Shown here: in pieces, positions 1 to 64,000 of the stretch
Numbering within the stretch: the first letter of the stretch is position 1
Layout: the number at the start of each line of letters is the position of its first letter
DNA from: Thermoanaerobaculia bacterium
GTDB taxonomy: Bacteria; Acidobacteriota; Thermoanaerobaculia; UBA5066
Length of the DNA: 64,000 bases
Assembly: GCA_963719225.1 (NCBI GenBank)
Contig: CAVRAY010000001.1
Span: 1,440,001-1,504,000, forward strand
Direction of reading: 5' to 3'
Notes under the pieces: model-generated
The model's input: the letters and a program-made list of their open reading frames with translations, nothing else
What the model was told of the DNA's origin: nothing
Database searches by the model: none
Position numbers and translations under genes: made by a program

Positions 1-364
1 GGACGAGGAAGGCGAGGGGCGTGGGCGCGGGACGACGGTGAACCTGCCGCAGCGCGCCGAGGCGGGGGACGCGGCCTACGCGGGAGGATTCACGGCGGCG
101 CTCGAAAAGCTGGCCGAGCGATTCCGGCCGGAAGTCGTCCTCGTGAGCGCCGGCTTCGACGCCCACGCCGAAGACCCGGTCGGCGGCATGCGCGTCACGA
201 CGCAAGGCTTCTCGTGGATGACGCGCGCCCTGGGAGACGTGGCCGACACGTTCGCGAAAGGCCGCATCGTGTCGCTCCTCGAGGGGGGATATCACCCCTG
301 GGCCACCGCGGCGGCGGCCGTCGAGCACGTGCGCGTCCTCGCGCACGCCGACGAGATGAGCTGA
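1..364 (+). CDS. Histone deacetylase family protein (C-terminal part, truncated by window edge)
   Basis: VSAGFDAH..DP and LLEGGY motifs of the HDAC/AcuC family. Confidence 0.9.
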   Translation, partial: DEEGEGRGRGTTVNLPQRAEAGDAAYAGGFTAALEKLAERFRPEVVLVSAGFDAHAEDPVGGMRVTTQGFSWMTRALGDVADTFAKGRIVSLLEGGYHPWATAAAAVEHVRVLAHADEMS

Positions 365-372
365 CCGACTTC

Positions 373-389
373 CGGCCGTAACCTCCGGT
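373..389 (+). repeat. Target-site duplication, left copy (CGGCCGTAACCTCCGGT)
   Basis: Identical 17-mer at 1871-1887 directly after the right IR. Confidence 0.95.
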
Positions 390-1870
390 TGTCAAAGCTC
401 CTTAGAAGTGTCCCCTCGTAGAGCTCGTTAGAAATGTCCCCTTTTGGTCGTCGTAGTCGTCGCGCGGTGGAAATGTGGAAAACGGGAGGCCGGCCTCATC
501 GGAGGCCGGCGCGCTCCTTGCGCTCCCATGAAGCCTGGACGCTTGCGGCGGTTAATGGTGTTCTCCAGGGGTGAACATCAGAGGGCGCTTTGAAAGGGCG
601 GCGTGTTGCCACGGAGGCCGGCTTGATCAGTGGCGCCGGCCGAGGCGGCCGGTTTTTGATTTCGTGAAACTCGAGGGCTCGATGGTAGTGAAGCAGCACC
701 CGACTGCCATCAAGCCTGTGGCGAACCACGATCTTCTCGCGGCGGCGCGGCATCTGAGACTTGGGCCCGGTAATCTGGAACCAGCGGCCGTCCCAGGCGA
801 CCGTCCAGTCGTTCTGCACGGTGCGCTGCTCTTCGAAGACGAAAACATCCTCGAGCCGTAGGCGCTTGGGCACGGGTCGGTGGTAGTCGACTCGGCTAGC
901 CGAGCTGTGCGCGAATCTCTGATTGATCGTCTCGAGGAATCCTCCTCTCAGAAGGGCGTTGGCCGCCTGGAGGTCCTTGATGCCATGCAGCCTGAACTCC
1001 TTGACGAGCCGGTCCTGAAGCACGCCGTGCCGCCGCTCGATCCTGCCCTTGGCCTGAGGGCTGGCTGCGGGAATGATCTGAATCGAGAGCTTGTGGCAGG
1101 CCTTGCCGAAGGCCGTCAGTGCAGGCCGGCCTAAGAGCTGCTCGTCTTTCGTCGGCTCGCGATCAGCCACGTAGAGATTCTTGTGGTCGGTGTAAAGCGC
1201 CTTGGGGATCCCGTAAAGCTCGATCCACCGCCACAGCACCCTCATCGCTCCTTCGGTGGTCTCCTGCTCGAAGAATTCGCCTCCCATCTTCGCCGTGGCG
1301 TCGTCGACGAGGTCGATCAGGCATGGCTTGTGGCCCGTCTCGAGCCAGTCGTGGAAGCTTCCGTCCATCTGAACGAGCTCGCCGAAGTGCTCCTTCGGCG
1401 GCCTCCACCTGCGGTGCGGCCCTCGTTTCCTTTTCTTCTTCCACAGCCCCTCTACCATCAGCCACCGCCGCAACGTCTCGTGAGAAACCCTCAGCCCCAC
1501 CTCGAGAAGCTTCTCGGCCGCCAGTGTCGGCCCAAAACCTTCCAGCCGCGTCCGGCAGAGCTCGAGACTCTGCTGCTTGCTCTCAGGGTCCAACTTCCGA
1601 TTCGACGGCCGTCCTCGCGAGCGATGCACCAGTCCCTTGGCGCCCTCGGCGCGGTATCTCTTCCAGATCCTCTTGCCCTGCCGCCCGCTCATCTGAAGCC
1701 GCTCGGCAGCCGCCACGACCGTCTGACGCCCGGCCTTCACCTGCTCGAGCTCCACCAGCCGCGCTCTCTCCTTCGTGCTCAGCCCCACGATCTCCTCCAT
1801 CGCGCCCCCTTCTTTACGAGGGGACACTTCTATCGAGTTATCGAGGGGACACTTTCATGGAGCTACGACA
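390..1870 (-). mobile_element. Complete insertion sequence, IS1202 family (former ISNCY/IS481-related)
   Basis: Terminal IRs TGTCAAAGCTCCTTAGAAGTGTCCCCTCG (390-418) and revcomp TGTCGTAGCTCCATGAAAGTGTCCCCTCG (1842-1870); second subterminal GTCCCC/GGGGAC repeats at ~431-444 and ~1817-1830; DDE transposase inside; 17-bp direct repeat outside. Confidence 0.92.
496..1800 (-). CDS. ISNCY/IS1202-family DDE transposase
   Basis: N-terminal HTH, GELVQMDGSFHDW, LYTD, SPQAKGRIER motifs; ATG at 1800 with purine-rich RBS. Confidence 0.92.
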   Translation of the reverse strand: MEEIVGLSTKERARLVELEQVKAGRQTVVAAAERLQMSGRQGKRIWKRYRAEGAKGLVHRSRGRPSNRKLDPESKQQSLELCRTRLEGFGPTLAAEKLLEVGLRVSHETLRRWLMVEGLWKKKRKRGPHRRWRPPKEHFGELVQMDGSFHDWLETGHKPCLIDLVDDATAKMGGEFFEQETTEGAMRVLWRWIELYGIPKALYTDHKNLYVADREPTKDEQLLGRPALTAFGKACHKLSIQIIPAASPQAKGRIERRHGVLQDRLVKEFRLHGIKDLQAANALLRGGFLETINQRFAHSSASRVDYHRPVPKRLRLEDVFVFEEQRTVQNDWTVAWDGRWFQITGPKSQMPRRREKIVVRHRLDGSRVLLHYHRALEFHEIKNRPPRPAPLIKPASVATRRPFKAPSDVHPWRTPLTAASVQASWERKERAGLR

Positions 1871-1887
1871 CGGCCGTAACCTCCGGT
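1871..1887 (+). repeat. Target-site duplication, right copy
   Basis: Identical to 373-389. Confidence 0.95.
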
Positions 1888-1916
1888 TTGACAAGGTGTT
1901 TCGGGGAGGATAAACT
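1888..1916 (+). promoter_or_regulatory. Sigma70-type promoter
   Basis: TTGACA (1888-1893), 17-bp spacer, TAAACT (1911-1916), upstream of the 1991 gene. Confidence 0.75.
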
Positions 1917-1990
1917 CCATCTGCGTCAATCTCTCTATTTCTCGGTCCCGGTCGAGCGTATCCCCGGAATCTCTCGACGTACGGAGGCTC

Positions 1991-3697
1991 GTGATGAAGC
2001 GGAAGGCCCTCATCCTCCCGGTGATTGCCGCGGCCGCGGCCATGGTCGCGGCGCCATACGCCCAGGCGATGGGCGTGGAGCGACAGGCGGTTCGCGCTGG
2101 GCGACAGGCTCTCGCGTGCCCGTCGCAAACGCTGGGATCCATTGACGTTCCGGTCGACGGGGCCACCGTTTCCGGATACGTCCAGGTCGTCGGCTTCGCG
2201 CTGGACGGAAACCTGGTGTCCAACGTCGATGTCTTCGTGGACGGCACCGACGAGTCCAACCGCGTGTCGACCGCGGGCGGGGCGAACATCAACCTGCCGC
2301 GCCCGGACGTGATCCAGTTCTTCCCGCAGTACGCCGGCACGATCGGCGAGCACCCGGGCTATCAGGCCTCCTTCAAGGCGTCCCTCTTCTCGAACGGCTC
2401 GCACACGCTGTACGTGCGCATCACGGACGTGAGCGGCTGCTCGTACTTCCTGACGCCGCGGGCCATCCAGATCGACAACACGCTCAACCAGGGGCCGTTC
2501 GGCGCCGTGGACTTTCCGCAGCCCGACAGCGGCGTGAGCGCGAACGGCGTTCTCGAGGTCGCGGGCTGGGCGCTCGACGACCGCAAGATCGACCACGTGG
2601 ACGTCTTCATCGACGGCCTCATCGAGCGGCAGGCCGTGACCGGCATCTACCGCGCCGACGTCGCCGCGAACTATCCCGACAACCCGCAGGCGATCGTCGC
2701 GGGGTTCATCCTGAACGTCGACTCGACGCGCTACGCGAACGGCGTCCACACCGTCACCGTGAAGGCCGTCGACGACCAGGGCCAGCAGGGCTTTCTCGGC
2801 ACGCGCCGCGTCCAGATCTTCAACAACTCCCCGAACCTCGCGCCTTTCGGCGAGGTCGAGTTCCCGCTGCTGAACGCGACCTGGTTCGGCAACTGCTTCC
2901 CGGCACCCCCGGGCGGCCCGTCCGGCGGCGACATCGTCGACGCGCGCTTCGTGATGTTCGTCAACGGCTGGGCGATGGACACCTCGGTCGCCCAGGAGCG
3001 TGGCGGGGTCTCGCACGTGCGCCTCGAGATAGACGGCGTGACGATCAAGGACACGCGGGTGAATTGCCACCGCGAGTTCCTGCTCGCGAATGCCCTCATC
3101 GACTGCTACGGCTATTACCGGCCCGACATCGAGGTCCTGTATCCGGGCTTCCAGCAAGCGCCGAACGTCGGCTTCCAGTTCTTCGTGGACGTGGGCTTCC
3201 TCATCACGCAGAAGAACTTCAAGGAAGGCGGCCACATCCTCCAGGTCATCGCGCTCGACAAGGAAGACACGACGACGCTCCTCAAGGAGATCCCGATCCA
3301 GATGGAGTGCGCGACGGGCAACCTCGACCCGCCGCCCATCGGCTTCATCGACGATCCCACGAACTACAAGTTCATCGGCGGCGTGTTCCCCGTCATCGGC
3401 TGGGCGCTCGACCTCGACCTCGTCGTGAAGGTGCGCATCCTGATCGACGGCGTCGCACAGATCGACGCGGTGCGGGGCGTGGACTTCGCGGAGTACGGCT
3501 TCGCGAGCCCCGACGTCGCCCTGCAATACCCGAGCTTCCCGCAGCGGAACGCGGCGCGTTTCCGCTTCTTCCTCGACACGACGCAGATCTCCAATAGCGA
3601 GCACGACCTCCTCATCGAGGTGACGGACGCGCGCGGCAACGTGCGCTCGGCGGGAACCCGTCGCTTCCTCGTGGACAACAACACGCTGGTGCGCTGA
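1991..3697 (+). CDS. Secreted protein with four tandem Ig-like beta-sandwich repeats
   Basis: Signal peptide (AQA); repeats of G.(I/V)(D/E).P...VxG(W/F)A(L/M)D...DG...(R/S)(P/A)D(V/I); GGAGG RBS. Confidence 0.75.
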   Translation: MMKRKALILPVIAAAAAMVAAPYAQAMGVERQAVRAGRQALACPSQTLGSIDVPVDGATVSGYVQVVGFALDGNLVSNVDVFVDGTDESNRVSTAGGANINLPRPDVIQFFPQYAGTIGEHPGYQASFKASLFSNGSHTLYVRITDVSGCSYFLTPRAIQIDNTLNQGPFGAVDFPQPDSGVSANGVLEVAGWALDDRKIDHVDVFIDGLIERQAVTGIYRADVAANYPDNPQAIVAGFILNVDSTRYANGVHTVTVKAVDDQGQQGFLGTRRVQIFNNSPNLAPFGEVEFPLLNATWFGNCFPAPPGGPSGGDIVDARFVMFVNGWAMDTSVAQERGGVSHVRLEIDGVTIKDTRVNCHREFLLANALIDCYGYYRPDIEVLYPGFQQAPNVGFQFFVDVGFLITQKNFKEGGHILQVIALDKEDTTTLLKEIPIQMECATGNLDPPPIGFIDDPTNYKFIGGVFPVIGWALDLDLVVKVRILIDGVAQIDAVRGVDFAEYGFASPDVALQYPSFPQRNAARFRFFLDTTQISNSEHDLLIEVTDARGNVRSAGTRRFLVDNNTLVR

Positions 3698-3712
3698 GAG
3701 GAAGAGAAGACT

Positions 3713-3813
3713 AAGATTTCTTAGAAGGTAAGAGGAGAGAGGGCCCGGCAACCGCTGGGCCTTTTCGTTTCAGGGCACCGTTGGCCGATGCCCTATTCAC
3801 CCTCTAAGAAATT
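3713..3813. repeat. Inverted pair of dispersed TTTCTTAGAAGG-type motif (intergenic)
   Basis: AAGATTTCTTAGAAGGTAAGAGG at 3713 (+) and TGCCCTATTCACCCTCTAAGAAATT at 3789-3813 (-). Confidence 0.7.
3740..3770 (+). terminator. Probable intrinsic terminator
   Basis: GGCCCGGC...GCTGGGCC stem followed by TTTTCGTTT. Confidence 0.55.
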
Positions 3814-3877
3814 CGAATCCCCGGGCGCGCCGTGAGGCGCGCTCCGAACAAAAAAACCTTATCCTCTTTTCGTTCTC

Positions 3878-4384
3878 ATGCAGCCTGCGCAGAAGAAGTT
3901 CCTGATCCGGTTCGTGCTCGCCCTCGGCGTGTTCTACCTTCTCGTGGCGATCCAGCCCGTGAACGACCGCATCGTGGTGCCGTTCACGGAGCTCCTCGTG
4001 CGTATTTCGACGGTCCTTCTCGCCGCGGTCGGGGAGAAGACGCAGTCCTTCGGCACGGTCATCCAGTCGCCCGCGTTCGCGGTGGACGTGAAGAACGGGT
4101 GCAACGGGATCGAGGCGGCTCTTCTTCTCGTGGCCGCGATGCTCGCGTTTCCCGCGCCCGCGAAGCAGCGCGTTCTCGGCATCGCCGCGGGGCTCGCGGT
4201 GATCCAGGGCGTGAACCTCTTCCGCATCGTCTCGCTCTTCTGGCTCGGCGTGCACCATCGCGACGTGTTCGAGCTGTTTCACGCGGCGGTCTGGCAGACG
4301 GCCCTGATCCTGCTCGCCGTCGGGATCTTCCTCGCCTGGAGCCGGCGCGCGGCCGGCGGAGGCCGAGCTGAAGCCCGCGGCTAG
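3878..4384 (+). CDS. xrtH: Exosortase H
   Basis: Short multi-TM protein with catalytic triad motifs NGCNGIEA, NLFRI, LFHAAVWQ. Confidence 0.85.
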   Translation: MQPAQKKFLIRFVLALGVFYLLVAIQPVNDRIVVPFTELLVRISTVLLAAVGEKTQSFGTVIQSPAFAVDVKNGCNGIEAALLLVAAMLAFPAPAKQRVLGIAAGLAVIQGVNLFRIVSLFWLGVHHRDVFELFHAAVWQTALILLAVGIFLAWSRRAAGGGRAEARG

Positions 4385-4982
4385 GGCTCTCGCCGGCTTC
4401 GCCCTGGGTCTCGCGCTCTGGTGGGCTCTGACGCCAGCCTACAACCGCCTCCTCGCGGGCTTCGCGGAAAGCCTGATCCGCGCCGGCGAACGCCCGCACG
4501 CGACGCACCTCTACGCCGAGAACCGGCGCATCGTGATCGACCGCGCCGATTTCCCGTCCACGTCCGACAGGCCGTCGCTGCCGGCCGACGATCTCACGTT
4601 CGACGTCATCCTCTTCCTGGCGCTCGCGGCGACGACGCCGGGCCTCTTCCGCGACCGCGCGGTCCGCGGGGCCGTCGTGAGCCTTCTTCTGCTCTTCGTT
4701 CTCCACGTTTTCGCGCTCGTCGCGGGCGTCGAGAGCTTTTACGCGACGCGCCTCGGCGCGTGGAGCGAGGCGCACTACGGAGCTTTCGCGCGGAACCTCT
4801 GGGCCACCGCCACGCACTTCTGGCGATTCGTGGGCTGCTACGCGGCGGCGTTCCTGTTGTGGTGGTTCCTGGTGAGGTCCAGCCCTGTTACGGCTTCACG
4901 GGACCCTTCAGCTCGGACTTCTTCGCCAGCTGCATCTGCTGGTGGGCCATCGCGAGCTTCTCGGCGTCGGGGAAGAGGGTGA
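4368..4982 (+). CDS. Exosortase-associated membrane protein
   Basis: Frame of the 4533 ORF stays open back to CTG at 4368 preceded by GGAGG; several TM helices; overlaps xrtH end; start uncertain. Confidence 0.6.
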   Translation: MKPAARALAGFALGLALWWALTPAYNRLLAGFAESLIRAGERPHATHLYAENRRIVIDRADFPSTSDRPSLPADDLTFDVILFLALAATTPGLFRDRAVRGAVVSLLLLFVLHVFALVAGVESFYATRLGAWSEAHYGAFARNLWATATHFWRFVGCYAAAFLLWWFLVRSSPVTASRDPSARTSSPAASAGGPSRASRRRGRG

Positions 4983-6543
4983 GGGCCTTCTTGAGCTGAA
5001 CGTCGCTCTCCATGCTCACGCGGTAACCGGCCTCGCGCCCGTAGACGGCCGTCAGGAGCTCCTCGCGGATTGCGCGGTCGAGGAGGGTCGGGTCCTTTTC
5101 CTCCGCGTACATCGCCCGCACGCTCTTGTCGAAGGGGAGGCTCGGCTTGGCGTCGACGAAGTTGAAGAACTCCTCGCGCACGGCGGGCGTCATCTGGAAA
5201 TCGCGCGGGACCGTGGCGTGCTTCGCGCGGTACGCGACCGCGAACTCGAAGAACAGGCCGCGCGCGTAGAGCGTCGCCGCGAAACGCGAGAGCGTCGGCG
5301 TCTTCACGAAGACGTCGGGGGTGATGCCGCCGCCGCCGTAGACGAGCCGCCCGGAATCGGTCCGGAAGGACTCCTTCTTCTGTGTGGAAGGCGCTTCGCG
5401 CGCGGGTCCGGTCTCCTCGCCCTCGCCTTCCTCGTCCTCGGGCGAGAGGTACTCGAGAACGTCCTTGTAGTCCCTCTGGATGCAGCGGCCCGAGGGCGTG
5501 TAGTACTTCGCCGACGTGAGCGCGAGCCCGGCGCCGTCCGAGAGGTTGTAGACGGACTGCACGAGACCCTTCCCCCAGCTCGTCTGGCCCGCGATGAGGG
5601 CGCGGTCGTGGTCCTGAAGCGCGCCGGCCACGATCTCGGAAGCCGAAGCGGAGCCCTTGTTGACGAGGACGACGACGGGGATACGTGAATGGGTGTTCTT
5701 GCCGGGAGCCGAGAAGCTCTGCTCCTGGGCGCCGTTCCGGCCGCGCGTCACGACGACCTTCTCGCTCTTCGCGAGGAAGAAGTCCGATATGGCGATCGCC
5801 TGGTCGAGGAGGCCGCCGGGATTCCCGCGCAGGTCGAAGACGAGCTTCCTCATGCCTTGCTTCTCGAGCTTCTCCCAGTGGTCCTGCAGCTCGGGCGCGG
5901 ATGTGTGCGTGAAATCCTTCAGGCGGATGTAGCCCACGCCCGGCTCCAGCATGAAGGCGTACGAGACGGAGTTCGTGGGGATCTCCGCGCGCGTCACGGT
6001 CATCTGGAGAGGCTCGTCGAGGCCGGGCCTCAGGATCGTGATGTTCACCTTCGTGCCCTTCGGGCCCTTGAGCTTCTTCACGACGGCGTCGACCGGGAGG
6101 TCGTCGATGCTCTGTCCCTCGACGCGGTCGATGACGTCGCCCGTCCGGATGCCGAGGCGTTCGGCGGGAGAGCCCTCGACGGGCGTGATGACGGTGACCT
6201 TGCCGTTCCTCTTGCTGATGATGATGCCCAGCCCGTAGAACGAGCCGCGCTGCTTCTCGACCATCGAGGAGTACTCCTCGGGCTCGAGGAAGTTCGTGTG
6301 CGGATCGAGCGTGCCGAGCATGCCGTGAATCGACGCGTAGACGAGCTTGTTCGCCGGCACGTCGTCGGCGTACCAGGCCCGAGCCGTCGCGAGGATGTCG
6401 GAGTACTCCTTGAAGCCCGGATTCGTCGCGTCGGAGACGGCTCCCAGCCGCCGACCCGCGACTCCGCCGGCCACGGTGACGGTGACGAGGAATGCGGCGG
6501 CGACGAGGAGACGGCGGGCTGAGCGTCGGGTCGGATCGGTCAC
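4888..6543 (-). CDS. S41 carboxy-terminal processing protease (CtpA/Prc) with PDZ domain
   Basis: LDPHT, DLRGNPGG, SASASEIVAGALQD, SWGKGLVQ motifs; N-terminal signal anchor; GTG start inferred. Confidence 0.92.
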   Translation of the reverse strand: MTDPTRRSARRLLVAAAFLVTVTVAGGVAGRRLGAVSDATNPGFKEYSDILATARAWYADDVPANKLVYASIHGMLGTLDPHTNFLEPEEYSSMVEKQRGSFYGLGIIISKRNGKVTVITPVEGSPAERLGIRTGDVIDRVEGQSIDDLPVDAVVKKLKGPKGTKVNITILRPGLDEPLQMTVTRAEIPTNSVSYAFMLEPGVGYIRLKDFTHTSAPELQDHWEKLEKQGMRKLVFDLRGNPGGLLDQAIAISDFFLAKSEKVVVTRGRNGAQEQSFSAPGKNTHSRIPVVVLVNKGSASASEIVAGALQDHDRALIAGQTSWGKGLVQSVYNLSDGAGLALTSAKYYTPSGRCIQRDYKDVLEYLSPEDEEGEGEETGPAREAPSTQKKESFRTDSGRLVYGGGGITPDVFVKTPTLSRFAATLYARGLFFEFAVAYRAKHATVPRDFQMTPAVREEFFNFVDAKPSLPFDKSVRAMYAEEKDPTLLDRAIREELLTAVYGREAGYRVSMESDVQLKKALTLFPDAEKLAMAHQQMQLAKKSELKGPVKP

Positions 6544-6648
6544 GGTGGAAGCCCTCCCAGGCCGCAGCAAGCGTAGCACGCGCGGGAAGGGCTCCTTGAC
6601 TTCACCAGGGTGTCGTCGGAGCATCGTTGACGCGCAGGAGGCGCCTCG

Positions 6649-7011
6649 ATGGGCAATCTCGGCATGCCGGAACTGATGATGATCATGCTTCTGGCGCTGC
6701 TTCTTTTCGGCCCGAAAAAGCTGCCCGAGATCGGGAAGCAGGTCGGAAAGGCCCTCGGGGAGTTCAAGCGGGCGTCGAACGATCTCAAGCGCTCGATCCA
6801 GGACGAGATGGACAAGGCGCAGGCCGGCCTCGACTCGATCAAGGGCGACCTGAAGCCCGACCTGGGCCTCGACCTGAAGTCCGAGCCGACGCCCGAGCCG
6901 AAGCCCGAACCGAAGATGGAGGCGCCCGCGCTCGTGCCCGCCGCAGGCGCCGTGGCCCAGCAGAAACCTGCCGAGCCGGGGGCTCCCTCGACGCCTACGA
7001 CTCCGTCGTGA
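6649..7011 (+). CDS. Twin-arginine translocase TatA/TatB subunit
   Basis: GMPEL...LLFGPKKLPEIGK..GKALGEFK. Confidence 0.9.
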   Translation: MGNLGMPELMMIMLLALLLFGPKKLPEIGKQVGKALGEFKRASNDLKRSIQDEMDKAQAGLDSIKGDLKPDLGLDLKSEPTPEPKPEPKMEAPALVPAAGAVAQQKPAEPGAPSTPTTPS

Positions 7012-7775
7012 CCGAAGAAAACCCGAGAAAAGAAGACGGGGAGGAAGAGCTCCCGCGGATGTCGTTCCTCGAGCATCTCGAGGACCTCCGCAAGCGGCTC
7101 TTCGCCTCGGCGCTCGCGATCGCGGGCGGGTTCCTCCTCTGCTGGTGGAAGGCGAAGGAAATCTTCCAGTGGCTCGAGAAGCCGGTCCTCGCGGCGCTGC
7201 CGCCCGGGACGAAGCTCGCCTACACGCAGCTCACCGAACCCTTCATGCTCTACATCAACATCGCGCTCCTCGCGGGCATCTTCGTCGCGAGCCCGGTGAT
7301 CCTGTACCAGGTCTGGCTCTTCATCGCGCCGGGTCTTTACCGCCACGAGCGCAGGTGGGTGTGGCCGTTCGTGTTCCTGTCCGTGATCTTCTTCGTGGGC
7401 GGCGGCTATTTCGGCTACGCGGTGGGCTTCCCGATGGTCGCGAAGTTCCTCGTCGCCACGGGCGAGGACTTCATGCCCGTTCTCAGGATCGAGGACTACC
7501 TCGACATCACGTCGAAGCTCCTCCTCGGCATGGGGCTCGTTTTCGAGACGCCGATCCTCATCTTCTTCCTCGCGCGCATGGGAGTCGTGACGGAGAAGTG
7601 GCTTCTCGCGAAGTTCCGCTATGCCGTCCTCGTCATCTTCATCATCTCCGCTCTCATCACGCCCACGCCCGACATTCCGACGCAGTGCGCCTTCGCCCTG
7701 CCGATGTGCGCGCTCTACCTCCTGGGCGTGCTGATGGCGTGGATGTTCAAGAAGCGCGAAAAGCCGGCCGCGTGA
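7008..7775 (+). CDS. tatC: Twin-arginine translocase TatC
   Basis: MSFLEHLEDLRKR, FIAPGLY..E, FETP, TPTPD motifs; GTGA overlap with the upstream gene. Confidence 0.93.
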   Translation: MTEENPRKEDGEEELPRMSFLEHLEDLRKRLFASALAIAGGFLLCWWKAKEIFQWLEKPVLAALPPGTKLAYTQLTEPFMLYINIALLAGIFVASPVILYQVWLFIAPGLYRHERRWVWPFVFLSVIFFVGGGYFGYAVGFPMVAKFLVATGEDFMPVLRIEDYLDITSKLLLGMGLVFETPILIFFLARMGVVTEKWLLAKFRYAVLVIFIISALITPTPDIPTQCAFALPMCALYLLGVLMAWMFKKREKPAA

Positions 7776-7788
7776 CCTTGGGGACGCG

Positions 7789-8079
7789 TCAGAGCCCGAA
7801 GAGGGCGAGCTCGTTGACGAGCGCGGCGACGCGGGGATGGGCGGTCAGCTCCTCCCAGAGCCAGCCGTGCTTCTCCTTCAGGTCGCCGAGGTGTCCGCGC
7901 ACCTTCTCGGCGTCCTTCTCGAGGGCGGCGTCGCGGAGGCTCTCGACGGTCGCGCGCGCCTCGGGAGAAACCCGGTCGCCCAGCTTCTGTCCCAGGTCGT
8001 CGAAGGCCGCGCGAACCCGCGCCTGGTGCTCGTCGGCGGATTCTTTCGTGGAGATGGGTTTCGTGCGGTCCTGGTCCAT
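7789..8079 (-). CDS. Small hypothetical helical protein
   Basis: 96-aa ORF with host-like codon usage; TGCTACATT extended -10 upstream. Confidence 0.6.
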   Translation of the reverse strand: MDQDRTKPISTKESADEHQARVRAAFDDLGQKLGDRVSPEARATVESLRDAALEKDAEKVRGHLGDLKEKHGWLWEELTAHPRVAALVNELALFGL

Positions 8080-8171
8080 TCGGGCCCCCGTTCGCGGAAC
8101 GGGAGAGAATGTAGCAGAGGAAGGCCCCCGTTGAAACGTTTGCCGGGCATCGGCGTTGCACGGAGCTGCGC

Positions 8172-9518
8172 ATGACCAATCCCTTGTCGACGTCTACCTC
8201 CCCCGCACCGCGTGTGGACCGGGACCTGCTCCAGCGTTGGCGCGACGGCCGCGCCTTCACCCGCGTCCTCTTCGATCGGCTCCTCCCGGAAGACGCGTGG
8301 TTCGAAAACCCGATTCCGGTCCGCCATCCATTCGTTTTCTACGAAGGCCACCTCGCCGCTTTCGCCGTGAACACGCTCGTCAAGGGAGCGCTCGGCCGAC
8401 CCGGCGTCGATGCGATGCTCGAGCGGCTCTTCGAGCGCGGGATCGATCCCAAGGACGAGGGCGAAGGGGCGACGTTCGCGTGGCCCACTCGGGCGCGCGT
8501 GGCCGACTACGTGCGCCGCGCGGAAGCGGCCATCGTGGACGCCATCGAGACGATCGTGCGTGACGCCGCGCGGAACCCTCAGCCCGAGCGGAACGAGGCC
8601 CTTCACGCGATCGTCGAGCACGAGCTCATGCATCAGGAGACTCTCCTCTACATGCTTCGCGAAGTGCCCACCGCATCCAAGCGCCGGCCGGCGGATCTCG
8701 AGGCGCTTCGGGTCGGGGGAGCGCCGCCGCCCGTGCGCCGCGTCGCGATCCCCTCGGGCCGGGCGACGCTCGGCCTGGACCGGGAACCGGAAACCTTCGC
8801 CTGGGACAACGAGTTCCCCCGGATCGTGAGCGAAGTCCCCGGTTTCGAGATCGACGTCTTCCCCGTCACGAACGCGGACTTCCTGGACTTCGTGAACGCG
8901 GGCGGATACCGCGAGGCCTCCTTCTGGAGCGAGAGCGACTTCACCTGGATCCACGGCGAAGGCATCACGCACCCGCACGCCTGGCTGAAGCGCGGGAACC
9001 GCTGGCGGTTGCGCGCGCAGTTCGAGGAGGTGCCGCTGCCTCAGGCCTGGCCCGTCTGGGTCTCGCGGGCGGAAGCCGAGGCGTACGCCCGCTTTCGCGG
9101 CCGCCGGCTGCCGACGGAGGCCGAGTGGCACCGGGCGGCATTCGGGCGACCCGACGGCCGCGAGAACGCGTTTCCCTGGGGCGAGGGAGGCCCGGACACG
9201 AGCCGCGGCAACTTCGGGGTGGTCCGCTTCGATCCGGTGCCCGTGGATTCCTTCCCTTCGGGAGCGAGCGCGTTCGGCGTGCAGGATCTCGTGGGGAACG
9301 GATGGGAGTGGACCGCGTCCGAGTTCCAGCCGTTCCCGGGATTCCGTCCGATGGTGTCGTACGCGCGATACTCGGTCGACTTCTTCGACGGCGAGCACGC
9401 GGTCCTGAAGGGGGCGTCTCCCGTGACGGCCGCGCCTCTCGTGAGGCGATCGTTCCGCAACTGGTTCCGGACACAGTACCCGTTCGTCTTCGCGAAGTTC
9501 CGCACGGCCATGGCGTGA
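8172..9518 (+). CDS. egtB: EgtB/OvoA-type non-heme iron sulfoxide synthase (DinB_2 + FGE-sulfatase domains)
   Basis: RHPFVFYEGH and HELMHQE metal ligands; RLPTEAEW, GNGWEWT, RRSFRNW; adjacent egtD. Confidence 0.85.
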   Translation: MTNPLSTSTSPAPRVDRDLLQRWRDGRAFTRVLFDRLLPEDAWFENPIPVRHPFVFYEGHLAAFAVNTLVKGALGRPGVDAMLERLFERGIDPKDEGEGATFAWPTRARVADYVRRAEAAIVDAIETIVRDAARNPQPERNEALHAIVEHELMHQETLLYMLREVPTASKRRPADLEALRVGGAPPPVRRVAIPSGRATLGLDREPETFAWDNEFPRIVSEVPGFEIDVFPVTNADFLDFVNAGGYREASFWSESDFTWIHGEGITHPHAWLKRGNRWRLRAQFEEVPLPQAWPVWVSRAEAEAYARFRGRRLPTEAEWHRAAFGRPDGRENAFPWGEGGPDTSRGNFGVVRFDPVPVDSFPSGASAFGVQDLVGNGWEWTASEFQPFPGFRPMVSYARYSVDFFDGEHAVLKGASPVTAAPLVRRSFRNWFRTQYPFVFAKFRTAMA

Positions 9519-10453
9519 CCTTCGCGTCCGACGTGCGCCGGGGTCTCGGAGCGAGGCCCTACCGGCTGCCGCCGCACTGGTTCTACGACGAGCTGGGGTC
9601 GCGTCTCTTCGACGCCATCTGCCTGCTGCCGTGGTACCGCATCACGCGCGCCGAGCGAAGGCTCCTTCCCCGTGCCGCGCGCACGGTCGCGCACGGCGGC
9701 CCGCGGCCGGCGTTCGTCGCCGAGCTGGGGCCGGGCAACGGCGAGAAGCTGGCGCTGTTCCTCGAAAACCTCGGGGGCGCTCCACGAGTCTTCCTCGTCG
9801 ACATCTCGTCGGAAGCCCTCGTCGCGTCCACGGCGCGCCTCGCGAAGGCGGGGTGCCGCCGTGTCGCGACGGTCCGTGGGACCTACGAATCTGGCCTCGC
9901 GCGGATCGAGCGCGAGCGTCCCGGGCGCGGGCCCGCGCTCGTCCTCTTTCTCGGGTCGAACGTCGGAAACTTCGAGCCGTCGCGTTCCGCGCGCTTTCTC
10001 CGGGACGTGAGGTCCGCGCTCCGGCCGGGGGACGGCCTGCTCCTGGGAGCCGATCTCGTCAAGCCGGAGCAGGACCTCCTCCTCGCCTACGACGACCCGC
10101 TCGGCGTGACGGCCGCGTTCGACCTCAACGTTCTCGCGCGCATGAACCGCGAGCTGGGGGCGGACATCGATCTTGCGTCCTTTTCGCATCGCGCGGTCTG
10201 GAACACCGAAGAAGGGCGCATCGAGATGTTCCTCGTGAGCCGGCGCCCGCAGACGGTTCGGATTCCGGGGGCGCGCCTCGAGGTGCCGTTCCGCAAGGGC
10301 GAGACGATCTTCACGGAAGCTTCCTACAAGTACGTGGCGCGGGATCTCCGCGCGCGCGTGGAGGCCGAGGGGTTCGTGGCGCGCCGCCAGTTCGAAGACA
10401 AGGCCGCCGGGTACGCGCTCATGCTTTTCGAGGCCGCCGGCCGGTCCCGGTAG
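9515..10453 (+). CDS. egtD: L-histidine N-alpha-methyltransferase
   Basis: WFYDELGSRLF, ELGPG, FLGSNVGN, LLGADLVK, AYDDPLGVTAAF, IFTEASYKY; GTGA overlap with egtB. Confidence 0.9.
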   Translation: MTFASDVRRGLGARPYRLPPHWFYDELGSRLFDAICLLPWYRITRAERRLLPRAARTVAHGGPRPAFVAELGPGNGEKLALFLENLGGAPRVFLVDISSEALVASTARLAKAGCRRVATVRGTYESGLARIERERPGRGPALVLFLGSNVGNFEPSRSARFLRDVRSALRPGDGLLLGADLVKPEQDLLLAYDDPLGVTAAFDLNVLARMNRELGADIDLASFSHRAVWNTEEGRIEMFLVSRRPQTVRIPGARLEVPFRKGETIFTEASYKYVARDLRARVEAEGFVARRQFEDKAAGYALMLFEAAGRSR

Positions 10454-10483
10454 CGCGCCCCTCTGAGGTTATGCTCCCGCATC

Positions 10484-11704
10484 GTGCGTGAGCGGCTGAC
10501 CCGCGTTTTCAAGGCGTTCACGTATCGGGACTTCAGCCTCTTGTGGGCGGGCGCCTTCACGTCGAGCTGCGGGACGTGGATGCAGTCGGTCGCGCAGGCC
10601 TGGCTCCTCCTCACGATCTCCGGGAAGCCGCAGTACCTCGCGTGGGCCGACACGCTGCAGCAGGCGCCGTTCCTCGCCTTCTCGCTCGTCGGCGGCGTCC
10701 TCGCGGACCGGATGGACCGGCGGCGGATCCTCCTCCTGTCGCAGGTCGTCCAGCTCTCGTCCGCGTTCCTCCTCGCGGGGCTCGCCTACACGAATCGCGT
10801 CGAGGTCTGGATCATCCTCGCGCTGTGTCTCGTCGTCGGCCTCGCGCAATCCTTCGGGGGCCCGGCGTACCAGGCCCTCGTCCCGACTCTCGTCGACAGG
10901 GAGGACGTCCCGAACGCCGTCGCCCTGAACTCGATCCAGTTCAATCTCGCGCGCGTCGTCGGTCCCGTCCTCGCGGGCGCCGCGTTCGCGACCCTCGGCG
11001 CCGCCGCCTGCTTCGGCCTGAACGGCCTCTCGTTCTTCGCGGTGATCGTGGCGCTCCTCTTTCTCAAGCGCGGCGCTCCGATGGGGACCGCGACAGGGAG
11101 CGTCCTCGAGAATCTGAAAGCGGGCCTGAAGACCTCGTACGACGACCGCGCGCTGCGCGGGCTCATCGGGCTCTCGTTCGTCGGCAGCCTCTGCGCGTTC
11201 CCTCTCCTGACGTTCCTGCCCGTCTTCGCGAAAAACGTCTTCCAGGGGGACGTGAAGGTCTTCGCGACGTTCCTGGCGGTCTTCGGATTCGGGGCCGTGG
11301 TCGGAGCGCTCGGCGCCGCCGGCTTCGGGCACGTGAAACGCCGCGGCGCCGTCGCGGTCGCCATGCAGATGACGTTCGGCGCGCTCATGATCGGGTTCGC
11401 GCTCTCGCGCACGAAATGGATCTCCTTCGCGCTCCTCTTCCTCGCGGGGGCCGCCCTCATGATCGTCTTCGCGATGTTCATGACGCTCGTCCAGACGAAC
11501 GTGGACGACGCGCTGCGCGGACGCGTCGTGAGCGTCTACTCGCTCGCGTTCCGCGGCGCGATGCCGCTCGGCAGCCTCGTCGCGGGCTTTCTCGTGACGC
11601 TCGTGCCCGTCCCCTGGGTCCTCGTCGGAAACGGGACGCTCCTGCTGCTGCTCGGAAGCACTGTCTTTCTCAGAAACCACCCGGAGGGAGTTCCGAAGCT
11701 TTAG
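10484..11704 (+). CDS. MFS transporter (MFS_3/DHA3-like)
   Basis: ~12 TM helices, GVLADRMDRRR motif. Confidence 0.9.
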   Translation: MRERLTRVFKAFTYRDFSLLWAGAFTSSCGTWMQSVAQAWLLLTISGKPQYLAWADTLQQAPFLAFSLVGGVLADRMDRRRILLLSQVVQLSSAFLLAGLAYTNRVEVWIILALCLVVGLAQSFGGPAYQALVPTLVDREDVPNAVALNSIQFNLARVVGPVLAGAAFATLGAAACFGLNGLSFFAVIVALLFLKRGAPMGTATGSVLENLKAGLKTSYDDRALRGLIGLSFVGSLCAFPLLTFLPVFAKNVFQGDVKVFATFLAVFGFGAVVGALGAAGFGHVKRRGAVAVAMQMTFGALMIGFALSRTKWISFALLFLAGAALMIVFAMFMTLVQTNVDDALRGRVVSVYSLAFRGAMPLGSLVAGFLVTLVPVPWVLVGNGTLLLLLGSTVFLRNHPEGVPKL

Positions 11705-11749
11705 CTCGGGCGAAACCCTTCCAGCGTTTCCCCCGGACCCCCTTCGGGG

Positions 11750-12481
11750 TCATGTGCCCGCCCACGTCCTCCAGTCGCTCGTCTCCATCTCGAGCGTGAC
11801 CGCGCGCTTGCCGCGGTTCATGTTGAGGAAGATCTTCTTCGGCACCCAGACGGCCGGCACGTCGGGCCTCACCTGCGGGAGCGCCTCGAACGTGGCCCTC
11901 AGGAACGCGATGTCCACGATGCGCGGGTCGACCGTCGTCTTGACCTCGATCTCGCTCGCGACCTTCGTCAGCGGGTCGAGGTAGAGGACGGCGTCGTCCT
12001 GGGGCCTGCCCAGGCCGCGCCCGTGCAGCCGCACCTTGCCCGCGCGGTCGGGGTCCGGCGGCATCAGCTCGGCCCTTTCGGCCCACGCCTCGACCCGCTC
12101 CGGGGAGAGGCGCGCGTAGAACTGCATGAGGGACTGGGCCTGCTCGAAGAGGGTGTCTTCTTCGGTATTCGTGGGAGGAGAGGCACGCCGCGCGCGCGGG
12201 TCGTGCTCCGGAAGCGGAGTCGGAGCCGGCGCCTTGTCGAACTTGACGATCTTCTTGACGAGATCGCCGTTCGGGCCCAGGTGGACGTTCTCGATCCGCG
12301 AGACGCGCAGGACGCCGTCGATCTTCATTTCGGTCTTGAGCCGCCACTGGTAGTTCGCGAGGCGCTCGCGCTCGCGCTTCAGGCCCTTGCCGACTTCCGG
12401 CTTGGACGGCGTGGGGGCTTGCGCGACGAGTGGGAAAGCGGTCAGAGTGACGGCGAGCCCGAGAAGAAGAGGACGTCTCAC
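11750..12481 (-). CDS. Secreted hypothetical protein
   Basis: Signal-like N-terminus RRPLLLGLAVTLTAFPLVAQ; beta-rich body; GTG start inferred. Confidence 0.6.
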   Translation of the reverse strand: MRRPLLLGLAVTLTAFPLVAQAPTPSKPEVGKGLKRERERLANYQWRLKTEMKIDGVLRVSRIENVHLGPNGDLVKKIVKFDKAPAPTPLPEHDPRARRASPPTNTEEDTLFEQAQSLMQFYARLSPERVEAWAERAELMPPDPDRAGKVRLHGRGLGRPQDDAVLYLDPLTKVASEIEVKTTVDPRIVDIAFLRATFEALPQVRPDVPAVWVPKKIFLNMNRGKRAVTLEMETSDWRTWAGT

Positions 12482-12521
12482 GGAGGGAATCGTGCCACAC
12501 ACGGACAGCCCGCACGGTGCG

Positions 12522-13640
12522 ATGAAATTCGAAACGCTCGCGGTGCACGCGGGGCGCCGTCCCGAGCCCGCCACGGGCGCGGTTTCACCGCCCCTGTACC
12601 TCTCCACGACGTTCGAACGCGACGTGGCGGGAACACCTCTCGGCAGCCACACGTACATCCGGGAGTCGAACCCCATGCAGACGCTCCTCGAGGATGCCGT
12701 CGCGCCTCTCGAGGGCGGCAGAGGCGCGCTCGCGTTCGCGTCGGGCATGGCGGCGGGCGTTTCGCTTCTGCAGACGCTTCCGGCCGGCGCGCACGTCCTG
12801 ATGCCGGACGACGCCTACTACGGCTGGCGCGTCGTCGCCCAGGAGTTCCTCCCGCAGTGGGGGCTCTCGGCGTCTTTCTGCCCGATGGACGACCTCGCCG
12901 CCGTGAAGGGTGCGCTGACGCCGGAAACCCGCCTCGTCTTCGTCGAGTCGCCTTCCAATCCGCTCCTGAGAATCTCGGACATCGCGGCGATCGCGGAGGC
13001 CGCGCGGGCCGCCGGGGCACGAACCGTCGTGGACAACACGTTCGCGACGCCTGCCCTCCAGCGGCCGCTCGACCTCGGAGCCGACGTGGCCCACCATTCC
13101 GTGACGAAGTACTTCGGCGGCCACAGCGACGTGCAGGGCGGCGTCCTCGTCTTCAAGCGCCGTGACGAGACTTTCGAGAAAGCCGCCCACGTCCGCCACA
13201 TCCTGGGCGCGGTCCTCGCGCCGTTCAACGCGTGGCTCGTCCTGCGCGGGCTGCGCTCGCTCGCAGTCCGGGTCGCCGCGCACAGCGCGAACGCGCTCGC
13301 GGTCGCGCGCTCTCTCGAGAAGCACCCGGCGGTGTCGCGCGTGAACTACCCGGGGCTGCCGTCGCACCCGGGGCATGCCGTCGCCGCGCGGCAGATGTCG
13401 GCCTTCGGCGGGATGCTGTCCTTCCACGTCAGAGGCGGCCGCGACGCGGCGATCGCCGCCGTGGGCCGGACGAAGCTCTTCGTGCGCGCGACCTCGCTCG
13501 GGGCCGTCGAAAGCCTGATCGAGCACCGCGCCACGAGCGAAGGCCCGACCTCGACCACGCCCCAGGACCTCATCCGGCTCTCGGTCGGCCTCGAGCACCC
13601 GGACGACCTGATCGCGGACCTCGATCAGGCGCTGTGCTAG
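12522..13640 (+). CDS. PLP-dependent transsulfuration enzyme (cystathionine gamma-synthase/lyase family)
   Basis: FASGMAA, ESPSNP, VDNTFATP, HSVTKYFGGHSD, SLGAVESL, IRLSVGLE. Confidence 0.93.
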   Translation: MKFETLAVHAGRRPEPATGAVSPPLYLSTTFERDVAGTPLGSHTYIRESNPMQTLLEDAVAPLEGGRGALAFASGMAAGVSLLQTLPAGAHVLMPDDAYYGWRVVAQEFLPQWGLSASFCPMDDLAAVKGALTPETRLVFVESPSNPLLRISDIAAIAEAARAAGARTVVDNTFATPALQRPLDLGADVAHHSVTKYFGGHSDVQGGVLVFKRRDETFEKAAHVRHILGAVLAPFNAWLVLRGLRSLAVRVAAHSANALAVARSLEKHPAVSRVNYPGLPSHPGHAVAARQMSAFGGMLSFHVRGGRDAAIAAVGRTKLFVRATSLGAVESLIEHRATSEGPTSTTPQDLIRLSVGLEHPDDLIADLDQALC

Positions 13641-14176
13641 AAGCGCTCCGCCGAGAGGAGGTTTTTCAGAGGCTTCTGAAGGCGCCGAGGCAGCTCGAGA
13701 GAGCGTCCCTCGATCGTCTTGCGGAGTCGCGGCCCGTCGGGTCCCGAGAGGAGCAGGCGGGCGTCGATCAGATCGATGGGGCCGCCCGCGTCCAACTTCA
13801 GCAGGACGAGATCCGCCGCCGTCACCACCTGAAGCGACTCACCTGAAAGTTCGACGGGTTGGCGTCTCGCCAGTACACCGTCGAGCCAACGCTCGCGCCC
13901 CAGGACGAGGTCCACCGGTGGCTCCGGTTCGCGCCGGAAACGGACCACGCCGGCCAGGGGGTCCTCCGAATCGCCCCGGTTTACCGAAACGCTCACGCCG
14001 TCGGCTTCGAGCGGTTTCCACATCGCGGGGTCCAGGAGAACCAGATCAGTCGCGAGAAGATCGGCGTCCTTGGTCGCGCGGACAATTCCGTGGGCCGCGA
14101 GCGCGACGCCTCCAATGAGCGCGACAGGAACGGACCGGCCTTCGACGATTTCGAAGACTCTTCGAAGGAGACTCAT
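13637..14176 (-). CDS. Nucleotidyltransferase (AbiEii/DUF6036-like)
   Basis: LIGGVALAAHGIVRATKDAD, DLVLLKL...D..D motifs. Confidence 0.75.
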   Translation of the reverse strand: MSLLRRVFEIVEGRSVPVALIGGVALAAHGIVRATKDADLLATDLVLLDPAMWKPLEADGVSVSVNRGDSEDPLAGVVRFRREPEPPVDLVLGRERWLDGVLARRQPVELSGESLQVVTAADLVLLKLDAGGPIDLIDARLLLSGPDGPRLRKTIEGRSLELPRRLQKPLKNLLSAERF

Positions 14177-14403
14177 CCCCTGGGAAGGTCCATGACACGG
14201 GAGGGGCGGCGCCCGCGATGCGTCTGGCGGCGGACCAGGTCTTCGGCCTCGGCCCGGGTCGTGCCTCGCGGCAGGGTCCGGAGGTACATCTCGAAGAGGC
14301 TGGCGCCAAGGGCAAACGCAGTCCGAACACGCTCATCGGGCGTTCCCCGAAAGTGCTTTTCCACCTCTGCCTCGAGATCGCGCCGAAAAGTGGCCGTCGC
14401 CAT
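14173..14403 (-). CDS. Small partner protein of the nucleotidyltransferase (putative antitoxin)
   Basis: 76 aa (MATATFRR...TPDERVRTAFALG); ATGA overlap with NTase; TAAGAT -10 box 7 nt upstream. Confidence 0.55.
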   Translation of the reverse strand: MATATFRRDLEAEVEKHFRGTPDERVRTAFALGASLFEMYLRTLPRGTTRAEAEDLVRRQTHRGRRPSRVMDLPRG

Positions 14404-14452
14404 GGCGAGAATCTTACGCGTCCGCTTGCCGGATCGCGCCTCCCCGTGCACC

Positions 14453-16879
14453 ATGAGCGTCCTCGTGCCCGCCTTCCGCGAAAACGACAAGCTCTTCCAC
14501 AAGTTCAACCCCGACCTCGGGCCGGGACGCGTCGAGAAGGTGGACGGGCGTCGCATCGTCGTGTTCTTCCCGGCGGCCGAGACCCGCCTGACGCTCGCGG
14601 CCGACGACACGGCGCTGCGTCCGCTGCCTCTCGGCACCGGGCAGAAGGCGCGGCTCGAAGGCGAGGAGGGCGAAGTTCTGGTGTCCGCGATCGACGCGTC
14701 CGGCGTGCGCCTTTCGGACGGGCGCACGGTGGAGCCGGCGCTCCTGTGGCCGGTCGCGCCGCCGGACGATCCCGTCGAGCGGCTCGCGGCGCTCCAGACG
14801 GATCGCGCGGCCGCGTTCCGGAATCGGCTCGACGGCGTGCTTCTCGCCGAGACGCGGCAGGCGGCCGGGCTGGGCTCCTTCCTCGGCGGACGCATCGCGC
14901 TCTATCCGCACCAGCTCCACGTCGCCGAGCGCGCCGCGGCTTCCGATCCCGTCCGCTGGCTGCTCGCCGACGAAGTGGGCCTCGGCAAGACCATCGAAGC
15001 GTGCCTGATCCTTTCGCGCCTCCTGCGCGCGGACCGGGCCGATCGGGCCCTGGTCATTGCGCCCGCGACGCTCACGGTCCAGTGGCTCGGAGAGCTCTAT
15101 CGCAAGTTCCACCAGACGTTCGTCCTCCTCGACCGCAAGAGGCGCGAGGACGTCGTGAAAGAGCACGGCGAAGGCTTCAACCCCTTCGAAGCTCACCGCC
15201 ACGCGATCATCGCCCTCGAGGAGCTGGTGACGGACCCGCGGCTCTCCCCGCAGGCGGAGGCGGCCGGGTTCGAGCTTCTCGTCGTGGACGAAGCGCACCG
15301 CCTCGAACGCGCGCGGGGCGACGCCGGGAACGACGCGTACCGGGCGGTCGCGCCGCTCGCCCGCGCCGCGCGACACGTGCTGCTGCTCTCCGCGGCTCCG
15401 CTGGAGGCCGACACGCACGGCTTCTTCCGCCTGCTCGAGCTCCTCCGGCCGGACGCGTACACGTCCGAAGAGGAATTCCTCGCCGCTCTCGAACGCGGCG
15501 AGCCGCTGCCGCCGTGCACGAGCGCGACGCGGCGCGTGGACGTCGGCGGTTTCCAGCCTCGGGTGGCGGCGCCCGTCGACCTCGAGAGCGAGCTTCCCGG
15601 CGGCCTGACGGGCGACCTGAAAGACGGCGATCCGCGCGTCGCGTGGCTCTCGGAGCGGGACGAGGAATGGCGCGAGGCGGGGACCGCCAAGACGCTCGTC
15701 TTCGTCCACGAGCGCGAGACACTCTCGGCCCTCAAGGAGAGGCTCGAGTCCGCCACCCGCAAGCGCGTCGCGATTTTTCACGAGGAGCTCACCCCGGAGC
15801 GCGGCGACGTCGAAGTGGCCGAGTTCCGGCGGCCGGACGGCCCGTCCCTCCTGATCTCGACGGAAGCCGGCGGCGAGGGCCGCAACTTCGAGTTCTGCCG
15901 CCGGCTCGTCCTCTTCGACCTCCCGCGCGATCCGGCCGCCGTGGAGCAGCGTATCGGCCGCCTCGACCGGATCAACCGGACGACACCGGTGGAGATCGTC
16001 TACTTCCGTCCTCCGAGCGGTTTCGAGCGGGAGATCGCGGACCTCTACGAGCGCATCGGCCTCTTCACGTCGCCGCTCGGCGGCCTCGAACGCTCGCTCG
16101 CCGACGTCGAAGCCGCGATCCTGAAAGCCGAGCGGTTCGCCAGGGCCGGACAAGCTCTTCCGATCGACGCCCTGGCGGCCGAGGTGCGCGGCGCGGCCGA
16201 CGCGCGGCAGCGGGCCGTCTATCACCATCTCCACCAGGACGGTTACACGGTGGAACTCGCGCCGGAAATCCTCGCGCGCGTGCCGGCCGACCTCGACGCG
16301 CGGATGGAGCGCTTCGTCCTCGACGCCGCGGACCTCTACGGCTTCGAGACGCAGGAGCGCGCGGGGAAGCGCACGTGGTACGTGGAGTTCGGCGCGGACG
16401 CGCTCGTCGAGCACCTGCCCGGTGTGCCCGGAGGAACGCGATGGCTCGGAACGTTCGACCGCGGCGAGGCGGTGCTGAAGGAGGATCTCGACTTCTTCGC
16501 CTCGGGCCATGCGCTCGTGGAGGGGATCTTTCGCGAGCTTCAGGACGGCGCGAGCGGGCGCGTGGGCCTTCTCCTTCTCGACGAGGCGCACGCCACCGGA
16601 GCGGGCCTCCTTTTCGTCCTTCGGCACGGCGCGGGCGTCGAGGCGGTCGCCGTCGGATTCGACGGCTCGCCGCGTCCCGAATGGGCCGACCTGATCCTGA
16701 GGCGGCGCGCCGAAGCGCGCGGTCTGCGGCCGGAGGACTGGCTGGGCATCCTGAAGAAGGCCGCGGGCGGCCGAATTCCCGACTGGGGATCGCTCGTCCG
16801 CCGCCTCTCCCGCCGTGCCCTCGGAGCGCGAAAAGGCCGCCGGCTCGAGGCCGTCGCGGCATTCCGCCTCAAACGGTAG
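14453..16879 (+). CDS. rapA: SNF2-family helicase, RapA/HepA-like
   Basis: DLGPG N-terminal domain, LYPHQL, LADEVGLGKT, VVDEAH, STEAGGEGRNF, EQRIGRLDR, FFASGH. Confidence 0.8.
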   Translation: MSVLVPAFRENDKLFHKFNPDLGPGRVEKVDGRRIVVFFPAAETRLTLAADDTALRPLPLGTGQKARLEGEEGEVLVSAIDASGVRLSDGRTVEPALLWPVAPPDDPVERLAALQTDRAAAFRNRLDGVLLAETRQAAGLGSFLGGRIALYPHQLHVAERAAASDPVRWLLADEVGLGKTIEACLILSRLLRADRADRALVIAPATLTVQWLGELYRKFHQTFVLLDRKRREDVVKEHGEGFNPFEAHRHAIIALEELVTDPRLSPQAEAAGFELLVVDEAHRLERARGDAGNDAYRAVAPLARAARHVLLLSAAPLEADTHGFFRLLELLRPDAYTSEEEFLAALERGEPLPPCTSATRRVDVGGFQPRVAAPVDLESELPGGLTGDLKDGDPRVAWLSERDEEWREAGTAKTLVFVHERETLSALKERLESATRKRVAIFHEELTPERGDVEVAEFRRPDGPSLLISTEAGGEGRNFEFCRRLVLFDLPRDPAAVEQRIGRLDRINRTTPVEIVYFRPPSGFEREIADLYERIGLFTSPLGGLERSLADVEAAILKAERFARAGQALPIDALAAEVRGAADARQRAVYHHLHQDGYTVELAPEILARVPADLDARMERFVLDAADLYGFETQERAGKRTWYVEFGADALVEHLPGVPGGTRWLGTFDRGEAVLKEDLDFFASGHALVEGIFRELQDGASGRVGLLLLDEAHATGAGLLFVLRHGAGVEAVAVGFDGSPRPEWADLILRRRAEARGLRPEDWLGILKKAAGGRIPDWGSLVRRLSRRALGARKGRRLEAVAAFRLKR

Positions 16880-16937
16880 AAGTTTGCCGGCCGGGAACCT
16901 TCCCGCGTCCCCGGGGTCATAGACTCGCGGAGGAATC

Positions 16938-19900
16938 ATGAAGATCGCTCCCCGGCGCCTCTCGTTCTTCGGCCTCGGCGCAGCGGCTCTCGCGGCCGCC
17001 GGCGCGATCGCTCTGGCCCGTCCGTTCTCCGAAGGCGCCCGCGCGACCGGGGGCGCCGCCACGTGGAAGGAAGTCGAGCGCCTCGTCTCGGAGCAGAAGC
17101 TCGAGGAGGCCTCGCAGCGCGTCGCGAAGATCCGCGAGGCGGCCCGGGCGGCCGGCGACGAGGAGAACGAGGCGAAGGCTCTCGTCCGCGAGGTCCAGCT
17201 CCGCACCGCGCTGCACGGGTACGAGACGTCGGTCCGCTTTCTCAAGGACCAGCCGTGGCCGAAAGGCCTCCTGCCGCGAACGGCGCTCCGCCTCTTCTAC
17301 GCCCAGTCCCTCGTGACGTACTCCCGCGCCTATGCGTGGGAGATCGGCCAGCGCGAAAAGGTCGCGTCGACCGGCGCGGTCGACCTCAAGGCGTGGACGC
17401 GCGAGGAAATCGTGTCCGAGGCCGTCCGCACCTACGTGGAGGTCTTCCGCGATCGGGAGAGCCTCGGAAACGCCAAGGTCGCCGCGCTCGACGAATACCT
17501 CGTGCCGAACAGCTATCCGAAGGGAATTCGCGACACGCTGCGGGATGCCACGGCGTACCTCTTCGTCGCCCTCCTTTCCGATTCGACTTTCTGGCGGCCC
17601 GAGCAATCGAACGGAGTCTTCGCGCTCGATCGCGAGTCGCTCGTCGCAGGCGATCCGTCCGCCTCGCGGCTCGTGGCGCTCGAGAACCCCGCGGTCCATC
17701 CGCTCGTCAAGCTCGGCGCCGTCCTCGACGACCTCGAGTCGTGGCACGCGGGACGCGGCGAGCGCGAGGCCGCGCTCGAGGCACGGCTCGAGCGCGTCCG
17801 GCGCCTACACACGGCGCTGACGGACGCCTCCGACCGCTCGCTCATCCGGCGCGATCTCGGCCGGCGGCTCGTCGACGTCGCGGACGTGCCCTGGTGGGCG
17901 ATGGGAAAGGCCGAGCTCGCGGAGCTCGTGAAGGCCGAGGACAAGCCGGGCAACTTCGTCAAGGCGCGCTCCCTCGCTCTCGAGGGAGCCAAGAAATATC
18001 CGCGGTCCACGGGAGGCGAGCGCTGCCGCGCGATCGTGGGCGAGATCGAGCAGCCGGACTACCGGCTCCTCGCAATGGCGGCGGACGGCCCGGGCCGGCG
18101 CTCGATCGAGGTGACCCACCGCAACCTCGCCGCCCTCCATTTCCGCGCGTACGCCGTCGACCTCGAAGACCGGCTCGGCCGCGCGCGGGATTACAACCTC
18201 CTGCCCCAGGGCAAGGAGCTGGACGCCCTCGTCGCGAAAGCGTCCCCTTCGGCGGCGTTCCACGCCGATCTGCCCGCCACGCCGGATTTCAGGCTGCACC
18301 GCACGTTCGTGACGCCGCCGGCGCTCTCGCGCGGGTTCTACGTGATCGTGGCGTCTCCCAGGGCCGACTTCTCGACCGGGCAGAACCCGCTGCGCGCGGT
18401 CGGCACGCTCGTGACGGATCTCGTCCTGGACATCCGCCAGACGGACGACGGCGGCGTCGAGGCGCGCGCCGTCTCCGGGACGACGGGCCGACCCGCGGGG
18501 GGCGCTGCCGTCGCGCTCTGGCGCTACGACTGGCAATCCGGGCATACGCGCGTCGCGACGGCCCACACCTCCGCGGAAGGCCTCGCGGTCTTCAGCCCGG
18601 CCGCCGACCGGAACGGCAAATCGCACTTCCTCTTCGCGCGGCGCGGCGACGACCTCGCGCTCGACCCGACCTTCCTCGGCTTCTGGAGCCGGTCGGCGCC
18701 CACGGAGACGTCCTCGGCCCTCGTCTACACGGACCGCAGCATCTACCGGCCGCTCCAGAAGGTGCTCTGGAAGGCGGTCGTCTTCAGCGGCCGAGCCGAC
18801 CTCGCGCGATGGCGCGTCGTGCCGCAGACGCCGGTGACGCTGACGCTCGTAGACGCGAACGGGCAGGCCGTGGAGTCCAAGACCATCTCGTCGAACGCGT
18901 ACGGCTCGGCGGCGGGGGAGTTCACGATTCCCGCCGGGCGCGCGCTCGGCGCCTGGAGCCTGCGGTGCGCGACCGGAGGCGCGGCGGCCTCGATCCGCGT
19001 GGAGGAGTACAAGCGGCCGACGTTCGAGACGACGCTCGACGTCCCGAAGGACCCGCTGCGCCTCAACCGCCCGGCGACGTTCCGCGGCGGATCGAAATAC
19101 TACTTCGGGCTGCCCGTCACGAACGGAAGCGTGGCCTGGCGCGTGACGCGCGAGGCCGAATATCCCTGGTGGTGGTGGGGCTGGTGGGGAGGCTCGCGTC
19201 CGGCAGGCGCCGAAACCGTCGCGACCGGCAAGGCGTCGCTCGCCCAGGACGGGACCTTCGCCGTCACGTTCACGCCGAAAGCGGACGAGCGCGCCGGCAA
19301 GGACGTGACGTATCGCTATCGCCTCTCGGCGGACGTGACCGACGAGGGCGGCGAGACGCGCTCGGCCGATCGCTCGTTCCGCCTCGGGTTCGTGAGCGTG
19401 AGAGCAAGAGTAGAGAGAGAGAAGAATTTTTTCTTGGAAGGGAAGAGGGGCGAGGGCACGATCGTCAGGACCGATCTGGACGGAGCGCCTCGTCCGGGCA
19501 AGGGAAGCTGGCGGCTGCTCCGCCTCGTGTCGCCCGAGAAGACCCTGCTCCCGGCCGAATTCCCTTCCAAGAAATCCGAAATCGCCGATGGGCCTGGAGA
19601 GGCTGGCGCCGCCCAGAACGCAGCGGACCCTGCGAGAGGGAGCAAAGAATTTCTGACTCCCGGCGATCTGCTCCGCCCGCGCTGGTCGACCGAGTATTCC
19701 GTCGACCAGTGGCTGCGCGCGTGGAAGGACGGAGCCCAGGCGGCGTCCGGTGCCTTGACGCACGACGCGAAGGGCGAGGCGAAGCTCGAGCTGCCGGGCC
19801 TGCCCGCGGGCGCCTACCGGCTGCGCTACGCGACGGTCGACGACTTCGGTGCGCCGTACGAGATGGCCCAGGACTTTCTCGTCGCGGGCTCGAGCGCGGC

Positions 19901-22900
19901 CCCCGCGCTGCCCCTCGTCCTCCTCGCCGAGTTCTCCTCCGTGAAGGTGGGCGGCGTCGCCCGCTTTCACCTCGCGTCGGGAATCAAGGGACAGGTTCTG
20001 TATCTCGACGTCTCCCGCGCGGGCAAGCTCGTCGAGCGCCGCATCCTCCGTGCGGGCACGGACGCCACTCTCATCGAGCGGACGATCACGGAGGAGGACC
20101 GGGGCGGCTTCGGGCTCACCTTGACGGCCGTGCGCGACCACCAGTTCCTCCAGCAGACGCAGAGCATCTTCGTGCCCTGGGACGACCGGGAATTGAAGGT
20201 CACGTTCGCGACGTTCCGCGACCGCCTTCGGCCCGGGCAGACGGAGACCTGGCGCGTCACCGTGAAGGGCGCGACGAAAGAGCACCCGCTCGCGGAGACA
20301 GCCGAGCTCCTCGCGTACATGTACGATCGCAGCCTCGACGTCTTCGCGCCGCACCGGCCGCCGAGCCCGCTTCACGTCCTCCCGAACCGCGCGAACCCCG
20401 TGACGTGGCGCGCGACTCTCGGCGCCGCCCAGCCGCTGTGGCTCACGAGCGGCGGCTTTCCGCCTCCGCCCTCGTGGGGCGGCCTCACCGTGGACCACCT
20501 GAAGTTCGAAGACGGATACGGCATCGGAGGCCCCGGCCGGCGTGGTGGCGTCGCGGGAAGGATGGCCCAAAACCAGGCCTATCCCGCCTCGGCGCCGATG
20601 GAGATGAAGGCGGCGACGGTCGCGGAGTCGCGGAGTGAGGTGGGCAACCTTCGCGCGAAGGACGAAGAGAAGGCGGTCGATTCTCTTTCTAAGAAGAAAG
20701 ACGCCGAGAGGGATCGCGAAGACTCAGCAGGCGCCGCACCGCCTGCAACCCTCCGAAGCAACTTCTCCGAGACGGCCTTCTGGCAGCCGCACCTCCTGAC
20801 GGGCGCAGACGGATCGGCCACGATCTCGTTCACGGTGCCGGATTCCGTGACGTCGTGGAACGTCTTCGTCCACGCCGTCACGAGGAGCCTGCGCGGCGGC
20901 TCGACGGAAAAGGAGACGCGGACGGTGAAGGACCTCATGGTCCGCCCGTATGTCCCGCGCTTCCTGCGCGAAGGCGACAAGGCTTCGATCAAGGTGGTCG
21001 TGAACAACGCCTCCGACAAGCCGCTCTCCGGGACGCTCGTGCTCGAGATCCTCGACCCGGACCGCAACACGAGCCTGAACGAGGCTTTCGGCGTCGGCGA
21101 TGGGGACGCGCAGAAGGCGTTCACCGTGAAGCCGGGCGGCGGAACGAACCTGACGTTCCCGGTGACGGCCCCGAGGGGGCTCCGAAACGCCGCGTTCAAG
21201 GTCACGGCGACCGCAGGCGACGTCTCCGACGGCGAGCTGCGACCCGTGCCGGTGCTGCCGGGCCGGATGCATCTCGTCCAGTCCCGGTTCGTCACGCTCA
21301 AGAACAAGGACAGGAAGACTCTTCGGTTCGACGACCTCGCGAGGAACGACGATCCGACGCTCCTGAACGAGCAGATGGTCGTCACGGTGGACGCGCAGCT
21401 CTTCTACACGGTGCTCCAGGCTCTTCCGTATCTCGTGAACTACCCGTACGAGTGCACGGAGCAGACGCTGAACCGCTTCGTGTCTACGGGCATCGTTTCC
21501 AGCGTCTACAAGGACTACCCGGCCGTCGCGAAGATGGCGGCCGAGATGTCGAAGAGGACGACGCCTGTCGAGAGCTGGGACGCCATGGATCCGAACCGGA
21601 AGATGGCGCTCGAGGAGACACCCTGGCTCGTGACGGCGCGCGGCGGCCGGACGGACATCGAGTCGATCAACGTCCTCGATCCGCGTGTCGCGCAGGCGAA
21701 CCGTGAATCGGCGCTCGCGCGCCTGCGCAAGGCGCAGACGTCCGTCGGCGGCTTTCCGTGGTTCCCGGGCGGCCCGCCGTCTCCCTACATGACGCTCTAC
21801 ATCCTTCACGGCTTCGCGAAGGCCGCGGAGTTCGGCGTGGACGTGCCGAAGGACATGACCCAGCGCGCGTTCGCCTACGTGGGCGAGCACTACCGGACGG
21901 AATGGAAGCGCTGCATGGCGCTGAACGGATGCTGGGAGTTCATCACATTCCTGAACTACGTCGTCTCGGCGTACCCCGACGCGTCCTTCTCGAACGGCGT
22001 CATCACGGAGGCCGAGCGCCGGGAGATGCTCGACTACTCGTTCAAGCACTGGAAACAGCACGCGCCCTATCTGAAAGGGTACCTCGCGCTGACGCTGAAG
22101 CGGATGGGCCGTCCGGCGGACGCCGGCCTCGTGTGGGCATCCGTGATGGACTCGGCGAAGACGAACGACGAGCAGGGCACGTTCTGGGCTCCCGAGGACC
22201 GCTCGTGGCTCTGGTACAACGACACGATCGAGACGCACGCATTCGCGCTGCGCACGCTCCTCGAGCTGGATCCCCGGAATTCGAAGATGGAAGGCCTCGT
22301 CCAGTGGCTGCTCCTGAACAAGAAGCTGAACCAGTGGAAATCGACGCGGGCGACGGCCGAGGTCATCTATTCGCTCGTCCACTACCTGAAGCGGGAAGGC
22401 GCGCTCGGCGTCCCGGAAGACGCCACGGTCACCGTGGGCACGCAGAAGGTCACGTTCACGTTCGACCCGGCCACGTACACGGGCAAGAACAATCGCGTCG
22501 TCGTGCCCGGCGACAAGATCGACCCGAAGACGACGTCCACGGTCGTCGTCGAGAAGGAAAGCAAGGGCTTCGCGTTCGCCTCCGCGGCGTGGCATTACTC
22601 CACGGAAAAGCTCCCGGCCGAGGATCGCGGCGACTTCTTCTCGGTCTCGCGGAAGTACTTCCGGCGCGCCACGAACGGGCGAGAGTTCGTCCTGACGCCG
22701 CTCGCGGAAGGAGCGGTGCTGAAGCCGGGAGACGAAATCGAGGTGCAGATCTCCCTCCGGACCAAGCACGAAGCCGAGTACGTTCACCTCAGGGATCCCC
22801 GTGCAGCAGGTCTCGAACCCGAGAACGCGGTCTCGCGCTGGAAGAGGGACCTCGGGATCGCCTGGTACGAGGAGACTCGCGACTCGGCCACGAACTTCTT

Positions 22901-23060
22901 CTTCGAGCGTCTGCCGGTGGGGCAGTACACGTTCAAGTACCGGCTGCGCGCGAACATGGCCGGCACGTTCCGCGTGGGACCCGCGACGGTGCAATCGATG
23001 TACGCGCCGGAGTTCAACGCCTTCTCCGCCGGAGCGATCCTCGTCGTCTCCGGAGACTGA
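16938..23060 (+). CDS. Bacterial alpha-2-macroglobulin family protein
   Basis: 2040 aa; YTDRSIYRP, EEYKRP, RSNFSETAFW, thioester YPYECTEQ, GPATVQSMYAPE. Confidence 0.93.
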   Translation: MKIAPRRLSFFGLGAAALAAAGAIALARPFSEGARATGGAATWKEVERLVSEQKLEEASQRVAKIREAARAAGDEENEAKALVREVQLRTALHGYETSVRFLKDQPWPKGLLPRTALRLFYAQSLVTYSRAYAWEIGQREKVASTGAVDLKAWTREEIVSEAVRTYVEVFRDRESLGNAKVAALDEYLVPNSYPKGIRDTLRDATAYLFVALLSDSTFWRPEQSNGVFALDRESLVAGDPSASRLVALENPAVHPLVKLGAVLDDLESWHAGRGEREAALEARLERVRRLHTALTDASDRSLIRRDLGRRLVDVADVPWWAMGKAELAELVKAEDKPGNFVKARSLALEGAKKYPRSTGGERCRAIVGEIEQPDYRLLAMAADGPGRRSIEVTHRNLAALHFRAYAVDLEDRLGRARDYNLLPQGKELDALVAKASPSAAFHADLPATPDFRLHRTFVTPPALSRGFYVIVASPRADFSTGQNPLRAVGTLVTDLVLDIRQTDDGGVEARAVSGTTGRPAGGAAVALWRYDWQSGHTRVATAHTSAEGLAVFSPAADRNGKSHFLFARRGDDLALDPTFLGFWSRSAPTETSSALVYTDRSIYRPLQKVLWKAVVFSGRADLARWRVVPQTPVTLTLVDANGQAVESKTISSNAYGSAAGEFTIPAGRALGAWSLRCATGGAAASIRVEEYKRPTFETTLDVPKDPLRLNRPATFRGGSKYYFGLPVTNGSVAWRVTREAEYPWWWWGWWGGSRPAGAETVATGKASLAQDGTFAVTFTPKADERAGKDVTYRYRLSADVTDEGGETRSADRSFRLGFVSVRARVEREKNFFLEGKRGEGTIVRTDLDGAPRPGKGSWRLLRLVSPEKTLLPAEFPSKKSEIADGPGEAGAAQNAADPARGSKEFLTPGDLLRPRWSTEYSVDQWLRAWKDGAQAASGALTHDAKGEAKLELPGLPAGAYRLRYATVDDFGAPYEMAQDFLVAGSSAAPALPLVLLAEFSSVKVGGVARFHLASGIKGQVLYLDVSRAGKLVERRILRAGTDATLIERTITEEDRGGFGLTLTAVRDHQFLQQTQSIFVPWDDRELKVTFATFRDRLRPGQTETWRVTVKGATKEHPLAETAELLAYMYDRSLDVFAPHRPPSPLHVLPNRANPVTWRATLGAAQPLWLTSGGFPPPPSWGGLTVDHLKFEDGYGIGGPGRRGGVAGRMAQNQAYPASAPMEMKAATVAESRSEVGNLRAKDEEKAVDSLSKKKDAERDREDSAGAAPPATLRSNFSETAFWQPHLLTGADGSATISFTVPDSVTSWNVFVHAVTRSLRGGSTEKETRTVKDLMVRPYVPRFLREGDKASIKVVVNNASDKPLSGTLVLEILDPDRNTSLNEAFGVGDGDAQKAFTVKPGGGTNLTFPVTAPRGLRNAAFKVTATAGDVSDGELRPVPVLPGRMHLVQSRFVTLKNKDRKTLRFDDLARNDDPTLLNEQMVVTVDAQLFYTVLQALPYLVNYPYECTEQTLNRFVSTGIVSSVYKDYPAVAKMAAEMSKRTTPVESWDAMDPNRKMALEETPWLVTARGGRTDIESINVLDPRVAQANRESALARLRKAQTSVGGFPWFPGGPPSPYMTLYILHGFAKAAEFGVDVPKDMTQRAFAYVGEHYRTEWKRCMALNGCWEFITFLNYVVSAYPDASFSNGVITEAERREMLDYSFKHWKQHAPYLKGYLALTLKRMGRPADAGLVWASVMDSAKTNDEQGTFWAPEDRSWLWYNDTIETHAFALRTLLELDPRNSKMEGLVQWLLLNKKLNQWKSTRATAEVIYSLVHYLKREGALGVPEDATVTVGTQKVTFTFDPATYTGKNNRVVVPGDKIDPKTTSTVVVEKESKGFAFASAAWHYSTEKLPAEDRGDFFSVSRKYFRRATNGREFVLTPLAEGAVLKPGDEIEVQISLRTKHEAEYVHLRDPRAAGLEPENAVSRWKRDLGIAWYEETRDSATNFFFERLPVGQYTFKYRLRANMAGTFRVGPATVQSMYAPEFNAFSAGAILVVSGD

Positions 23061-23092
23061 GTCTCGGGAATCCCGGGCTATGATTCCGGCGC

Positions 23093-25915
23093 GTGCCCGA
23101 ACCCTCGCCTCGGCCCGGCTCCCGCGCTCCGGGTGCGATCGCGTGGATCGTGCTCGCGCTCGGAATCTCCCTGACAGGCTATTTGTATCTCGAGTCACAC
23201 CGCCAGGCGGATGCGCGCGTCGAGGGCCGGCTGCAGCGGGCGGCCGCACGGATCCAGCGGTCTCTCCTGGCCCGTAGCGAAGCCAGCGAGAACCTCCTGC
23301 GCGCGGCGGCGGGCTTGTTCGTCGGAAGCGAGGCCGTGACCCAAGCCGAGTTCCGGATGTTCACCCAGGAGCTCGACTTCAAGCGGCGCGACGCGAGCGT
23401 GGAGTCCCTCGCGTTCCTCGGGGCTTCCGAATTCGGCTCTCCCGGCTTGGGCGCGGGTGCAACTCCTGCCAGCCGCAGGGCTCTCGAGGAATCCCGGGAT
23501 CTGGGCCTGATGCGAGTCGGGACGGTCGCGGTTTCTCCGACCGACCCACGCGCCGGGTCCGCGCTCGCCTTCCAGTACCCGATCTACGCGAGAGGAGCTC
23601 CCCGGGAGTACGTGACTGAACGGCGACAAGCATTGCAGGGTTGGGTTTCTCTCGTGGTGCTCCTTCGCCCGCTCATGTCGGAGGTGCTTCGGGAGGAAGA
23701 TCCCAACCTCATCGTGGAGCTCGACGACGTCGAGACCCCGGGCGCAGCGTCTCTCCTCTATTCCTCGGGCGCCGCAGCCGGTCCAGGCGTGGAGAAACGC
23801 CTTCGGCAAAAGGCGGTTGCCCTGGTGCTCGCAGGGCACCGGTTCAATCTCGTGTTCACGCCGGGTCCCGGCTTCGCACCCGACGGACCGAGCAAACGGT
23901 CATGGCTGCCGGCCGGGCCTTTCGCGATCCTGGGCGCCGGCCTGCTCGTGAGCGCGCTCCTGTTCGGCATCGTCTGGTCGCTCGCCTCCGCGCATGCCCG
24001 GGCCATCTCCATCGCGCGGGGCGTGACGGCCTCGCTCCGGGCCTCGGAGCAGCGCTATGAACGTCTCTTCGAGCAGAGCCTCGCCGGGATCTACCGCACG
24101 ACGCCCGAAGGCCAGATCCTCGAATGCAACGAGGCGTTCGCGCGCCTCTTCGGCTACGAATCGCGGCGGGACCTCCTCGATCATTCCGCCATCGCCCTCC
24201 ACGAGAGCCCGGATTCCCGGCAGCGATTCCTCGCGGCGCTGAGGGAAAAGGGAACGGTCGTCGCGCATGAGACGCGGGCCCGCCGAAAGGATGGAAGCCT
24301 GTTCTGGACGCTCGAGCATGCGTCTCTTCTCGCTGGGTCCTCCGGAAGTCATCGAAGGGACGATCGTGGACATCACGGAGCGCAAGGAGGCCGAGGAGGC
24401 GCTGCGGCTGTCGCGCGAGCGGTATCGAAGCGTCATCGAGTCGTCGCGAGACGGCCTTTTCTTCTTCGATCTCGCGACGCGGCGGGTTCTCGAGTCGAAT
24501 CCGGCATTTCAGCGCTTGCTCGGTTACTCAGCCGAAGAGCTGTCGGCACTGACCCTTTACGACTTCTCGCATCCGGATCGCGCCTCCGTCGACGCGAACA
24601 TCCACCGGCTCGCCGATCAGGGGAGGCTGACGATCCCGAATCGCGCCTTTCGGCGAAAGGACGGCACGGAGGTCAACGTCGAGATCGACGCAGTGCTCCT
24701 CGAGGAAGTAGGGGCGCCGGACCGTTCTCAACGTCGTGCACAATCTGGCCGGTCGGCAAGAGCTGGAGGAGCAGCTCCGGCAGGCCCAGAAGATGGAGGC
24801 GGTCGGACGGCTCGCGGGCGGCGTCGCTCACGACTTCAACAATCTCCTGACGGCCGTCCTCGGTTACGCCGAGCTCCTCCTCGACTCGGATCCCTCGCCG
24901 GACGTGAAACACAGCGCGGACGAGATCCGAAAGGCGGGAGAGCGCGCCGCCGCGCTGACGAAGCAGCTTCTCGCCTTCAGCCGCAAGCAGGTGCTCCAGC
25001 CGAAGGTCCTCGACGTGAACGAGGTGCTTGGCGAGGTCGACAGCCCTCCTGCGGCGCACGCTCGGCGAGGACGTGACGTACGAGACCGAGCGCGACCCGA
25101 GCCTCTGGCGCGTTCTGGCGGATCCGGTCCAGCTTCAGCAGGTGCTCCTCAACCTCGCGGTGAACGCCCGCGACGCGATGCCCGAGGGCGGCGTTCTCAG
25201 GATCGCGACGCGGAACGTGTCGCTTCGCTCCACGGACCTCCAGGAGGTTCCGAACGTCGCCGAGGGGGACTACGTGCTGCTCGAAGTTGCCGACACAGGG
25301 CACGGCATGGATGCGGAAACGAAGTCGCACGTCTTCGAGCCCTTCTTCACGACGAAGGAGAAAGGCAAAGGCACGGGCCTCGGACTTTCCACGGTGTACG
25401 GGATCGTGAAGCAGAGCGGCGGCTACATCCACATCGAGAGCGCGCCCGGGAAAGGGACGCGCGTGCTCGTCTACCTGACGCGCGTTCACGGCACCGCGGA
25501 CTCACCTTCGAACGTGACGCCGCGGTCCCTGCCGCGCGGGGGAACGGAGACGATCCTGCTCGTCGAGGACGAGGACTCCGTGCGCCGCCTCGCTTCCCTC
25601 CTGCTCGAGCGGAGCGGCTACCGCCTGCTCGTCGCCTCGAGCGCTGAGGAGGCGCTCGAGACGGCGCGCGCGCACGCGGGGCCGATCGAATTGCTCCTCA
25701 CCGACGTCGTCCTGCCGGGCATGAACGGCAGGCGTCTCGCGGACCTGCTGACGCCCGAGCGCCCGTCGATGAAGGTCGTCTTCGCGTCGGGCTACTTCGA
25801 CGAGCGCGGCATCCTGGAGCCGGGGAGCGACTTCATCCAGAAGCCTTTCAATCCCGAGACGCTCGCGCGGGCCGTCCGACGCGCGCTCGACCGCAAGGGC
25901 CCATCGCCGTCCTGA
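23093..25915 (+). CDS. Hybrid sensor histidine kinase CHASE-PAS-PAS-HisKA-HATPase-REC (about three frameshifts, probably sequencing errors)
   Basis: Consecutive in-order domain fragments in different frames; [36 protein letters not shown]. Confidence 0.85.
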
Positions 25916-26118
25916 CCGCCGTGCCGATGTGCCCGCTTCTTCTGAAAGCTGGCGGCGGCGAGGAGGAGGCCGTCGCGGTCGATCGCGGCGAGGGCGTCGC
26001 TCTCGGCGGGGGAGAGGCCGGCCGCCAGCGCACGGCCCGGCGGATCCTCCAGGAAGAGCGCGCGTTCGCCGTCGTCCGTGTAGAGGCGCGCCAGGTAGCC
26101 TTCGAAGGCGGGGCTCAC
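25792..26118 (-). CDS. Small putative MNIO partner protein
   Basis: FEGYLARLYTD...FLEDP...GLS; GTGA overlap with the DUF692 stop. Confidence 0.6.
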   Translation of the reverse strand: MSPAFEGYLARLYTDDGERALFLEDPPGRALAAGLSPAESDALAAIDRDGLLLAAASFQKKRAHRHGGQDGDGPLRSSARRTARASVSGLKGFWMKSLPGSRMPRSSK

Positions 26119-26985
26119 GCGGCAGCCTCCCGGCGAGCCCGGCCCGCGGCGAGCGAGGTCCGCGCTCGGGAGAGCTCGTCGAGGAGTTCTTCGAAAGGGG
26201 GATAGGCTCCGTCCCGCTCGAGAATCACAGTCAAGGGATGTGGCGCCAGCTCTCCGAGTCGTTCGAGGAGAGAGAAGACGGCCTCCGGCACGGGGTGCAC
26301 GTGGTCGTCGAGGAGACGGTGCTCGCCGGGCTTACCCGGAATCCCGACGCTCCGGCCCCCCGCAAGATGAACGGCCTTGACCCTCCGCATCGGGATACTT
26401 CTAAGAAAATCTTCTTCTCTTTCTTCCTCTTCTCCGAATCCAAGAGTTCCTCGCGTTCGCATGGAGGTTGTGAAGGTCGAGCAGGAGGTCAGTGTCTGCA
26501 GCTTCGAGCACGTCCGCGACGAACGCGGCCTCGTCGCGGTCGCTCCCGGGCGGGTCGATCAGCGTCGCGACGTTCTCGAGAAGCGGCGCGCTCCCCACGA
26601 CCGCGCGAGCCCGCGCGACGTTACGGACGGTCCCCGCGATCGTGGCCGCACACCGGGGCGGTGCGGCGAGATGGCCGATCTCGATCCCGCCGCCGCGGAC
26701 GAAAGCGAGGTGCTCCGACCAGAACACGGGCCGCGCGATCTCCGCGACGCGCGCGAAGGCGGCGAGTCGCCTTTCGTCCACACCAGCGGACGACGCGAGC
26801 CCGAGCGAGACCCCGTGGAGGACCACGGGGATCTGTGCGGACAGCGTCCGAAGGGCGCGCTGCTCGCGCGCGGGTCGCTCCGTCCAGTCCTCCGCGATCA
26901 CTTCGACGACGTCGAGCCGGTCCGCCGCGGCGAGGATGCGGTCCGCGAGCGGAGGCCGCCAGCCGATTCCGAAGAGGTCCTTCAC
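26115..26985 (-). CDS. DUF692 multinuclear non-heme iron oxidase (MNIO, MbnB/TglH/ChrH family); one frameshift near 26445
   Basis: GIGWR, HGVSLGL, WSEHLAF, LLEN, LLDLHNL then HLAGG, DDH, ILERD in the next frame. Confidence 0.9.
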
Positions 26986-26986
26986 C

Positions 26987-27841
26987 TCAGCCGCCGCAGC
27001 CTCCGCATCCGCCGCCACAGCCGCCCCCGCAGCTACTGCCGCACGACGAACCGCAGGACGAGCTGCCGGAGGAGGACGACGCCTTCGGATAGAGGCGGCG
27101 CGTCCAGGCGAACTCGCCCATAGGCAGGAGCGCGAGTCCGAAGACCGAGGCGAGGAGCGCGGCCTCTGCCGTCTGCGACCCCGCGCGGATCGAGCCGGCC
27201 CGCTGTTTCAGGCCCGAGAAGAGCACCTTCAGGTCGGCGAGGAGGCGGTCTCCCTTGCCCGTCCGCTTCGGGAACGCGGCCGCGGCTGTGAAGAAGGTGA
27301 AGACGAGCGTCAGGACGACCAGGAATCCCACGTTGTGCCGCCCCCGCCCGAACGCCTGTACGAGGCGCGCGCCCGTCACGACCCACAGCAGGCCGAACGC
27401 GATCCCGAACATCGCGAATCGACGAGGCGCATCCGCCTTCGAAGCGACGAGGCCGAGCTCCTGGAGCGACGTCTCGTACGGGCGGCAGGCCGAAAGGAGT
27501 GCGGAGCTCGTGAAGACGGACGTCGCCTCCGCGGGCGTTCGGAAGGCCTCGAGGATCGCGCTCTCGAGCGGGTTCGTCGACGTGGCGCCCTTTTTCGCCT
27601 GGACCTTCGTCTCGTCGGGCCGCAGGAGCTTGCGGTCGACGAGCGAGACGACCGCGACGCGAATCGTCTCGTTCGCGCCGCCGCGCAGGTATGCGATCGT
27701 GTAAGGGTCGGTGAGCGAGACCCGGGAAGGCTCCCCTTCCTCCGCGGCGCGGCGCGCGCGATTGAGAACCCACACCGTCAGGACTCCGAACGCGAAGTAG
27801 AAAAGGAGGAAGGGCGGGCCGGAGAGCGCGAAGGGGTTCAT
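26987..27841 (-). CDS. TIGR04222-domain membrane protein with Cys/Gly/Ser-rich C-terminal tail
   Basis: GPPFLLFY, PYTIAYLRGG, RT..G; tail SSSSGSSSCGSSCGSSCGGGCGGGCGGCGG. Confidence 0.88.
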   Translation of the reverse strand: MNPFALSGPPFLLFYFAFGVLTVWVLNRARRAAEEGEPSRVSLTDPYTIAYLRGGANETIRVAVVSLVDRKLLRPDETKVQAKKGATSTNPLESAILEAFRTPAEATSVFTSSALLSACRPYETSLQELGLVASKADAPRRFAMFGIAFGLLWVVTGARLVQAFGRGRHNVGFLVVLTLVFTFFTAAAAFPKRTGKGDRLLADLKVLFSGLKQRAGSIRAGSQTAEAALLASVFGLALLPMGEFAWTRRLYPKASSSSGSSSCGSSCGSSCGGGCGGGCGGCGG

Positions 27842-28593
27842 GGCGCGCGCCGGGCGCGCTCGCGAAGAAGTCTCGCGAGCTCGGGAAGGTTTGCGAGGAT
27901 CCGCTGCGCTTCCCCGGAAGCGAGGGGCCGCTGCTCGCGCACCGTGGAAAGGCTCTCGACGAGCGCGTTCCAGCCGTCGCCCGGAAGCGAAGCGGCCAGG
28001 GTGCGCAACGCTTCTTTAGGGCTTGAGACGGGCGCGCCTTCGAGCGTGAGGATCGAGGCGGCGGCCGCTCGCAACGGGCCCGCGAAACCCGCGACGGTCC
28101 GGGCGGCTTCGTCGTCGCTTCCGCCATGGAGCGCGTAGCCCTCGCGCAGCCGAAGAGTGAGGTTCAGGAGGGATTGGGCCAGCCGGCGCCGAAGCGCATC
28201 CACGGGAACCGCGAGTCCCGCGAACGAATCGGGGCCGTAAAGCACACGGCGCCGACGGGCGATGTCCGCGAACTTCACCGCGAACGCTTCCGCAGCATCG
28301 CCGATCTCGCTCTCGAGGAGGAACATGACCTCGAGCCGCGCCGCCGCCTGAGCCGCGCGGAGCGTCGGGCGGAGGGCGTCGATCGCGCCCGCGGGGACGT
28401 CCCTCAGGACGAGGACGAGGTTGAGGTCCGACTCGGGCCTCAGAGCCCCCTCGGCTCCGCTCCCGAACAGAACCGCGGACACGAGGCTTCCGCCCAGCGC
28501 GGCCCGCGCCGCCGGGAGGAAGTCGTCGAGCGCGCGAGAGGCCGGAACCGGAAGATCGGACGGGGAGGGCGAGGCAGGTGGTGTTTCACTCAT
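27838..28593 (-). CDS. Nucleotidyltransferase-domain protein (Pol-beta type)
   Basis: VSAVLFGS.A.G....SDLNLVLV; ATGA overlaps on both sides. Confidence 0.75.
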   Translation of the reverse strand: MSETPPASPSPSDLPVPASRALDDFLPAARAALGGSLVSAVLFGSGAEGALRPESDLNLVLVLRDVPAGAIDALRPTLRAAQAAARLEVMFLLESEIGDAAEAFAVKFADIARRRRVLYGPDSFAGLAVPVDALRRRLAQSLLNLTLRLREGYALHGGSDDEAARTVAGFAGPLRAAAASILTLEGAPVSSPKEALRTLAASLPGDGWNALVESLSTVREQRPLASGEAQRILANLPELARLLRERARRAP

Positions 28594-30710
28594 CTCGAGA
28601 TTCCAATCGACGTCGCGTCCGGGGCGCCTGTGGCGGCCGAGCGGGCGCGTGCTTTCGCGAGGAGGCGAGCGCGGAACGCCCCCGGCGGGATCTGGCCTTC
28701 GGAGAGGAACTCCTCGTGGAAACGCTTCTCGGAGAAAGCCGGGCCTTCGAATCCCTGGCATTCCTCCCGCAGGGAGAGGATGTCCGCCTTGCCCAGGTGA
28801 TATGTGATCGCCTGCGTGGGCCACTTCGAGTAGCGGAAGATCTCCCGGCGGGCCGAGGCGACCGCGGCGCGCTCGCCCGCGTCGGGATTCGACGCCGGAT
28901 CCGTCGAGACCGGCCCCCTCACGAAGACCACGTTCCGCGCGTAATACGTCACGGCGTCCTCGAACGACATGAACCCGCAGTGAATTCCCGTGTCGATCAC
29001 GACGCGGGCGTCCCGCAGGACCTGGTTCTGGAGCTGAAAGAAGCGCTCGTCCGGCGTGTAGAAACCGTCCGGAAGTCCGGTGCGAGGCTCTCCCACGAGG
29101 CGCTCGCAGTAGAACGCCCATCCCTCGGACGACATCGCGTCCTCCCACATCGAGGCGGAGTCCTCCACGCCGCCCGGGGTCAGCCAGCGGATCGCGGAGA
29201 TCGAGCCGGCCCTCGGACGCATGAACTGGTAGTACCAGTCGTGGCCGGGGAAACCCTCGTGCGCCGCGAGGCTCGCGACCGCCGCCCGTGCGTGCTCGCG
29301 AAGGGCCGCGGGGTCGTCGCCTGTCGGCGTCACGTAGAACTGTCCGACGCCTTCCTTCTTGAACGCAGGTGCGGGGTAATACGCGGCGTCGATCGTGTCG
29401 CGCAGCGGCGGGGGCGTGAAGACGACATCGAGGCGGTAATCGGCTGGCAGGTCGAACAGTCCCGTCTTCCGGCCGTACTCCACGAGCCGCTGGCACGCGA
29501 GCTGGTACCAGGACAGCATCTCGGCGTCGCTCTTCGGAACGTCGTTCCCGAGATACGCCATCACCCCCGCCGGCGAGGAGTCCTCGAGGCCGTGGTCCGC
29601 GGCGATGCGGCGCCCGAGAGCGGTCATCTCGGACAACGTCTCCGCAACGCGCGTCTTCCCGTACGCATGGAGCTCGCGCGGCGTGCGCGTCACGCGCAGG
29701 TTGTTCTTCAGCGCCCAGGAGTATTCGGCTTCGCCGGCCGCGAAGCGGTCCCTGTCGAACGCGGGCCTGAGCGCTTTTCCGTCGGGCTCGAAGAAGAGCT
29801 CGACGAGACCCTTGCGAAAATCCCGGAATGCCGCCGCGGCGGCGGCTTCCGCGGTCGAGAGTGAAGCTTTCGTGTCGGCGTCGAGGCCGGCGCCCCACGA
29901 TGCCGCTTTCTCCGCGAGAGCTTTTTCGAAGTACGCCGCCGTGGTCTCGGCCGCGTCGACCGCGGACCTGATGAGACGCCGGTCCGGGATCGCGTTCCCC
30001 GAAGAGCCTCGCCGGACGTTCGCGAGAGCGGTCTTCAGGTAGGCAGGTACTGCGGCGACGCGCGCCGCGAGGGCCTGCCACTCGGCCTTCGTTCCCCGGA
30101 CACCGCCCGTCCCGGCGGTCATGCCCTGCAGCGACCACTCGGCACCGCGGAGGGGCTCCTCGACGAAGACGTCGAGGGCCTTCTCGTGCACGCGCCGGTC
30201 GAGGTTGTGCACGAGGAACGCGAGCTGTGAATCCATCACGGAGGCGTCGATGCGGTCGGGCTCGGGAAGCGCCTCGAGGTCGACCTTCGAGAGGCGTGCC
30301 CGAAAACCGCTCCACGCCTCGCGCTCCGCGTGCAGGGCGGCAGGGGAATAGTCGCGAAGCCGTCCGTCCAGCGCCGCGTACGCGGGATCGAGTCCCTCGG
30401 CGCCGAGATACGTCGCGACGACCGGAAAGCGCTCGAGGAACTCCTTGACGTACTCCGACCTGAGGGCCGCAAATTCCGCGGGCTTAGGCGCCTTGTATTT
30501 TTTTGGCTTCGGAGGGGAGATGGGGGACTTCCGAGAATTCTGAGGAGGAGAGGCGACCGAGGATTTCTGAGAATGCGCGGGAGGCGCCGCGGCGACCAGG
30601 ACCGCAATCGCCGCGCCTGCCGCGCCCCGCGCCAACGCCGAAATCGTTGCAGGCCGTCCGCCCGGTCCCATTTCCATTCGAAGAAATCTGCAGACCCAGA
30701 GCTGAGACAT
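28590..30710 (-). CDS. DUF885 family secreted protein (putative metallopeptidase)
   Basis: AHEGFPGH, SEGWAFYCE, RVVIDTGIH, PTQAITYHLG, FHEEFL; signal-like segment; start uncertain. Confidence 0.88.
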   Translation of the reverse strand: MSQLWVCRFLRMEMGPGGRPATISALARGAAGAAIAVLVAAAPPAHSQKSSVASPPQNSRKSPISPPKPKKYKAPKPAEFAALRSEYVKEFLERFPVVATYLGAEGLDPAYAALDGRLRDYSPAALHAEREAWSGFRARLSKVDLEALPEPDRIDASVMDSQLAFLVHNLDRRVHEKALDVFVEEPLRGAEWSLQGMTAGTGGVRGTKAEWQALAARVAAVPAYLKTALANVRRGSSGNAIPDRRLIRSAVDAAETTAAYFEKALAEKAASWGAGLDADTKASLSTAEAAAAAAFRDFRKGLVELFFEPDGKALRPAFDRDRFAAGEAEYSWALKNNLRVTRTPRELHAYGKTRVAETLSEMTALGRRIAADHGLEDSSPAGVMAYLGNDVPKSDAEMLSWYQLACQRLVEYGRKTGLFDLPADYRLDVVFTPPPLRDTIDAAYYPAPAFKKEGVGQFYVTPTGDDPAALREHARAAVASLAAHEGFPGHDWYYQFMRPRAGSISAIRWLTPGGVEDSASMWEDAMSSEGWAFYCERLVGEPRTGLPDGFYTPDERFFQLQNQVLRDARVVIDTGIHCGFMSFEDAVTYYARNVVFVRGPVSTDPASNPDAGERAAVASARREIFRYSKWPTQAITYHLGKADILSLREECQGFEGPAFSEKRFHEEFLSEGQIPPGAFRARLLAKARARSAATGAPDATSIGISR

Positions 30711-30738
30711 CGTCTCTTTAGACTATCCTAGGGGCGGC

Positions 30739-32532
30739 ATGAAGATCCTCTTCACGATGCTCAAGGAGGAGAACATCGACCCTCTGAACGTCGAGCTCCT
30801 CTCGGCGCTCGCGAAGCAGGGGGGGCACGAGACGTTCCTGTCCGTCCTCGAGCACGGAGAGCTGGAGCGCGACCTCAAGGCGATCCGCCCCGACGTCGTG
30901 GCGTTCAGCGCGAAGACGGGCGAGAGCAACGTGATGTTCGACGTCGCTCGGGAGATCAAGGGCTCGTTCGGCGACGACGTCCTCACGATCATGGGCGGCC
31001 CCCACCCCACGTTCAACTATTCGCGCATGCGCCTCCGCGGCGAGACGCTGGCCGCGCCGCTGCCCCGTCCGGGCGCGCAGGCCCTTCCGGTCGAAGAGAC
31101 GCACATGGACTACCTCGCCGTCGGGGAAGCCGACGAGGCGTGGCCCGAGCTCCTCTCGCGCCTCGCCTCGGGCGCTCAGCCCGACGACGTGCCGGGCATC
31201 GTCACGCGGGGAAACCGGCGCGCCGACGGCACGATTGCGCTGAGGGATCGCGCGAACTTCCTCGACGACCTGCCGTTTCACGACCGGGCCCTCGTGTACG
31301 ACAAGACGCAGCTCAAATACTTCGGGATGCGGACGTTCATCTCGCAGCGCGGCTGCCCCTATCCCTGCACGTACTGCTTCAACGCGAAGTTCAACGAGCT
31401 CTACAAGCGCAAAGGAAAGACGATCAACCGGTACAGCGTCGACAGGCTCCTCGAGGAGCTGCTCGACATCAAGCGGAACTACGACACGCAGTTCATCAAG
31501 TTCTACGACGACATGTTCGTCTTCCACGCCGACGACTGGCTGCGCGAGTTCTCGGAGAAGTATCCGAAGGTCATCGGCGTGCCGTTCCACTGCCTCACCC
31601 GGTGCGACCTCGTCCACAAGGATCCGGAGATGATCGACCTGATGAAGGCCGCCGGCCTTCACTCGATCACGATGTCTATCGAATCCGGAAACGACTTCGT
31701 GCGGCGACACACGTTCAAGCGCACGATGACCGAGGAGGAGATCCGGTTCGCGTTCGATTATTGCGCCAGGAAAGGCGTGAAGACGTTCTCGAACACGATT
31801 CTCGCGATCCCAGCTCCCGTGATCCCGAAGGTGGACGATCCCCGCTTCGAGGAGAAAGCGGCAGGCGTCGTCTCGCACCTCGCGACGCACTTCCCGCGCA
31901 TCAAGCGCGAGCCGTTCGAGAGCGTCCTCGCGGGTGGGGCCGCGCTCGCGCCCCCCGCGCGCCGCGAGCTCACGGACCGGCTCCAGGCGCTCGGACTCCG
32001 GCACGACGCCATCGACTACGACATCGAGTCGCTCGACATCAACGTCAACTGCCGCGTCACGTCGGGCGAGTTCGTCATGCTCAGCCCGTATCCCGGAACG
32101 CCCCTGACCGACTACACGATCGCGATCGGGGCCTTCGACGGGGATTACGAGAAGCTCCACGAGACGTTCCAGTCGCAGTCGCCCTTCGGTTGCTTCACCG
32201 AGGAAGAGAAGATGAAGCAGCTCAACATCTCGTTCCTCGGCGTGTTCCTCCTCGTCTTCCCGGGACTGAGAAACTTCGCGGTGAAGCATCTCGTGAAGCG
32301 GCCGTGGACGCGCCTCTACTTCCTGCTCTATTTCCTCGTACGCGGCTACGTCCTCGGCATGCGCATCTATCCGATGCGGTATACGTTCCGCCAGCTTCTC
32401 GGGAAGGTGCGGGCGAGCTTCACCCGCGAGCTGACGAAGCATTTCGTGGACGAGGGCAGGAAGTTCAACAAGAAGCGCCGCCTCGTGCTCGCGCCCGCGT
32501 CGGACGTTCTCGGCGGGCCCTGGAAAGGCTAG
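30739..32532 (+). CDS. B12-binding radical SAM protein
   Basis: N-terminal cobalamin domain (MGGPHPT, GEAD), QRGCPYPCTYC cluster motif, FYDDMF, IESG. Confidence 0.9.
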   Translation: MKILFTMLKEENIDPLNVELLSALAKQGGHETFLSVLEHGELERDLKAIRPDVVAFSAKTGESNVMFDVAREIKGSFGDDVLTIMGGPHPTFNYSRMRLRGETLAAPLPRPGAQALPVEETHMDYLAVGEADEAWPELLSRLASGAQPDDVPGIVTRGNRRADGTIALRDRANFLDDLPFHDRALVYDKTQLKYFGMRTFISQRGCPYPCTYCFNAKFNELYKRKGKTINRYSVDRLLEELLDIKRNYDTQFIKFYDDMFVFHADDWLREFSEKYPKVIGVPFHCLTRCDLVHKDPEMIDLMKAAGLHSITMSIESGNDFVRRHTFKRTMTEEEIRFAFDYCARKGVKTFSNTILAIPAPVIPKVDDPRFEEKAAGVVSHLATHFPRIKREPFESVLAGGAALAPPARRELTDRLQALGLRHDAIDYDIESLDINVNCRVTSGEFVMLSPYPGTPLTDYTIAIGAFDGDYEKLHETFQSQSPFGCFTEEEKMKQLNISFLGVFLLVFPGLRNFAVKHLVKRPWTRLYFLLYFLVRGYVLGMRIYPMRYTFRQLLGKVRASFTRELTKHFVDEGRKFNKKRRLVLAPASDVLGGPWKG

Positions 32533-33542
32533 CGCGCGCCGGGCCGGGCGAGAACGAAGAGTCCGGCCGTTCCCGCGGCCAGAGTCGCGAGGAGATGCAC
32601 GACGACGCCGCTCACCGCCCCCGCCGCGAGAGAGACGCCGTCGAGCGCGAGCGCCGCCATCCAGCCTGACTCGGCCGTGCCGAATGTCCCGGCGGGCGAC
32701 GGGACGAGCGCCGCGGCGACGGTGGCCGTGATCGTCGCGAAGGCGAGCGCCGCGAAGCCCACGTCGATCCCGAGGCCCGCCATCGTGAGCCGAAGCCCGA
32801 CGATGTGCGCCGCGAGGAACGCGATCGAGAGAAGACATGCCGACGCATAGGCGAGGCGGTCGCGCCGCGCCACGGCGAGGCCGCCCCTGACGTCCTCGAG
32901 AACGCGCTCGAATCGCGAGCCTTTTTGCGCGCGAGACGAAAGGGCGTCGAGAACCGCTCCGCCCGCCTCCGGGAGAAGGGCGAGGCCGGCGAGAAGGACG
33001 CAGAAGAGTCCGGCGGCCCACGGGCTTCCCGCCACGCGGTGTCGCAGGAGGACGACCGTTCCTCCTGCGAGGCCCACGAGGACGGCGGAGGCCGTGTCGA
33101 TCAGCTTGACGAGGACGAAGACCCCGCCCGAACGCGACCACGAGACTCCGAGCTCGCGATGTACGAGCCCGAGCGACGCCACGTCGCCGCCCCGGAACGG
33201 AACGACCTGCACGAGGAAATGCGTGGCGCCGGAGAGGCCGAAAGCCCGAGCCGGCGGGATCCGCTCGTTCTTCGGAAGCAGAAAGTTCAGGCGGCCGGCC
33301 CGAAGCGCGTGGGAGGCGAAAAACACCGCGAAGCCGGCGAGGAGCAGCGCAGGATCGGCGTGCCGGAGACTTTCGAGGGCGCCGGGGGGAGCGCGTCGGA
33401 TCGCAAGGACGAACAGTACGGCCAGCGCGGTCGTGAAGAGAAGACCGAAGAGTTTCTTAGAAAGGGTGAGAGGGGCGCGGCGCGGGGAAGTCGCCTCGGA
33501 ATCCTGCTGCGCCGGTGCCGCGGCGGGCATGAGTTCATTCAC
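32529..33542 (-). CDS. Lysylphosphatidylglycerol synthase TM / flippase-like protein (UPF0104)
   Basis: Multi-TM; LRA.R, VPFRGGD, PSPAGTFGTAE motifs. Confidence 0.8.
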   Translation of the reverse strand: MNELMPAAAPAQQDSEATSPRRAPLTLSKKLFGLLFTTALAVLFVLAIRRAPPGALESLRHADPALLLAGFAVFFASHALRAGRLNFLLPKNERIPPARAFGLSGATHFLVQVVPFRGGDVASLGLVHRELGVSWSRSGGVFVLVKLIDTASAVLVGLAGGTVVLLRHRVAGSPWAAGLFCVLLAGLALLPEAGGAVLDALSSRAQKGSRFERVLEDVRGGLAVARRDRLAYASACLLSIAFLAAHIVGLRLTMAGLGIDVGFAALAFATITATVAAALVPSPAGTFGTAESGWMAALALDGVSLAAGAVSGVVVHLLATLAAGTAGLFVLARPGAR

Positions 33543-33578
33543 CTTCTAAGAATTTCCTCTTCTTCTTCCCTCTTCCCC
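33448..33578. repeat. Inverted pair of dispersed motif across a gene junction
   Basis: GAGTTTCTTAGAAAGGGTGAGAGGGGC (+) and revcomp GAAATTCTTAGAAGGTGAATG (-). Confidence 0.7.
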
Positions 33579-34513
33579 GACTCCCGGCGGCGCTTCTCGA
33601 GCACCAGCTCCTCGAGGAGGGTGCGGTTGATGGAGATGAGGTCCGCGAGGAGCCCCGAAAGCACGCAGACGACGGCCGCGACGAAGAGCACGGCCGCGAG
33701 GAGAAGCGACTGGATGTGGCCCGCCGGGTTGTGGTCCGCCACGACGAGGTAGACGTAGCGCCCGACGAGCGCGAGGCCGGCGGCGGCGAGGAGCGACGCG
33801 CAGCCGAAGAAGACGGGTAGCGGCTTGTACAGAGCCGTGATGCGCAGGATGTTCGCGCCCTGCACGAGCACGTAGTTCGTCGAGCGCCGGATGAGGCGCG
33901 ACGGCCGCACGGGCGGGTTCGTGCGCACCGGGACCGAGGCGACGGCGATCTCCTTGTTACCGGCCTGGATGAGCGTCTCGAGCGTGTACGTCATTCTCGA
34001 GAAGACGTTGAGCCGAAGAGCGGCCTCACGGGTGAGGGCGCGGAAGCCCGAGGTCGCGTCCGGCACCTCCGTTCCCGAGGCGCGCCGCACCACCCACGAG
34101 CCGAAGCGCTGGGTCAGACGCTTGCCGGGAGAGAAATCCGGCTTCGTCGCGACGCCGCGGTCGCCCACGACGATCTCGGCTTCGCCTTTGAGGAGGGGCG
34201 CCACGAGGGTCTCGACGTCGGCCGCCGCGTACTGTCGGTCCGCGTCCGTCGAGACGATGACGTCGGCTCCGAGGCGCAGGGCCGCGTCGAGGCCCGCGCG
34301 CCACGCGAACGCGAGGCCGCGATGGATCGGAAGCCGCACGACGTGGTCGGCGCCCGCCCGACGCGCGGCCTCTGAGGTCCCGTCGGTGGAGCCGTCGTCC
34401 ACGACCAGGGTTTCCACGACGTCGAAGCCCTGCACCCGGCGCGGCAGCTCCGCGAGGGCCGCGCCGAGCTGCTCCGCCTCGTCCCAGGCGGGAATCTGGA
34501 TGACGAGCTTCAT
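33539..34513 (-). CDS. Glycosyltransferase family 2 (DPM1/GtrB-like)
   Basis: IQIPAWDE, VDDGSTDGT, TDAD, DATSGFRA, two C-terminal TM helices. Confidence 0.92.
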   Translation of the reverse strand: MKLVIQIPAWDEAEQLGAALAELPRRVQGFDVVETLVVDDGSTDGTSEAARRAGADHVVRLPIHRGLAFAWRAGLDAALRLGADVIVSTDADRQYAAADVETLVAPLLKGEAEIVVGDRGVATKPDFSPGKRLTQRFGSWVVRRASGTEVPDATSGFRALTREAALRLNVFSRMTYTLETLIQAGNKEIAVASVPVRTNPPVRPSRLIRRSTNYVLVQGANILRITALYKPLPVFFGCASLLAAAGLALVGRYVYLVVADHNPAGHIQSLLLAAVLFVAAVVCVLSGLLADLISINRTLLEELVLEKRRRESGKREEEEEILRR

Positions 34514-34576
34514 GGCGTGCCTGCAAGAGGTTAGCAGGGGACCGTGATATGACGGCCCCCTCATCAGGAGGTCGAT

Positions 34577-34837
34577 ATGAGCTATCCCGACGAAAAAGAA
34601 AACGAGCCGGATTTCTCGGACGTCACGAGCGGCAGCTCGAGCACAGCGGGCGCGCCCGCGGGCGAGACCGTCACCCGGACGTACACGGTCGTCTCGGGCG
34701 ACAGCCTGTCGAAGATCGCGAAGAGGATCTACGGCGACGCGAACCGCTGGAAGGAGATCTGGGAGGCCAACAAGGACAAGGTCAAGAACCCCGACCTCAT
34801 TCACCCCGGCCAGGAACTGAAGATTCCGGGCGCCTGA
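34577..34837 (+). CDS. LysM peptidoglycan-binding protein
   Basis: YTVVSGDSLSKIAK..YG...W..I..AN...NPDLIHPGQ; AGGAGG RBS. Confidence 0.92.
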   Translation: MSYPDEKENEPDFSDVTSGSSSTAGAPAGETVTRTYTVVSGDSLSKIAKRIYGDANRWKEIWEANKDKVKNPDLIHPGQELKIPGA

Positions 34838-34854
34838 TCAACAAGGAGATGACG

Positions 34855-35319
34855 ATGAGAAACCGCTTTGCCCTGCCCGTGCTCGTTTTCGTCGCGACCG
34901 TCTCGCTCGCCGCTTGCGCGAAGAAAGAGCCCCCAGCGCCGGCGCCGACGCCCGTGCCGGTCCCGACGGCCGTGCCCACGCCCGTTCCGTTCAAGGTCGC
35001 GTCGGTCGACCTCGGGAAGTCCATCGGGGACGACAAGAAGATCAAGGACGCCGCGACGGCGTTCGGTCCCAAGGACACGATCTACGCAGTCGTCTCGACC
35101 GAGGGTGTCGCCGCGAAGGCCACGCTCAAGGCGCGCTGGACGTTTGGCGCGAAGGGGACGCTCGTGAACGAGGAAGCGCGCGACATCGCGCCGACGGGAC
35201 CCGCCGCCACGGAATTTCACATCGCGAAGGCCTCGGGCTGGCCGGTGGGCCATTACAAGGTCGAGATCTCGGCCGACGGGACGGTCGCCGCAACGAAGGA
35301 GTTCGACGTCAAGAAGTAG
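34855..35319 (+). CDS. Lipoprotein, Pro-rich linker plus beta-sandwich domain
   Basis: Lipobox LAAC; PT-rich linker; WPVGHYKVEI. Confidence 0.8.
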   Translation: MRNRFALPVLVFVATVSLAACAKKEPPAPAPTPVPVPTAVPTPVPFKVASVDLGKSIGDDKKIKDAATAFGPKDTIYAVVSTEGVAAKATLKARWTFGAKGTLVNEEARDIAPTGPAATEFHIAKASGWPVGHYKVEISADGTVAATKEFDVKK

Positions 35320-35339
35320 ACCGCGCGTTTCGGTGAGAG

Positions 35340-35373
35340 GAAGGGGTGCGACGGTCTGAGTCGCGCCCCTTTC
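35340..35373 (+). terminator. Stem-loop, possible terminator
   Basis: AAGGGGTGCGAC...GTCGCGCCCCTTT. Confidence 0.45.
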
Positions 35374-35393
35374 CGTCGGCGGGAGGTCGCCCG

Positions 35394-36800
35394 ATGAAGA
35401 GAATCCTCCGGATCCTGCCCATTGCCCTCGGCCTGGCCGCCGCGTCCGCCTTCGCGCAGGAGGGGCCGCCCAGGGAAAGTCGTTCCTTTCGCGAGCCGGA
35501 CCTCGTGGAGATCGTGCGGCTCGATCCGACCATTCGGCTCGACGTCCGGTACGCGACTTCGAAGAACCTTCTCGGCCGTCCCGTGTATGCCGAGGCGCGT
35601 GCGTTCCTCCAGCGCCCGGCCGCCGAGGCGCTCGTGCGCGTGAACCGCGCGCTGAAGGAGAAGGGATACGGGCTCATGATCTTCGACGGCTACCGGCCCT
35701 GGGCGGTCACGAAGCTGTTCTGGGACGCGACGCCGGCCGACAAGAAGATCTTCGTCGCCGACCCGAAGAAGGGCTCGCGGCACAACAGGGGCTGCGCCGT
35801 CGACCTCTCGCTTTACGAGCTCGCAACGGGGCGTGAGGCCGACATGGGCGGCGCTTACGACGAGATGTCGGCGCGCTCGTACCCGACCTGGGACAAGGGG
35901 ACCAGAGAAGTCCTCGCCCGCCGGGCCCTCCTCGCCGCCGCGATGGAAAAAGAGGGTTTCTTCGAATATGTGGCCGAGTGGTGGCACTTCGACTACAAGG
36001 ACTGGCTCGAGTATCCGATTCTGGACGTTCCGTTCACGGCTCTCGGAGCACCGAGGGCCGCGTTCAGCGAAGTCCTGAACCTGCGTCAGGCGCACGTCGT
36101 CGATCTCACGCACTCCTTCGACGAGAAGACGCTCTACTGGCCGACCTCGCCTTCCGCCTTCGAGCTGAAGACGCTCGCGAAGGGAACGACCCCCGGCGGC
36201 TGGTTTTATTCGTCGAATTCGTTTTGCACGCCCGAGCACGGCGGAACGCATCTCGACGCGCCCGTACACTTCTCGGCGGCGGGGGAGAGCGCCGACAAGG
36301 TGCCGGTCCGGAAGCTCGTCGCTCCGGCGGTCGTTCTCGACGTGACGGCCAAGGCGGCGCAGGACCCGGATTACCGGCTCACGGCCGCGGACGTGAAGGA
36401 CTGGGAGGCGGCGCACGGTGCGATTCCGCGCGGCGCGATCGTCCTGCTCAGGACCGGGTGGTCGGCGCGCTGGCCGGACCGCAAGCGCTATTTCGGCGAC
36501 GACACGCCGAACGACGCGTCACATCTCCACTTTCCCTCCTACGGGAAGGAGGCGGCGGAATTCCTCGTTCGGGAGCGCGCGGTCGGAGCGCTCGGCGTCG
36601 ACACGGCCTCCATCGATTACGGTCCCTCGCAGGACTTCCCCGTCCACCGCATCGCGGCGGCCGCCCAGGTCCCCGGGCTCGAAAACCTCACCGGCCTCGG
36701 GGAGCTTCCCGAGACCGGTGCGTGGCTCGTCGCGTTGCCGATGAAGATCGCCGGAGGCTCAGGCGGCCCGCTGAGGGTCGTGGCGCTCGTCGGAGACTGA
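35394..36800 (+). CDS. Fusion: M15D D-Ala-D-Ala dipeptidase (VanX/DdpX) + cyclase/kynurenine formamidase domain
   Basis: Signal peptide; FDGYRP, SRHNRGCAVDL, EWWHFD; then EHGGTHLDAP, LLRTGW, DTASID, GLENL, GSGGP. Confidence 0.85.
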   Translation: MKRILRILPIALGLAAASAFAQEGPPRESRSFREPDLVEIVRLDPTIRLDVRYATSKNLLGRPVYAEARAFLQRPAAEALVRVNRALKEKGYGLMIFDGYRPWAVTKLFWDATPADKKIFVADPKKGSRHNRGCAVDLSLYELATGREADMGGAYDEMSARSYPTWDKGTREVLARRALLAAAMEKEGFFEYVAEWWHFDYKDWLEYPILDVPFTALGAPRAAFSEVLNLRQAHVVDLTHSFDEKTLYWPTSPSAFELKTLAKGTTPGGWFYSSNSFCTPEHGGTHLDAPVHFSAAGESADKVPVRKLVAPAVVLDVTAKAAQDPDYRLTAADVKDWEAAHGAIPRGAIVLLRTGWSARWPDRKRYFGDDTPNDASHLHFPSYGKEAAEFLVRERAVGALGVDTASIDYGPSQDFPVHRIAAAAQVPGLENLTGLGELPETGAWLVALPMKIAGGSGGPLRVVALVGD

Positions 36801-37267
36801 TGGCCACGCTGCGCCAGCGCCTGATGATCCGGCTGGTGAGCCTCTACCCGCCGTACGTCGGCGCGGGGATCCGGGTCTCGTATCCGAAGGACGATCCGCA
36901 TCGGATCGTCGTGCGGATGGGGCTCCACTGGTGGAACCAGAACCTCTTCGGCACGCAGTTCGGCGGCTCGATGTACTCGATGTGCGATCCGCACTTCGTC
37001 TTCATCGTCACGAAGAACCTCGGACCCGGCTACGTCGTGTGGGACAAGGCCGCCCAGATCGAGTTCCTGAAGCCGGGACGCGGCGCGGTCAGGGCGACCT
37101 TCGTCGTTCCGCCGGAGAAGATAGAGGAGATCCGCGCGGCCGCCGACCGGGGAGAAAAAGTCGAGCCCGTCTTCGCGGCCGACGTCGTCGCGGAAGCCGG
37201 CGGCGAGGTCGTCGCACGCGTCACGAAGCGACTCTGGGTGAGAAAGAAGGATCCCTCTAGAACTTGA
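36800..37267 (+). CDS. DUF4442 hot-dog fold protein
   Basis: YPPYVGAGIRV, NLFGTQFGGSMYSMCDP, VWDKAAQIEF. Confidence 0.85.
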   Translation: MATLRQRLMIRLVSLYPPYVGAGIRVSYPKDDPHRIVVRMGLHWWNQNLFGTQFGGSMYSMCDPHFVFIVTKNLGPGYVVWDKAAQIEFLKPGRGAVRATFVVPPEKIEEIRAAADRGEKVEPVFAADVVAEAGGEVVARVTKRLWVRKKDPSRT

Positions 37268-37457
37268 AGTTGAGGCCGGCCGTCCCGTGCCAGAAGTCGG
37301 CTTTCGGGTTGTTGTTGTAACGGTCGCGGATCGTGTCGATGGAGTCGACGCCGATGAAAACATAGCGGACGTCGACGTGGAGTGCTCGGGCGGGTTTCGA
37401 GGCAAGGAACACAACCGCGGCGCCGAACGCAAGAAGAGTCTTTCTGGAAAAATTCAC
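37257..37457 (-). CDS. 66-aa ORF: signal peptide + C-terminal outer-membrane beta-hairpin
   Basis: VNFSRKTLLAFGAAVVFLASKPARA-LHVDVRYVF...WHGTAGLNFKF; terminal Phe beta-signal. Confidence 0.5.
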   Translation of the reverse strand: MNFSRKTLLAFGAAVVFLASKPARALHVDVRYVFIGVDSIDTIRDRYNNNPKADFWHGTAGLNFKF

Positions 37458-37501
37458 AGTCCGAGCCTTCCACGGTCTGTGGAGCAAGTTCTCTGCCCGA
37501 C

Positions 37502-42852
<5,351 letters not shown>

Positions 42853-43040
42853 AGTCCGCACCCGTCGAACGCGCGCGGGCGAGGGCCGGAGCGACCTCGC
42901 TGTGCTATCCTCCGCCGCTCCGGCCGAAACGCCGGAACTGCTCTTTGGAGAAGACGATCCGGGTCGAGGTCGGGGCTCATAAGACGTTCTAGCGGACGGC
43001 CCCCGGCGGCAGCCCTCGGAGAGAATTGGCGAGCGTTTGC

Positions 43041-43115
<75 letters not shown>

Positions 43116-43155
43116 TCGCCGTTCTCTCTCGTGCCGCCGCCCAGAAGCCGCTCGA

Positions 43156-43231
43156 AGGCGCTTAGCTCAGTCGGTAGAGCACTTCCTTCACACGGAAGGG
43201 GTCAGCGGTTCGAGTCCGCTAGCGCCTACCA
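43156..43231 (+). tRNA. tRNA-Val(CAC)
   Basis: CTTCC-TTCACAC-GGAAG anticodon arm, GGTTCGAG T-loop, encoded CCA. Confidence 0.95.
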
Positions 43232-43327
43232 ACCTCTTTCGCCCCCAAGAGACCCGTTCGTGAATTTCTTTCTTGTTCGGAAGAACGAAGAGAAGACGAT
43301 TTTTCTGAGAAGGGAAGAGGGTTTGGT

Positions 43328-45327
43328 ATGTCCTCGGTGGCGAGCTCGAATCGGATTGACCCGGCGGTTGGAGAAGGCGGCGGAAATATCCGTCTGACGC
43401 TGCCCGATGGTTCCGTGCGCGAAGTCCCTTCGGGCACGACGGGCCGTGCCGTGGCCGAGTCGATCGGGCCCCGCCTCGCCAAGGACGCGCTGGCCGTGAA
43501 GCTCGCCGGCGAGGTTCTCGACCTTTCCCGCCCGCTCCGGACGTCCGGCTCCTTCGAGGTCGTCACGCCGAAGCACCCGGACGCGCTCGAGCTGTACCGC
43601 CACTCCACGGCGCACCTCTGCGCGAACGCCGTCAAGCGCCTCTTCCCGGGCGTGAAGATCGGCATCGGCCCGGCCATCGAGAACGGCTTCTATTACGACT
43701 TCGACCCGGGCCGGCCGTTCACGCCCGAAGACCTCGAGAAGATCGAGGCCGAGATGAAGAGGATCGTCGCCGAGGACAACGCCGTCGTCCGCAAGGAGAT
43801 GTCGAAGGCCGAGGCCGTGAAGCTCTTCGAGGCCCAGAACGATCCGCTCAAGGTCGAGATCGTCGACGGGCATTCCCGAGGGCAGCCTCTCCTGCTACGA
43901 GCAGAAGGACTTCATCGACCTCTGCCGCGGACCCGCACGTGCCGTCCACGGGAAAGCTCGGCGTCTTCAAGCTCACGCACGCGGCGGGCGCGTACTGGAA
44001 GGGCGACGAACGGAACCCGATGCTCCAGCGCATCTACGGAGCCGTCTTTCTCACGCAGAAGGAGCTGGACGCGCACCTCGCGAGGCTCGAGGCTGCGCGA
44101 GCGCGCGACCACCGAAAGCTCGGCAAGGAGCTCGCGCTCTTCGTGTTCCACCCGTGGGCCCCGGCGTCGCCGTTCTTCCTCCCGCGGGGCGCGACGGTCT
44201 ACAACCTCCTGATCGACTGGATCCGCGCCCTGTACGTCAAGTACGGGTATCAGGAGATCCTCACGCCCCAGATCTTCGACGAGGAGCTGTTCACGACCTC
44301 GGGGCACACGGGCAACTACCGCGAGAACATGTTCTTCGTCCAGGTCGACGAGCGCGAGTTCGGCGTGAAGCCGATGAACTGCCCGGGGCACTGCCTCGTG
44401 TTCGGATCTCAGGCGTTCAGCTACCGGGACCTGCCCGTGCGGTACGCCGATTTCGCGCGCCTCCACCGGTACGAGAAGTCGGGCGTCACACAGGGCCTCA
44501 CGCGCGTCCGCTCCTTTTCGCAGGACGACGCTCACATCTTCGCGGCTCCCGAGAGCATCGATCGCGAAGTGGCGTCGTTCCTGACGTTCCTCGACGAGGT
44601 CTACGGGACGTTCGCATTCCAGGACGTCGCGATCTCCCTCGGGCTGAGGCCCGAGAAGCGCGTCGGAGCCGACGCCGTCTGGGATCGGGCCGAAAAGGTG
44701 CTCGAGGCGGCCCTGAAGGCGACCGGCCGCCCCTTCGTCGTCTCGCCGGGCGACGGAGCCTTCTACGGTCCCAAAATCGACTTCCGCGTGAACGACGCGA
44801 TCGGGCGGCCCTGGCAGCTCGGCACGTTCCAGTGCGACTTCAACCTCCCCGAGCTCTTCGATCTGCACTACACGGCCGAGGACGGGACGAAGCAGCGCCC
44901 CGTCCTCCTGCACCGCGCCATCCTCGGCTCGCTCGAGCGCTTCCTCGGAATCCTCATCGAGCACACGGGTGGCGACTTTCCGTTCTGGCTCGCGCCGGAA
45001 CAGGTGCGCGTCGTGCCGGTCTCGGAGAAGTTCAATGAATACGGGGAGAAGATTCTTAGAAGGGTAAGAGAGGCCGGGCTGCGCTCAACGAGCGACCTCA
45101 GGAGCGAAAAGCTGGGCGCGAAGATCCGCCACGGGGAGCTCGAGAAAGTTCCCGCGCTCCTCATCGTCGGCGAGAAGGAGCAGGCGGCCGGGACGGTCTC
45201 CCTGCGCGTCCGACACGGCGGGGAGTTCAAGGATCAGAATATCGAAGAGCTTCTAAGAACGATGAAGAGCGCGGTTGCGAACCGCTCGCTCACATGGCAC
45301 CAAACGTCAACCGCTCGCGAACAGTAA
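43328..45327 (+). CDS. thrS: Threonine--tRNA ligase (two +1 homopolymer frameshifts near 43870 and 43933)
   Basis: TGS domain, RHSTAH, DLCRGPH after correction, RDHRKLG, KPMNCP, GAFYGPK, HRAILGSLERF. Confidence 0.95.
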
Positions 45328-45340
45328 GGAGGACATCCCC

Positions 45341-45892
45341 ATCGCATTTTTCAGAGGCGGCCCCCGCGTTCCCCCCACGAAGAACTCTCCCATAAACGAG
45401 TTCATCCTGCGCTTCCAGAACGTCCGGCTCATCGGCTCGGACGGAGCCCAGCTCGGCGTCGTCGATCCGCCCTCCGCCATCGCGAAGGCGCGCGAGGAAG
45501 GCCTCGACGTCGTCGTGATCGCCGAGCAGGCCGACCCTCCGGTCTGCAAGATCATGGATTTCGGCAAGTTCACGTTCGAGAAGAAGAAGAAAGAGCACGA
45601 GTCGAAGAAGAAACAGAAGATCACCCAGGTCAAGGAGATCAAGTTCCGGCCGAACATCGACGAGCACGACTACGACTTCAAGCTGCGGAACATCCTCCGG
45701 TTCCTGGAGGAGGGCGACAAGGTGAAAGCCACCGTCCAGTTCCGCGGCCGCGAAATGTCGCGCCTCGACAACGGGCGGAAGGTCCTCGACCGGCTCATCA
45801 AGGACCTCGAGGGCCGGGCACACGCCGAATCCGGCACGGAGATGATGGGAAACCGGATGCACCAGATCCTCGGCCCGATCAAGAAGCACTGA
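45341..45892 (+). CDS. infC: Translation initiation factor IF-3 (ATC start)
   Basis: PPVCKIMDFGK, KEIKFRP.I..HD; AAGGAGG 8 nt before in-frame ATC. Confidence 0.93.
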   Translation: MAFFRGGPRVPPTKNSPINEFILRFQNVRLIGSDGAQLGVVDPPSAIAKAREEGLDVVVIAEQADPPVCKIMDFGKFTFEKKKKEHESKKKQKITQVKEIKFRPNIDEHDYDFKLRNILRFLEEGDKVKATVQFRGREMSRLDNGRKVLDRLIKDLEGRAHAESGTEMMGNRMHQILGPIKKH

Positions 45893-45907
45893 GAAGGAGC
45901 CCCGAAC

Positions 45908-46108
45908 ATGGCCACCAAGAGAAAGACGCATCGCGGCGCGGCGAAGCGGTTCCACAAGACTGCCACCGGCAAGTTCAAGCGCGGACACGCGATGAAACGC
46001 CACATCCTCACGAAGAAGAACGCGAGCCGTCTGCGGGGCCTCAAGAAGGCCACTCTCGTGTCGAAAGCCGACACGAAGAACGTCCGGTCGATGCTCCCGT
46101 ACGCCTGA
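45908..46108 (+). CDS. rpmI: 50S ribosomal protein L35
   Basis: [16 protein letters not shown]. Confidence 0.96.
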
Positions 46109-46136
46109 ACGAAGTCACTAGACAAGGAGAGACACC

Positions 46137-46535
46137 ATGCCTCGCGTCAAGCGTGGACCAAAGAGGAAGAATCGCCGGGTACGAGTTCTGAAGCTCGCGA
46201 AGGGTTACTACGGCACCAAGCACAACTGCTTTCGCATCGCCGAGCTGCAGGTCGAGCGCTCGCTCGTCTTCGCGACGCGCGACCGCAAGCAGAAAAAGCG
46301 TGAGTTCCGGGGGCTCTGGATCGTCCGCATCAACGCCGCCGCACGCCAGCACGACCTCAGCTACAGCAAGCTCATGGCAGGCCTGAAGAAAGCCGGGTCC
46401 GACGTGAATCGCAAGGTTCTCGCCGAGATCGCCGTCGAGGATCCGAAGGGATTTGCGAACATCGTCGCGTCGGCGAAGACCGCCCTCGGGCTGCCTGCGG
46501 CGGGCGCGTCCGCGAGCGCGAGCGTGGGCGCGTAA
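46137..46535 (+). CDS. rplT: 50S ribosomal protein L20
   Basis: [31 protein letters not shown]. Confidence 0.96.
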
Positions 46536-46561
46536 GCGCCTGCGGGCGAAGCGCACGAGCG

Positions 46562-47659
46562 GTGGTGGACCTTCTTCAGGCGATCGAAGAAAGACGAAGA
46601 GATTTCTTCGAAGAGTTGAAGACCGCCGAGGGAAAGGTCGCGGCCGGGGTGCTCCTCCCGGCGGATGTGCGCGCTCTGCACGTGCGTTGGCTCGGACAGA
46701 AGCAGGGCCTGGTGACTGAGCTCCTGGCGGGCCTTCGGACCCTTTCGAAGGAAAACAAGGCTCCCGCCGGCGCCGCCATCAACAAGCTCAAGAAGGACGT
46801 GGAGACTGCGCTCTCCACCCTCGAAGAATCTTCGGTGCTCTTCGAACGCCAGCAGAGGCAGAGGGCGCTCGCCGTCGACGTGACGCTCCCCCCGCGCGCT
46901 CCGCGCCTCGGGCGGCTGCATCCGCTTACGGTCGTGAGGCGGCGGATCGAAGCCGCCTTCGCGTCGTTGGGCTACGAGGTCGCGCACGGCCCGGACGTCG
47001 AGACCGACTGGCTGAACTTCGGGGCGCTGAATTTCCCGCCCGACCATCCTGCGCGCGACGCGGTGGACACGTTCTTCGTGAAAGGCGGCGGGGAGGGCGA
47101 CGACCGTCTGCTCCTGCGCACGCACACGTCGCCGGTCCAGATCCGGACGATGCTCGCTCAAAAGCCCCCGATCCGGATCGTGATCCCCGGCCGCGTCTAC
47201 CGGAAGGACGACATCGATCCGCGCCACTCGCCGGTCTTCCATCAGATGGAGGGGCTCACGGTGGACGAGGGCATCACGTTCGCCGACCTGAAAGGCACGC
47301 TTGCGGCGTTCGCCCGGCTGCTCTTCACGCCCGAGACGAAGATCCGGTTCGGACCGACGTTCTTCCCGTTCGTCGAGCCGGGAGTGGACGTCGCGGTTTC
47401 GTGCGTCTTCTGCAAGGGCACGGGCAGCGCCCAGGGGGGCGCATGCCGACCGTGCTCGGGCACCGGCTGGATCGAGATCCTGGGCGCGGGGATGGTGCAT
47501 CCCGCGGTGCTGAGGAACGGAGGCATCGACCCCGAGAAGTATTCGGGATTCGCGTTCGGCATGGGAATCGACCGTGTCGCGTTCCTCGTCTACGGCGTGC
47601 CGGACCTGCGGCTCTTCTTCGAGAACGACGTGCGCTTCCTCGATCGCGTGTGGAGCTGA
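46562..47659 (+). CDS. pheS: Phenylalanine--tRNA ligase alpha subunit
   Basis: HPARD, LRTHTSPVQ, FHQMEG, FPFVEP, GFAFGMG; CxxC..CxxC insert. Confidence 0.96.
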   Translation: MVDLLQAIEERRRDFFEELKTAEGKVAAGVLLPADVRALHVRWLGQKQGLVTELLAGLRTLSKENKAPAGAAINKLKKDVETALSTLEESSVLFERQQRQRALAVDVTLPPRAPRLGRLHPLTVVRRRIEAAFASLGYEVAHGPDVETDWLNFGALNFPPDHPARDAVDTFFVKGGGEGDDRLLLRTHTSPVQIRTMLAQKPPIRIVIPGRVYRKDDIDPRHSPVFHQMEGLTVDEGITFADLKGTLAAFARLLFTPETKIRFGPTFFPFVEPGVDVAVSCVFCKGTGSAQGGACRPCSGTGWIEILGAGMVHPAVLRNGGIDPEKYSGFAFGMGIDRVAFLVYGVPDLRLFFENDVRFLDRVWS

Positions 47660-47666
47660 GAGCGCG

Positions 47667-49808
47667 ATGAAGTTCTCCCACGAGTGGATCGCGTCGTATC
47701 TGCCCGGCCCCGCGCCGGACCCGAAGGGTCTCGGCGACCGCCTGACGGCGGTGGGTTTCATCGTCGAGGGAGTCGAAGGCTCGGGCGCGGACACCGTTTA
47801 CGACGTCGAGATCACGGCGAACCGGCCCGACGGGATGAGCCACCGGGGCCTCGCGCGCGAAGCGGCCCTCGCGCTGTCCCGGACCTTCGCAGAGCCCGCC
47901 CGTCCCCCGCTGCGCGAGAGCGATACGACGGCCGACATGCGGGCCCGCGTCTACGTCGAGGAGCCGGAGCTCTGCTCGCGGTATTCCGCGCGCGTCCTAG
48001 AGGGGATCCGCGTGGCCGCGCCTGGCGGCGCCGTGGCGGCACGGCTTCGCGCGATCGGCGCCGGAACGATCTCAGCCCCGGTGGACGCCACGAACCACGT
48101 CCTCTGGGACATCGGCCAGCCGCTCCACGCTTTCGACCTCGACTCGCTCGCGAAAGGGGTCGACGGATTCCCGACGATCATCGTTCGGCGCGCCCGGGCG
48201 GGAGAGACGCTCGTGACGCTCGACGGCGTCACGCGCGCGCTGTCGCCGCAGCACCTCGTGATCGCGGACGCCGAGAAGCCCGTCGCCCTCGCGGGCGTCA
48301 TGGGCGGACTCGAGACGGCGATCTCGGATCGGACGACGCGCGTCCTCCTGGAGGGAGCGCATTTCGATCCGCGCGCGGTGCGCAGGACGTCACGCTCTCT
48401 CGGCATGCACACGGACGCGTCGCACCGGTTCGAGCGGGGAGCCGATCCCGAAGCGACGCGCGACGGGCTCGACCGCGCCGCCCGCCTGATCCTGGAGTCG
48501 TGCGGCGGCACTCTGTGTCGGGGGACGATCGACGTCCGCGAACGGCGGTCGAGCCCCCACGCGCCCCGGGTGCTCACGCTCCGCCTCGCGCGGCTCACGG
48601 CATTCCTCGGGATGGACATCGCGGCCGGGCGCTGCGTGGAGATCCTCGCCGCGCTCGGGTTCTCTCCGGTCCACGTCGGCGACACCGTGCGCGTCACGGT
48701 ACCCTCCTGGCGTGTCGACATCGCCGGTGAGGAGGACCTCGTCGAGGAGGTCATCCGCTGTGAGGGCTACGAGCGGCTGCCCGAGACGCTGCCGAGTTCG
48801 TACGCGCCGGCGCGTCCGCCCGAGGCGGCGCTCGTCGAGGACCGCGCGCGCGACCTCCTCGCGGGCTTCGGGCTCCTCGAGTGCGCGACGTACTCGTTCG
48901 TCTCGGAAGCAGAGAATGCCCCGTTCGTCTCCGCCGCGCCGGGCGCGCCGGTCCTCGTCGAGAACGCACTCGGCGAGCCCTTCACGACGATGCGCGCGAC
49001 CCCCGTGATCGGGCTCCTGCAAAGTGCCCGTCACAACGTGCGGCGCGGCCAGAAGGACCTCGCTCTCTTCGAGGTAGGGACGGCGTTCGGGTGGAATCAA
49101 GAGAAGATTTCTGCTGAAGAGAAGACGGGGGAAGGAAGAGTCATCGAAAGAACGAAAGTCGGGATCCTCCTCGCCGGCGCAAGAAACCGCCATTGGTCGC
49201 AGGGGGAGACGGCGAATTCGGATTTCTTCGATGGGGCGGGAATTGCAGAGGCGCTCATGAAAGGCCTCGGCTTGGGGGGCGCTTCGTCCCCTATTACCTT
49301 CAAAGAAAATCTTCCGGTCTCTTCGTACCTGGCCCCTGGGCGCGCTGCCCGCATTCTCTGCGCGGGCCGCGAAGCCGGATGGGTTGGCGTCCTCGAGCCT
49401 TCGCTCGCCGCCTCCTGGGATCTGACCGATCCCGTCGTGGCCGATCTCGACCTCGATGTCCTTGCGGCCGCGCTGCCCCCTCCCGAGACGTCCGTCGAGC
49501 CCCCGCCCCGTTTTCCCGGCAGCGAAGTGGATCTCACCGTGACACATCCGCTTTCGACTTCGTGGAGAACGCTCGAATCGGCCGTGCGCGCGGGCGCGCC
49601 AGTGGAGCTCGTGGCAGTCGAGGCGAAAGGACGCTACCAGGGTCCCGGCGTCAAGGGTGGTTTCGTGAAGACGACGTTGACCCTGCGGTTCGGCTCGCCG
49701 CTCGGCACTCTCGCGCGTGAGGACGTGAACGCGTGGCGCGACGCCGCGGCCCGGCGCCTTCTGGCGCTGAAAGATGCCGCGGTGGACGGCGTACCGGCGT
49801 CAAATTGA
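47667..49808 (+). CDS. pheT: Phenylalanine--tRNA ligase beta subunit (lacking B2 OB domain)
   Basis: ITANRPD, QPLHAFD, ALAGVMGG, RFERG, PSWRVDI..EEDLVEEV. Confidence 0.93.
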   Translation: MKFSHEWIASYLPGPAPDPKGLGDRLTAVGFIVEGVEGSGADTVYDVEITANRPDGMSHRGLAREAALALSRTFAEPARPPLRESDTTADMRARVYVEEPELCSRYSARVLEGIRVAAPGGAVAARLRAIGAGTISAPVDATNHVLWDIGQPLHAFDLDSLAKGVDGFPTIIVRRARAGETLVTLDGVTRALSPQHLVIADAEKPVALAGVMGGLETAISDRTTRVLLEGAHFDPRAVRRTSRSLGMHTDASHRFERGADPEATRDGLDRAARLILESCGGTLCRGTIDVRERRSSPHAPRVLTLRLARLTAFLGMDIAAGRCVEILAALGFSPVHVGDTVRVTVPSWRVDIAGEEDLVEEVIRCEGYERLPETLPSSYAPARPPEAALVEDRARDLLAGFGLLECATYSFVSEAENAPFVSAAPGAPVLVENALGEPFTTMRATPVIGLLQSARHNVRRGQKDLALFEVGTAFGWNQEKISAEEKTGEGRVIERTKVGILLAGARNRHWSQGETANSDFFDGAGIAEALMKGLGLGGASSPITFKENLPVSSYLAPGRAARILCAGREAGWVGVLEPSLAASWDLTDPVVADLDLDVLAAALPPPETSVEPPPRFPGSEVDLTVTHPLSTSWRTLESAVRAGAPVELVAVEAKGRYQGPGVKGGFVKTTLTLRFGSPLGTLAREDVNAWRDAAARRLLALKDAAVDGVPASN

Positions 49809-49818
49809 GGAGGAAGAC

Positions 49819-50121
49819 GTGAAGGAAGCGAAAGGTCGGAACGAAGGCAGGGCGGAGTTGGCCGGGGATGCGACTCTCGAGGGCGTGCTCGACGCGATCG
49901 AGTCGCGGCTCGAATCTCTGCTGGAGGTCGTCAAGGGCCTGTCCCATGAGAATGCGCGCCTCGAGTCCGAGCTGGCGTCGGCCCGCGAGGCGAGCGAGAA
50001 AAACGGCGGCGCCGCGGCCGCCCTCGCGCGTCACGAGGCCGAGCGGACGGCCGTCCGGACGCGCATCGAAAGGCTCCTGAAAACGCTCGAGGAGACGAAC
50101 CTGCCGGCCCGTCGCGCCTGA
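49819..50121 (+). CDS. ZapB-like coiled-coil protein
   Basis: Coiled coil ending ERTAVRTRIERLL; between pheT and zapA; GAGGAGG RBS. Confidence 0.65.
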   Translation: MKEAKGRNEGRAELAGDATLEGVLDAIESRLESLLEVVKGLSHENARLESELASAREASEKNGGAAAALARHEAERTAVRTRIERLLKTLEETNLPARRA

Positions 50122-50171
50122 GGCCGCGTGCTATCCTCTCGTCGCGGCAGAACCTCGAGCCGCGAGAGAAA

Positions 50172-50531
50172 ATGGCTTCAAAACCGTCCGTCACACAGGT
50201 GGAAATCTTCGGCCAGACGTACTCCGTCCGGGCCGCGGGGGATCCCGCGTACATCCAGGAGCTCGCAACCTTCGTGGACCAGAAAATGCGCGAGGTTTCC
50301 GAGCACGCGCCGACGGTCGACGCCGCGAAAATCGCCATCCTCACGGCGCTCAACATTTCCGACGAGTTCCATCAGTACCGTTCCAAGTCAGGCTCCGAGG
50401 GTGATCCGGGGCGGGTCGCGAAGCGCGCGACCCGTCTCGTCGAAAAACTCGACGAGATCCTGAAGTCGTCTACTCGGGCCATTCCGGCGAGGGCCGGCAG
50501 CGAATCGATCGGCACCCTGCGCGGTGCGTGA
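50172..50531 (+). CDS. zapA: Cell division protein ZapA
   Basis: VEIFGQTY, LATFVDQKM, IAILTALNI. Confidence 0.92.
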   Translation: MASKPSVTQVEIFGQTYSVRAAGDPAYIQELATFVDQKMREVSEHAPTVDAAKIAILTALNISDEFHQYRSKSGSEGDPGRVAKRATRLVEKLDEILKSSTRAIPARAGSESIGTLRGA

Positions 50532-50685
50532 ATGGGATATGTCCTTGAACCGATATTTCAATCGTGGAGTCACCGTACCTGGGCCGTCCTGTGATGCCCC
50601 TTCGGGGGAACTAATGGTCTGCCCCGTGGGCTCCCCCTGTCTTACGACGGGTTCAATCGACACACCCCACACGGCCGAGGCGGGG
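50513..50685 (+). ncRNA. ssrS: 6S RNA
   Basis: Between zapA and rny; TTGAACCG pairs with CGGGTTCAA, termini CCCTGC/GCGGGG pair; boundaries approximate. Confidence 0.8.
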
Positions 50686-50785
50686 CGCCTTTATCGCGCC
50701 CATCCGAGGAGACCCTTCCGGGTTCGCGTCTAGCTTTCGACCGGATCACCCTCGAAAGAACGTTTCGATCGAGGGGGACCGACCC

Positions 50786-52387
50786 GTGAATTCCATTCAA
50801 GTCATCGCCGTCGAGGCCGCGCTCGCGGTCTTCGCCGTGGGTGTCCTCATCTGGGCCCTGAGGACCCGGGGGGCGGCCTCGATCGCGAAGGCCGAAGCCG
50901 AGCTCGAGGCTCGCAAGAAGCTCGAGGAGGCGAAGCTCGCCGCCGAGTCCGCCGTCCGGCGCGCCGAGGCCACCGCCCAGAAGACCGAGCTCGATGCGAA
51001 GGAGCGGGCGCTCAAGGCACGCGAGGCCGCGGAGCAGGAGGCCGCGAAAAGGCGCGCCGAGCTCCTGGACCAGGAAAAGCGCCTTCTTCAGAAGGAAGAG
51101 ACCCTCGACAAAAAGATCGTCGTCGCCGAGAAACGCGAGATGGAGTCCGAGAATCGCGCCCAGAACCTCACGAAGCGCGAGAAGCGGGTCGAGGAGACCG
51201 AGGCCGAGGCCCAGAAAAAGGCCGAGGAGATCGTCCAGGAGCAGCGCGAAAAGCTCGAGAGGATCGCCGGTCTCACGGCCGAGCAGGCCAAGCGTGACCT
51301 GATCCGCGAGCTCGAGAACGAGGCGCGCCTCGAGGCGACCGGCCTCGTGCGCCGGATCGAGGAAGACGCCGTCGAGAGCGCGAACTGGAAGGCGAAACGG
51401 CTCCTCTCGATGACGATCCAGCGCATGGCGTCCGAGCACGTCGTCGAGACGACCGTGTCGGTCCTCGACCTCCCGTCCGACGACATGAAAGGGCGGATCA
51501 TCGGCCGCGAAGGCCGCAACATCCGGGCCGTCGAGGCCGCGACGGGCGTCGACATCATCATCGACGACACGCCGGAAGCGATCCTTCTCTCCTCGTTCGA
51601 CCCGATCCGCCGCGAAGTCGCGCGGCGCGCGCTCGAGCGCCTCATCCAGGACGGGCGCATTCATCCGGCGCGGATCGAAGAGGTCGTCGAGAAGGTCCGC
51701 GAGGAGCTGTGGCTGGACGTCAAGACCACGGGTGAAGCCGCGGCGTTCGAGTTCGGAATCGCCGACCTCCATCCGGAGGTCGTGAAGCTGCTCGGGCGGC
51801 TGAAGTACCGCACGAGCTACGGCCAGAGCGTCCTCCAGCACAGCAAGGAGGTCGGATGGGCCGCGTGCCACCTCGCGAGCGAGCTGGGGGCCGACGTGAC
51901 GGTCGCCAAGCGCGCGGGACTCCTCCACGACATCGGCAAGGCGATCGACCGCGAGCAGGAAGGAACCCACCTCGAGCTCGGCCGGCAGATTCTCAAGAAA
52001 TACGGCGAGACGGAGTCCGTCATCCACGGCATGGAATGCCACCACGGCGACTACGAGCCCCGCACGATCGAGGCGGTCCTCGTGAACGCGGCCGACGCGA
52101 TCTCGGCCGCGCGGCCGGGAGCGCGCCGCGAGATCCTGGAGACCTACGTCAAGCGCCTCGAGAAGCTCGAGAAGATGACGGAAGGCATGAAGGGCGTCGA
52201 GCGCACCTTCGCGATCCAGGCGGGCCGCGAGCTGCGCGTGATCGTGGACGCGAAGAAGGTCACGGACGACGAGTGCCTCTGGATGTCGAAGGACATCGCC
52301 AAGCGCGTCGAGGCGGAACTGCAATATCCAGGGCAGATAAAGATCACCGTCATCCGAGAGACAAGGGCCGTTGATTTTGCAAAATAA
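50786..52387 (+). CDS. rny: Ribonuclease Y
   Basis: N-terminal TM, coiled coil, KH (MKGRIIGREGRNI), HD (LLHDIGK), AIQAGRE. Confidence 0.96.
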   Translation: MNSIQVIAVEAALAVFAVGVLIWALRTRGAASIAKAEAELEARKKLEEAKLAAESAVRRAEATAQKTELDAKERALKAREAAEQEAAKRRAELLDQEKRLLQKEETLDKKIVVAEKREMESENRAQNLTKREKRVEETEAEAQKKAEEIVQEQREKLERIAGLTAEQAKRDLIRELENEARLEATGLVRRIEEDAVESANWKAKRLLSMTIQRMASEHVVETTVSVLDLPSDDMKGRIIGREGRNIRAVEAATGVDIIIDDTPEAILLSSFDPIRREVARRALERLIQDGRIHPARIEEVVEKVREELWLDVKTTGEAAAFEFGIADLHPEVVKLLGRLKYRTSYGQSVLQHSKEVGWAACHLASELGADVTVAKRAGLLHDIGKAIDREQEGTHLELGRQILKKYGETESVIHGMECHHGDYEPRTIEAVLVNAADAISAARPGARREILETYVKRLEKLEKMTEGMKGVERTFAIQAGRELRVIVDAKKVTDDECLWMSKDIAKRVEAELQYPGQIKITVIRETRAVDFAK

Positions 52388-52447
52388 GGAAGAAGATTTT
52401 CTTAGAAGGAAAGAGGGGCATCGTGCCCTATTCACCTTGAAAGAAAG
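52388..52447. repeat. Inverted pair of dispersed motif (intergenic hairpin)
   Basis: GAAGATTTTCTTAGAAGGAAAGAGGGGCA-TCG-TGCCCTATTCACCTTGAAAGAAA. Confidence 0.72.
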
Positions 52448-52462
52448 TTTGCAGACCGGTTC

Positions 52463-53254
52463 ATGAAGCTCTTGTTCATCGGAGACGTGGTGGGCAAGCC
52501 CGGCCGCAAGGCGCTTTCTCTCCTCGAGAAAGTCATCGGGCGAGAGCACATCGATTTCACGATCGTGAACATCGAGAACGCGGCCGGGGGATTCGGCGTG
52601 ACGGCCGAGCTCTTCGCCGAGATGACGAAGCTCCCGATCGACGTGTTCACGTCCGGCAACCACATCTGGGACAAGAAGGAATTCGTGCCGCTCCTCTCGG
52701 ATCTCGAGAACCTGCTGCGTCCCGCGAACTACCCGCCGGGCAACCCGGGCCGCGGCTGGGCCATCCAGGACACGCCGTCGGGAATTCCCGTGGGCGTCCT
52801 GAACCTGCAGGGGCAGGTTTTCATGGCGAACACGGACTCGCCCTTTCGGGTGGGCGATCAGGCGCTCGCCGAGATGAAGACGAAGCGCCCGGATCTGAAG
52901 GTCGTGGTCGTCGACATCCACGCGGAGGCGACGTCCGAGAAGCAGGCCGTCGGGTGGTGGTTCGACGGCCGGGCATCGCTCGTCATCGGCACGCACACGC
53001 ACGTGCCGACCGCGGACGCGCGGATCCTGCCGAAGGGAACGGCCTATCAGGGAGACGCGGGCATGACGGGGGCGTACGAGGGAATCATCGGCTTCGACCC
53101 GAAAGCCATTCTCGAAAAGTTTCTGTATCAGACGCCGCGTTCGATGGAAACCGCCACGCGCGACGTCCGGATGTGCGGCGCGATCGTGGACGTGGACGAG
53201 GCGACGGGGAAGGCCCGCGGGATCACGCCGATCCAGGAGAGGTTCGCCAGCTAG
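52463..53254 (+). CDS. ymdB: TIGR00282/YmdB metallophosphoesterase
   Basis: FIGDVVG, ENAAGG, SGNH, DIHAEATSEK, GTHTH. Confidence 0.92.
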   Translation: MKLLFIGDVVGKPGRKALSLLEKVIGREHIDFTIVNIENAAGGFGVTAELFAEMTKLPIDVFTSGNHIWDKKEFVPLLSDLENLLRPANYPPGNPGRGWAIQDTPSGIPVGVLNLQGQVFMANTDSPFRVGDQALAEMKTKRPDLKVVVVDIHAEATSEKQAVGWWFDGRASLVIGTHTHVPTADARILPKGTAYQGDAGMTGAYEGIIGFDPKAILEKFLYQTPRSMETATRDVRMCGAIVDVDEATGKARGITPIQERFAS

Positions 53255-53279
53255 CCCGGCGCCCGGGTACGATTCGGAC

Positions 53280-54558
53280 ATGAGAATGGTTCGCATCGCG
53301 GTTCCTTTCCTGCTGCTCGCCTCCCTTCGCGCGGCCGGCCAGGGCCAGGAGACTCCCTGCGCCGTCATGAAGACCGAGACGCGCCGCCGAACGAGGAAAG
53401 CCTCCGGAAGGAGTACGAGGACAAGAAGAAGTGGTACCCGGACACGCCTTTCGAGGAACTGCGCCAGCGGCTCGCGAGCGTCGTTCTGGAAGCGAATCGG
53501 GAGAAGCGCGAAGCCGAGTTCGCCCGGTCGCTGAGGGACCGGTTTCCCGTCACGATGGGGAAGGACCCGAATAAGGTCGATTTGCCGCCGGATGCCGTTC
53601 TCGCGACCGTCGGGGATCGGAGGATCACGAGAGCCTCGGCGAAAACCCGCCTCGACGCGGCGGCGTTCAACGCGAGAGACAGGGTTCACTGGGCGGAAAG
53701 GGACGCTCTCGAGAAGTTCGTAACCGACCAGCTCGTCAAGGCCGAGGCGGAAAAGCGCGGCGTCACGGTGGAGGCGCTGCGCAAGGCAGAGATCGTCGAC
53801 CGGATCGTGAAGCCGACGGACGAGGAGATCGCGCAGGAATGGGAGAGGTCCGGCGAAAAGGCCAAGGGAGGCCTCGAAGGCGCTCGTTCGAGGATCTCCG
53901 AGTTCCTGCGGATGCAGCGTAAAGATGCCCTCGAAGAGGAGCTCGACAAGAAGCTTCGGGCGGGCCGCGCCATCAAGGTCGACCTTCCCGGGCCCGTGCC
54001 CCCCGCCGTGGAAATCGACCTGGCCGGCGCCGCGTCGCGGGGGCCGGCGGACGCTCCGGTCACGGTCGTCGAGTTCGCGGACTTCCAGTGCCCTCATTGC
54101 GGGAAGATGTGACCGTCGTCGAGGACGCGCTCAAGCCCTATGGCACCCGCGTGCGCCACGCATTCCTGAACTTTCCGCTGCCGTTCCACGAGTTCGCGCT
54201 CGAGGCGGCGATGGCAGGCCGTGCCGCTCAGCGTCAGGGACGTTTCTTCGAGCTCGCGAGTCTTCTGTTCGCGAACCAGAAGGCGCTTTCCCGTCCGGAC
54301 CTCGTCCGGTGGGCCTCGAAGGCAGGCCTCGACGTCGGTCGCTTCTCGCGTGACCTCGAGGCAGGCACGGGCGCCGTCGACGTCCTCCTGGAAAGAAGGG
54401 AGGGGCAGCGAATCGGTGTGCAGGGGACCCCGATGCTCTTCGTGAACGGAGTCTTCGCGGGATGGGAGGTCCATGACGTGGCCGGCATTCGCGCCGTCGT
54501 GGACACGGCTCTCGCGAGGCGGGGCGTGGCACCCCCGGCGAAGGCCGCGGTCCGATAG
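53280..54558 (+). CDS. DsbA/thioredoxin-domain exported protein (frameshifted)
   Basis: Signal peptide; GPADAPVTVVEFADFQCPHC then NFPLPFH, GVQGTP in the next frame. Confidence 0.8.
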
Positions 54559-54607
54559 GGTTCCGCGCACCCGGCGTGCGCGAGCGGAACCCTGCTAGGA
54601 TCTCCGC

Positions 54608-54865
54608 ATGGCCGTCGACAAGGAGCTCCTCGACATCCTCGCGTGTCCCGCCTGCGACACGCGCCCCCCGGTGACTCTGTGCCTCCTGAAGGCCGACGTG
54701 GCGAAAAACGTCGTGGAAAAATACCGTGAGAGCCTGAAGGACGAAGAGCCCGTCGTGACCGAGGGGCTCTCGTGCGCAGCCTGCGGACGCGTCTATCCGA
54801 TCGTCTCCGACATCCCCGTGATGCTCGTCGAGGAGGCCCTTCCGGCCGACGCCCGGATGGCCTGA
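54608..54865 (+). CDS. Trm112 family protein
   Basis: LLDILACPAC...C..C..VYPI...IPVML. Confidence 0.88.
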   Translation: MAVDKELLDILACPACDTRPPVTLCLLKADVAKNVVEKYRESLKDEEPVVTEGLSCAACGRVYPIVSDIPVMLVEEALPADARMA

Positions 54866-54929
54866 TTCGTTCCTGAGGCTCTTTCCCGAACCGATCGCAC
54901 GCCGAAGCGGATGGGAACGCGCGGCGTTC

Positions 54930-56084
54930 GTGTTCTTCCTGCTGGCCGTCGGGAGCGTCCCGGGAATCGGCGTCGCGAACGTCTGCCTCGCGCTGACCCT
55001 CGCCTGCACGATCGCGTGGCGCCTGTCGGCACGAATGCGCGGCGAGGATTTTCTCGGCCCGTTCCGCCGCACGACGCCGCTTCATGCACCCATCGGGGCG
55101 TTCGTTCTTCTCTCGGTCCTGTCCTGCCTGTTCTCGACCCTTTCCTCGCGCTCGATCATCCAGGTGAAAGGCTTCGGCACGTTCCTCCTGGTCGTCTTCA
55201 CGGCCGCTCTTCTCGACGACGAGGCGGACGTGAAGCTCGTCGTGGACGCCTGGCGGATCACCGCCCTGTACCTCGTCCTGCGCGGGCTCGTGGAGTGGAT
55301 CTCGGGCTCGCCGAGCCTCGACTTCCGGATCGCCGGGGGATTGTCGGTCTACATGACGTACGCCGGCCTGCTCCTCGTCTTCGTGACGCTCCTCGGAGCG
55401 CGCGGAATATCCGGGGGTTCTGCCGCGGCGCGATGGGCGGATGTCGGAATCGCGCTCGCCGGAGTCCTCGCGGTCGCCCTCACGCTCACTCGCGGCGCGT
55501 ACGTAGGCCTCGCGGTCGGCCTTCTCGCGGTGCTCCTGACGGCACGTCCGCGGTTCGCCTTCGCGGTCCCCTTCATCGTGGCCCTTTTCTTCGTCCTCAT
55601 GCCGCTCGCCGTGCGCGACCGTCTCGCGTCCGTCACGAATCCGAAGGACGTCACGATGAACGACCGCATCGCGATGTGGAAGGCTGGAGGTTCCATGATC
55701 GCCGAGCGGCCTCTTTTCGGAGTGGGGCCCGCCCGCGTGAAGGCGCTCTATCCCTCTTATCGCGTCCCCGGGTGGGTCGAGGCGCGTCCGGGGCATCTCC
55801 ATAACAACGTCGTCATGATCGCCGCCGAGACCGGGATTCCCTCCGCCGTCGCGTACCTCGCGTTCGTCGGGGCGTTCTTCCTCGGCTCGGTTCGGATCGT
55901 GCGCCGCACTTCCCGCGGCGACCCGGCGCGCGGGATCGCGCTCGGCGCCATCGGCGCGATGGCGGCTCTTTTTGCGGCGGGGATGTTCGAGTACAACTTC
56001 GGAGACGTCGAGGTCCTCATGGCGACTCTGGTCGTCGCGACGCTGCCGTTCGTCGTGGGCCGCGGGATCCGGCCCGCCGTCTAG
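54930..56084 (+). CDS. O-antigen ligase family membrane protein
   Basis: Multi-TM; TLTRGA, RIAMW, RPLFGVG, HLHN; true start probably slightly upstream. Confidence 0.85.
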   Translation: MFFLLAVGSVPGIGVANVCLALTLACTIAWRLSARMRGEDFLGPFRRTTPLHAPIGAFVLLSVLSCLFSTLSSRSIIQVKGFGTFLLVVFTAALLDDEADVKLVVDAWRITALYLVLRGLVEWISGSPSLDFRIAGGLSVYMTYAGLLLVFVTLLGARGISGGSAAARWADVGIALAGVLAVALTLTRGAYVGLAVGLLAVLLTARPRFAFAVPFIVALFFVLMPLAVRDRLASVTNPKDVTMNDRIAMWKAGGSMIAERPLFGVGPARVKALYPSYRVPGWVEARPGHLHNNVVMIAAETGIPSAVAYLAFVGAFFLGSVRIVRRTSRGDPARGIALGAIGAMAALFAAGMFEYNFGDVEVLMATLVVATLPFVVGRGIRPAV

Positions 56085-56093
56085 AATCGGGAA

Positions 56094-57527
56094 ATGTCGA
56101 GTCGCCCCCCCGGCCGTGGGTTCGTCGTTCGCCGCGTGACCATGCGCCGCGTCGCCGAGACGCAGATGTCCTTCGGAGACACGGGCCCGGACGCGACGGC
56201 GATGACCGTGTCGGAACTCGTGCGGCGAATGAACGGGATTCTCAAAGGGGGGATTCCGGACGTTTGGGTGAAGGGTGAGATCGCCAACTTGCAGCGCCCG
56301 GGCTCGGGCCACCTCTATTTTTCTTTGAAGGATGAGCGGGCGGCGATGCCGTGTCTGATGTGGCGGAGCACCGTCGTCCGTCTTCCCTTCGAAGCAGAAG
56401 AAGGACTTCTCGTCCTGGCGCGAGGCTACCCGGACGTGTACGCATCGTCCGGGAAGCTCTCTCTCGTCGTTTCCGAGCTGCAGCCCTCGGGCATCGGCGC
56501 GCTCCAGCTCGCCTACGAGCAGCTGAAAGCTCGCCTTGCCGCGGAGGGGCTCTTCCAGGCCGCCCGGAAGCGGCCGCTGCCGCTCCTGCCGCGGCGCATC
56601 GGCATCGTGACGTCGCGTCACGCGGCCGCTCTGCGCGACATCCTCAAGGTCCTGGGGGCGCGCTTTCCGAACGCGCACGTGACGATCTACCCGGCCTCGG
56701 TCCAGGGTCCGACGGCGGCATGGGAAATCGTGCGCGCGCTCAACGCCTTCACCCGAGTTCCTGGATCCGCGGACGTCCTCATCGTCGCGCGCGGCGGAGG
56801 CTCGAAGGAGGACCTCGCGGCGTTCAACGACGAGGCGGTCGTCCGCGCCGTCGCGGCCTCGCGCGTGCCCGTGATCTCCGCCGTCGGCCACGAAGTCGAC
56901 GTGACGCTCACCGATCTCGCGGCGGACCTCCGCGCGGCGACGCCCTCCCAGGCGGCGGAGCTCGTCGTGGAGCGTCTCGACCGCTTCGAGGAGCGCCTCG
57001 AGCGCGGGGAGAGGGATTTGAGGATTTCCTTGAAGGGGAAAATGGACAGGGCCGCGCACCGCGTCGCCGGGCTCGCATCGGCGCCTGCCCTGACGCAGTT
57101 TCGAGCGACCGTTCGCCAGGCCGGGGTCGATTCGCGCGCCACGGCGCGCGCTCTTTTCTCTTCCTTTCAGAGAATCCCCTCTTCTCTTCTCTTACGTGTC
57201 TCGCGCTACGAAGAGAGCGTGCGGGGCTGGGTCGACCGCGCGGCACTCCCGTTCCTCCTCGACCGGGTCGCGTCCGAGAGACGCGCCGCCGCCGACCGCA
57301 TCGCCGCGCGCATCGCGGCCGCGAACGAGAAGCTGAGCGTTGCGGTCGGGCGCCTCGAGGCATTGAGCCCGCTGCGGGTTCTCGCGCGCGGGTATGCGAT
57401 CGTGACGAAGGAAGGCCAGACGGTTCCCGTGACCGACGCCGGGAGCCTTGCGGCCGGCGATTCCGTGCAGGTGCGACTCGCCCGCGGGCGCGCCTCCGCC
57501 CGCGTCCTTTCTACGGAGACCACATGA
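56094..57527 (+). CDS. xseA: Exodeoxyribonuclease VII large subunit
   Basis: WVKGEI, SGHLYFSLKD, ARGGGS.EDL, SAVGHE, RAATPS, SPLRVLARGY. Confidence 0.95.
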   Translation: MSSRPPGRGFVVRRVTMRRVAETQMSFGDTGPDATAMTVSELVRRMNGILKGGIPDVWVKGEIANLQRPGSGHLYFSLKDERAAMPCLMWRSTVVRLPFEAEEGLLVLARGYPDVYASSGKLSLVVSELQPSGIGALQLAYEQLKARLAAEGLFQAARKRPLPLLPRRIGIVTSRHAAALRDILKVLGARFPNAHVTIYPASVQGPTAAWEIVRALNAFTRVPGSADVLIVARGGGSKEDLAAFNDEAVVRAVAASRVPVISAVGHEVDVTLTDLAADLRAATPSQAAELVVERLDRFEERLERGERDLRISLKGKMDRAAHRVAGLASAPALTQFRATVRQAGVDSRATARALFSSFQRIPSSLLLRVSRYEESVRGWVDRAALPFLLDRVASERRAAADRIAARIAAANEKLSVAVGRLEALSPLRVLARGYAIVTKEGQTVPVTDAGSLAAGDSVQVRLARGRASARVLSTETT

Positions 57528-57808
57528 GCAAGATCAAGGCCCCGCCGAAGAACCTCTCGTTCGAGAAGGCGCTCGAACGCCTCCAGGAGATCGTCGCCGA
57601 GCTCGAAGACCCCGACAAGGGCCTCGAGGAGAGCCTCGAGCTGTTCGAAGAGGGCGTGGGGCTCTCGCGCTTCTGCCGGGGCCGCATCGACGAGATCGAA
57701 AAGCGGGTCGAGGTCGTCCTGAGGGAGACGCCGGACGCGCTCGTGACGGAACCTCTCGACGACGAGCTCGACGAGGACGCGCTCGACGGGGAAGAGCCGG
57801 AGCGATGA
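57524..57808 (+). CDS. xseB: Exodeoxyribonuclease VII small subunit
   Basis: FEKALERLQEIV..LE..LEESLELFEEG. Confidence 0.92.
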   Translation: MSKIKAPPKNLSFEKALERLQEIVAELEDPDKGLEESLELFEEGVGLSRFCRGRIDEIEKRVEVVLRETPDALVTEPLDDELDEDALDGEEPER

Positions 57809-58731
57809 CGGGAGGAAAGGCCGGCACGACCCTGCCGGCGGCCCTCGAGAATCGACGCCAAGACGTCGAGGAGGCGCTTGTCGCCATCCTTCCCCCGGAG
57901 GGAGCCGAGCCGGCCTCCCTCGTGGCCGCGATGCGCTACAGCGTCCTCGCGGGCGGCAAGCGGCTTCGGCCGCTCCTGTTTCTCGCGGGAGCCGAAGCCT
58001 GCGGCAAGGAGCTCCGCGCGAACGATGCCCTTCCGGCCGCGGCGGCGCTGGAGCTTCTCCACACGTACTCGCTCATCCACGACGACCTCCCGTGCATGGA
58101 CGACGATGCGCTCCGGCGGGGAAGGCCGACGTGCCACGTCGTGTTCGGCGAGGCGACGGCGCTCCTCGCGGGCGACGCGCTCCAGACTCTCGGCTTCGAG
58201 GTCCTCGCAACGCGGCCCTCCGGCGACGCCTACGCGGCTCGGCGCGCGCGCGCCGTCGCCTGGACGGCGGCGGCGATCGGAGTCGCGGGGATGGCCGGCG
58301 GCCAGGCTCTCGATCTCGAGGCCGCGGGGAAGGTGCTTCCCGAACCCGAGCGCGCCGACCTCCTTCGCCGCATTCATACCCTGAAGACGGGGCGCCTCAT
58401 CCGTCTCTCGCTCGAGCTTGGAGCGCTCCACGCCGGGGCGGACGAAGGCCAGCTTCAGCACATCTCGCGCTACGGCGACGCCCTGGGCCTCCTGTTTCAG
58501 ATCGCCGACGATCTCCTGGACGTCACGCAGACGTCGGCGACGCTCGGAAAGACCGCCGGAAAGGACCTCGCCCAGGACAAGCTCACGTATCCGGCCGTCT
58601 TCGGTCTCGAGGGAGCGTTCCGCGAGCGCGATCTCGCGCTCGCGGCGGCACGCGACGCCGCCCGGGGTCTCGAAGGCGAAACGGGTCCGCTCGCCGGTCT
58701 GGCGGCGTTCGCGGCGGGACGCGACCGGTGA
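57805..58731 (+). CDS. ispA: Farnesyl diphosphate synthase
   Basis: GGKRLRP, SLIHDDLPCMD..LRRG, FQIADDLLD, LGKTAGKD. Confidence 0.93.
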   Translation: MTGGKAGTTLPAALENRRQDVEEALVAILPPEGAEPASLVAAMRYSVLAGGKRLRPLLFLAGAEACGKELRANDALPAAAALELLHTYSLIHDDLPCMDDDALRRGRPTCHVVFGEATALLAGDALQTLGFEVLATRPSGDAYAARRARAVAWTAAAIGVAGMAGGQALDLEAAGKVLPEPERADLLRRIHTLKTGRLIRLSLELGALHAGADEGQLQHISRYGDALGLLFQIADDLLDVTQTSATLGKTAGKDLAQDKLTYPAVFGLEGAFRERDLALAAARDAARGLEGETGPLAGLAAFAAGRDR

Positions 58732-58753
58732 TGAGGAACACGGAGGGCGTACA

Positions 58754-61225
58754 GTGATCGACATGCCTCTCGTGCGCCGCATCTCGCTCTCCTTCGCGCT
58801 CCTGTGTCTCGTGACGGCTGCGATCCTCGTGGTCCGCCTCGCGGGCTCGGAAGCGCGCGCACTGGAGGCCGCCACGAGGGAGGCGGATGCGGTCGCCGGC
58901 CGGGCGGCGGCCGCGATCGGCTCGCTCCTCGTCTTTCAGGACGCCGACGGAGCCCTCGAGACGGTCAAGGACATGGTTCCCGGCCGGCGCCTCGTCTCGG
59001 TCGTCGTTCTGAACAGGGCCGGCCTCTCCGCAGCGGCCTGGCAGGCTCCGACGACGGGAGAGGCATGCGTCGCGCGCGCCGCGGTGATTTATGAGGGAAA
59101 ACGCGTCGGCACACTCGTCCTTGGTCTCTCGCTCGCTCCCGCTCGCGAGGCGGCGGGCCGGGAAAGCCGCGGTCTGCTCGCGGCAGCTCTCGCCCTCGCC
59201 GCACTGGGGGCCGGAGCGGGGACCTTGTCGTTGCTCTTTCCCCTGAAGAAGCGGATGAAGCAGGTGTCCCTGGAGCGCGAGCGCCTCACGGTCGAACGTG
59301 ACGCGCTCGCCGAGTCCGCCGCCCAAACGGACGTCCTTCTTCAGCGCGAGCGGAAGGACCGGCGCTTCGTGGAAAACACGCTGTCGGGGCGAGACCTCCT
59401 CGATCGCGATCGGCGGCTGATCCTGGAGAAGATCGCGCGCGGCGAACCGCTGCGCGTCGTCCTCCCGGAGATCGCGTCGCTCGTCGAGCACCAGCGCCCT
59501 CGCACGATCTGCGCGATCTCGCCGCTTCGACAGGGTGTTCGCGCCTTGGGCTCCGCCGGCCCGGTCGGACCTTTCGGCACGGCGCAGGAAGACATCCCGC
59601 TCGGGTCCACGACACCGCCTCTCGCGCGGGCGGTCGAAGAGCATCGCCTCGTCGTCACGCGCGACGTCCCCGGAGACTCACTTTGGGCCGAGTGCCGCGA
59701 GACCTTCGCGCCGCACGGGATCGTCGCCTGCTGGACGATTCCCATCGAGACCGGAAACGGAGTCGTCCTCGGCACCCTGAGTGTTCTTCTTCACGAGACG
59801 CGGCGGCCGGAACGGGCCGATGCGGCCCTTCTCTCGAATGCGGCGTCTCTGGCGGCGATCGCGATCGAGCAGCGCCAGCTCGCCGAGCAGCTCGCATTCC
59901 AGGCGCGCTTCGATTCGCTCACGAGCCTGCCGAACCGGTTTTCGTTCGAGGAGAGCCTGCAAAAGGCGGTTTCACGATCCGCGGGAAGCGGGGAACGCGT
60001 GATCCTCGCCTACGTCGATCTCGACCGTTTCAAGCAGGTCAACGATACGTTCGGGCATGCGGGCGGCGACGTGCTCCTGCGCGAGGTCGCGTTCCGGCTC
60101 TCGGGCGCGCTCGCCAACGGAGACGTTCTCGCACGCATGGGTGGCGACGAGTTCTGCGTGATCCGTTTCGAGGCATCCGCCGACCCGCTCGCCGTGCGTT
60201 CCCTTCCGGAGCAGGTTCTCGAGACGCTCAAGGCCCCGTTCGACCTGAGGGGCGAGGAGGTCTTCGTCGGGGCGAGCGTCGGCGTGAGCGTGTTCCCGGA
60301 CGACGCGCGCGACGTCGTGGCTCTCCAGAGGCACGCGGACGCCGCGATGTACGCGGCGAAGGGTTTCGCCGGGAACGGCTACCGGGTGTTCGGACCCGAC
60401 GTGACTCTCGGCGGAGGCGAACGCCTTCGGCTCGAGAACGACCTGCGCAGGGCTCTCGTGCGGGGAGAGCTCGAAATCGCCTACCAGCCGCAGGTGGATC
60501 GCAACGGCGAGGTCATGGGCGCCGAGGCTCTCCTGAGGTGGAACCATCCGGAGCTCGGCCTCGTGAAGCCGAATCGCTTCATCCCCATCGCCGAGGAGAG
60601 CGGCCTCATTCTCTCCATCGGGCTGTGGGTCTTCGAGGAGGTCTGCAACCGGCTCGCGGCCTGGCGGCGCGACGGGATCGCGAGCGTTCCGGTCTCCGTC
60701 AACCTGTCGCCGGTCCAGTTTTCACAAGCGGACCTCTCGGAGACCCTCGAACGCATTCTCGCGACACACGCGGTGCCTGCATCCCTCCTGCGCCTCGAGG
60801 TCACGGAGAGTCTTCTCGTGAAGGACGTCGCGGCGACGATGGCGCTCCTCGGCCGGCTGAAGACCCTCGGGCTCGGCCTCGCCGTGGACGACTTCGGGAC
60901 CGGTTATTCGTCGCTGTCGTATCTCCAGCTTCTGCCGATCGACGAGCTGAAGATCGACCAGGCATTTCTTCGCGAGCTCTCCACCCCGGTCGACCCCGAC
61001 AGCCGGAACGCGAAGCTCGTCCAGACGATGGTGACGCTCGGTCACGACCTCGGCCTCGTGGTGGTGGCGGAGGGTGTCGAGACGGCGGGCCAGATCGAGT
61101 TCATGCAGCGTGCCGGCTGCGATCGCCTGCAGGGCTTCGGCGTGAGCCCCCCGCTCTCCGCGTCCGCCTTCTCGGAGCTGCTCGGCTCCATGCCCGTGCC
61201 CGGCCGCTTGCACCGGGCGAGCTAA
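58754..61225 (+). CDS. Membrane-anchored GAF-GGDEF-EAL c-di-GMP enzyme
   Basis: Two TM segments, GAF, DLDRFK..ND..GH, GGDEF, EALLRW, DDFGTGYSS. Confidence 0.92.
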   Translation: MIDMPLVRRISLSFALLCLVTAAILVVRLAGSEARALEAATREADAVAGRAAAAIGSLLVFQDADGALETVKDMVPGRRLVSVVVLNRAGLSAAAWQAPTTGEACVARAAVIYEGKRVGTLVLGLSLAPAREAAGRESRGLLAAALALAALGAGAGTLSLLFPLKKRMKQVSLERERLTVERDALAESAAQTDVLLQRERKDRRFVENTLSGRDLLDRDRRLILEKIARGEPLRVVLPEIASLVEHQRPRTICAISPLRQGVRALGSAGPVGPFGTAQEDIPLGSTTPPLARAVEEHRLVVTRDVPGDSLWAECRETFAPHGIVACWTIPIETGNGVVLGTLSVLLHETRRPERADAALLSNAASLAAIAIEQRQLAEQLAFQARFDSLTSLPNRFSFEESLQKAVSRSAGSGERVILAYVDLDRFKQVNDTFGHAGGDVLLREVAFRLSGALANGDVLARMGGDEFCVIRFEASADPLAVRSLPEQVLETLKAPFDLRGEEVFVGASVGVSVFPDDARDVVALQRHADAAMYAAKGFAGNGYRVFGPDVTLGGGERLRLENDLRRALVRGELEIAYQPQVDRNGEVMGAEALLRWNHPELGLVKPNRFIPIAEESGLILSIGLWVFEEVCNRLAAWRRDGIASVPVSVNLSPVQFSQADLSETLERILATHAVPASLLRLEVTESLLVKDVAATMALLGRLKTLGLGLAVDDFGTGYSSLSYLQLLPIDELKIDQAFLRELSTPVDPDSRNAKLVQTMVTLGHDLGLVVVAEGVETAGQIEFMQRAGCDRLQGFGVSPPLSASAFSELLGSMPVPGRLHRAS

Positions 61226-61234
61226 TATCCAAAG

Positions 61235-61624
61235 GTGGCAACGAGCTCCGAGAACCGCCGCTTCGGATGGACTGTGGGAGGCGTCTTCGCCGTCCTGGGC
61301 GGCCTCCTTCTGTGGCGTCATCGGAACGCCGCGGCCGTCGTCGCTTTCGCGATCGGCGGGCCCCTCCTCCTTCTGGCCGCGATCTTCCCGGCGGGCCTCG
61401 CCCGGCCCCATCGCGCATGGCTCGCGTTCGCGCGCGTTCTCGCCCGCGTCAACTCCACGATCTTCCTGTTCCTCACGTTCTTTCTGATCCTCACGCCGCT
61501 CGGGTTCGTCCTGCGCCTTTTCGGGCGGGACGAGCTGAAGCGCCGCGCACCCGCGCCCGCCTCGATGTGGTCGCCTTATCCGGAGAGGAACGGCGACCCC
61601 AGCCATTACGAGACGATCTGGTGA
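61235..61624 (+). CDS. SxtJ family membrane protein
   Basis: RRFG..., W......LARVNS..., LTPLG, RDEL. Confidence 0.8.
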   Translation: MATSSENRRFGWTVGGVFAVLGGLLLWRHRNAAAVVAFAIGGPLLLLAAIFPAGLARPHRAWLAFARVLARVNSTIFLFLTFFLILTPLGFVLRLFGRDELKRRAPAPASMWSPYPERNGDPSHYETIW

Positions 61625-61782
61625 TGAGCAAGAGCGAGGTCCTTTCGCAGCTGTGGCAATTCCTCAAGTACCGCAAGAAGTACTGGCTCATGCCCATCGT
61701 GTTCCTCCTCGTCCTCGTCGGCCTTCTCCTCGTCCTCGCCGAGAAGAGCGTCATCGCTCCCTTCATCTACACGCTGTTCTAG
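61624..61782 (+). CDS. DUF5989 (SxtK-like) small membrane protein
   Basis: LWQFLKYRKKYWLMP...APFIYTLF. Confidence 0.85.
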   Translation: MSKSEVLSQLWQFLKYRKKYWLMPIVFLLVLVGLLLVLAEKSVIAPFIYTLF

Positions 61783-61786
61783 AGCC

Positions 61787-63751
61787 GTGACGGCGATCCT
61801 CGGCCTCTCGGCCTACTACCACGACGCGGCGGCGTGTCTTCTCGTCGACGGGACGATCGTCGCCGCGGCCCAGGAAGAGCGCTTCACGCGCAAGAAGCAC
61901 GACGCGGAATTTCCCGCTCACGCGGCGCGCTATTGCCTCGAGGCGGGCGGGCTCACCGCCGACCGCCTCGACCACGTCACGTTCTACGACAAGCCGCTCG
62001 TGAAATTCGAGCGCCTCTTCGAGACGTATCTCGACTACGCGCCGCGCGGATTCGCGTCCTTCCGCAAGGCGATGCCTCTCTGGATCACCGACAGGCTCTG
62101 GATGTCCGAGCGCATCGGGAAGGAGCTGGGCTTTTCGGGCCGGATCCTCTTCTCCGATCATCACGAGTCGCACGCGGCGTCGGCCTTCTACCCGTCGCCG
62201 TACGAGGAGGCCGCCGTGCTCACGATGGACGGCGTCGGGGAATGGGCGACGTCCTCCCTCGGAGTCGGGAGCGGCAACCGGCTCGATATGCAGTCGGAGC
62301 TCAAGTTTCCCCATTCCATCGGCCTTCTCTATTCCGCGTTCACGTACTTCTGCGGTTTCAAGGTGAACAGCGGCGAGTACAAGCTCATGGGCCTCGCGCC
62401 CTACGGCGAGCCGAAGTACACCGGGGTGATCCGCGAGAAGCTCGTCCATGTCTGCGAGGACGGCTCGATCCGCCTCGACATGGATTACTTCGATTTTGCC
62501 GACCGCCTGACGATGACGGGCAGAGGATTCGAGAGGCTCTTCGGCGGCCCGGCGCGCGCGCCCGAGTCGAAGCTCACGCAGCGCGAGATGGACCTGGCAC
62601 GCTCGATCCAGGACGTCACGGAGGAGATCGTCCTGAAGATGGCCCGGCACGCGAAAAAGACGACGGGCGCACGGTATCTCTGCATGGCGGGCGGCGTCGC
62701 TCTGAATTGCGTGGCGAACGGCAAGCTCCTCGAGGCGGGGATCTTCGACGACATCTGGATCCAGCCCGCCGCGGGCGATGCGGGCGGGGCCGTGGGCGCG
62801 GCGCTCTCGATCTGGCACCGCCACCTCGGCAAGTCGCGTGAGAGCGCGGAGACGCGGGGGACATGGAGGCTGGGAAATGAGAAAGAGAAGAAAAGAGAAG
62901 ATTCTTTGAATGAGAATGCAGCAGGTGCGGACGGCGGCGCGCCGCGGGCGACCGATGCGCCCGCCTCAGCGGCGTCCGTTGCCGATCTGCCGCCGTACGA
63001 AGACGGCATGTCGGGCGCGTTCCTCGGCCCCTCTTACCCTTCCAAGCAAATACAGACCTGGCTCGAGTCGAAACATTACCCGTACCGAACTGTTGATCCC
63101 GCCGCGCTCCCAGGCGAAGTTGCCGACCTCCTCGCTTCCGGCAAGATCGTGGGCCTCCTCCAGGGACGCATGGAGTTCGGGCCGCGGGCGCTCGGCGGGC
63201 GCAGCATCCTCGGCGACCCGCGTTCGCCGGCGATGCAGTCGGTCATGAACCTCAAGATCAAGTTCCGCGAGTCGTTCCGGCCGTTCGCGCCGTCCGTCCT
63301 CCGCGAGGACGTGTCGCGCTGGTTCGCGTTTTCGGGAGACTCGCCTTACATGCTCCTCTGCGCCGACGTCGTGGCGGAGAAGCGCCGCGCGATGACCGCC
63401 GAGGAGAACGCGCTCTGGGGAATCGAGAAGCTCAACGTGCCGCGCTCGTCGATCCCCGCGGTCACGCACGTGGATTATTCCGCGCGCCTTCAGACCGTCC
63501 GCCGGGAGACGAACCCCGTCTATCACGCGATCCTTTCCGCATTCCAGGAGCGCACGGGCTGTCCCGTCGTCGTGAACACGTCGTTCAACGTGCGCGGCGA
63601 GCCGATCGTCTGCACACCCGAGGACGCGTACCGCTGCTTCATGCGGACGGCGATGGACGTCCTCGTCCTCGAGAACCACGTCCTCCTGCGCGACGATCAG
63701 CCGCCCGCCGCCGACGGAGAGGACTGGAAGAAGACGTTCACGCTCGACTGA
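61787..63751 (+). CDS. NodU/CmcH family O-carbamoyltransferase
   Basis: YHDAAA, QEERFTRKKH, HHESH, GEYKLMGLAPYG, GGVALNC, EFGPRALG, NTSFN. Confidence 0.93.
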   Translation: MTAILGLSAYYHDAAACLLVDGTIVAAAQEERFTRKKHDAEFPAHAARYCLEAGGLTADRLDHVTFYDKPLVKFERLFETYLDYAPRGFASFRKAMPLWITDRLWMSERIGKELGFSGRILFSDHHESHAASAFYPSPYEEAAVLTMDGVGEWATSSLGVGSGNRLDMQSELKFPHSIGLLYSAFTYFCGFKVNSGEYKLMGLAPYGEPKYTGVIREKLVHVCEDGSIRLDMDYFDFADRLTMTGRGFERLFGGPARAPESKLTQREMDLARSIQDVTEEIVLKMARHAKKTTGARYLCMAGGVALNCVANGKLLEAGIFDDIWIQPAAGDAGGAVGAALSIWHRHLGKSRESAETRGTWRLGNEKEKKREDSLNENAAGADGGAPRATDAPASAASVADLPPYEDGMSGAFLGPSYPSKQIQTWLESKHYPYRTVDPAALPGEVADLLASGKIVGLLQGRMEFGPRALGGRSILGDPRSPAMQSVMNLKIKFRESFRPFAPSVLREDVSRWFAFSGDSPYMLLCADVVAEKRRAMTAEENALWGIEKLNVPRSSIPAVTHVDYSARLQTVRRETNPVYHAILSAFQERTGCPVVVNTSFNVRGEPIVCTPEDAYRCFMRTAMDVLVLENHVLLRDDQPPAADGEDWKKTFTLD

Positions 63752-63755
63752 GCGG

Positions 63756-64000
63756 TCAGTAGACGGTGACGCGGCCGTCCTTTGCGATGCGGCGGACGCG
63801 CACGGCGTTCGTCACGGAGGCCTCGAGGAGCCACAGGTCGCCGTCCGGAGAGAACGTCCCGCCCGTCGGCGCCCAGGGAAAGGAAGACCGGGCGGCAACC
63901 GTGACCGTCCCGTCCGCAGCGATGCGGAGGACTTCGCGCGTCGCATAGCGCGCGACGTAGACGCCGCCCGGTCCCGTCCAGATCCCCATGAGCGCGTGGC
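63756..64000 (-). CDS. C-terminal fragment of a probable beta-propeller protein (truncated by window edge)
   Basis: Repeated G.VYVA / DGDLWLLE strands. Confidence 0.5.
   Translation of the reverse strand, partial: HALMGIWTGPGGVYVARYATREVLRIAADGTVTVAARSSFPWAPTGGTFSPDGDLWLLEASVTNAVRVRRIAKDGRVTVY

Follow-up and report, generated by a model that had tools for sequence, protein, structure and literature searches.

A motif of about 35 bases is dispersed over the genome of this Thermoanaerobaculia bacterium, in which 937 sites were found against 32 expected, and most of these sites (693 of 937) belong to pairs whose two arms face each other. We interpret the facing pairs as sites for a two-headed chromosome-organising protein, and we give this reading a probability of about 0.5. 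The motif is probably read at the DNA level; it is independent of strand and frame and mostly replaces codons where it falls on genes. It is restricted to two sister genera and is decaying in part of one of them.

The paired motif and its spacing

The genome-wide consensus consists of a purine run followed by (A/T)TTTCTTnGAAgGg and by wAArrG. It is asymmetric, and its 12-bp core is strongly fixed and flanked by purine runs. In the window, i.e. the whole stretch of 64,000 nucleotides that was analysed (Table 1), 24 matches to a 13-mer (at most 2 mismatches) were counted versus 3.4 expected, and none of 100 shuffles got to 24. All 25 copies listed in the initial annotation of this DNA carry a weight-matrix match of at least 12 bits at or beside their position, and two strong single sites (35963 and 49114) were found beyond that list. 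The copy near 45250 had been assigned to the minus strand. The match is real, but owing to a nearly palindromic core its plus-strand score is the higher one, and its strand and pairing are therefore ambiguous.

The initial annotation had staked the motif on three comparisons, namely with codon-preserving shuffles, between the orientations of neighbouring copies, and with related genomes. All three were run and the motif withstood each of them. Synonymous shuffles (n = 8), which preserved the protein and the codon counts, contained 149–172 coding sites and 11–20 pairs versus 625 and 181 observed. Neighbours lay less than 400 bp apart in 299 of 326 plus-minus cases versus 21 of 326 minus-plus cases, and the motif is present in related genomes. 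For the 151 strong sites without a partner, a weak facing partner was found in 26% and a weak diverging partner in 5%.

Table 1. Copies of the motif in the 64-kb window (centres with strand; distances are centre to centre).
Feature	Positions	Distance	Context
Facing pair 3723(+)/3805(-)	3700..3828	82 bp	Intergenic; terminator-like hairpin between arms
Facing pair 19436(+)/19568(-)	19413..19591	132 bp	Within alpha-2-macroglobulin-family gene
Facing pair 26192(+)/26402(-)	26169..26456	210 bp	Weak outer tandem copy 26433(-)
Facing pair 30570(+)/30680(-)	30511..30703	110 bp	Weak outer copies 30534, 30543(+)
Facing pair 33459(+)/33547(-)	33436..33570	88 bp	Spans junction of two minus-strand genes
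Single site 35963(+)	35940..35978		23 bits; absent from the initial annotation
Single site 43308(+)	43285..43323		3' of two tRNA-Val genes; without a partner of at least 10 bits
Sites 45058(+) and ~45256 (strand ambiguous)	45035..45279		ThrRS anticodon-binding domain
Facing pair 46609(+)/46823(-)	46586..46846	214 bp	pheS N-terminal domain
Facing pair 49229(+)/49302(-)	49091..49325	73 bp	Canonical class; in pheT; extra plus site 49114
Close facing pair 52404(+)/52440(-)	52381..52463	36 bp	Between rny and YmdB-like gene
Facing pair 56326(+)/56391(-)	56303..56414	65 bp	In xseA; no indel
Facing pair 57031(+)/57169(-)	57008..57192	138 bp	In xseA; no net indel
Facing pair 62907(+)/63043(-)	62884..63066	136 bp	Carbamoyltransferase gene

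The window contains 11 unambiguous pairs. Over the genome a lower spacing limit is seen near 60 bp, with 6 of 285 unique pairs shorter. Two peaks, at 72–76 bp (29 of the 101 pairs in the 61–91 range, p = 0.001) and at 134–139 bp (22 of the 78 pairs in the 116–157 range, p = 0.001), were delimited by windows picked after inspection of the data, and most pairs fall outside both. For exact-consensus pairs of other genomes, 72–76 bp is the spacing of 40 flank clusters out of 76 (p = 3e-13). An overall 10.5-bp phasing of the spacing is absent (p = 0.44 and p = 0.996), which counts against a rigid short loop, as such a loop should produce phasing.

The pairs of the 72–76 class also share an inner pattern. 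A GC step is present 21 bp inward of each core in 41% of them here and in 43% in other genomes, with 14–28% in other spacing classes, and A/T peaks are located about 6 bp on both sides of the midpoint. When scored with an inner matrix trained on other genomes, the 72–76 pairs of this genome beat shuffles (p = 6e-6); its 78–92 and 131–141 pairs are not above shuffles. The matrix also places the 142–260 class above shuffles, with a smaller effect (p = 1e-4), and part of the inner signal is therefore generic. Extra tandem copies, counted for 280 arms, occur outside the pair in 5.7% and inside in 0% (0.4% at random). No co-variation between the two arms was found in strength or in outer copies, and mirror-matched outer copies are absent.

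Searches for related signals returned little. No account of a matching motif was met in the literature, which was searched without the motif letters and mostly outside subscription journals. Viral contigs gave 0 matches to the exact pair, and Rfam identified in the window two tRNAs and a 6S RNA only. After masking of the motif, no second inverted-pair word appeared except insertion-sequence words and a poly-T artefact. Public runs contained at most one third of the motif words. Of the 94 joints in contigs of 4 of 20 public runs (85% likeness), 15 were listed and none of these was of the strand-change type; absence is not demonstrable in such a sample.

Distribution over genes, chromosome and clade

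Most sites, 633 of 937, lie wholly in coding DNA (317 sense and 316 antisense, with all six frames represented), while per base the sites are enriched about 3-fold in intergenic DNA. More than half of the unique pairs (185 of 302) are entirely contained in one gene. Rare codons are forced at the sites, where TTA represents 11.5% of Leu codons versus 0.13% elsewhere. In pheS, A/T third positions over 23 loci of the genus amount to 58% at sites versus 10%, and the pair is found at identical codons in 22 of 24 relatives. Compared with motif-free genera, four of six intragenic pairs show little or no net indel and enclose native coding sequence; in the remaining two, the gain in length spans at most one arm. 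The ThrRS sites, for example, replace two helices of the anticodon-binding domain with no indel, whereas the pheT pair comes with a local gain of 7–8 residues. In the carbamoyltransferase gene the plus arm lies inside an insertion of 31–32 residues and the minus arm replaces conserved codons. Highly expressed ribosomal-protein genes contain sites as well. This counts against tight looping, which should carry a cost in such genes. Site density is 12.6 per 100 kb in atypical-codon genes and 12–16 in typical ones.

Along the chromosome, site density on either arm is highest near dif and drops about 3- to 4-fold in the direction of the origin, although sites are present near the origin too. On contig C1 there are 31 sites per 100 kb near dif versus 12 far from it (Spearman -0.77), and this holds in coding and intergenic DNA alike. 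A second genome (G028) has a similar gradient, 3.3 near versus 1.6 far (p = 0.003), and a third (G003) a weaker one. The weighting towards the terminus is gradual, without a bounded domain. No strand skew between replichores was detected, with paired sites distributed as 321 leading and 309 lagging and singles as 107 and 115. The genome also contains a word that does show skew, GGGGGAG, which is separate from the motif. A prophage-like stretch sits in a 46-kb gap without sites.

All 29 genomes of the genus have the pair pattern, as do 7 of 8 genomes of the sister genus; it was found in none of the family's 26 other genomes. The pairs of the sister genus are few and partly decayed. In one genome (G061) the motif has decayed at orthologous places, and no replacement motif was found in the 200 kb examined. 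Across the clade the number of canonical pairs ranges from 110 to zero, which provides a natural series.

A proposed two-headed organising protein and the alternatives

The reader of the pairs would be a two-fold symmetric, sequence-specific chromosome protein acting on double-stranded DNA, acquired in the common ancestor of both genera. Facing arms would run parallel once the duplex doubles back, and one complex could then bridge them by gripping both, bending or wrapping the GC-rich DNA between. A distance of 74 bp may be the snug fit, and 136 bp would add about six helical turns. The role could be to fold late-replicating DNA locally, which would serve compaction or segregation, in a mode akin to matS, yet with hundreds of small loop anchors. 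A bolder version is put forward tentatively, as a bacterial counterpart of convergent loop anchors: the newly gained sequence-specific protein would shape the DNA into several hundred defined micro-loops, or into wraps of nucleosome size, at about 74 and 136 bp and with a gradient rising to the terminus. Essential proteins throughout the clade would have been rewritten under selection for these sites, with rise and decay visible in living genomes.

The initial annotation had suggested a genome-wide cis-acting system, such as sites for a chromosome-organising or looping protein. The genome-wide cis signal is supported, and an organising role is strengthened by the terminus gradient and by preferred spacings; overall helical phasing is missing, and the candidate readers examined all failed. 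ParB2, whose gene adjoins dif, was found in 22 of 22 genomes, including 13 outside the genus, with an identical recognition helix. Of two HU paralogues, that encoded at C1 2.9987 Mb is also present in motif-free G033 and G035, and that at 2.9959 Mb is present in motif-free genera and was not found in motif-bearing G065. A histone fold (PF00808) was detected in 0 of 5 genomes by a search that could miss divergent bacterial histones. In GyrA and ParC the C-terminal domains display ordinary divergence, with no change exclusive to motif-bearing genomes. A Myb-like/TPR protein is present in 57 of 61 family genomes, and an 86-residue orphan beside the densest cluster in 4 of 63. No gene of a 20-kb stretch near dif is associated with the motif. 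Neither the genes located at 17 dense clusters or between long-range facing sites, nor 108 small basic proteins in a list reviewed by eye, yielded a candidate.

An alternative that we consider unlikely is a new signal for DNA uptake or recombination bias. Fragments carrying the motif would enter or recombine more often, copies would build up by molecular drive, and the facing pairs would mark a U-turn for threading the duplex through the uptake pore. The motif does resemble the USS and DUS described in PMC2817400, which are lineage-specific, occur in hundreds of copies and overwrite coding DNA in all frames, altering amino acids. DprA is present, genes similar to those for ComM, ComF and a pilus ATPase were seen through pattern match only, and the prophage-like stretch is free of sites. 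However, DUS acts singly: according to the account in PMC2397512, a single DUS is enough in Neisseria and inverted pairs serve as terminators, their copies no more than 21 nt apart, whereas the pairs here lie mostly within one gene at 60–220 bp. Molecular drive moreover offers no evident reason for a dif-centred gradient, and site numbers are about the same in atypical-codon genes as in typical ones.

It is quite unlikely that a type II topoisomerase, or an adaptor of it, uses the pairs as strong sites to aid relaxation or decatenation where forks converge, each arm being held by a C-terminal wrapping domain or partner and the gate segment lying in the centre. This would explain the symmetry, the lower spacing limit and the patterned centre. 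The 74-bp element, about 120 bp overall with arms 22–60 bp from the midpoint, is close to the gyrase motif described in PMC6379681, a symmetric 130 bp with a 36-bp centre between two 47-bp arms. That motif is degenerate and read by shape, in contrast to the strongly fixed core found here. The inner pattern does not match by eye the gate-segment preferences reported in PMC10117906, and the GyrA and ParC domains show nothing specific to motif-bearing genomes. In E. coli, gyrase and Topo IV are described as depleted, not enriched, towards the terminus (PMC6379681, PMC10117906), which runs opposite to the gradient of the motif.

A hairpin signal on RNA or single-stranded DNA, in which the arms would form an imperfect stem read in transcription, decay or replication, appears very unlikely. 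The arms do pair in the lowest-energy structure of three of four folded window pairs (z -2.0 to -2.7), but this is expected of any inverted repeat. True partners are barely better than permuted ones (-22.4 versus -21.9 +/- 0.3 kcal/mol; arm identity 22.0/49 versus 21.7, p = 0.045). Sense-strand mismatches of G-U and A-C type are equal (603 and 587 in 182 pairs), the inner DNA folds like shuffles (z 0.07, 216 pairs), and a stem has no need for a minimum spacing of 60 bp or a peak at 74 bp.

That the arms are the ends of a decayed or domesticated miniature mobile element of REPIN, MITE or RPE type is highly improbable and already largely refuted. It would fit the inverted doublets, the intergenic enrichment, the longer spacer near dif in genomes with the pair, the arm within an insertion in the carbamoyltransferase gene, and a faint oriented inner word that repeats in some 74-bp pairs. 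The REP/MITE-like element proposed in the initial annotation nevertheless finds no support, as the sites are mostly intragenic, mostly overwrite native codons around native inner sequence (with little or no net indel in four of six pairs), and are no more alike than independent draws: identical 20-mers among arms number 34, versus 34 under a second-order positional model, and longer identity is limited to one 30-mer and zero 35-mers. No autonomous element was found between long-range facing sites. The Y1 transposase (PF01797) was not found in G000, G003, G017 and G006 (97, 97, 94 and 81% complete), and it does occur in motif-free G035 and in 6 of 14 controls.

Comparison with known systems

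Bacterial chromosome folding is thought to depend mostly on loosely sequence-specific proteins and a few dozen dedicated sites. If the pairs do recruit an organising protein, some 900 oriented and spaced words laid over essential genes would constitute a sequence-programmed architecture unseen in model bacteria. The clade series lets the reader be sought through gene presence, and the motif measures how strongly a DNA-level signal can reshape a proteome.

In its proposed mode the motif resembles matS/MatP of E. coli, also based on terminus-weighted, sequence-defined sites. As described, matS is a 13-bp site with 23 copies in 800 kb (PMC3330122), and MatP makes dimers of dimers (PMC10117906). 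Unlike the matS of these accounts, the motif is asymmetric, has about 900 copies graded across the whole chromosome, and forms short-range pairs. The KOPS/SRS words that orient translocases have a strand skew flipping at dif, which the motif lacks. Chromosomal hairpins (CHINs), which are built by H-NS/StpA on AT-rich silent foreign genes according to PMC12460168, share the geometry that we propose, a folded-back duplex with bridged arms; unlike CHINs as portrayed there, the pairs consist of defined words and lie in GC-rich core genes. The DNA gyrase motif as described in PMC6379681 shares with the 74-bp class a two-fold symmetric footprint of 120–130 bp with arms flanking a short centre, but gyrase reads shape through a periodic GC content (10.75-bp), whereas a fixed core word, variable spacing and the opposite gradient are found here.

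With USS (Pasteurellaceae) and DUS (Neisseriaceae), the motif has in common its lineage specificity, its hundreds of copies and an overwriting of coding DNA in all frames that costs codons and residues; it differs in its facing pairs, its preferred spacings and its terminus gradient. Rickettsia palindromic elements (RPEs) also reside inside working protein genes, where they are inserted as a unit and add a peptide. In contrast, the arms of the motif mostly substitute existing codons, and a whole in-frame insertion was not seen in six pairs. In the description of PMC3116915, REPINs lie outside genes, form hairpins and owe their copying to a linked RAYT. Like the motif they are dispersed and lineage-specific, and they too are inverted doublets whose spacer has a similar length; unlike REPINs so described, the motif is mostly intragenic, and its copies have evolved independently in a genus where none of four genomes searched yielded a Y1 transposase.

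A paired motif restricted to one clade

The motif is real, selected and clade-restricted, and it is not within any family tested. All 25 copies that the initial annotation had read by eye in the window score at least 12 bits with a weight matrix seeded with 20 window copies and then iterated on the genome holding the window (G000; 4.75 Mb, contigs C1 and C2, 68% GC); the strand of the copy near 45250 is ambiguous. The window contains 24 matches to the 13-mer versus 3.4 expected, and G000 has 937 sites of at least 14 bits versus 32 in an order-5 Markov simulation. In the converged motif, about 35–38 bp in total, (A/T)TTTCTTnGAAgGg stands between two purine runs, the second being wAArrG. Keyword searches of open-licence papers found no published account of it.

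The arrangement as a plus copy followed nearby by a minus copy also holds across G000, where 299 of 326 plus-then-minus neighbours lie less than 400 bp apart versus 21 of 326 minus-then-plus neighbours. Such facing pairs include 693 of the 937 sites. Of the 151 strong sites that are unpaired at 12 bits, 26% are accompanied by a weaker site in facing orientation and 5% by one in diverging orientation. Additional same-strand copies occur 24–49 bp outside the pair in 5.7% of 280 arms and never inside it.

Each of the other 28 genus members contains the exact 12-mer 76–351 times, and 32 genomes from outside the genus contain it 0–6 times, so that the motif is indeed found in relatives. The facing-pair pattern was detected in 29/29 genomes of the genus (12–110 copies), in seven of eight of the sister genus (1–18) and in none of 26 from the other eight genera of the family, with reversed controls at 0. 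Motif-free background genomes include the unpublished G037, G042, G189, G224 and G227, and no claim depends on these five. Across 251 genomes of the class, high counts of a 10-mer occur mainly within the genus, and four outliers have 0, 0, 0 and 1 pair. The 30 of 64 parts of a species collection that were scanned gave 117 loci, of which 116 bear Acidobacteriota or Thermoanaerobaculia in their titles and the remaining one bears Patescibacteria. Since two sister-genus genomes keep some aligned G000 sites (7/18 in G065, 1/13 in G061), with relics at several others, the signal is older than the split of the two genera and has decayed in part of the sister genus. In the sister genus, one HU paralogue evolves fast (54% identity in G061) and was not found in five of the eight genomes; elsewhere in the family it is conserved. 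In G212, from another family, many TTCTTAGAAG words lie near contig ends and bound one hairpin-like element, probably an unrelated REP-like repeat.

A signal read as DNA

The signal is read as DNA. With our own gene calls (4,080 genes), 633 of the 937 G000 sites are wholly coding, 317 in sense and 316 in antisense orientation, with all six frames occupied; the 278 intergenic sites are about three times the intergenic share per base. Eight shuffles of synonymous codons within each gene left 149–172 sites and 11–20 pairs versus 625 and 181 observed, so the enrichment survives the codon-preserving control. Sites force the use of rare codons: TTA makes up 11.5% of Leu codons there versus 0.13%, and AGA 54% of Arg codons versus 2.5%. 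Of 24 relatives, 22 carry both pheS sites at identical codon positions, one carries a single site and one carries neither, and the sites are absent from all five loci of other families; third positions at these sites are A/T in 58% versus 10% elsewhere (23 loci of the genus). In coding DNA up to 150 bp from pairs, genome-wide, A/T-ending codons between and beside the arms are commoner than elsewhere in those genes (for example GAT, 32% versus 17%), which suggests raised mutation or relaxed codon selection there.

Spacing and chromosome position

Centre-to-centre spacing has a minimum, with only 6 of 285 unique pairs less than 60 bp apart, and modes near 77 and 142 bp (two-mode fit, BIC 216 versus 248 for one, paralogues collapsed). 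In G000, 29 of 101 pairs in the 61–91 bp range lie at 72–76 bp and 22 of 78 in the 116–157 bp range at 134–139 bp (p = 0.001 each, both intervals having been picked after seeing the data). The other genomes gave 116 exact-consensus pairs in 76 flank clusters, among which some orthologues may remain, and 40 of these 76 lie at 72–76 bp out of 31 possible spacings (p = 3e-13). The peaks correspond to about 7 and 13 helical turns; general 10.5-bp phasing of the spacing is absent. The DNA between the arms is GC-rich, with few purine runs and commoner Ala codons. The 72–76 bp class is marked by a GC step 21 bp inward of each core and by peaks of A/T about 6 bp off the midpoint, a pattern recovered separately from 29 G000 pairs and 30 from other genomes. 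The matrix trained on other genomes recognises the G000 pairs of this class (p = 6e-6), gives no signal for those at 62–70, 78–92 or 131–141 bp, and scores the 142–260 bp class weakly above shuffles.

Mapping against origin and terminus, as had been proposed, revealed a gradient in G000 from 34 sites per 100 kb at the dif-like site, close to the GC-skew turn, to 7–10 at the far side. The words used to call dif and parS are those we take to mark them. Both arms show this fall, as do intergenic DNA and each of the five codon-typicality classes. C2 likely joins two related populations, being partly chimeric, with 102 of 763 genes present twice, in mirrored order and about 77% identical; the gradient is therefore taken from C1 alone (31 versus 12 per 100 kb near and far from dif; Spearman −0.77) and from G028, where the 84 of 86 exact 13-mers lying on contig C4 give 3.3 versus 1.6 (p = 0.003). 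G003 fits the gradient more weakly. The sites have no replichore skew in G000, unlike the separate word GGGGGAG, which is skewed. Several facing pairs flank dif in the genus. A second parAB operon directly adjoins it, and its ParB is present in 22/22 genomes across the order, nearly always with a dif-like word near. In G019, an origin-type ParB match on C2 only about 740 kb from dif suggests rearrangement or misassembly.

Features of the window and of the genomes compared
Feature	Location	Remark
Gene with helix-turn-helix domains	window 496-1800, minus strand	resembles insertion-sequence transposase
Direct repeat, 99% over at least 300 nt	window 39087-39386 and 41709-42008	copies 2,622 bp apart, produced when a kinase-like gene was duplicated in tandem; second copy shorter
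6S RNA (Rfam RF00013)	window 50511-50690	upstream of rny
Phage-type integrase	about 8 kb upstream of window	
Ser/Thr kinase-like paralogues with pair	G000 C1, e.g. 1,634,953; 1,739,142; 2,301,348-2,319,659	
Multi-copy insertion sequence	G000 C1, e.g. 2,033,861-2,035,039	nine copies in G000
dif-like site	G000 C1 2,037,575	
Second parAB operon (L148)	G000 C1 2,037,575-2,039,524	
dnaA and parS	G000 C2 325-334 kb	
Mirror-order doubled genes	G000 C2 8-225 kb and 608-800 kb	
HU paralogue (L272)	G061 C1 2,499,508-2,499,792	
Hairpin-like element (L368)	G212 C131 5,849-5,940	

Possible readers and known systems

Indifference to strand and frame, two facing copies, the spacing minimum, the snug patterned spacing and the dif-centred gradient lead us to favour, at a probability of about one half, a symmetric protein complex on duplex DNA. 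Such a complex would grip both facing arms, and the DNA between them would be bent or wrapped. Seven candidate readers (ParB2, two HU paralogues, a histone fold, the GyrA and ParC C-terminal domains, a Myb-like/TPR protein and an 86-residue orphan) and a transposase, tested as single candidates, all failed as reader.

After the protein complex we rank uptake drive, which is unlikely, and then topoisomerase sites, which are slightly less likely still. That the pairs signal as hairpins is improbable: arm-to-arm folding is possible in three of four window pairs, as for any inverted repeat, pairing between true partners is hardly stronger than between permuted ones, the sense strand shows no preference for wobble-type mismatches between arms, and the folding of the inner DNA resembles that of its shuffles. 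The pair is probably not a selected hairpin.

A mobile origin, akin to the degenerate REP- or MITE-like element first suggested, comes last and is very improbable, and the linked RAYT/TnpA(REP) gene expected with it did not materialise (Y1 transposase in none of four genomes of the genus searched). The motif pair was not inserted as one unit. Alignment of six pairs, spread over five window genes, with orthologues from three to five genera lacking the motif gave no net indel for ThrRS or for either xseA pair, 0–3 residues for PheS and a gain of 7–8 for PheT; the carbamoyltransferase gained 31–32 residues holding one arm, the other being written over conserved codons. Identical 20-mers among arms number 34, as in a second-order positional model (34); identical 24-base words are in modest excess (9 versus 1.3), and longer identity amounts to one 30-mer and no 35-mer. 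In the multi-copy insertion sequence of G000, two weak sites face each other at a distance of 348 bp, one of them near the element's end, by chance or by adaptation to the host. In the Ser/Thr kinase-like paralogues, in the sister genus too, a pair lies over the N-lobe at a fixed 91-bp spacing.

Among known systems, the protein complex and its rivals may be set beside RPE, KOPS and CTCF. Further comparisons are with CHINs (PMC12460168), matS (PMC3330122), matS/MatP and gate segments (PMC10117906), gyrase motifs (PMC6379681), Neisseria DUS (PMC2397512), USS/DUS (PMC2817400) and REPIN/RAYT (PMC3116915).
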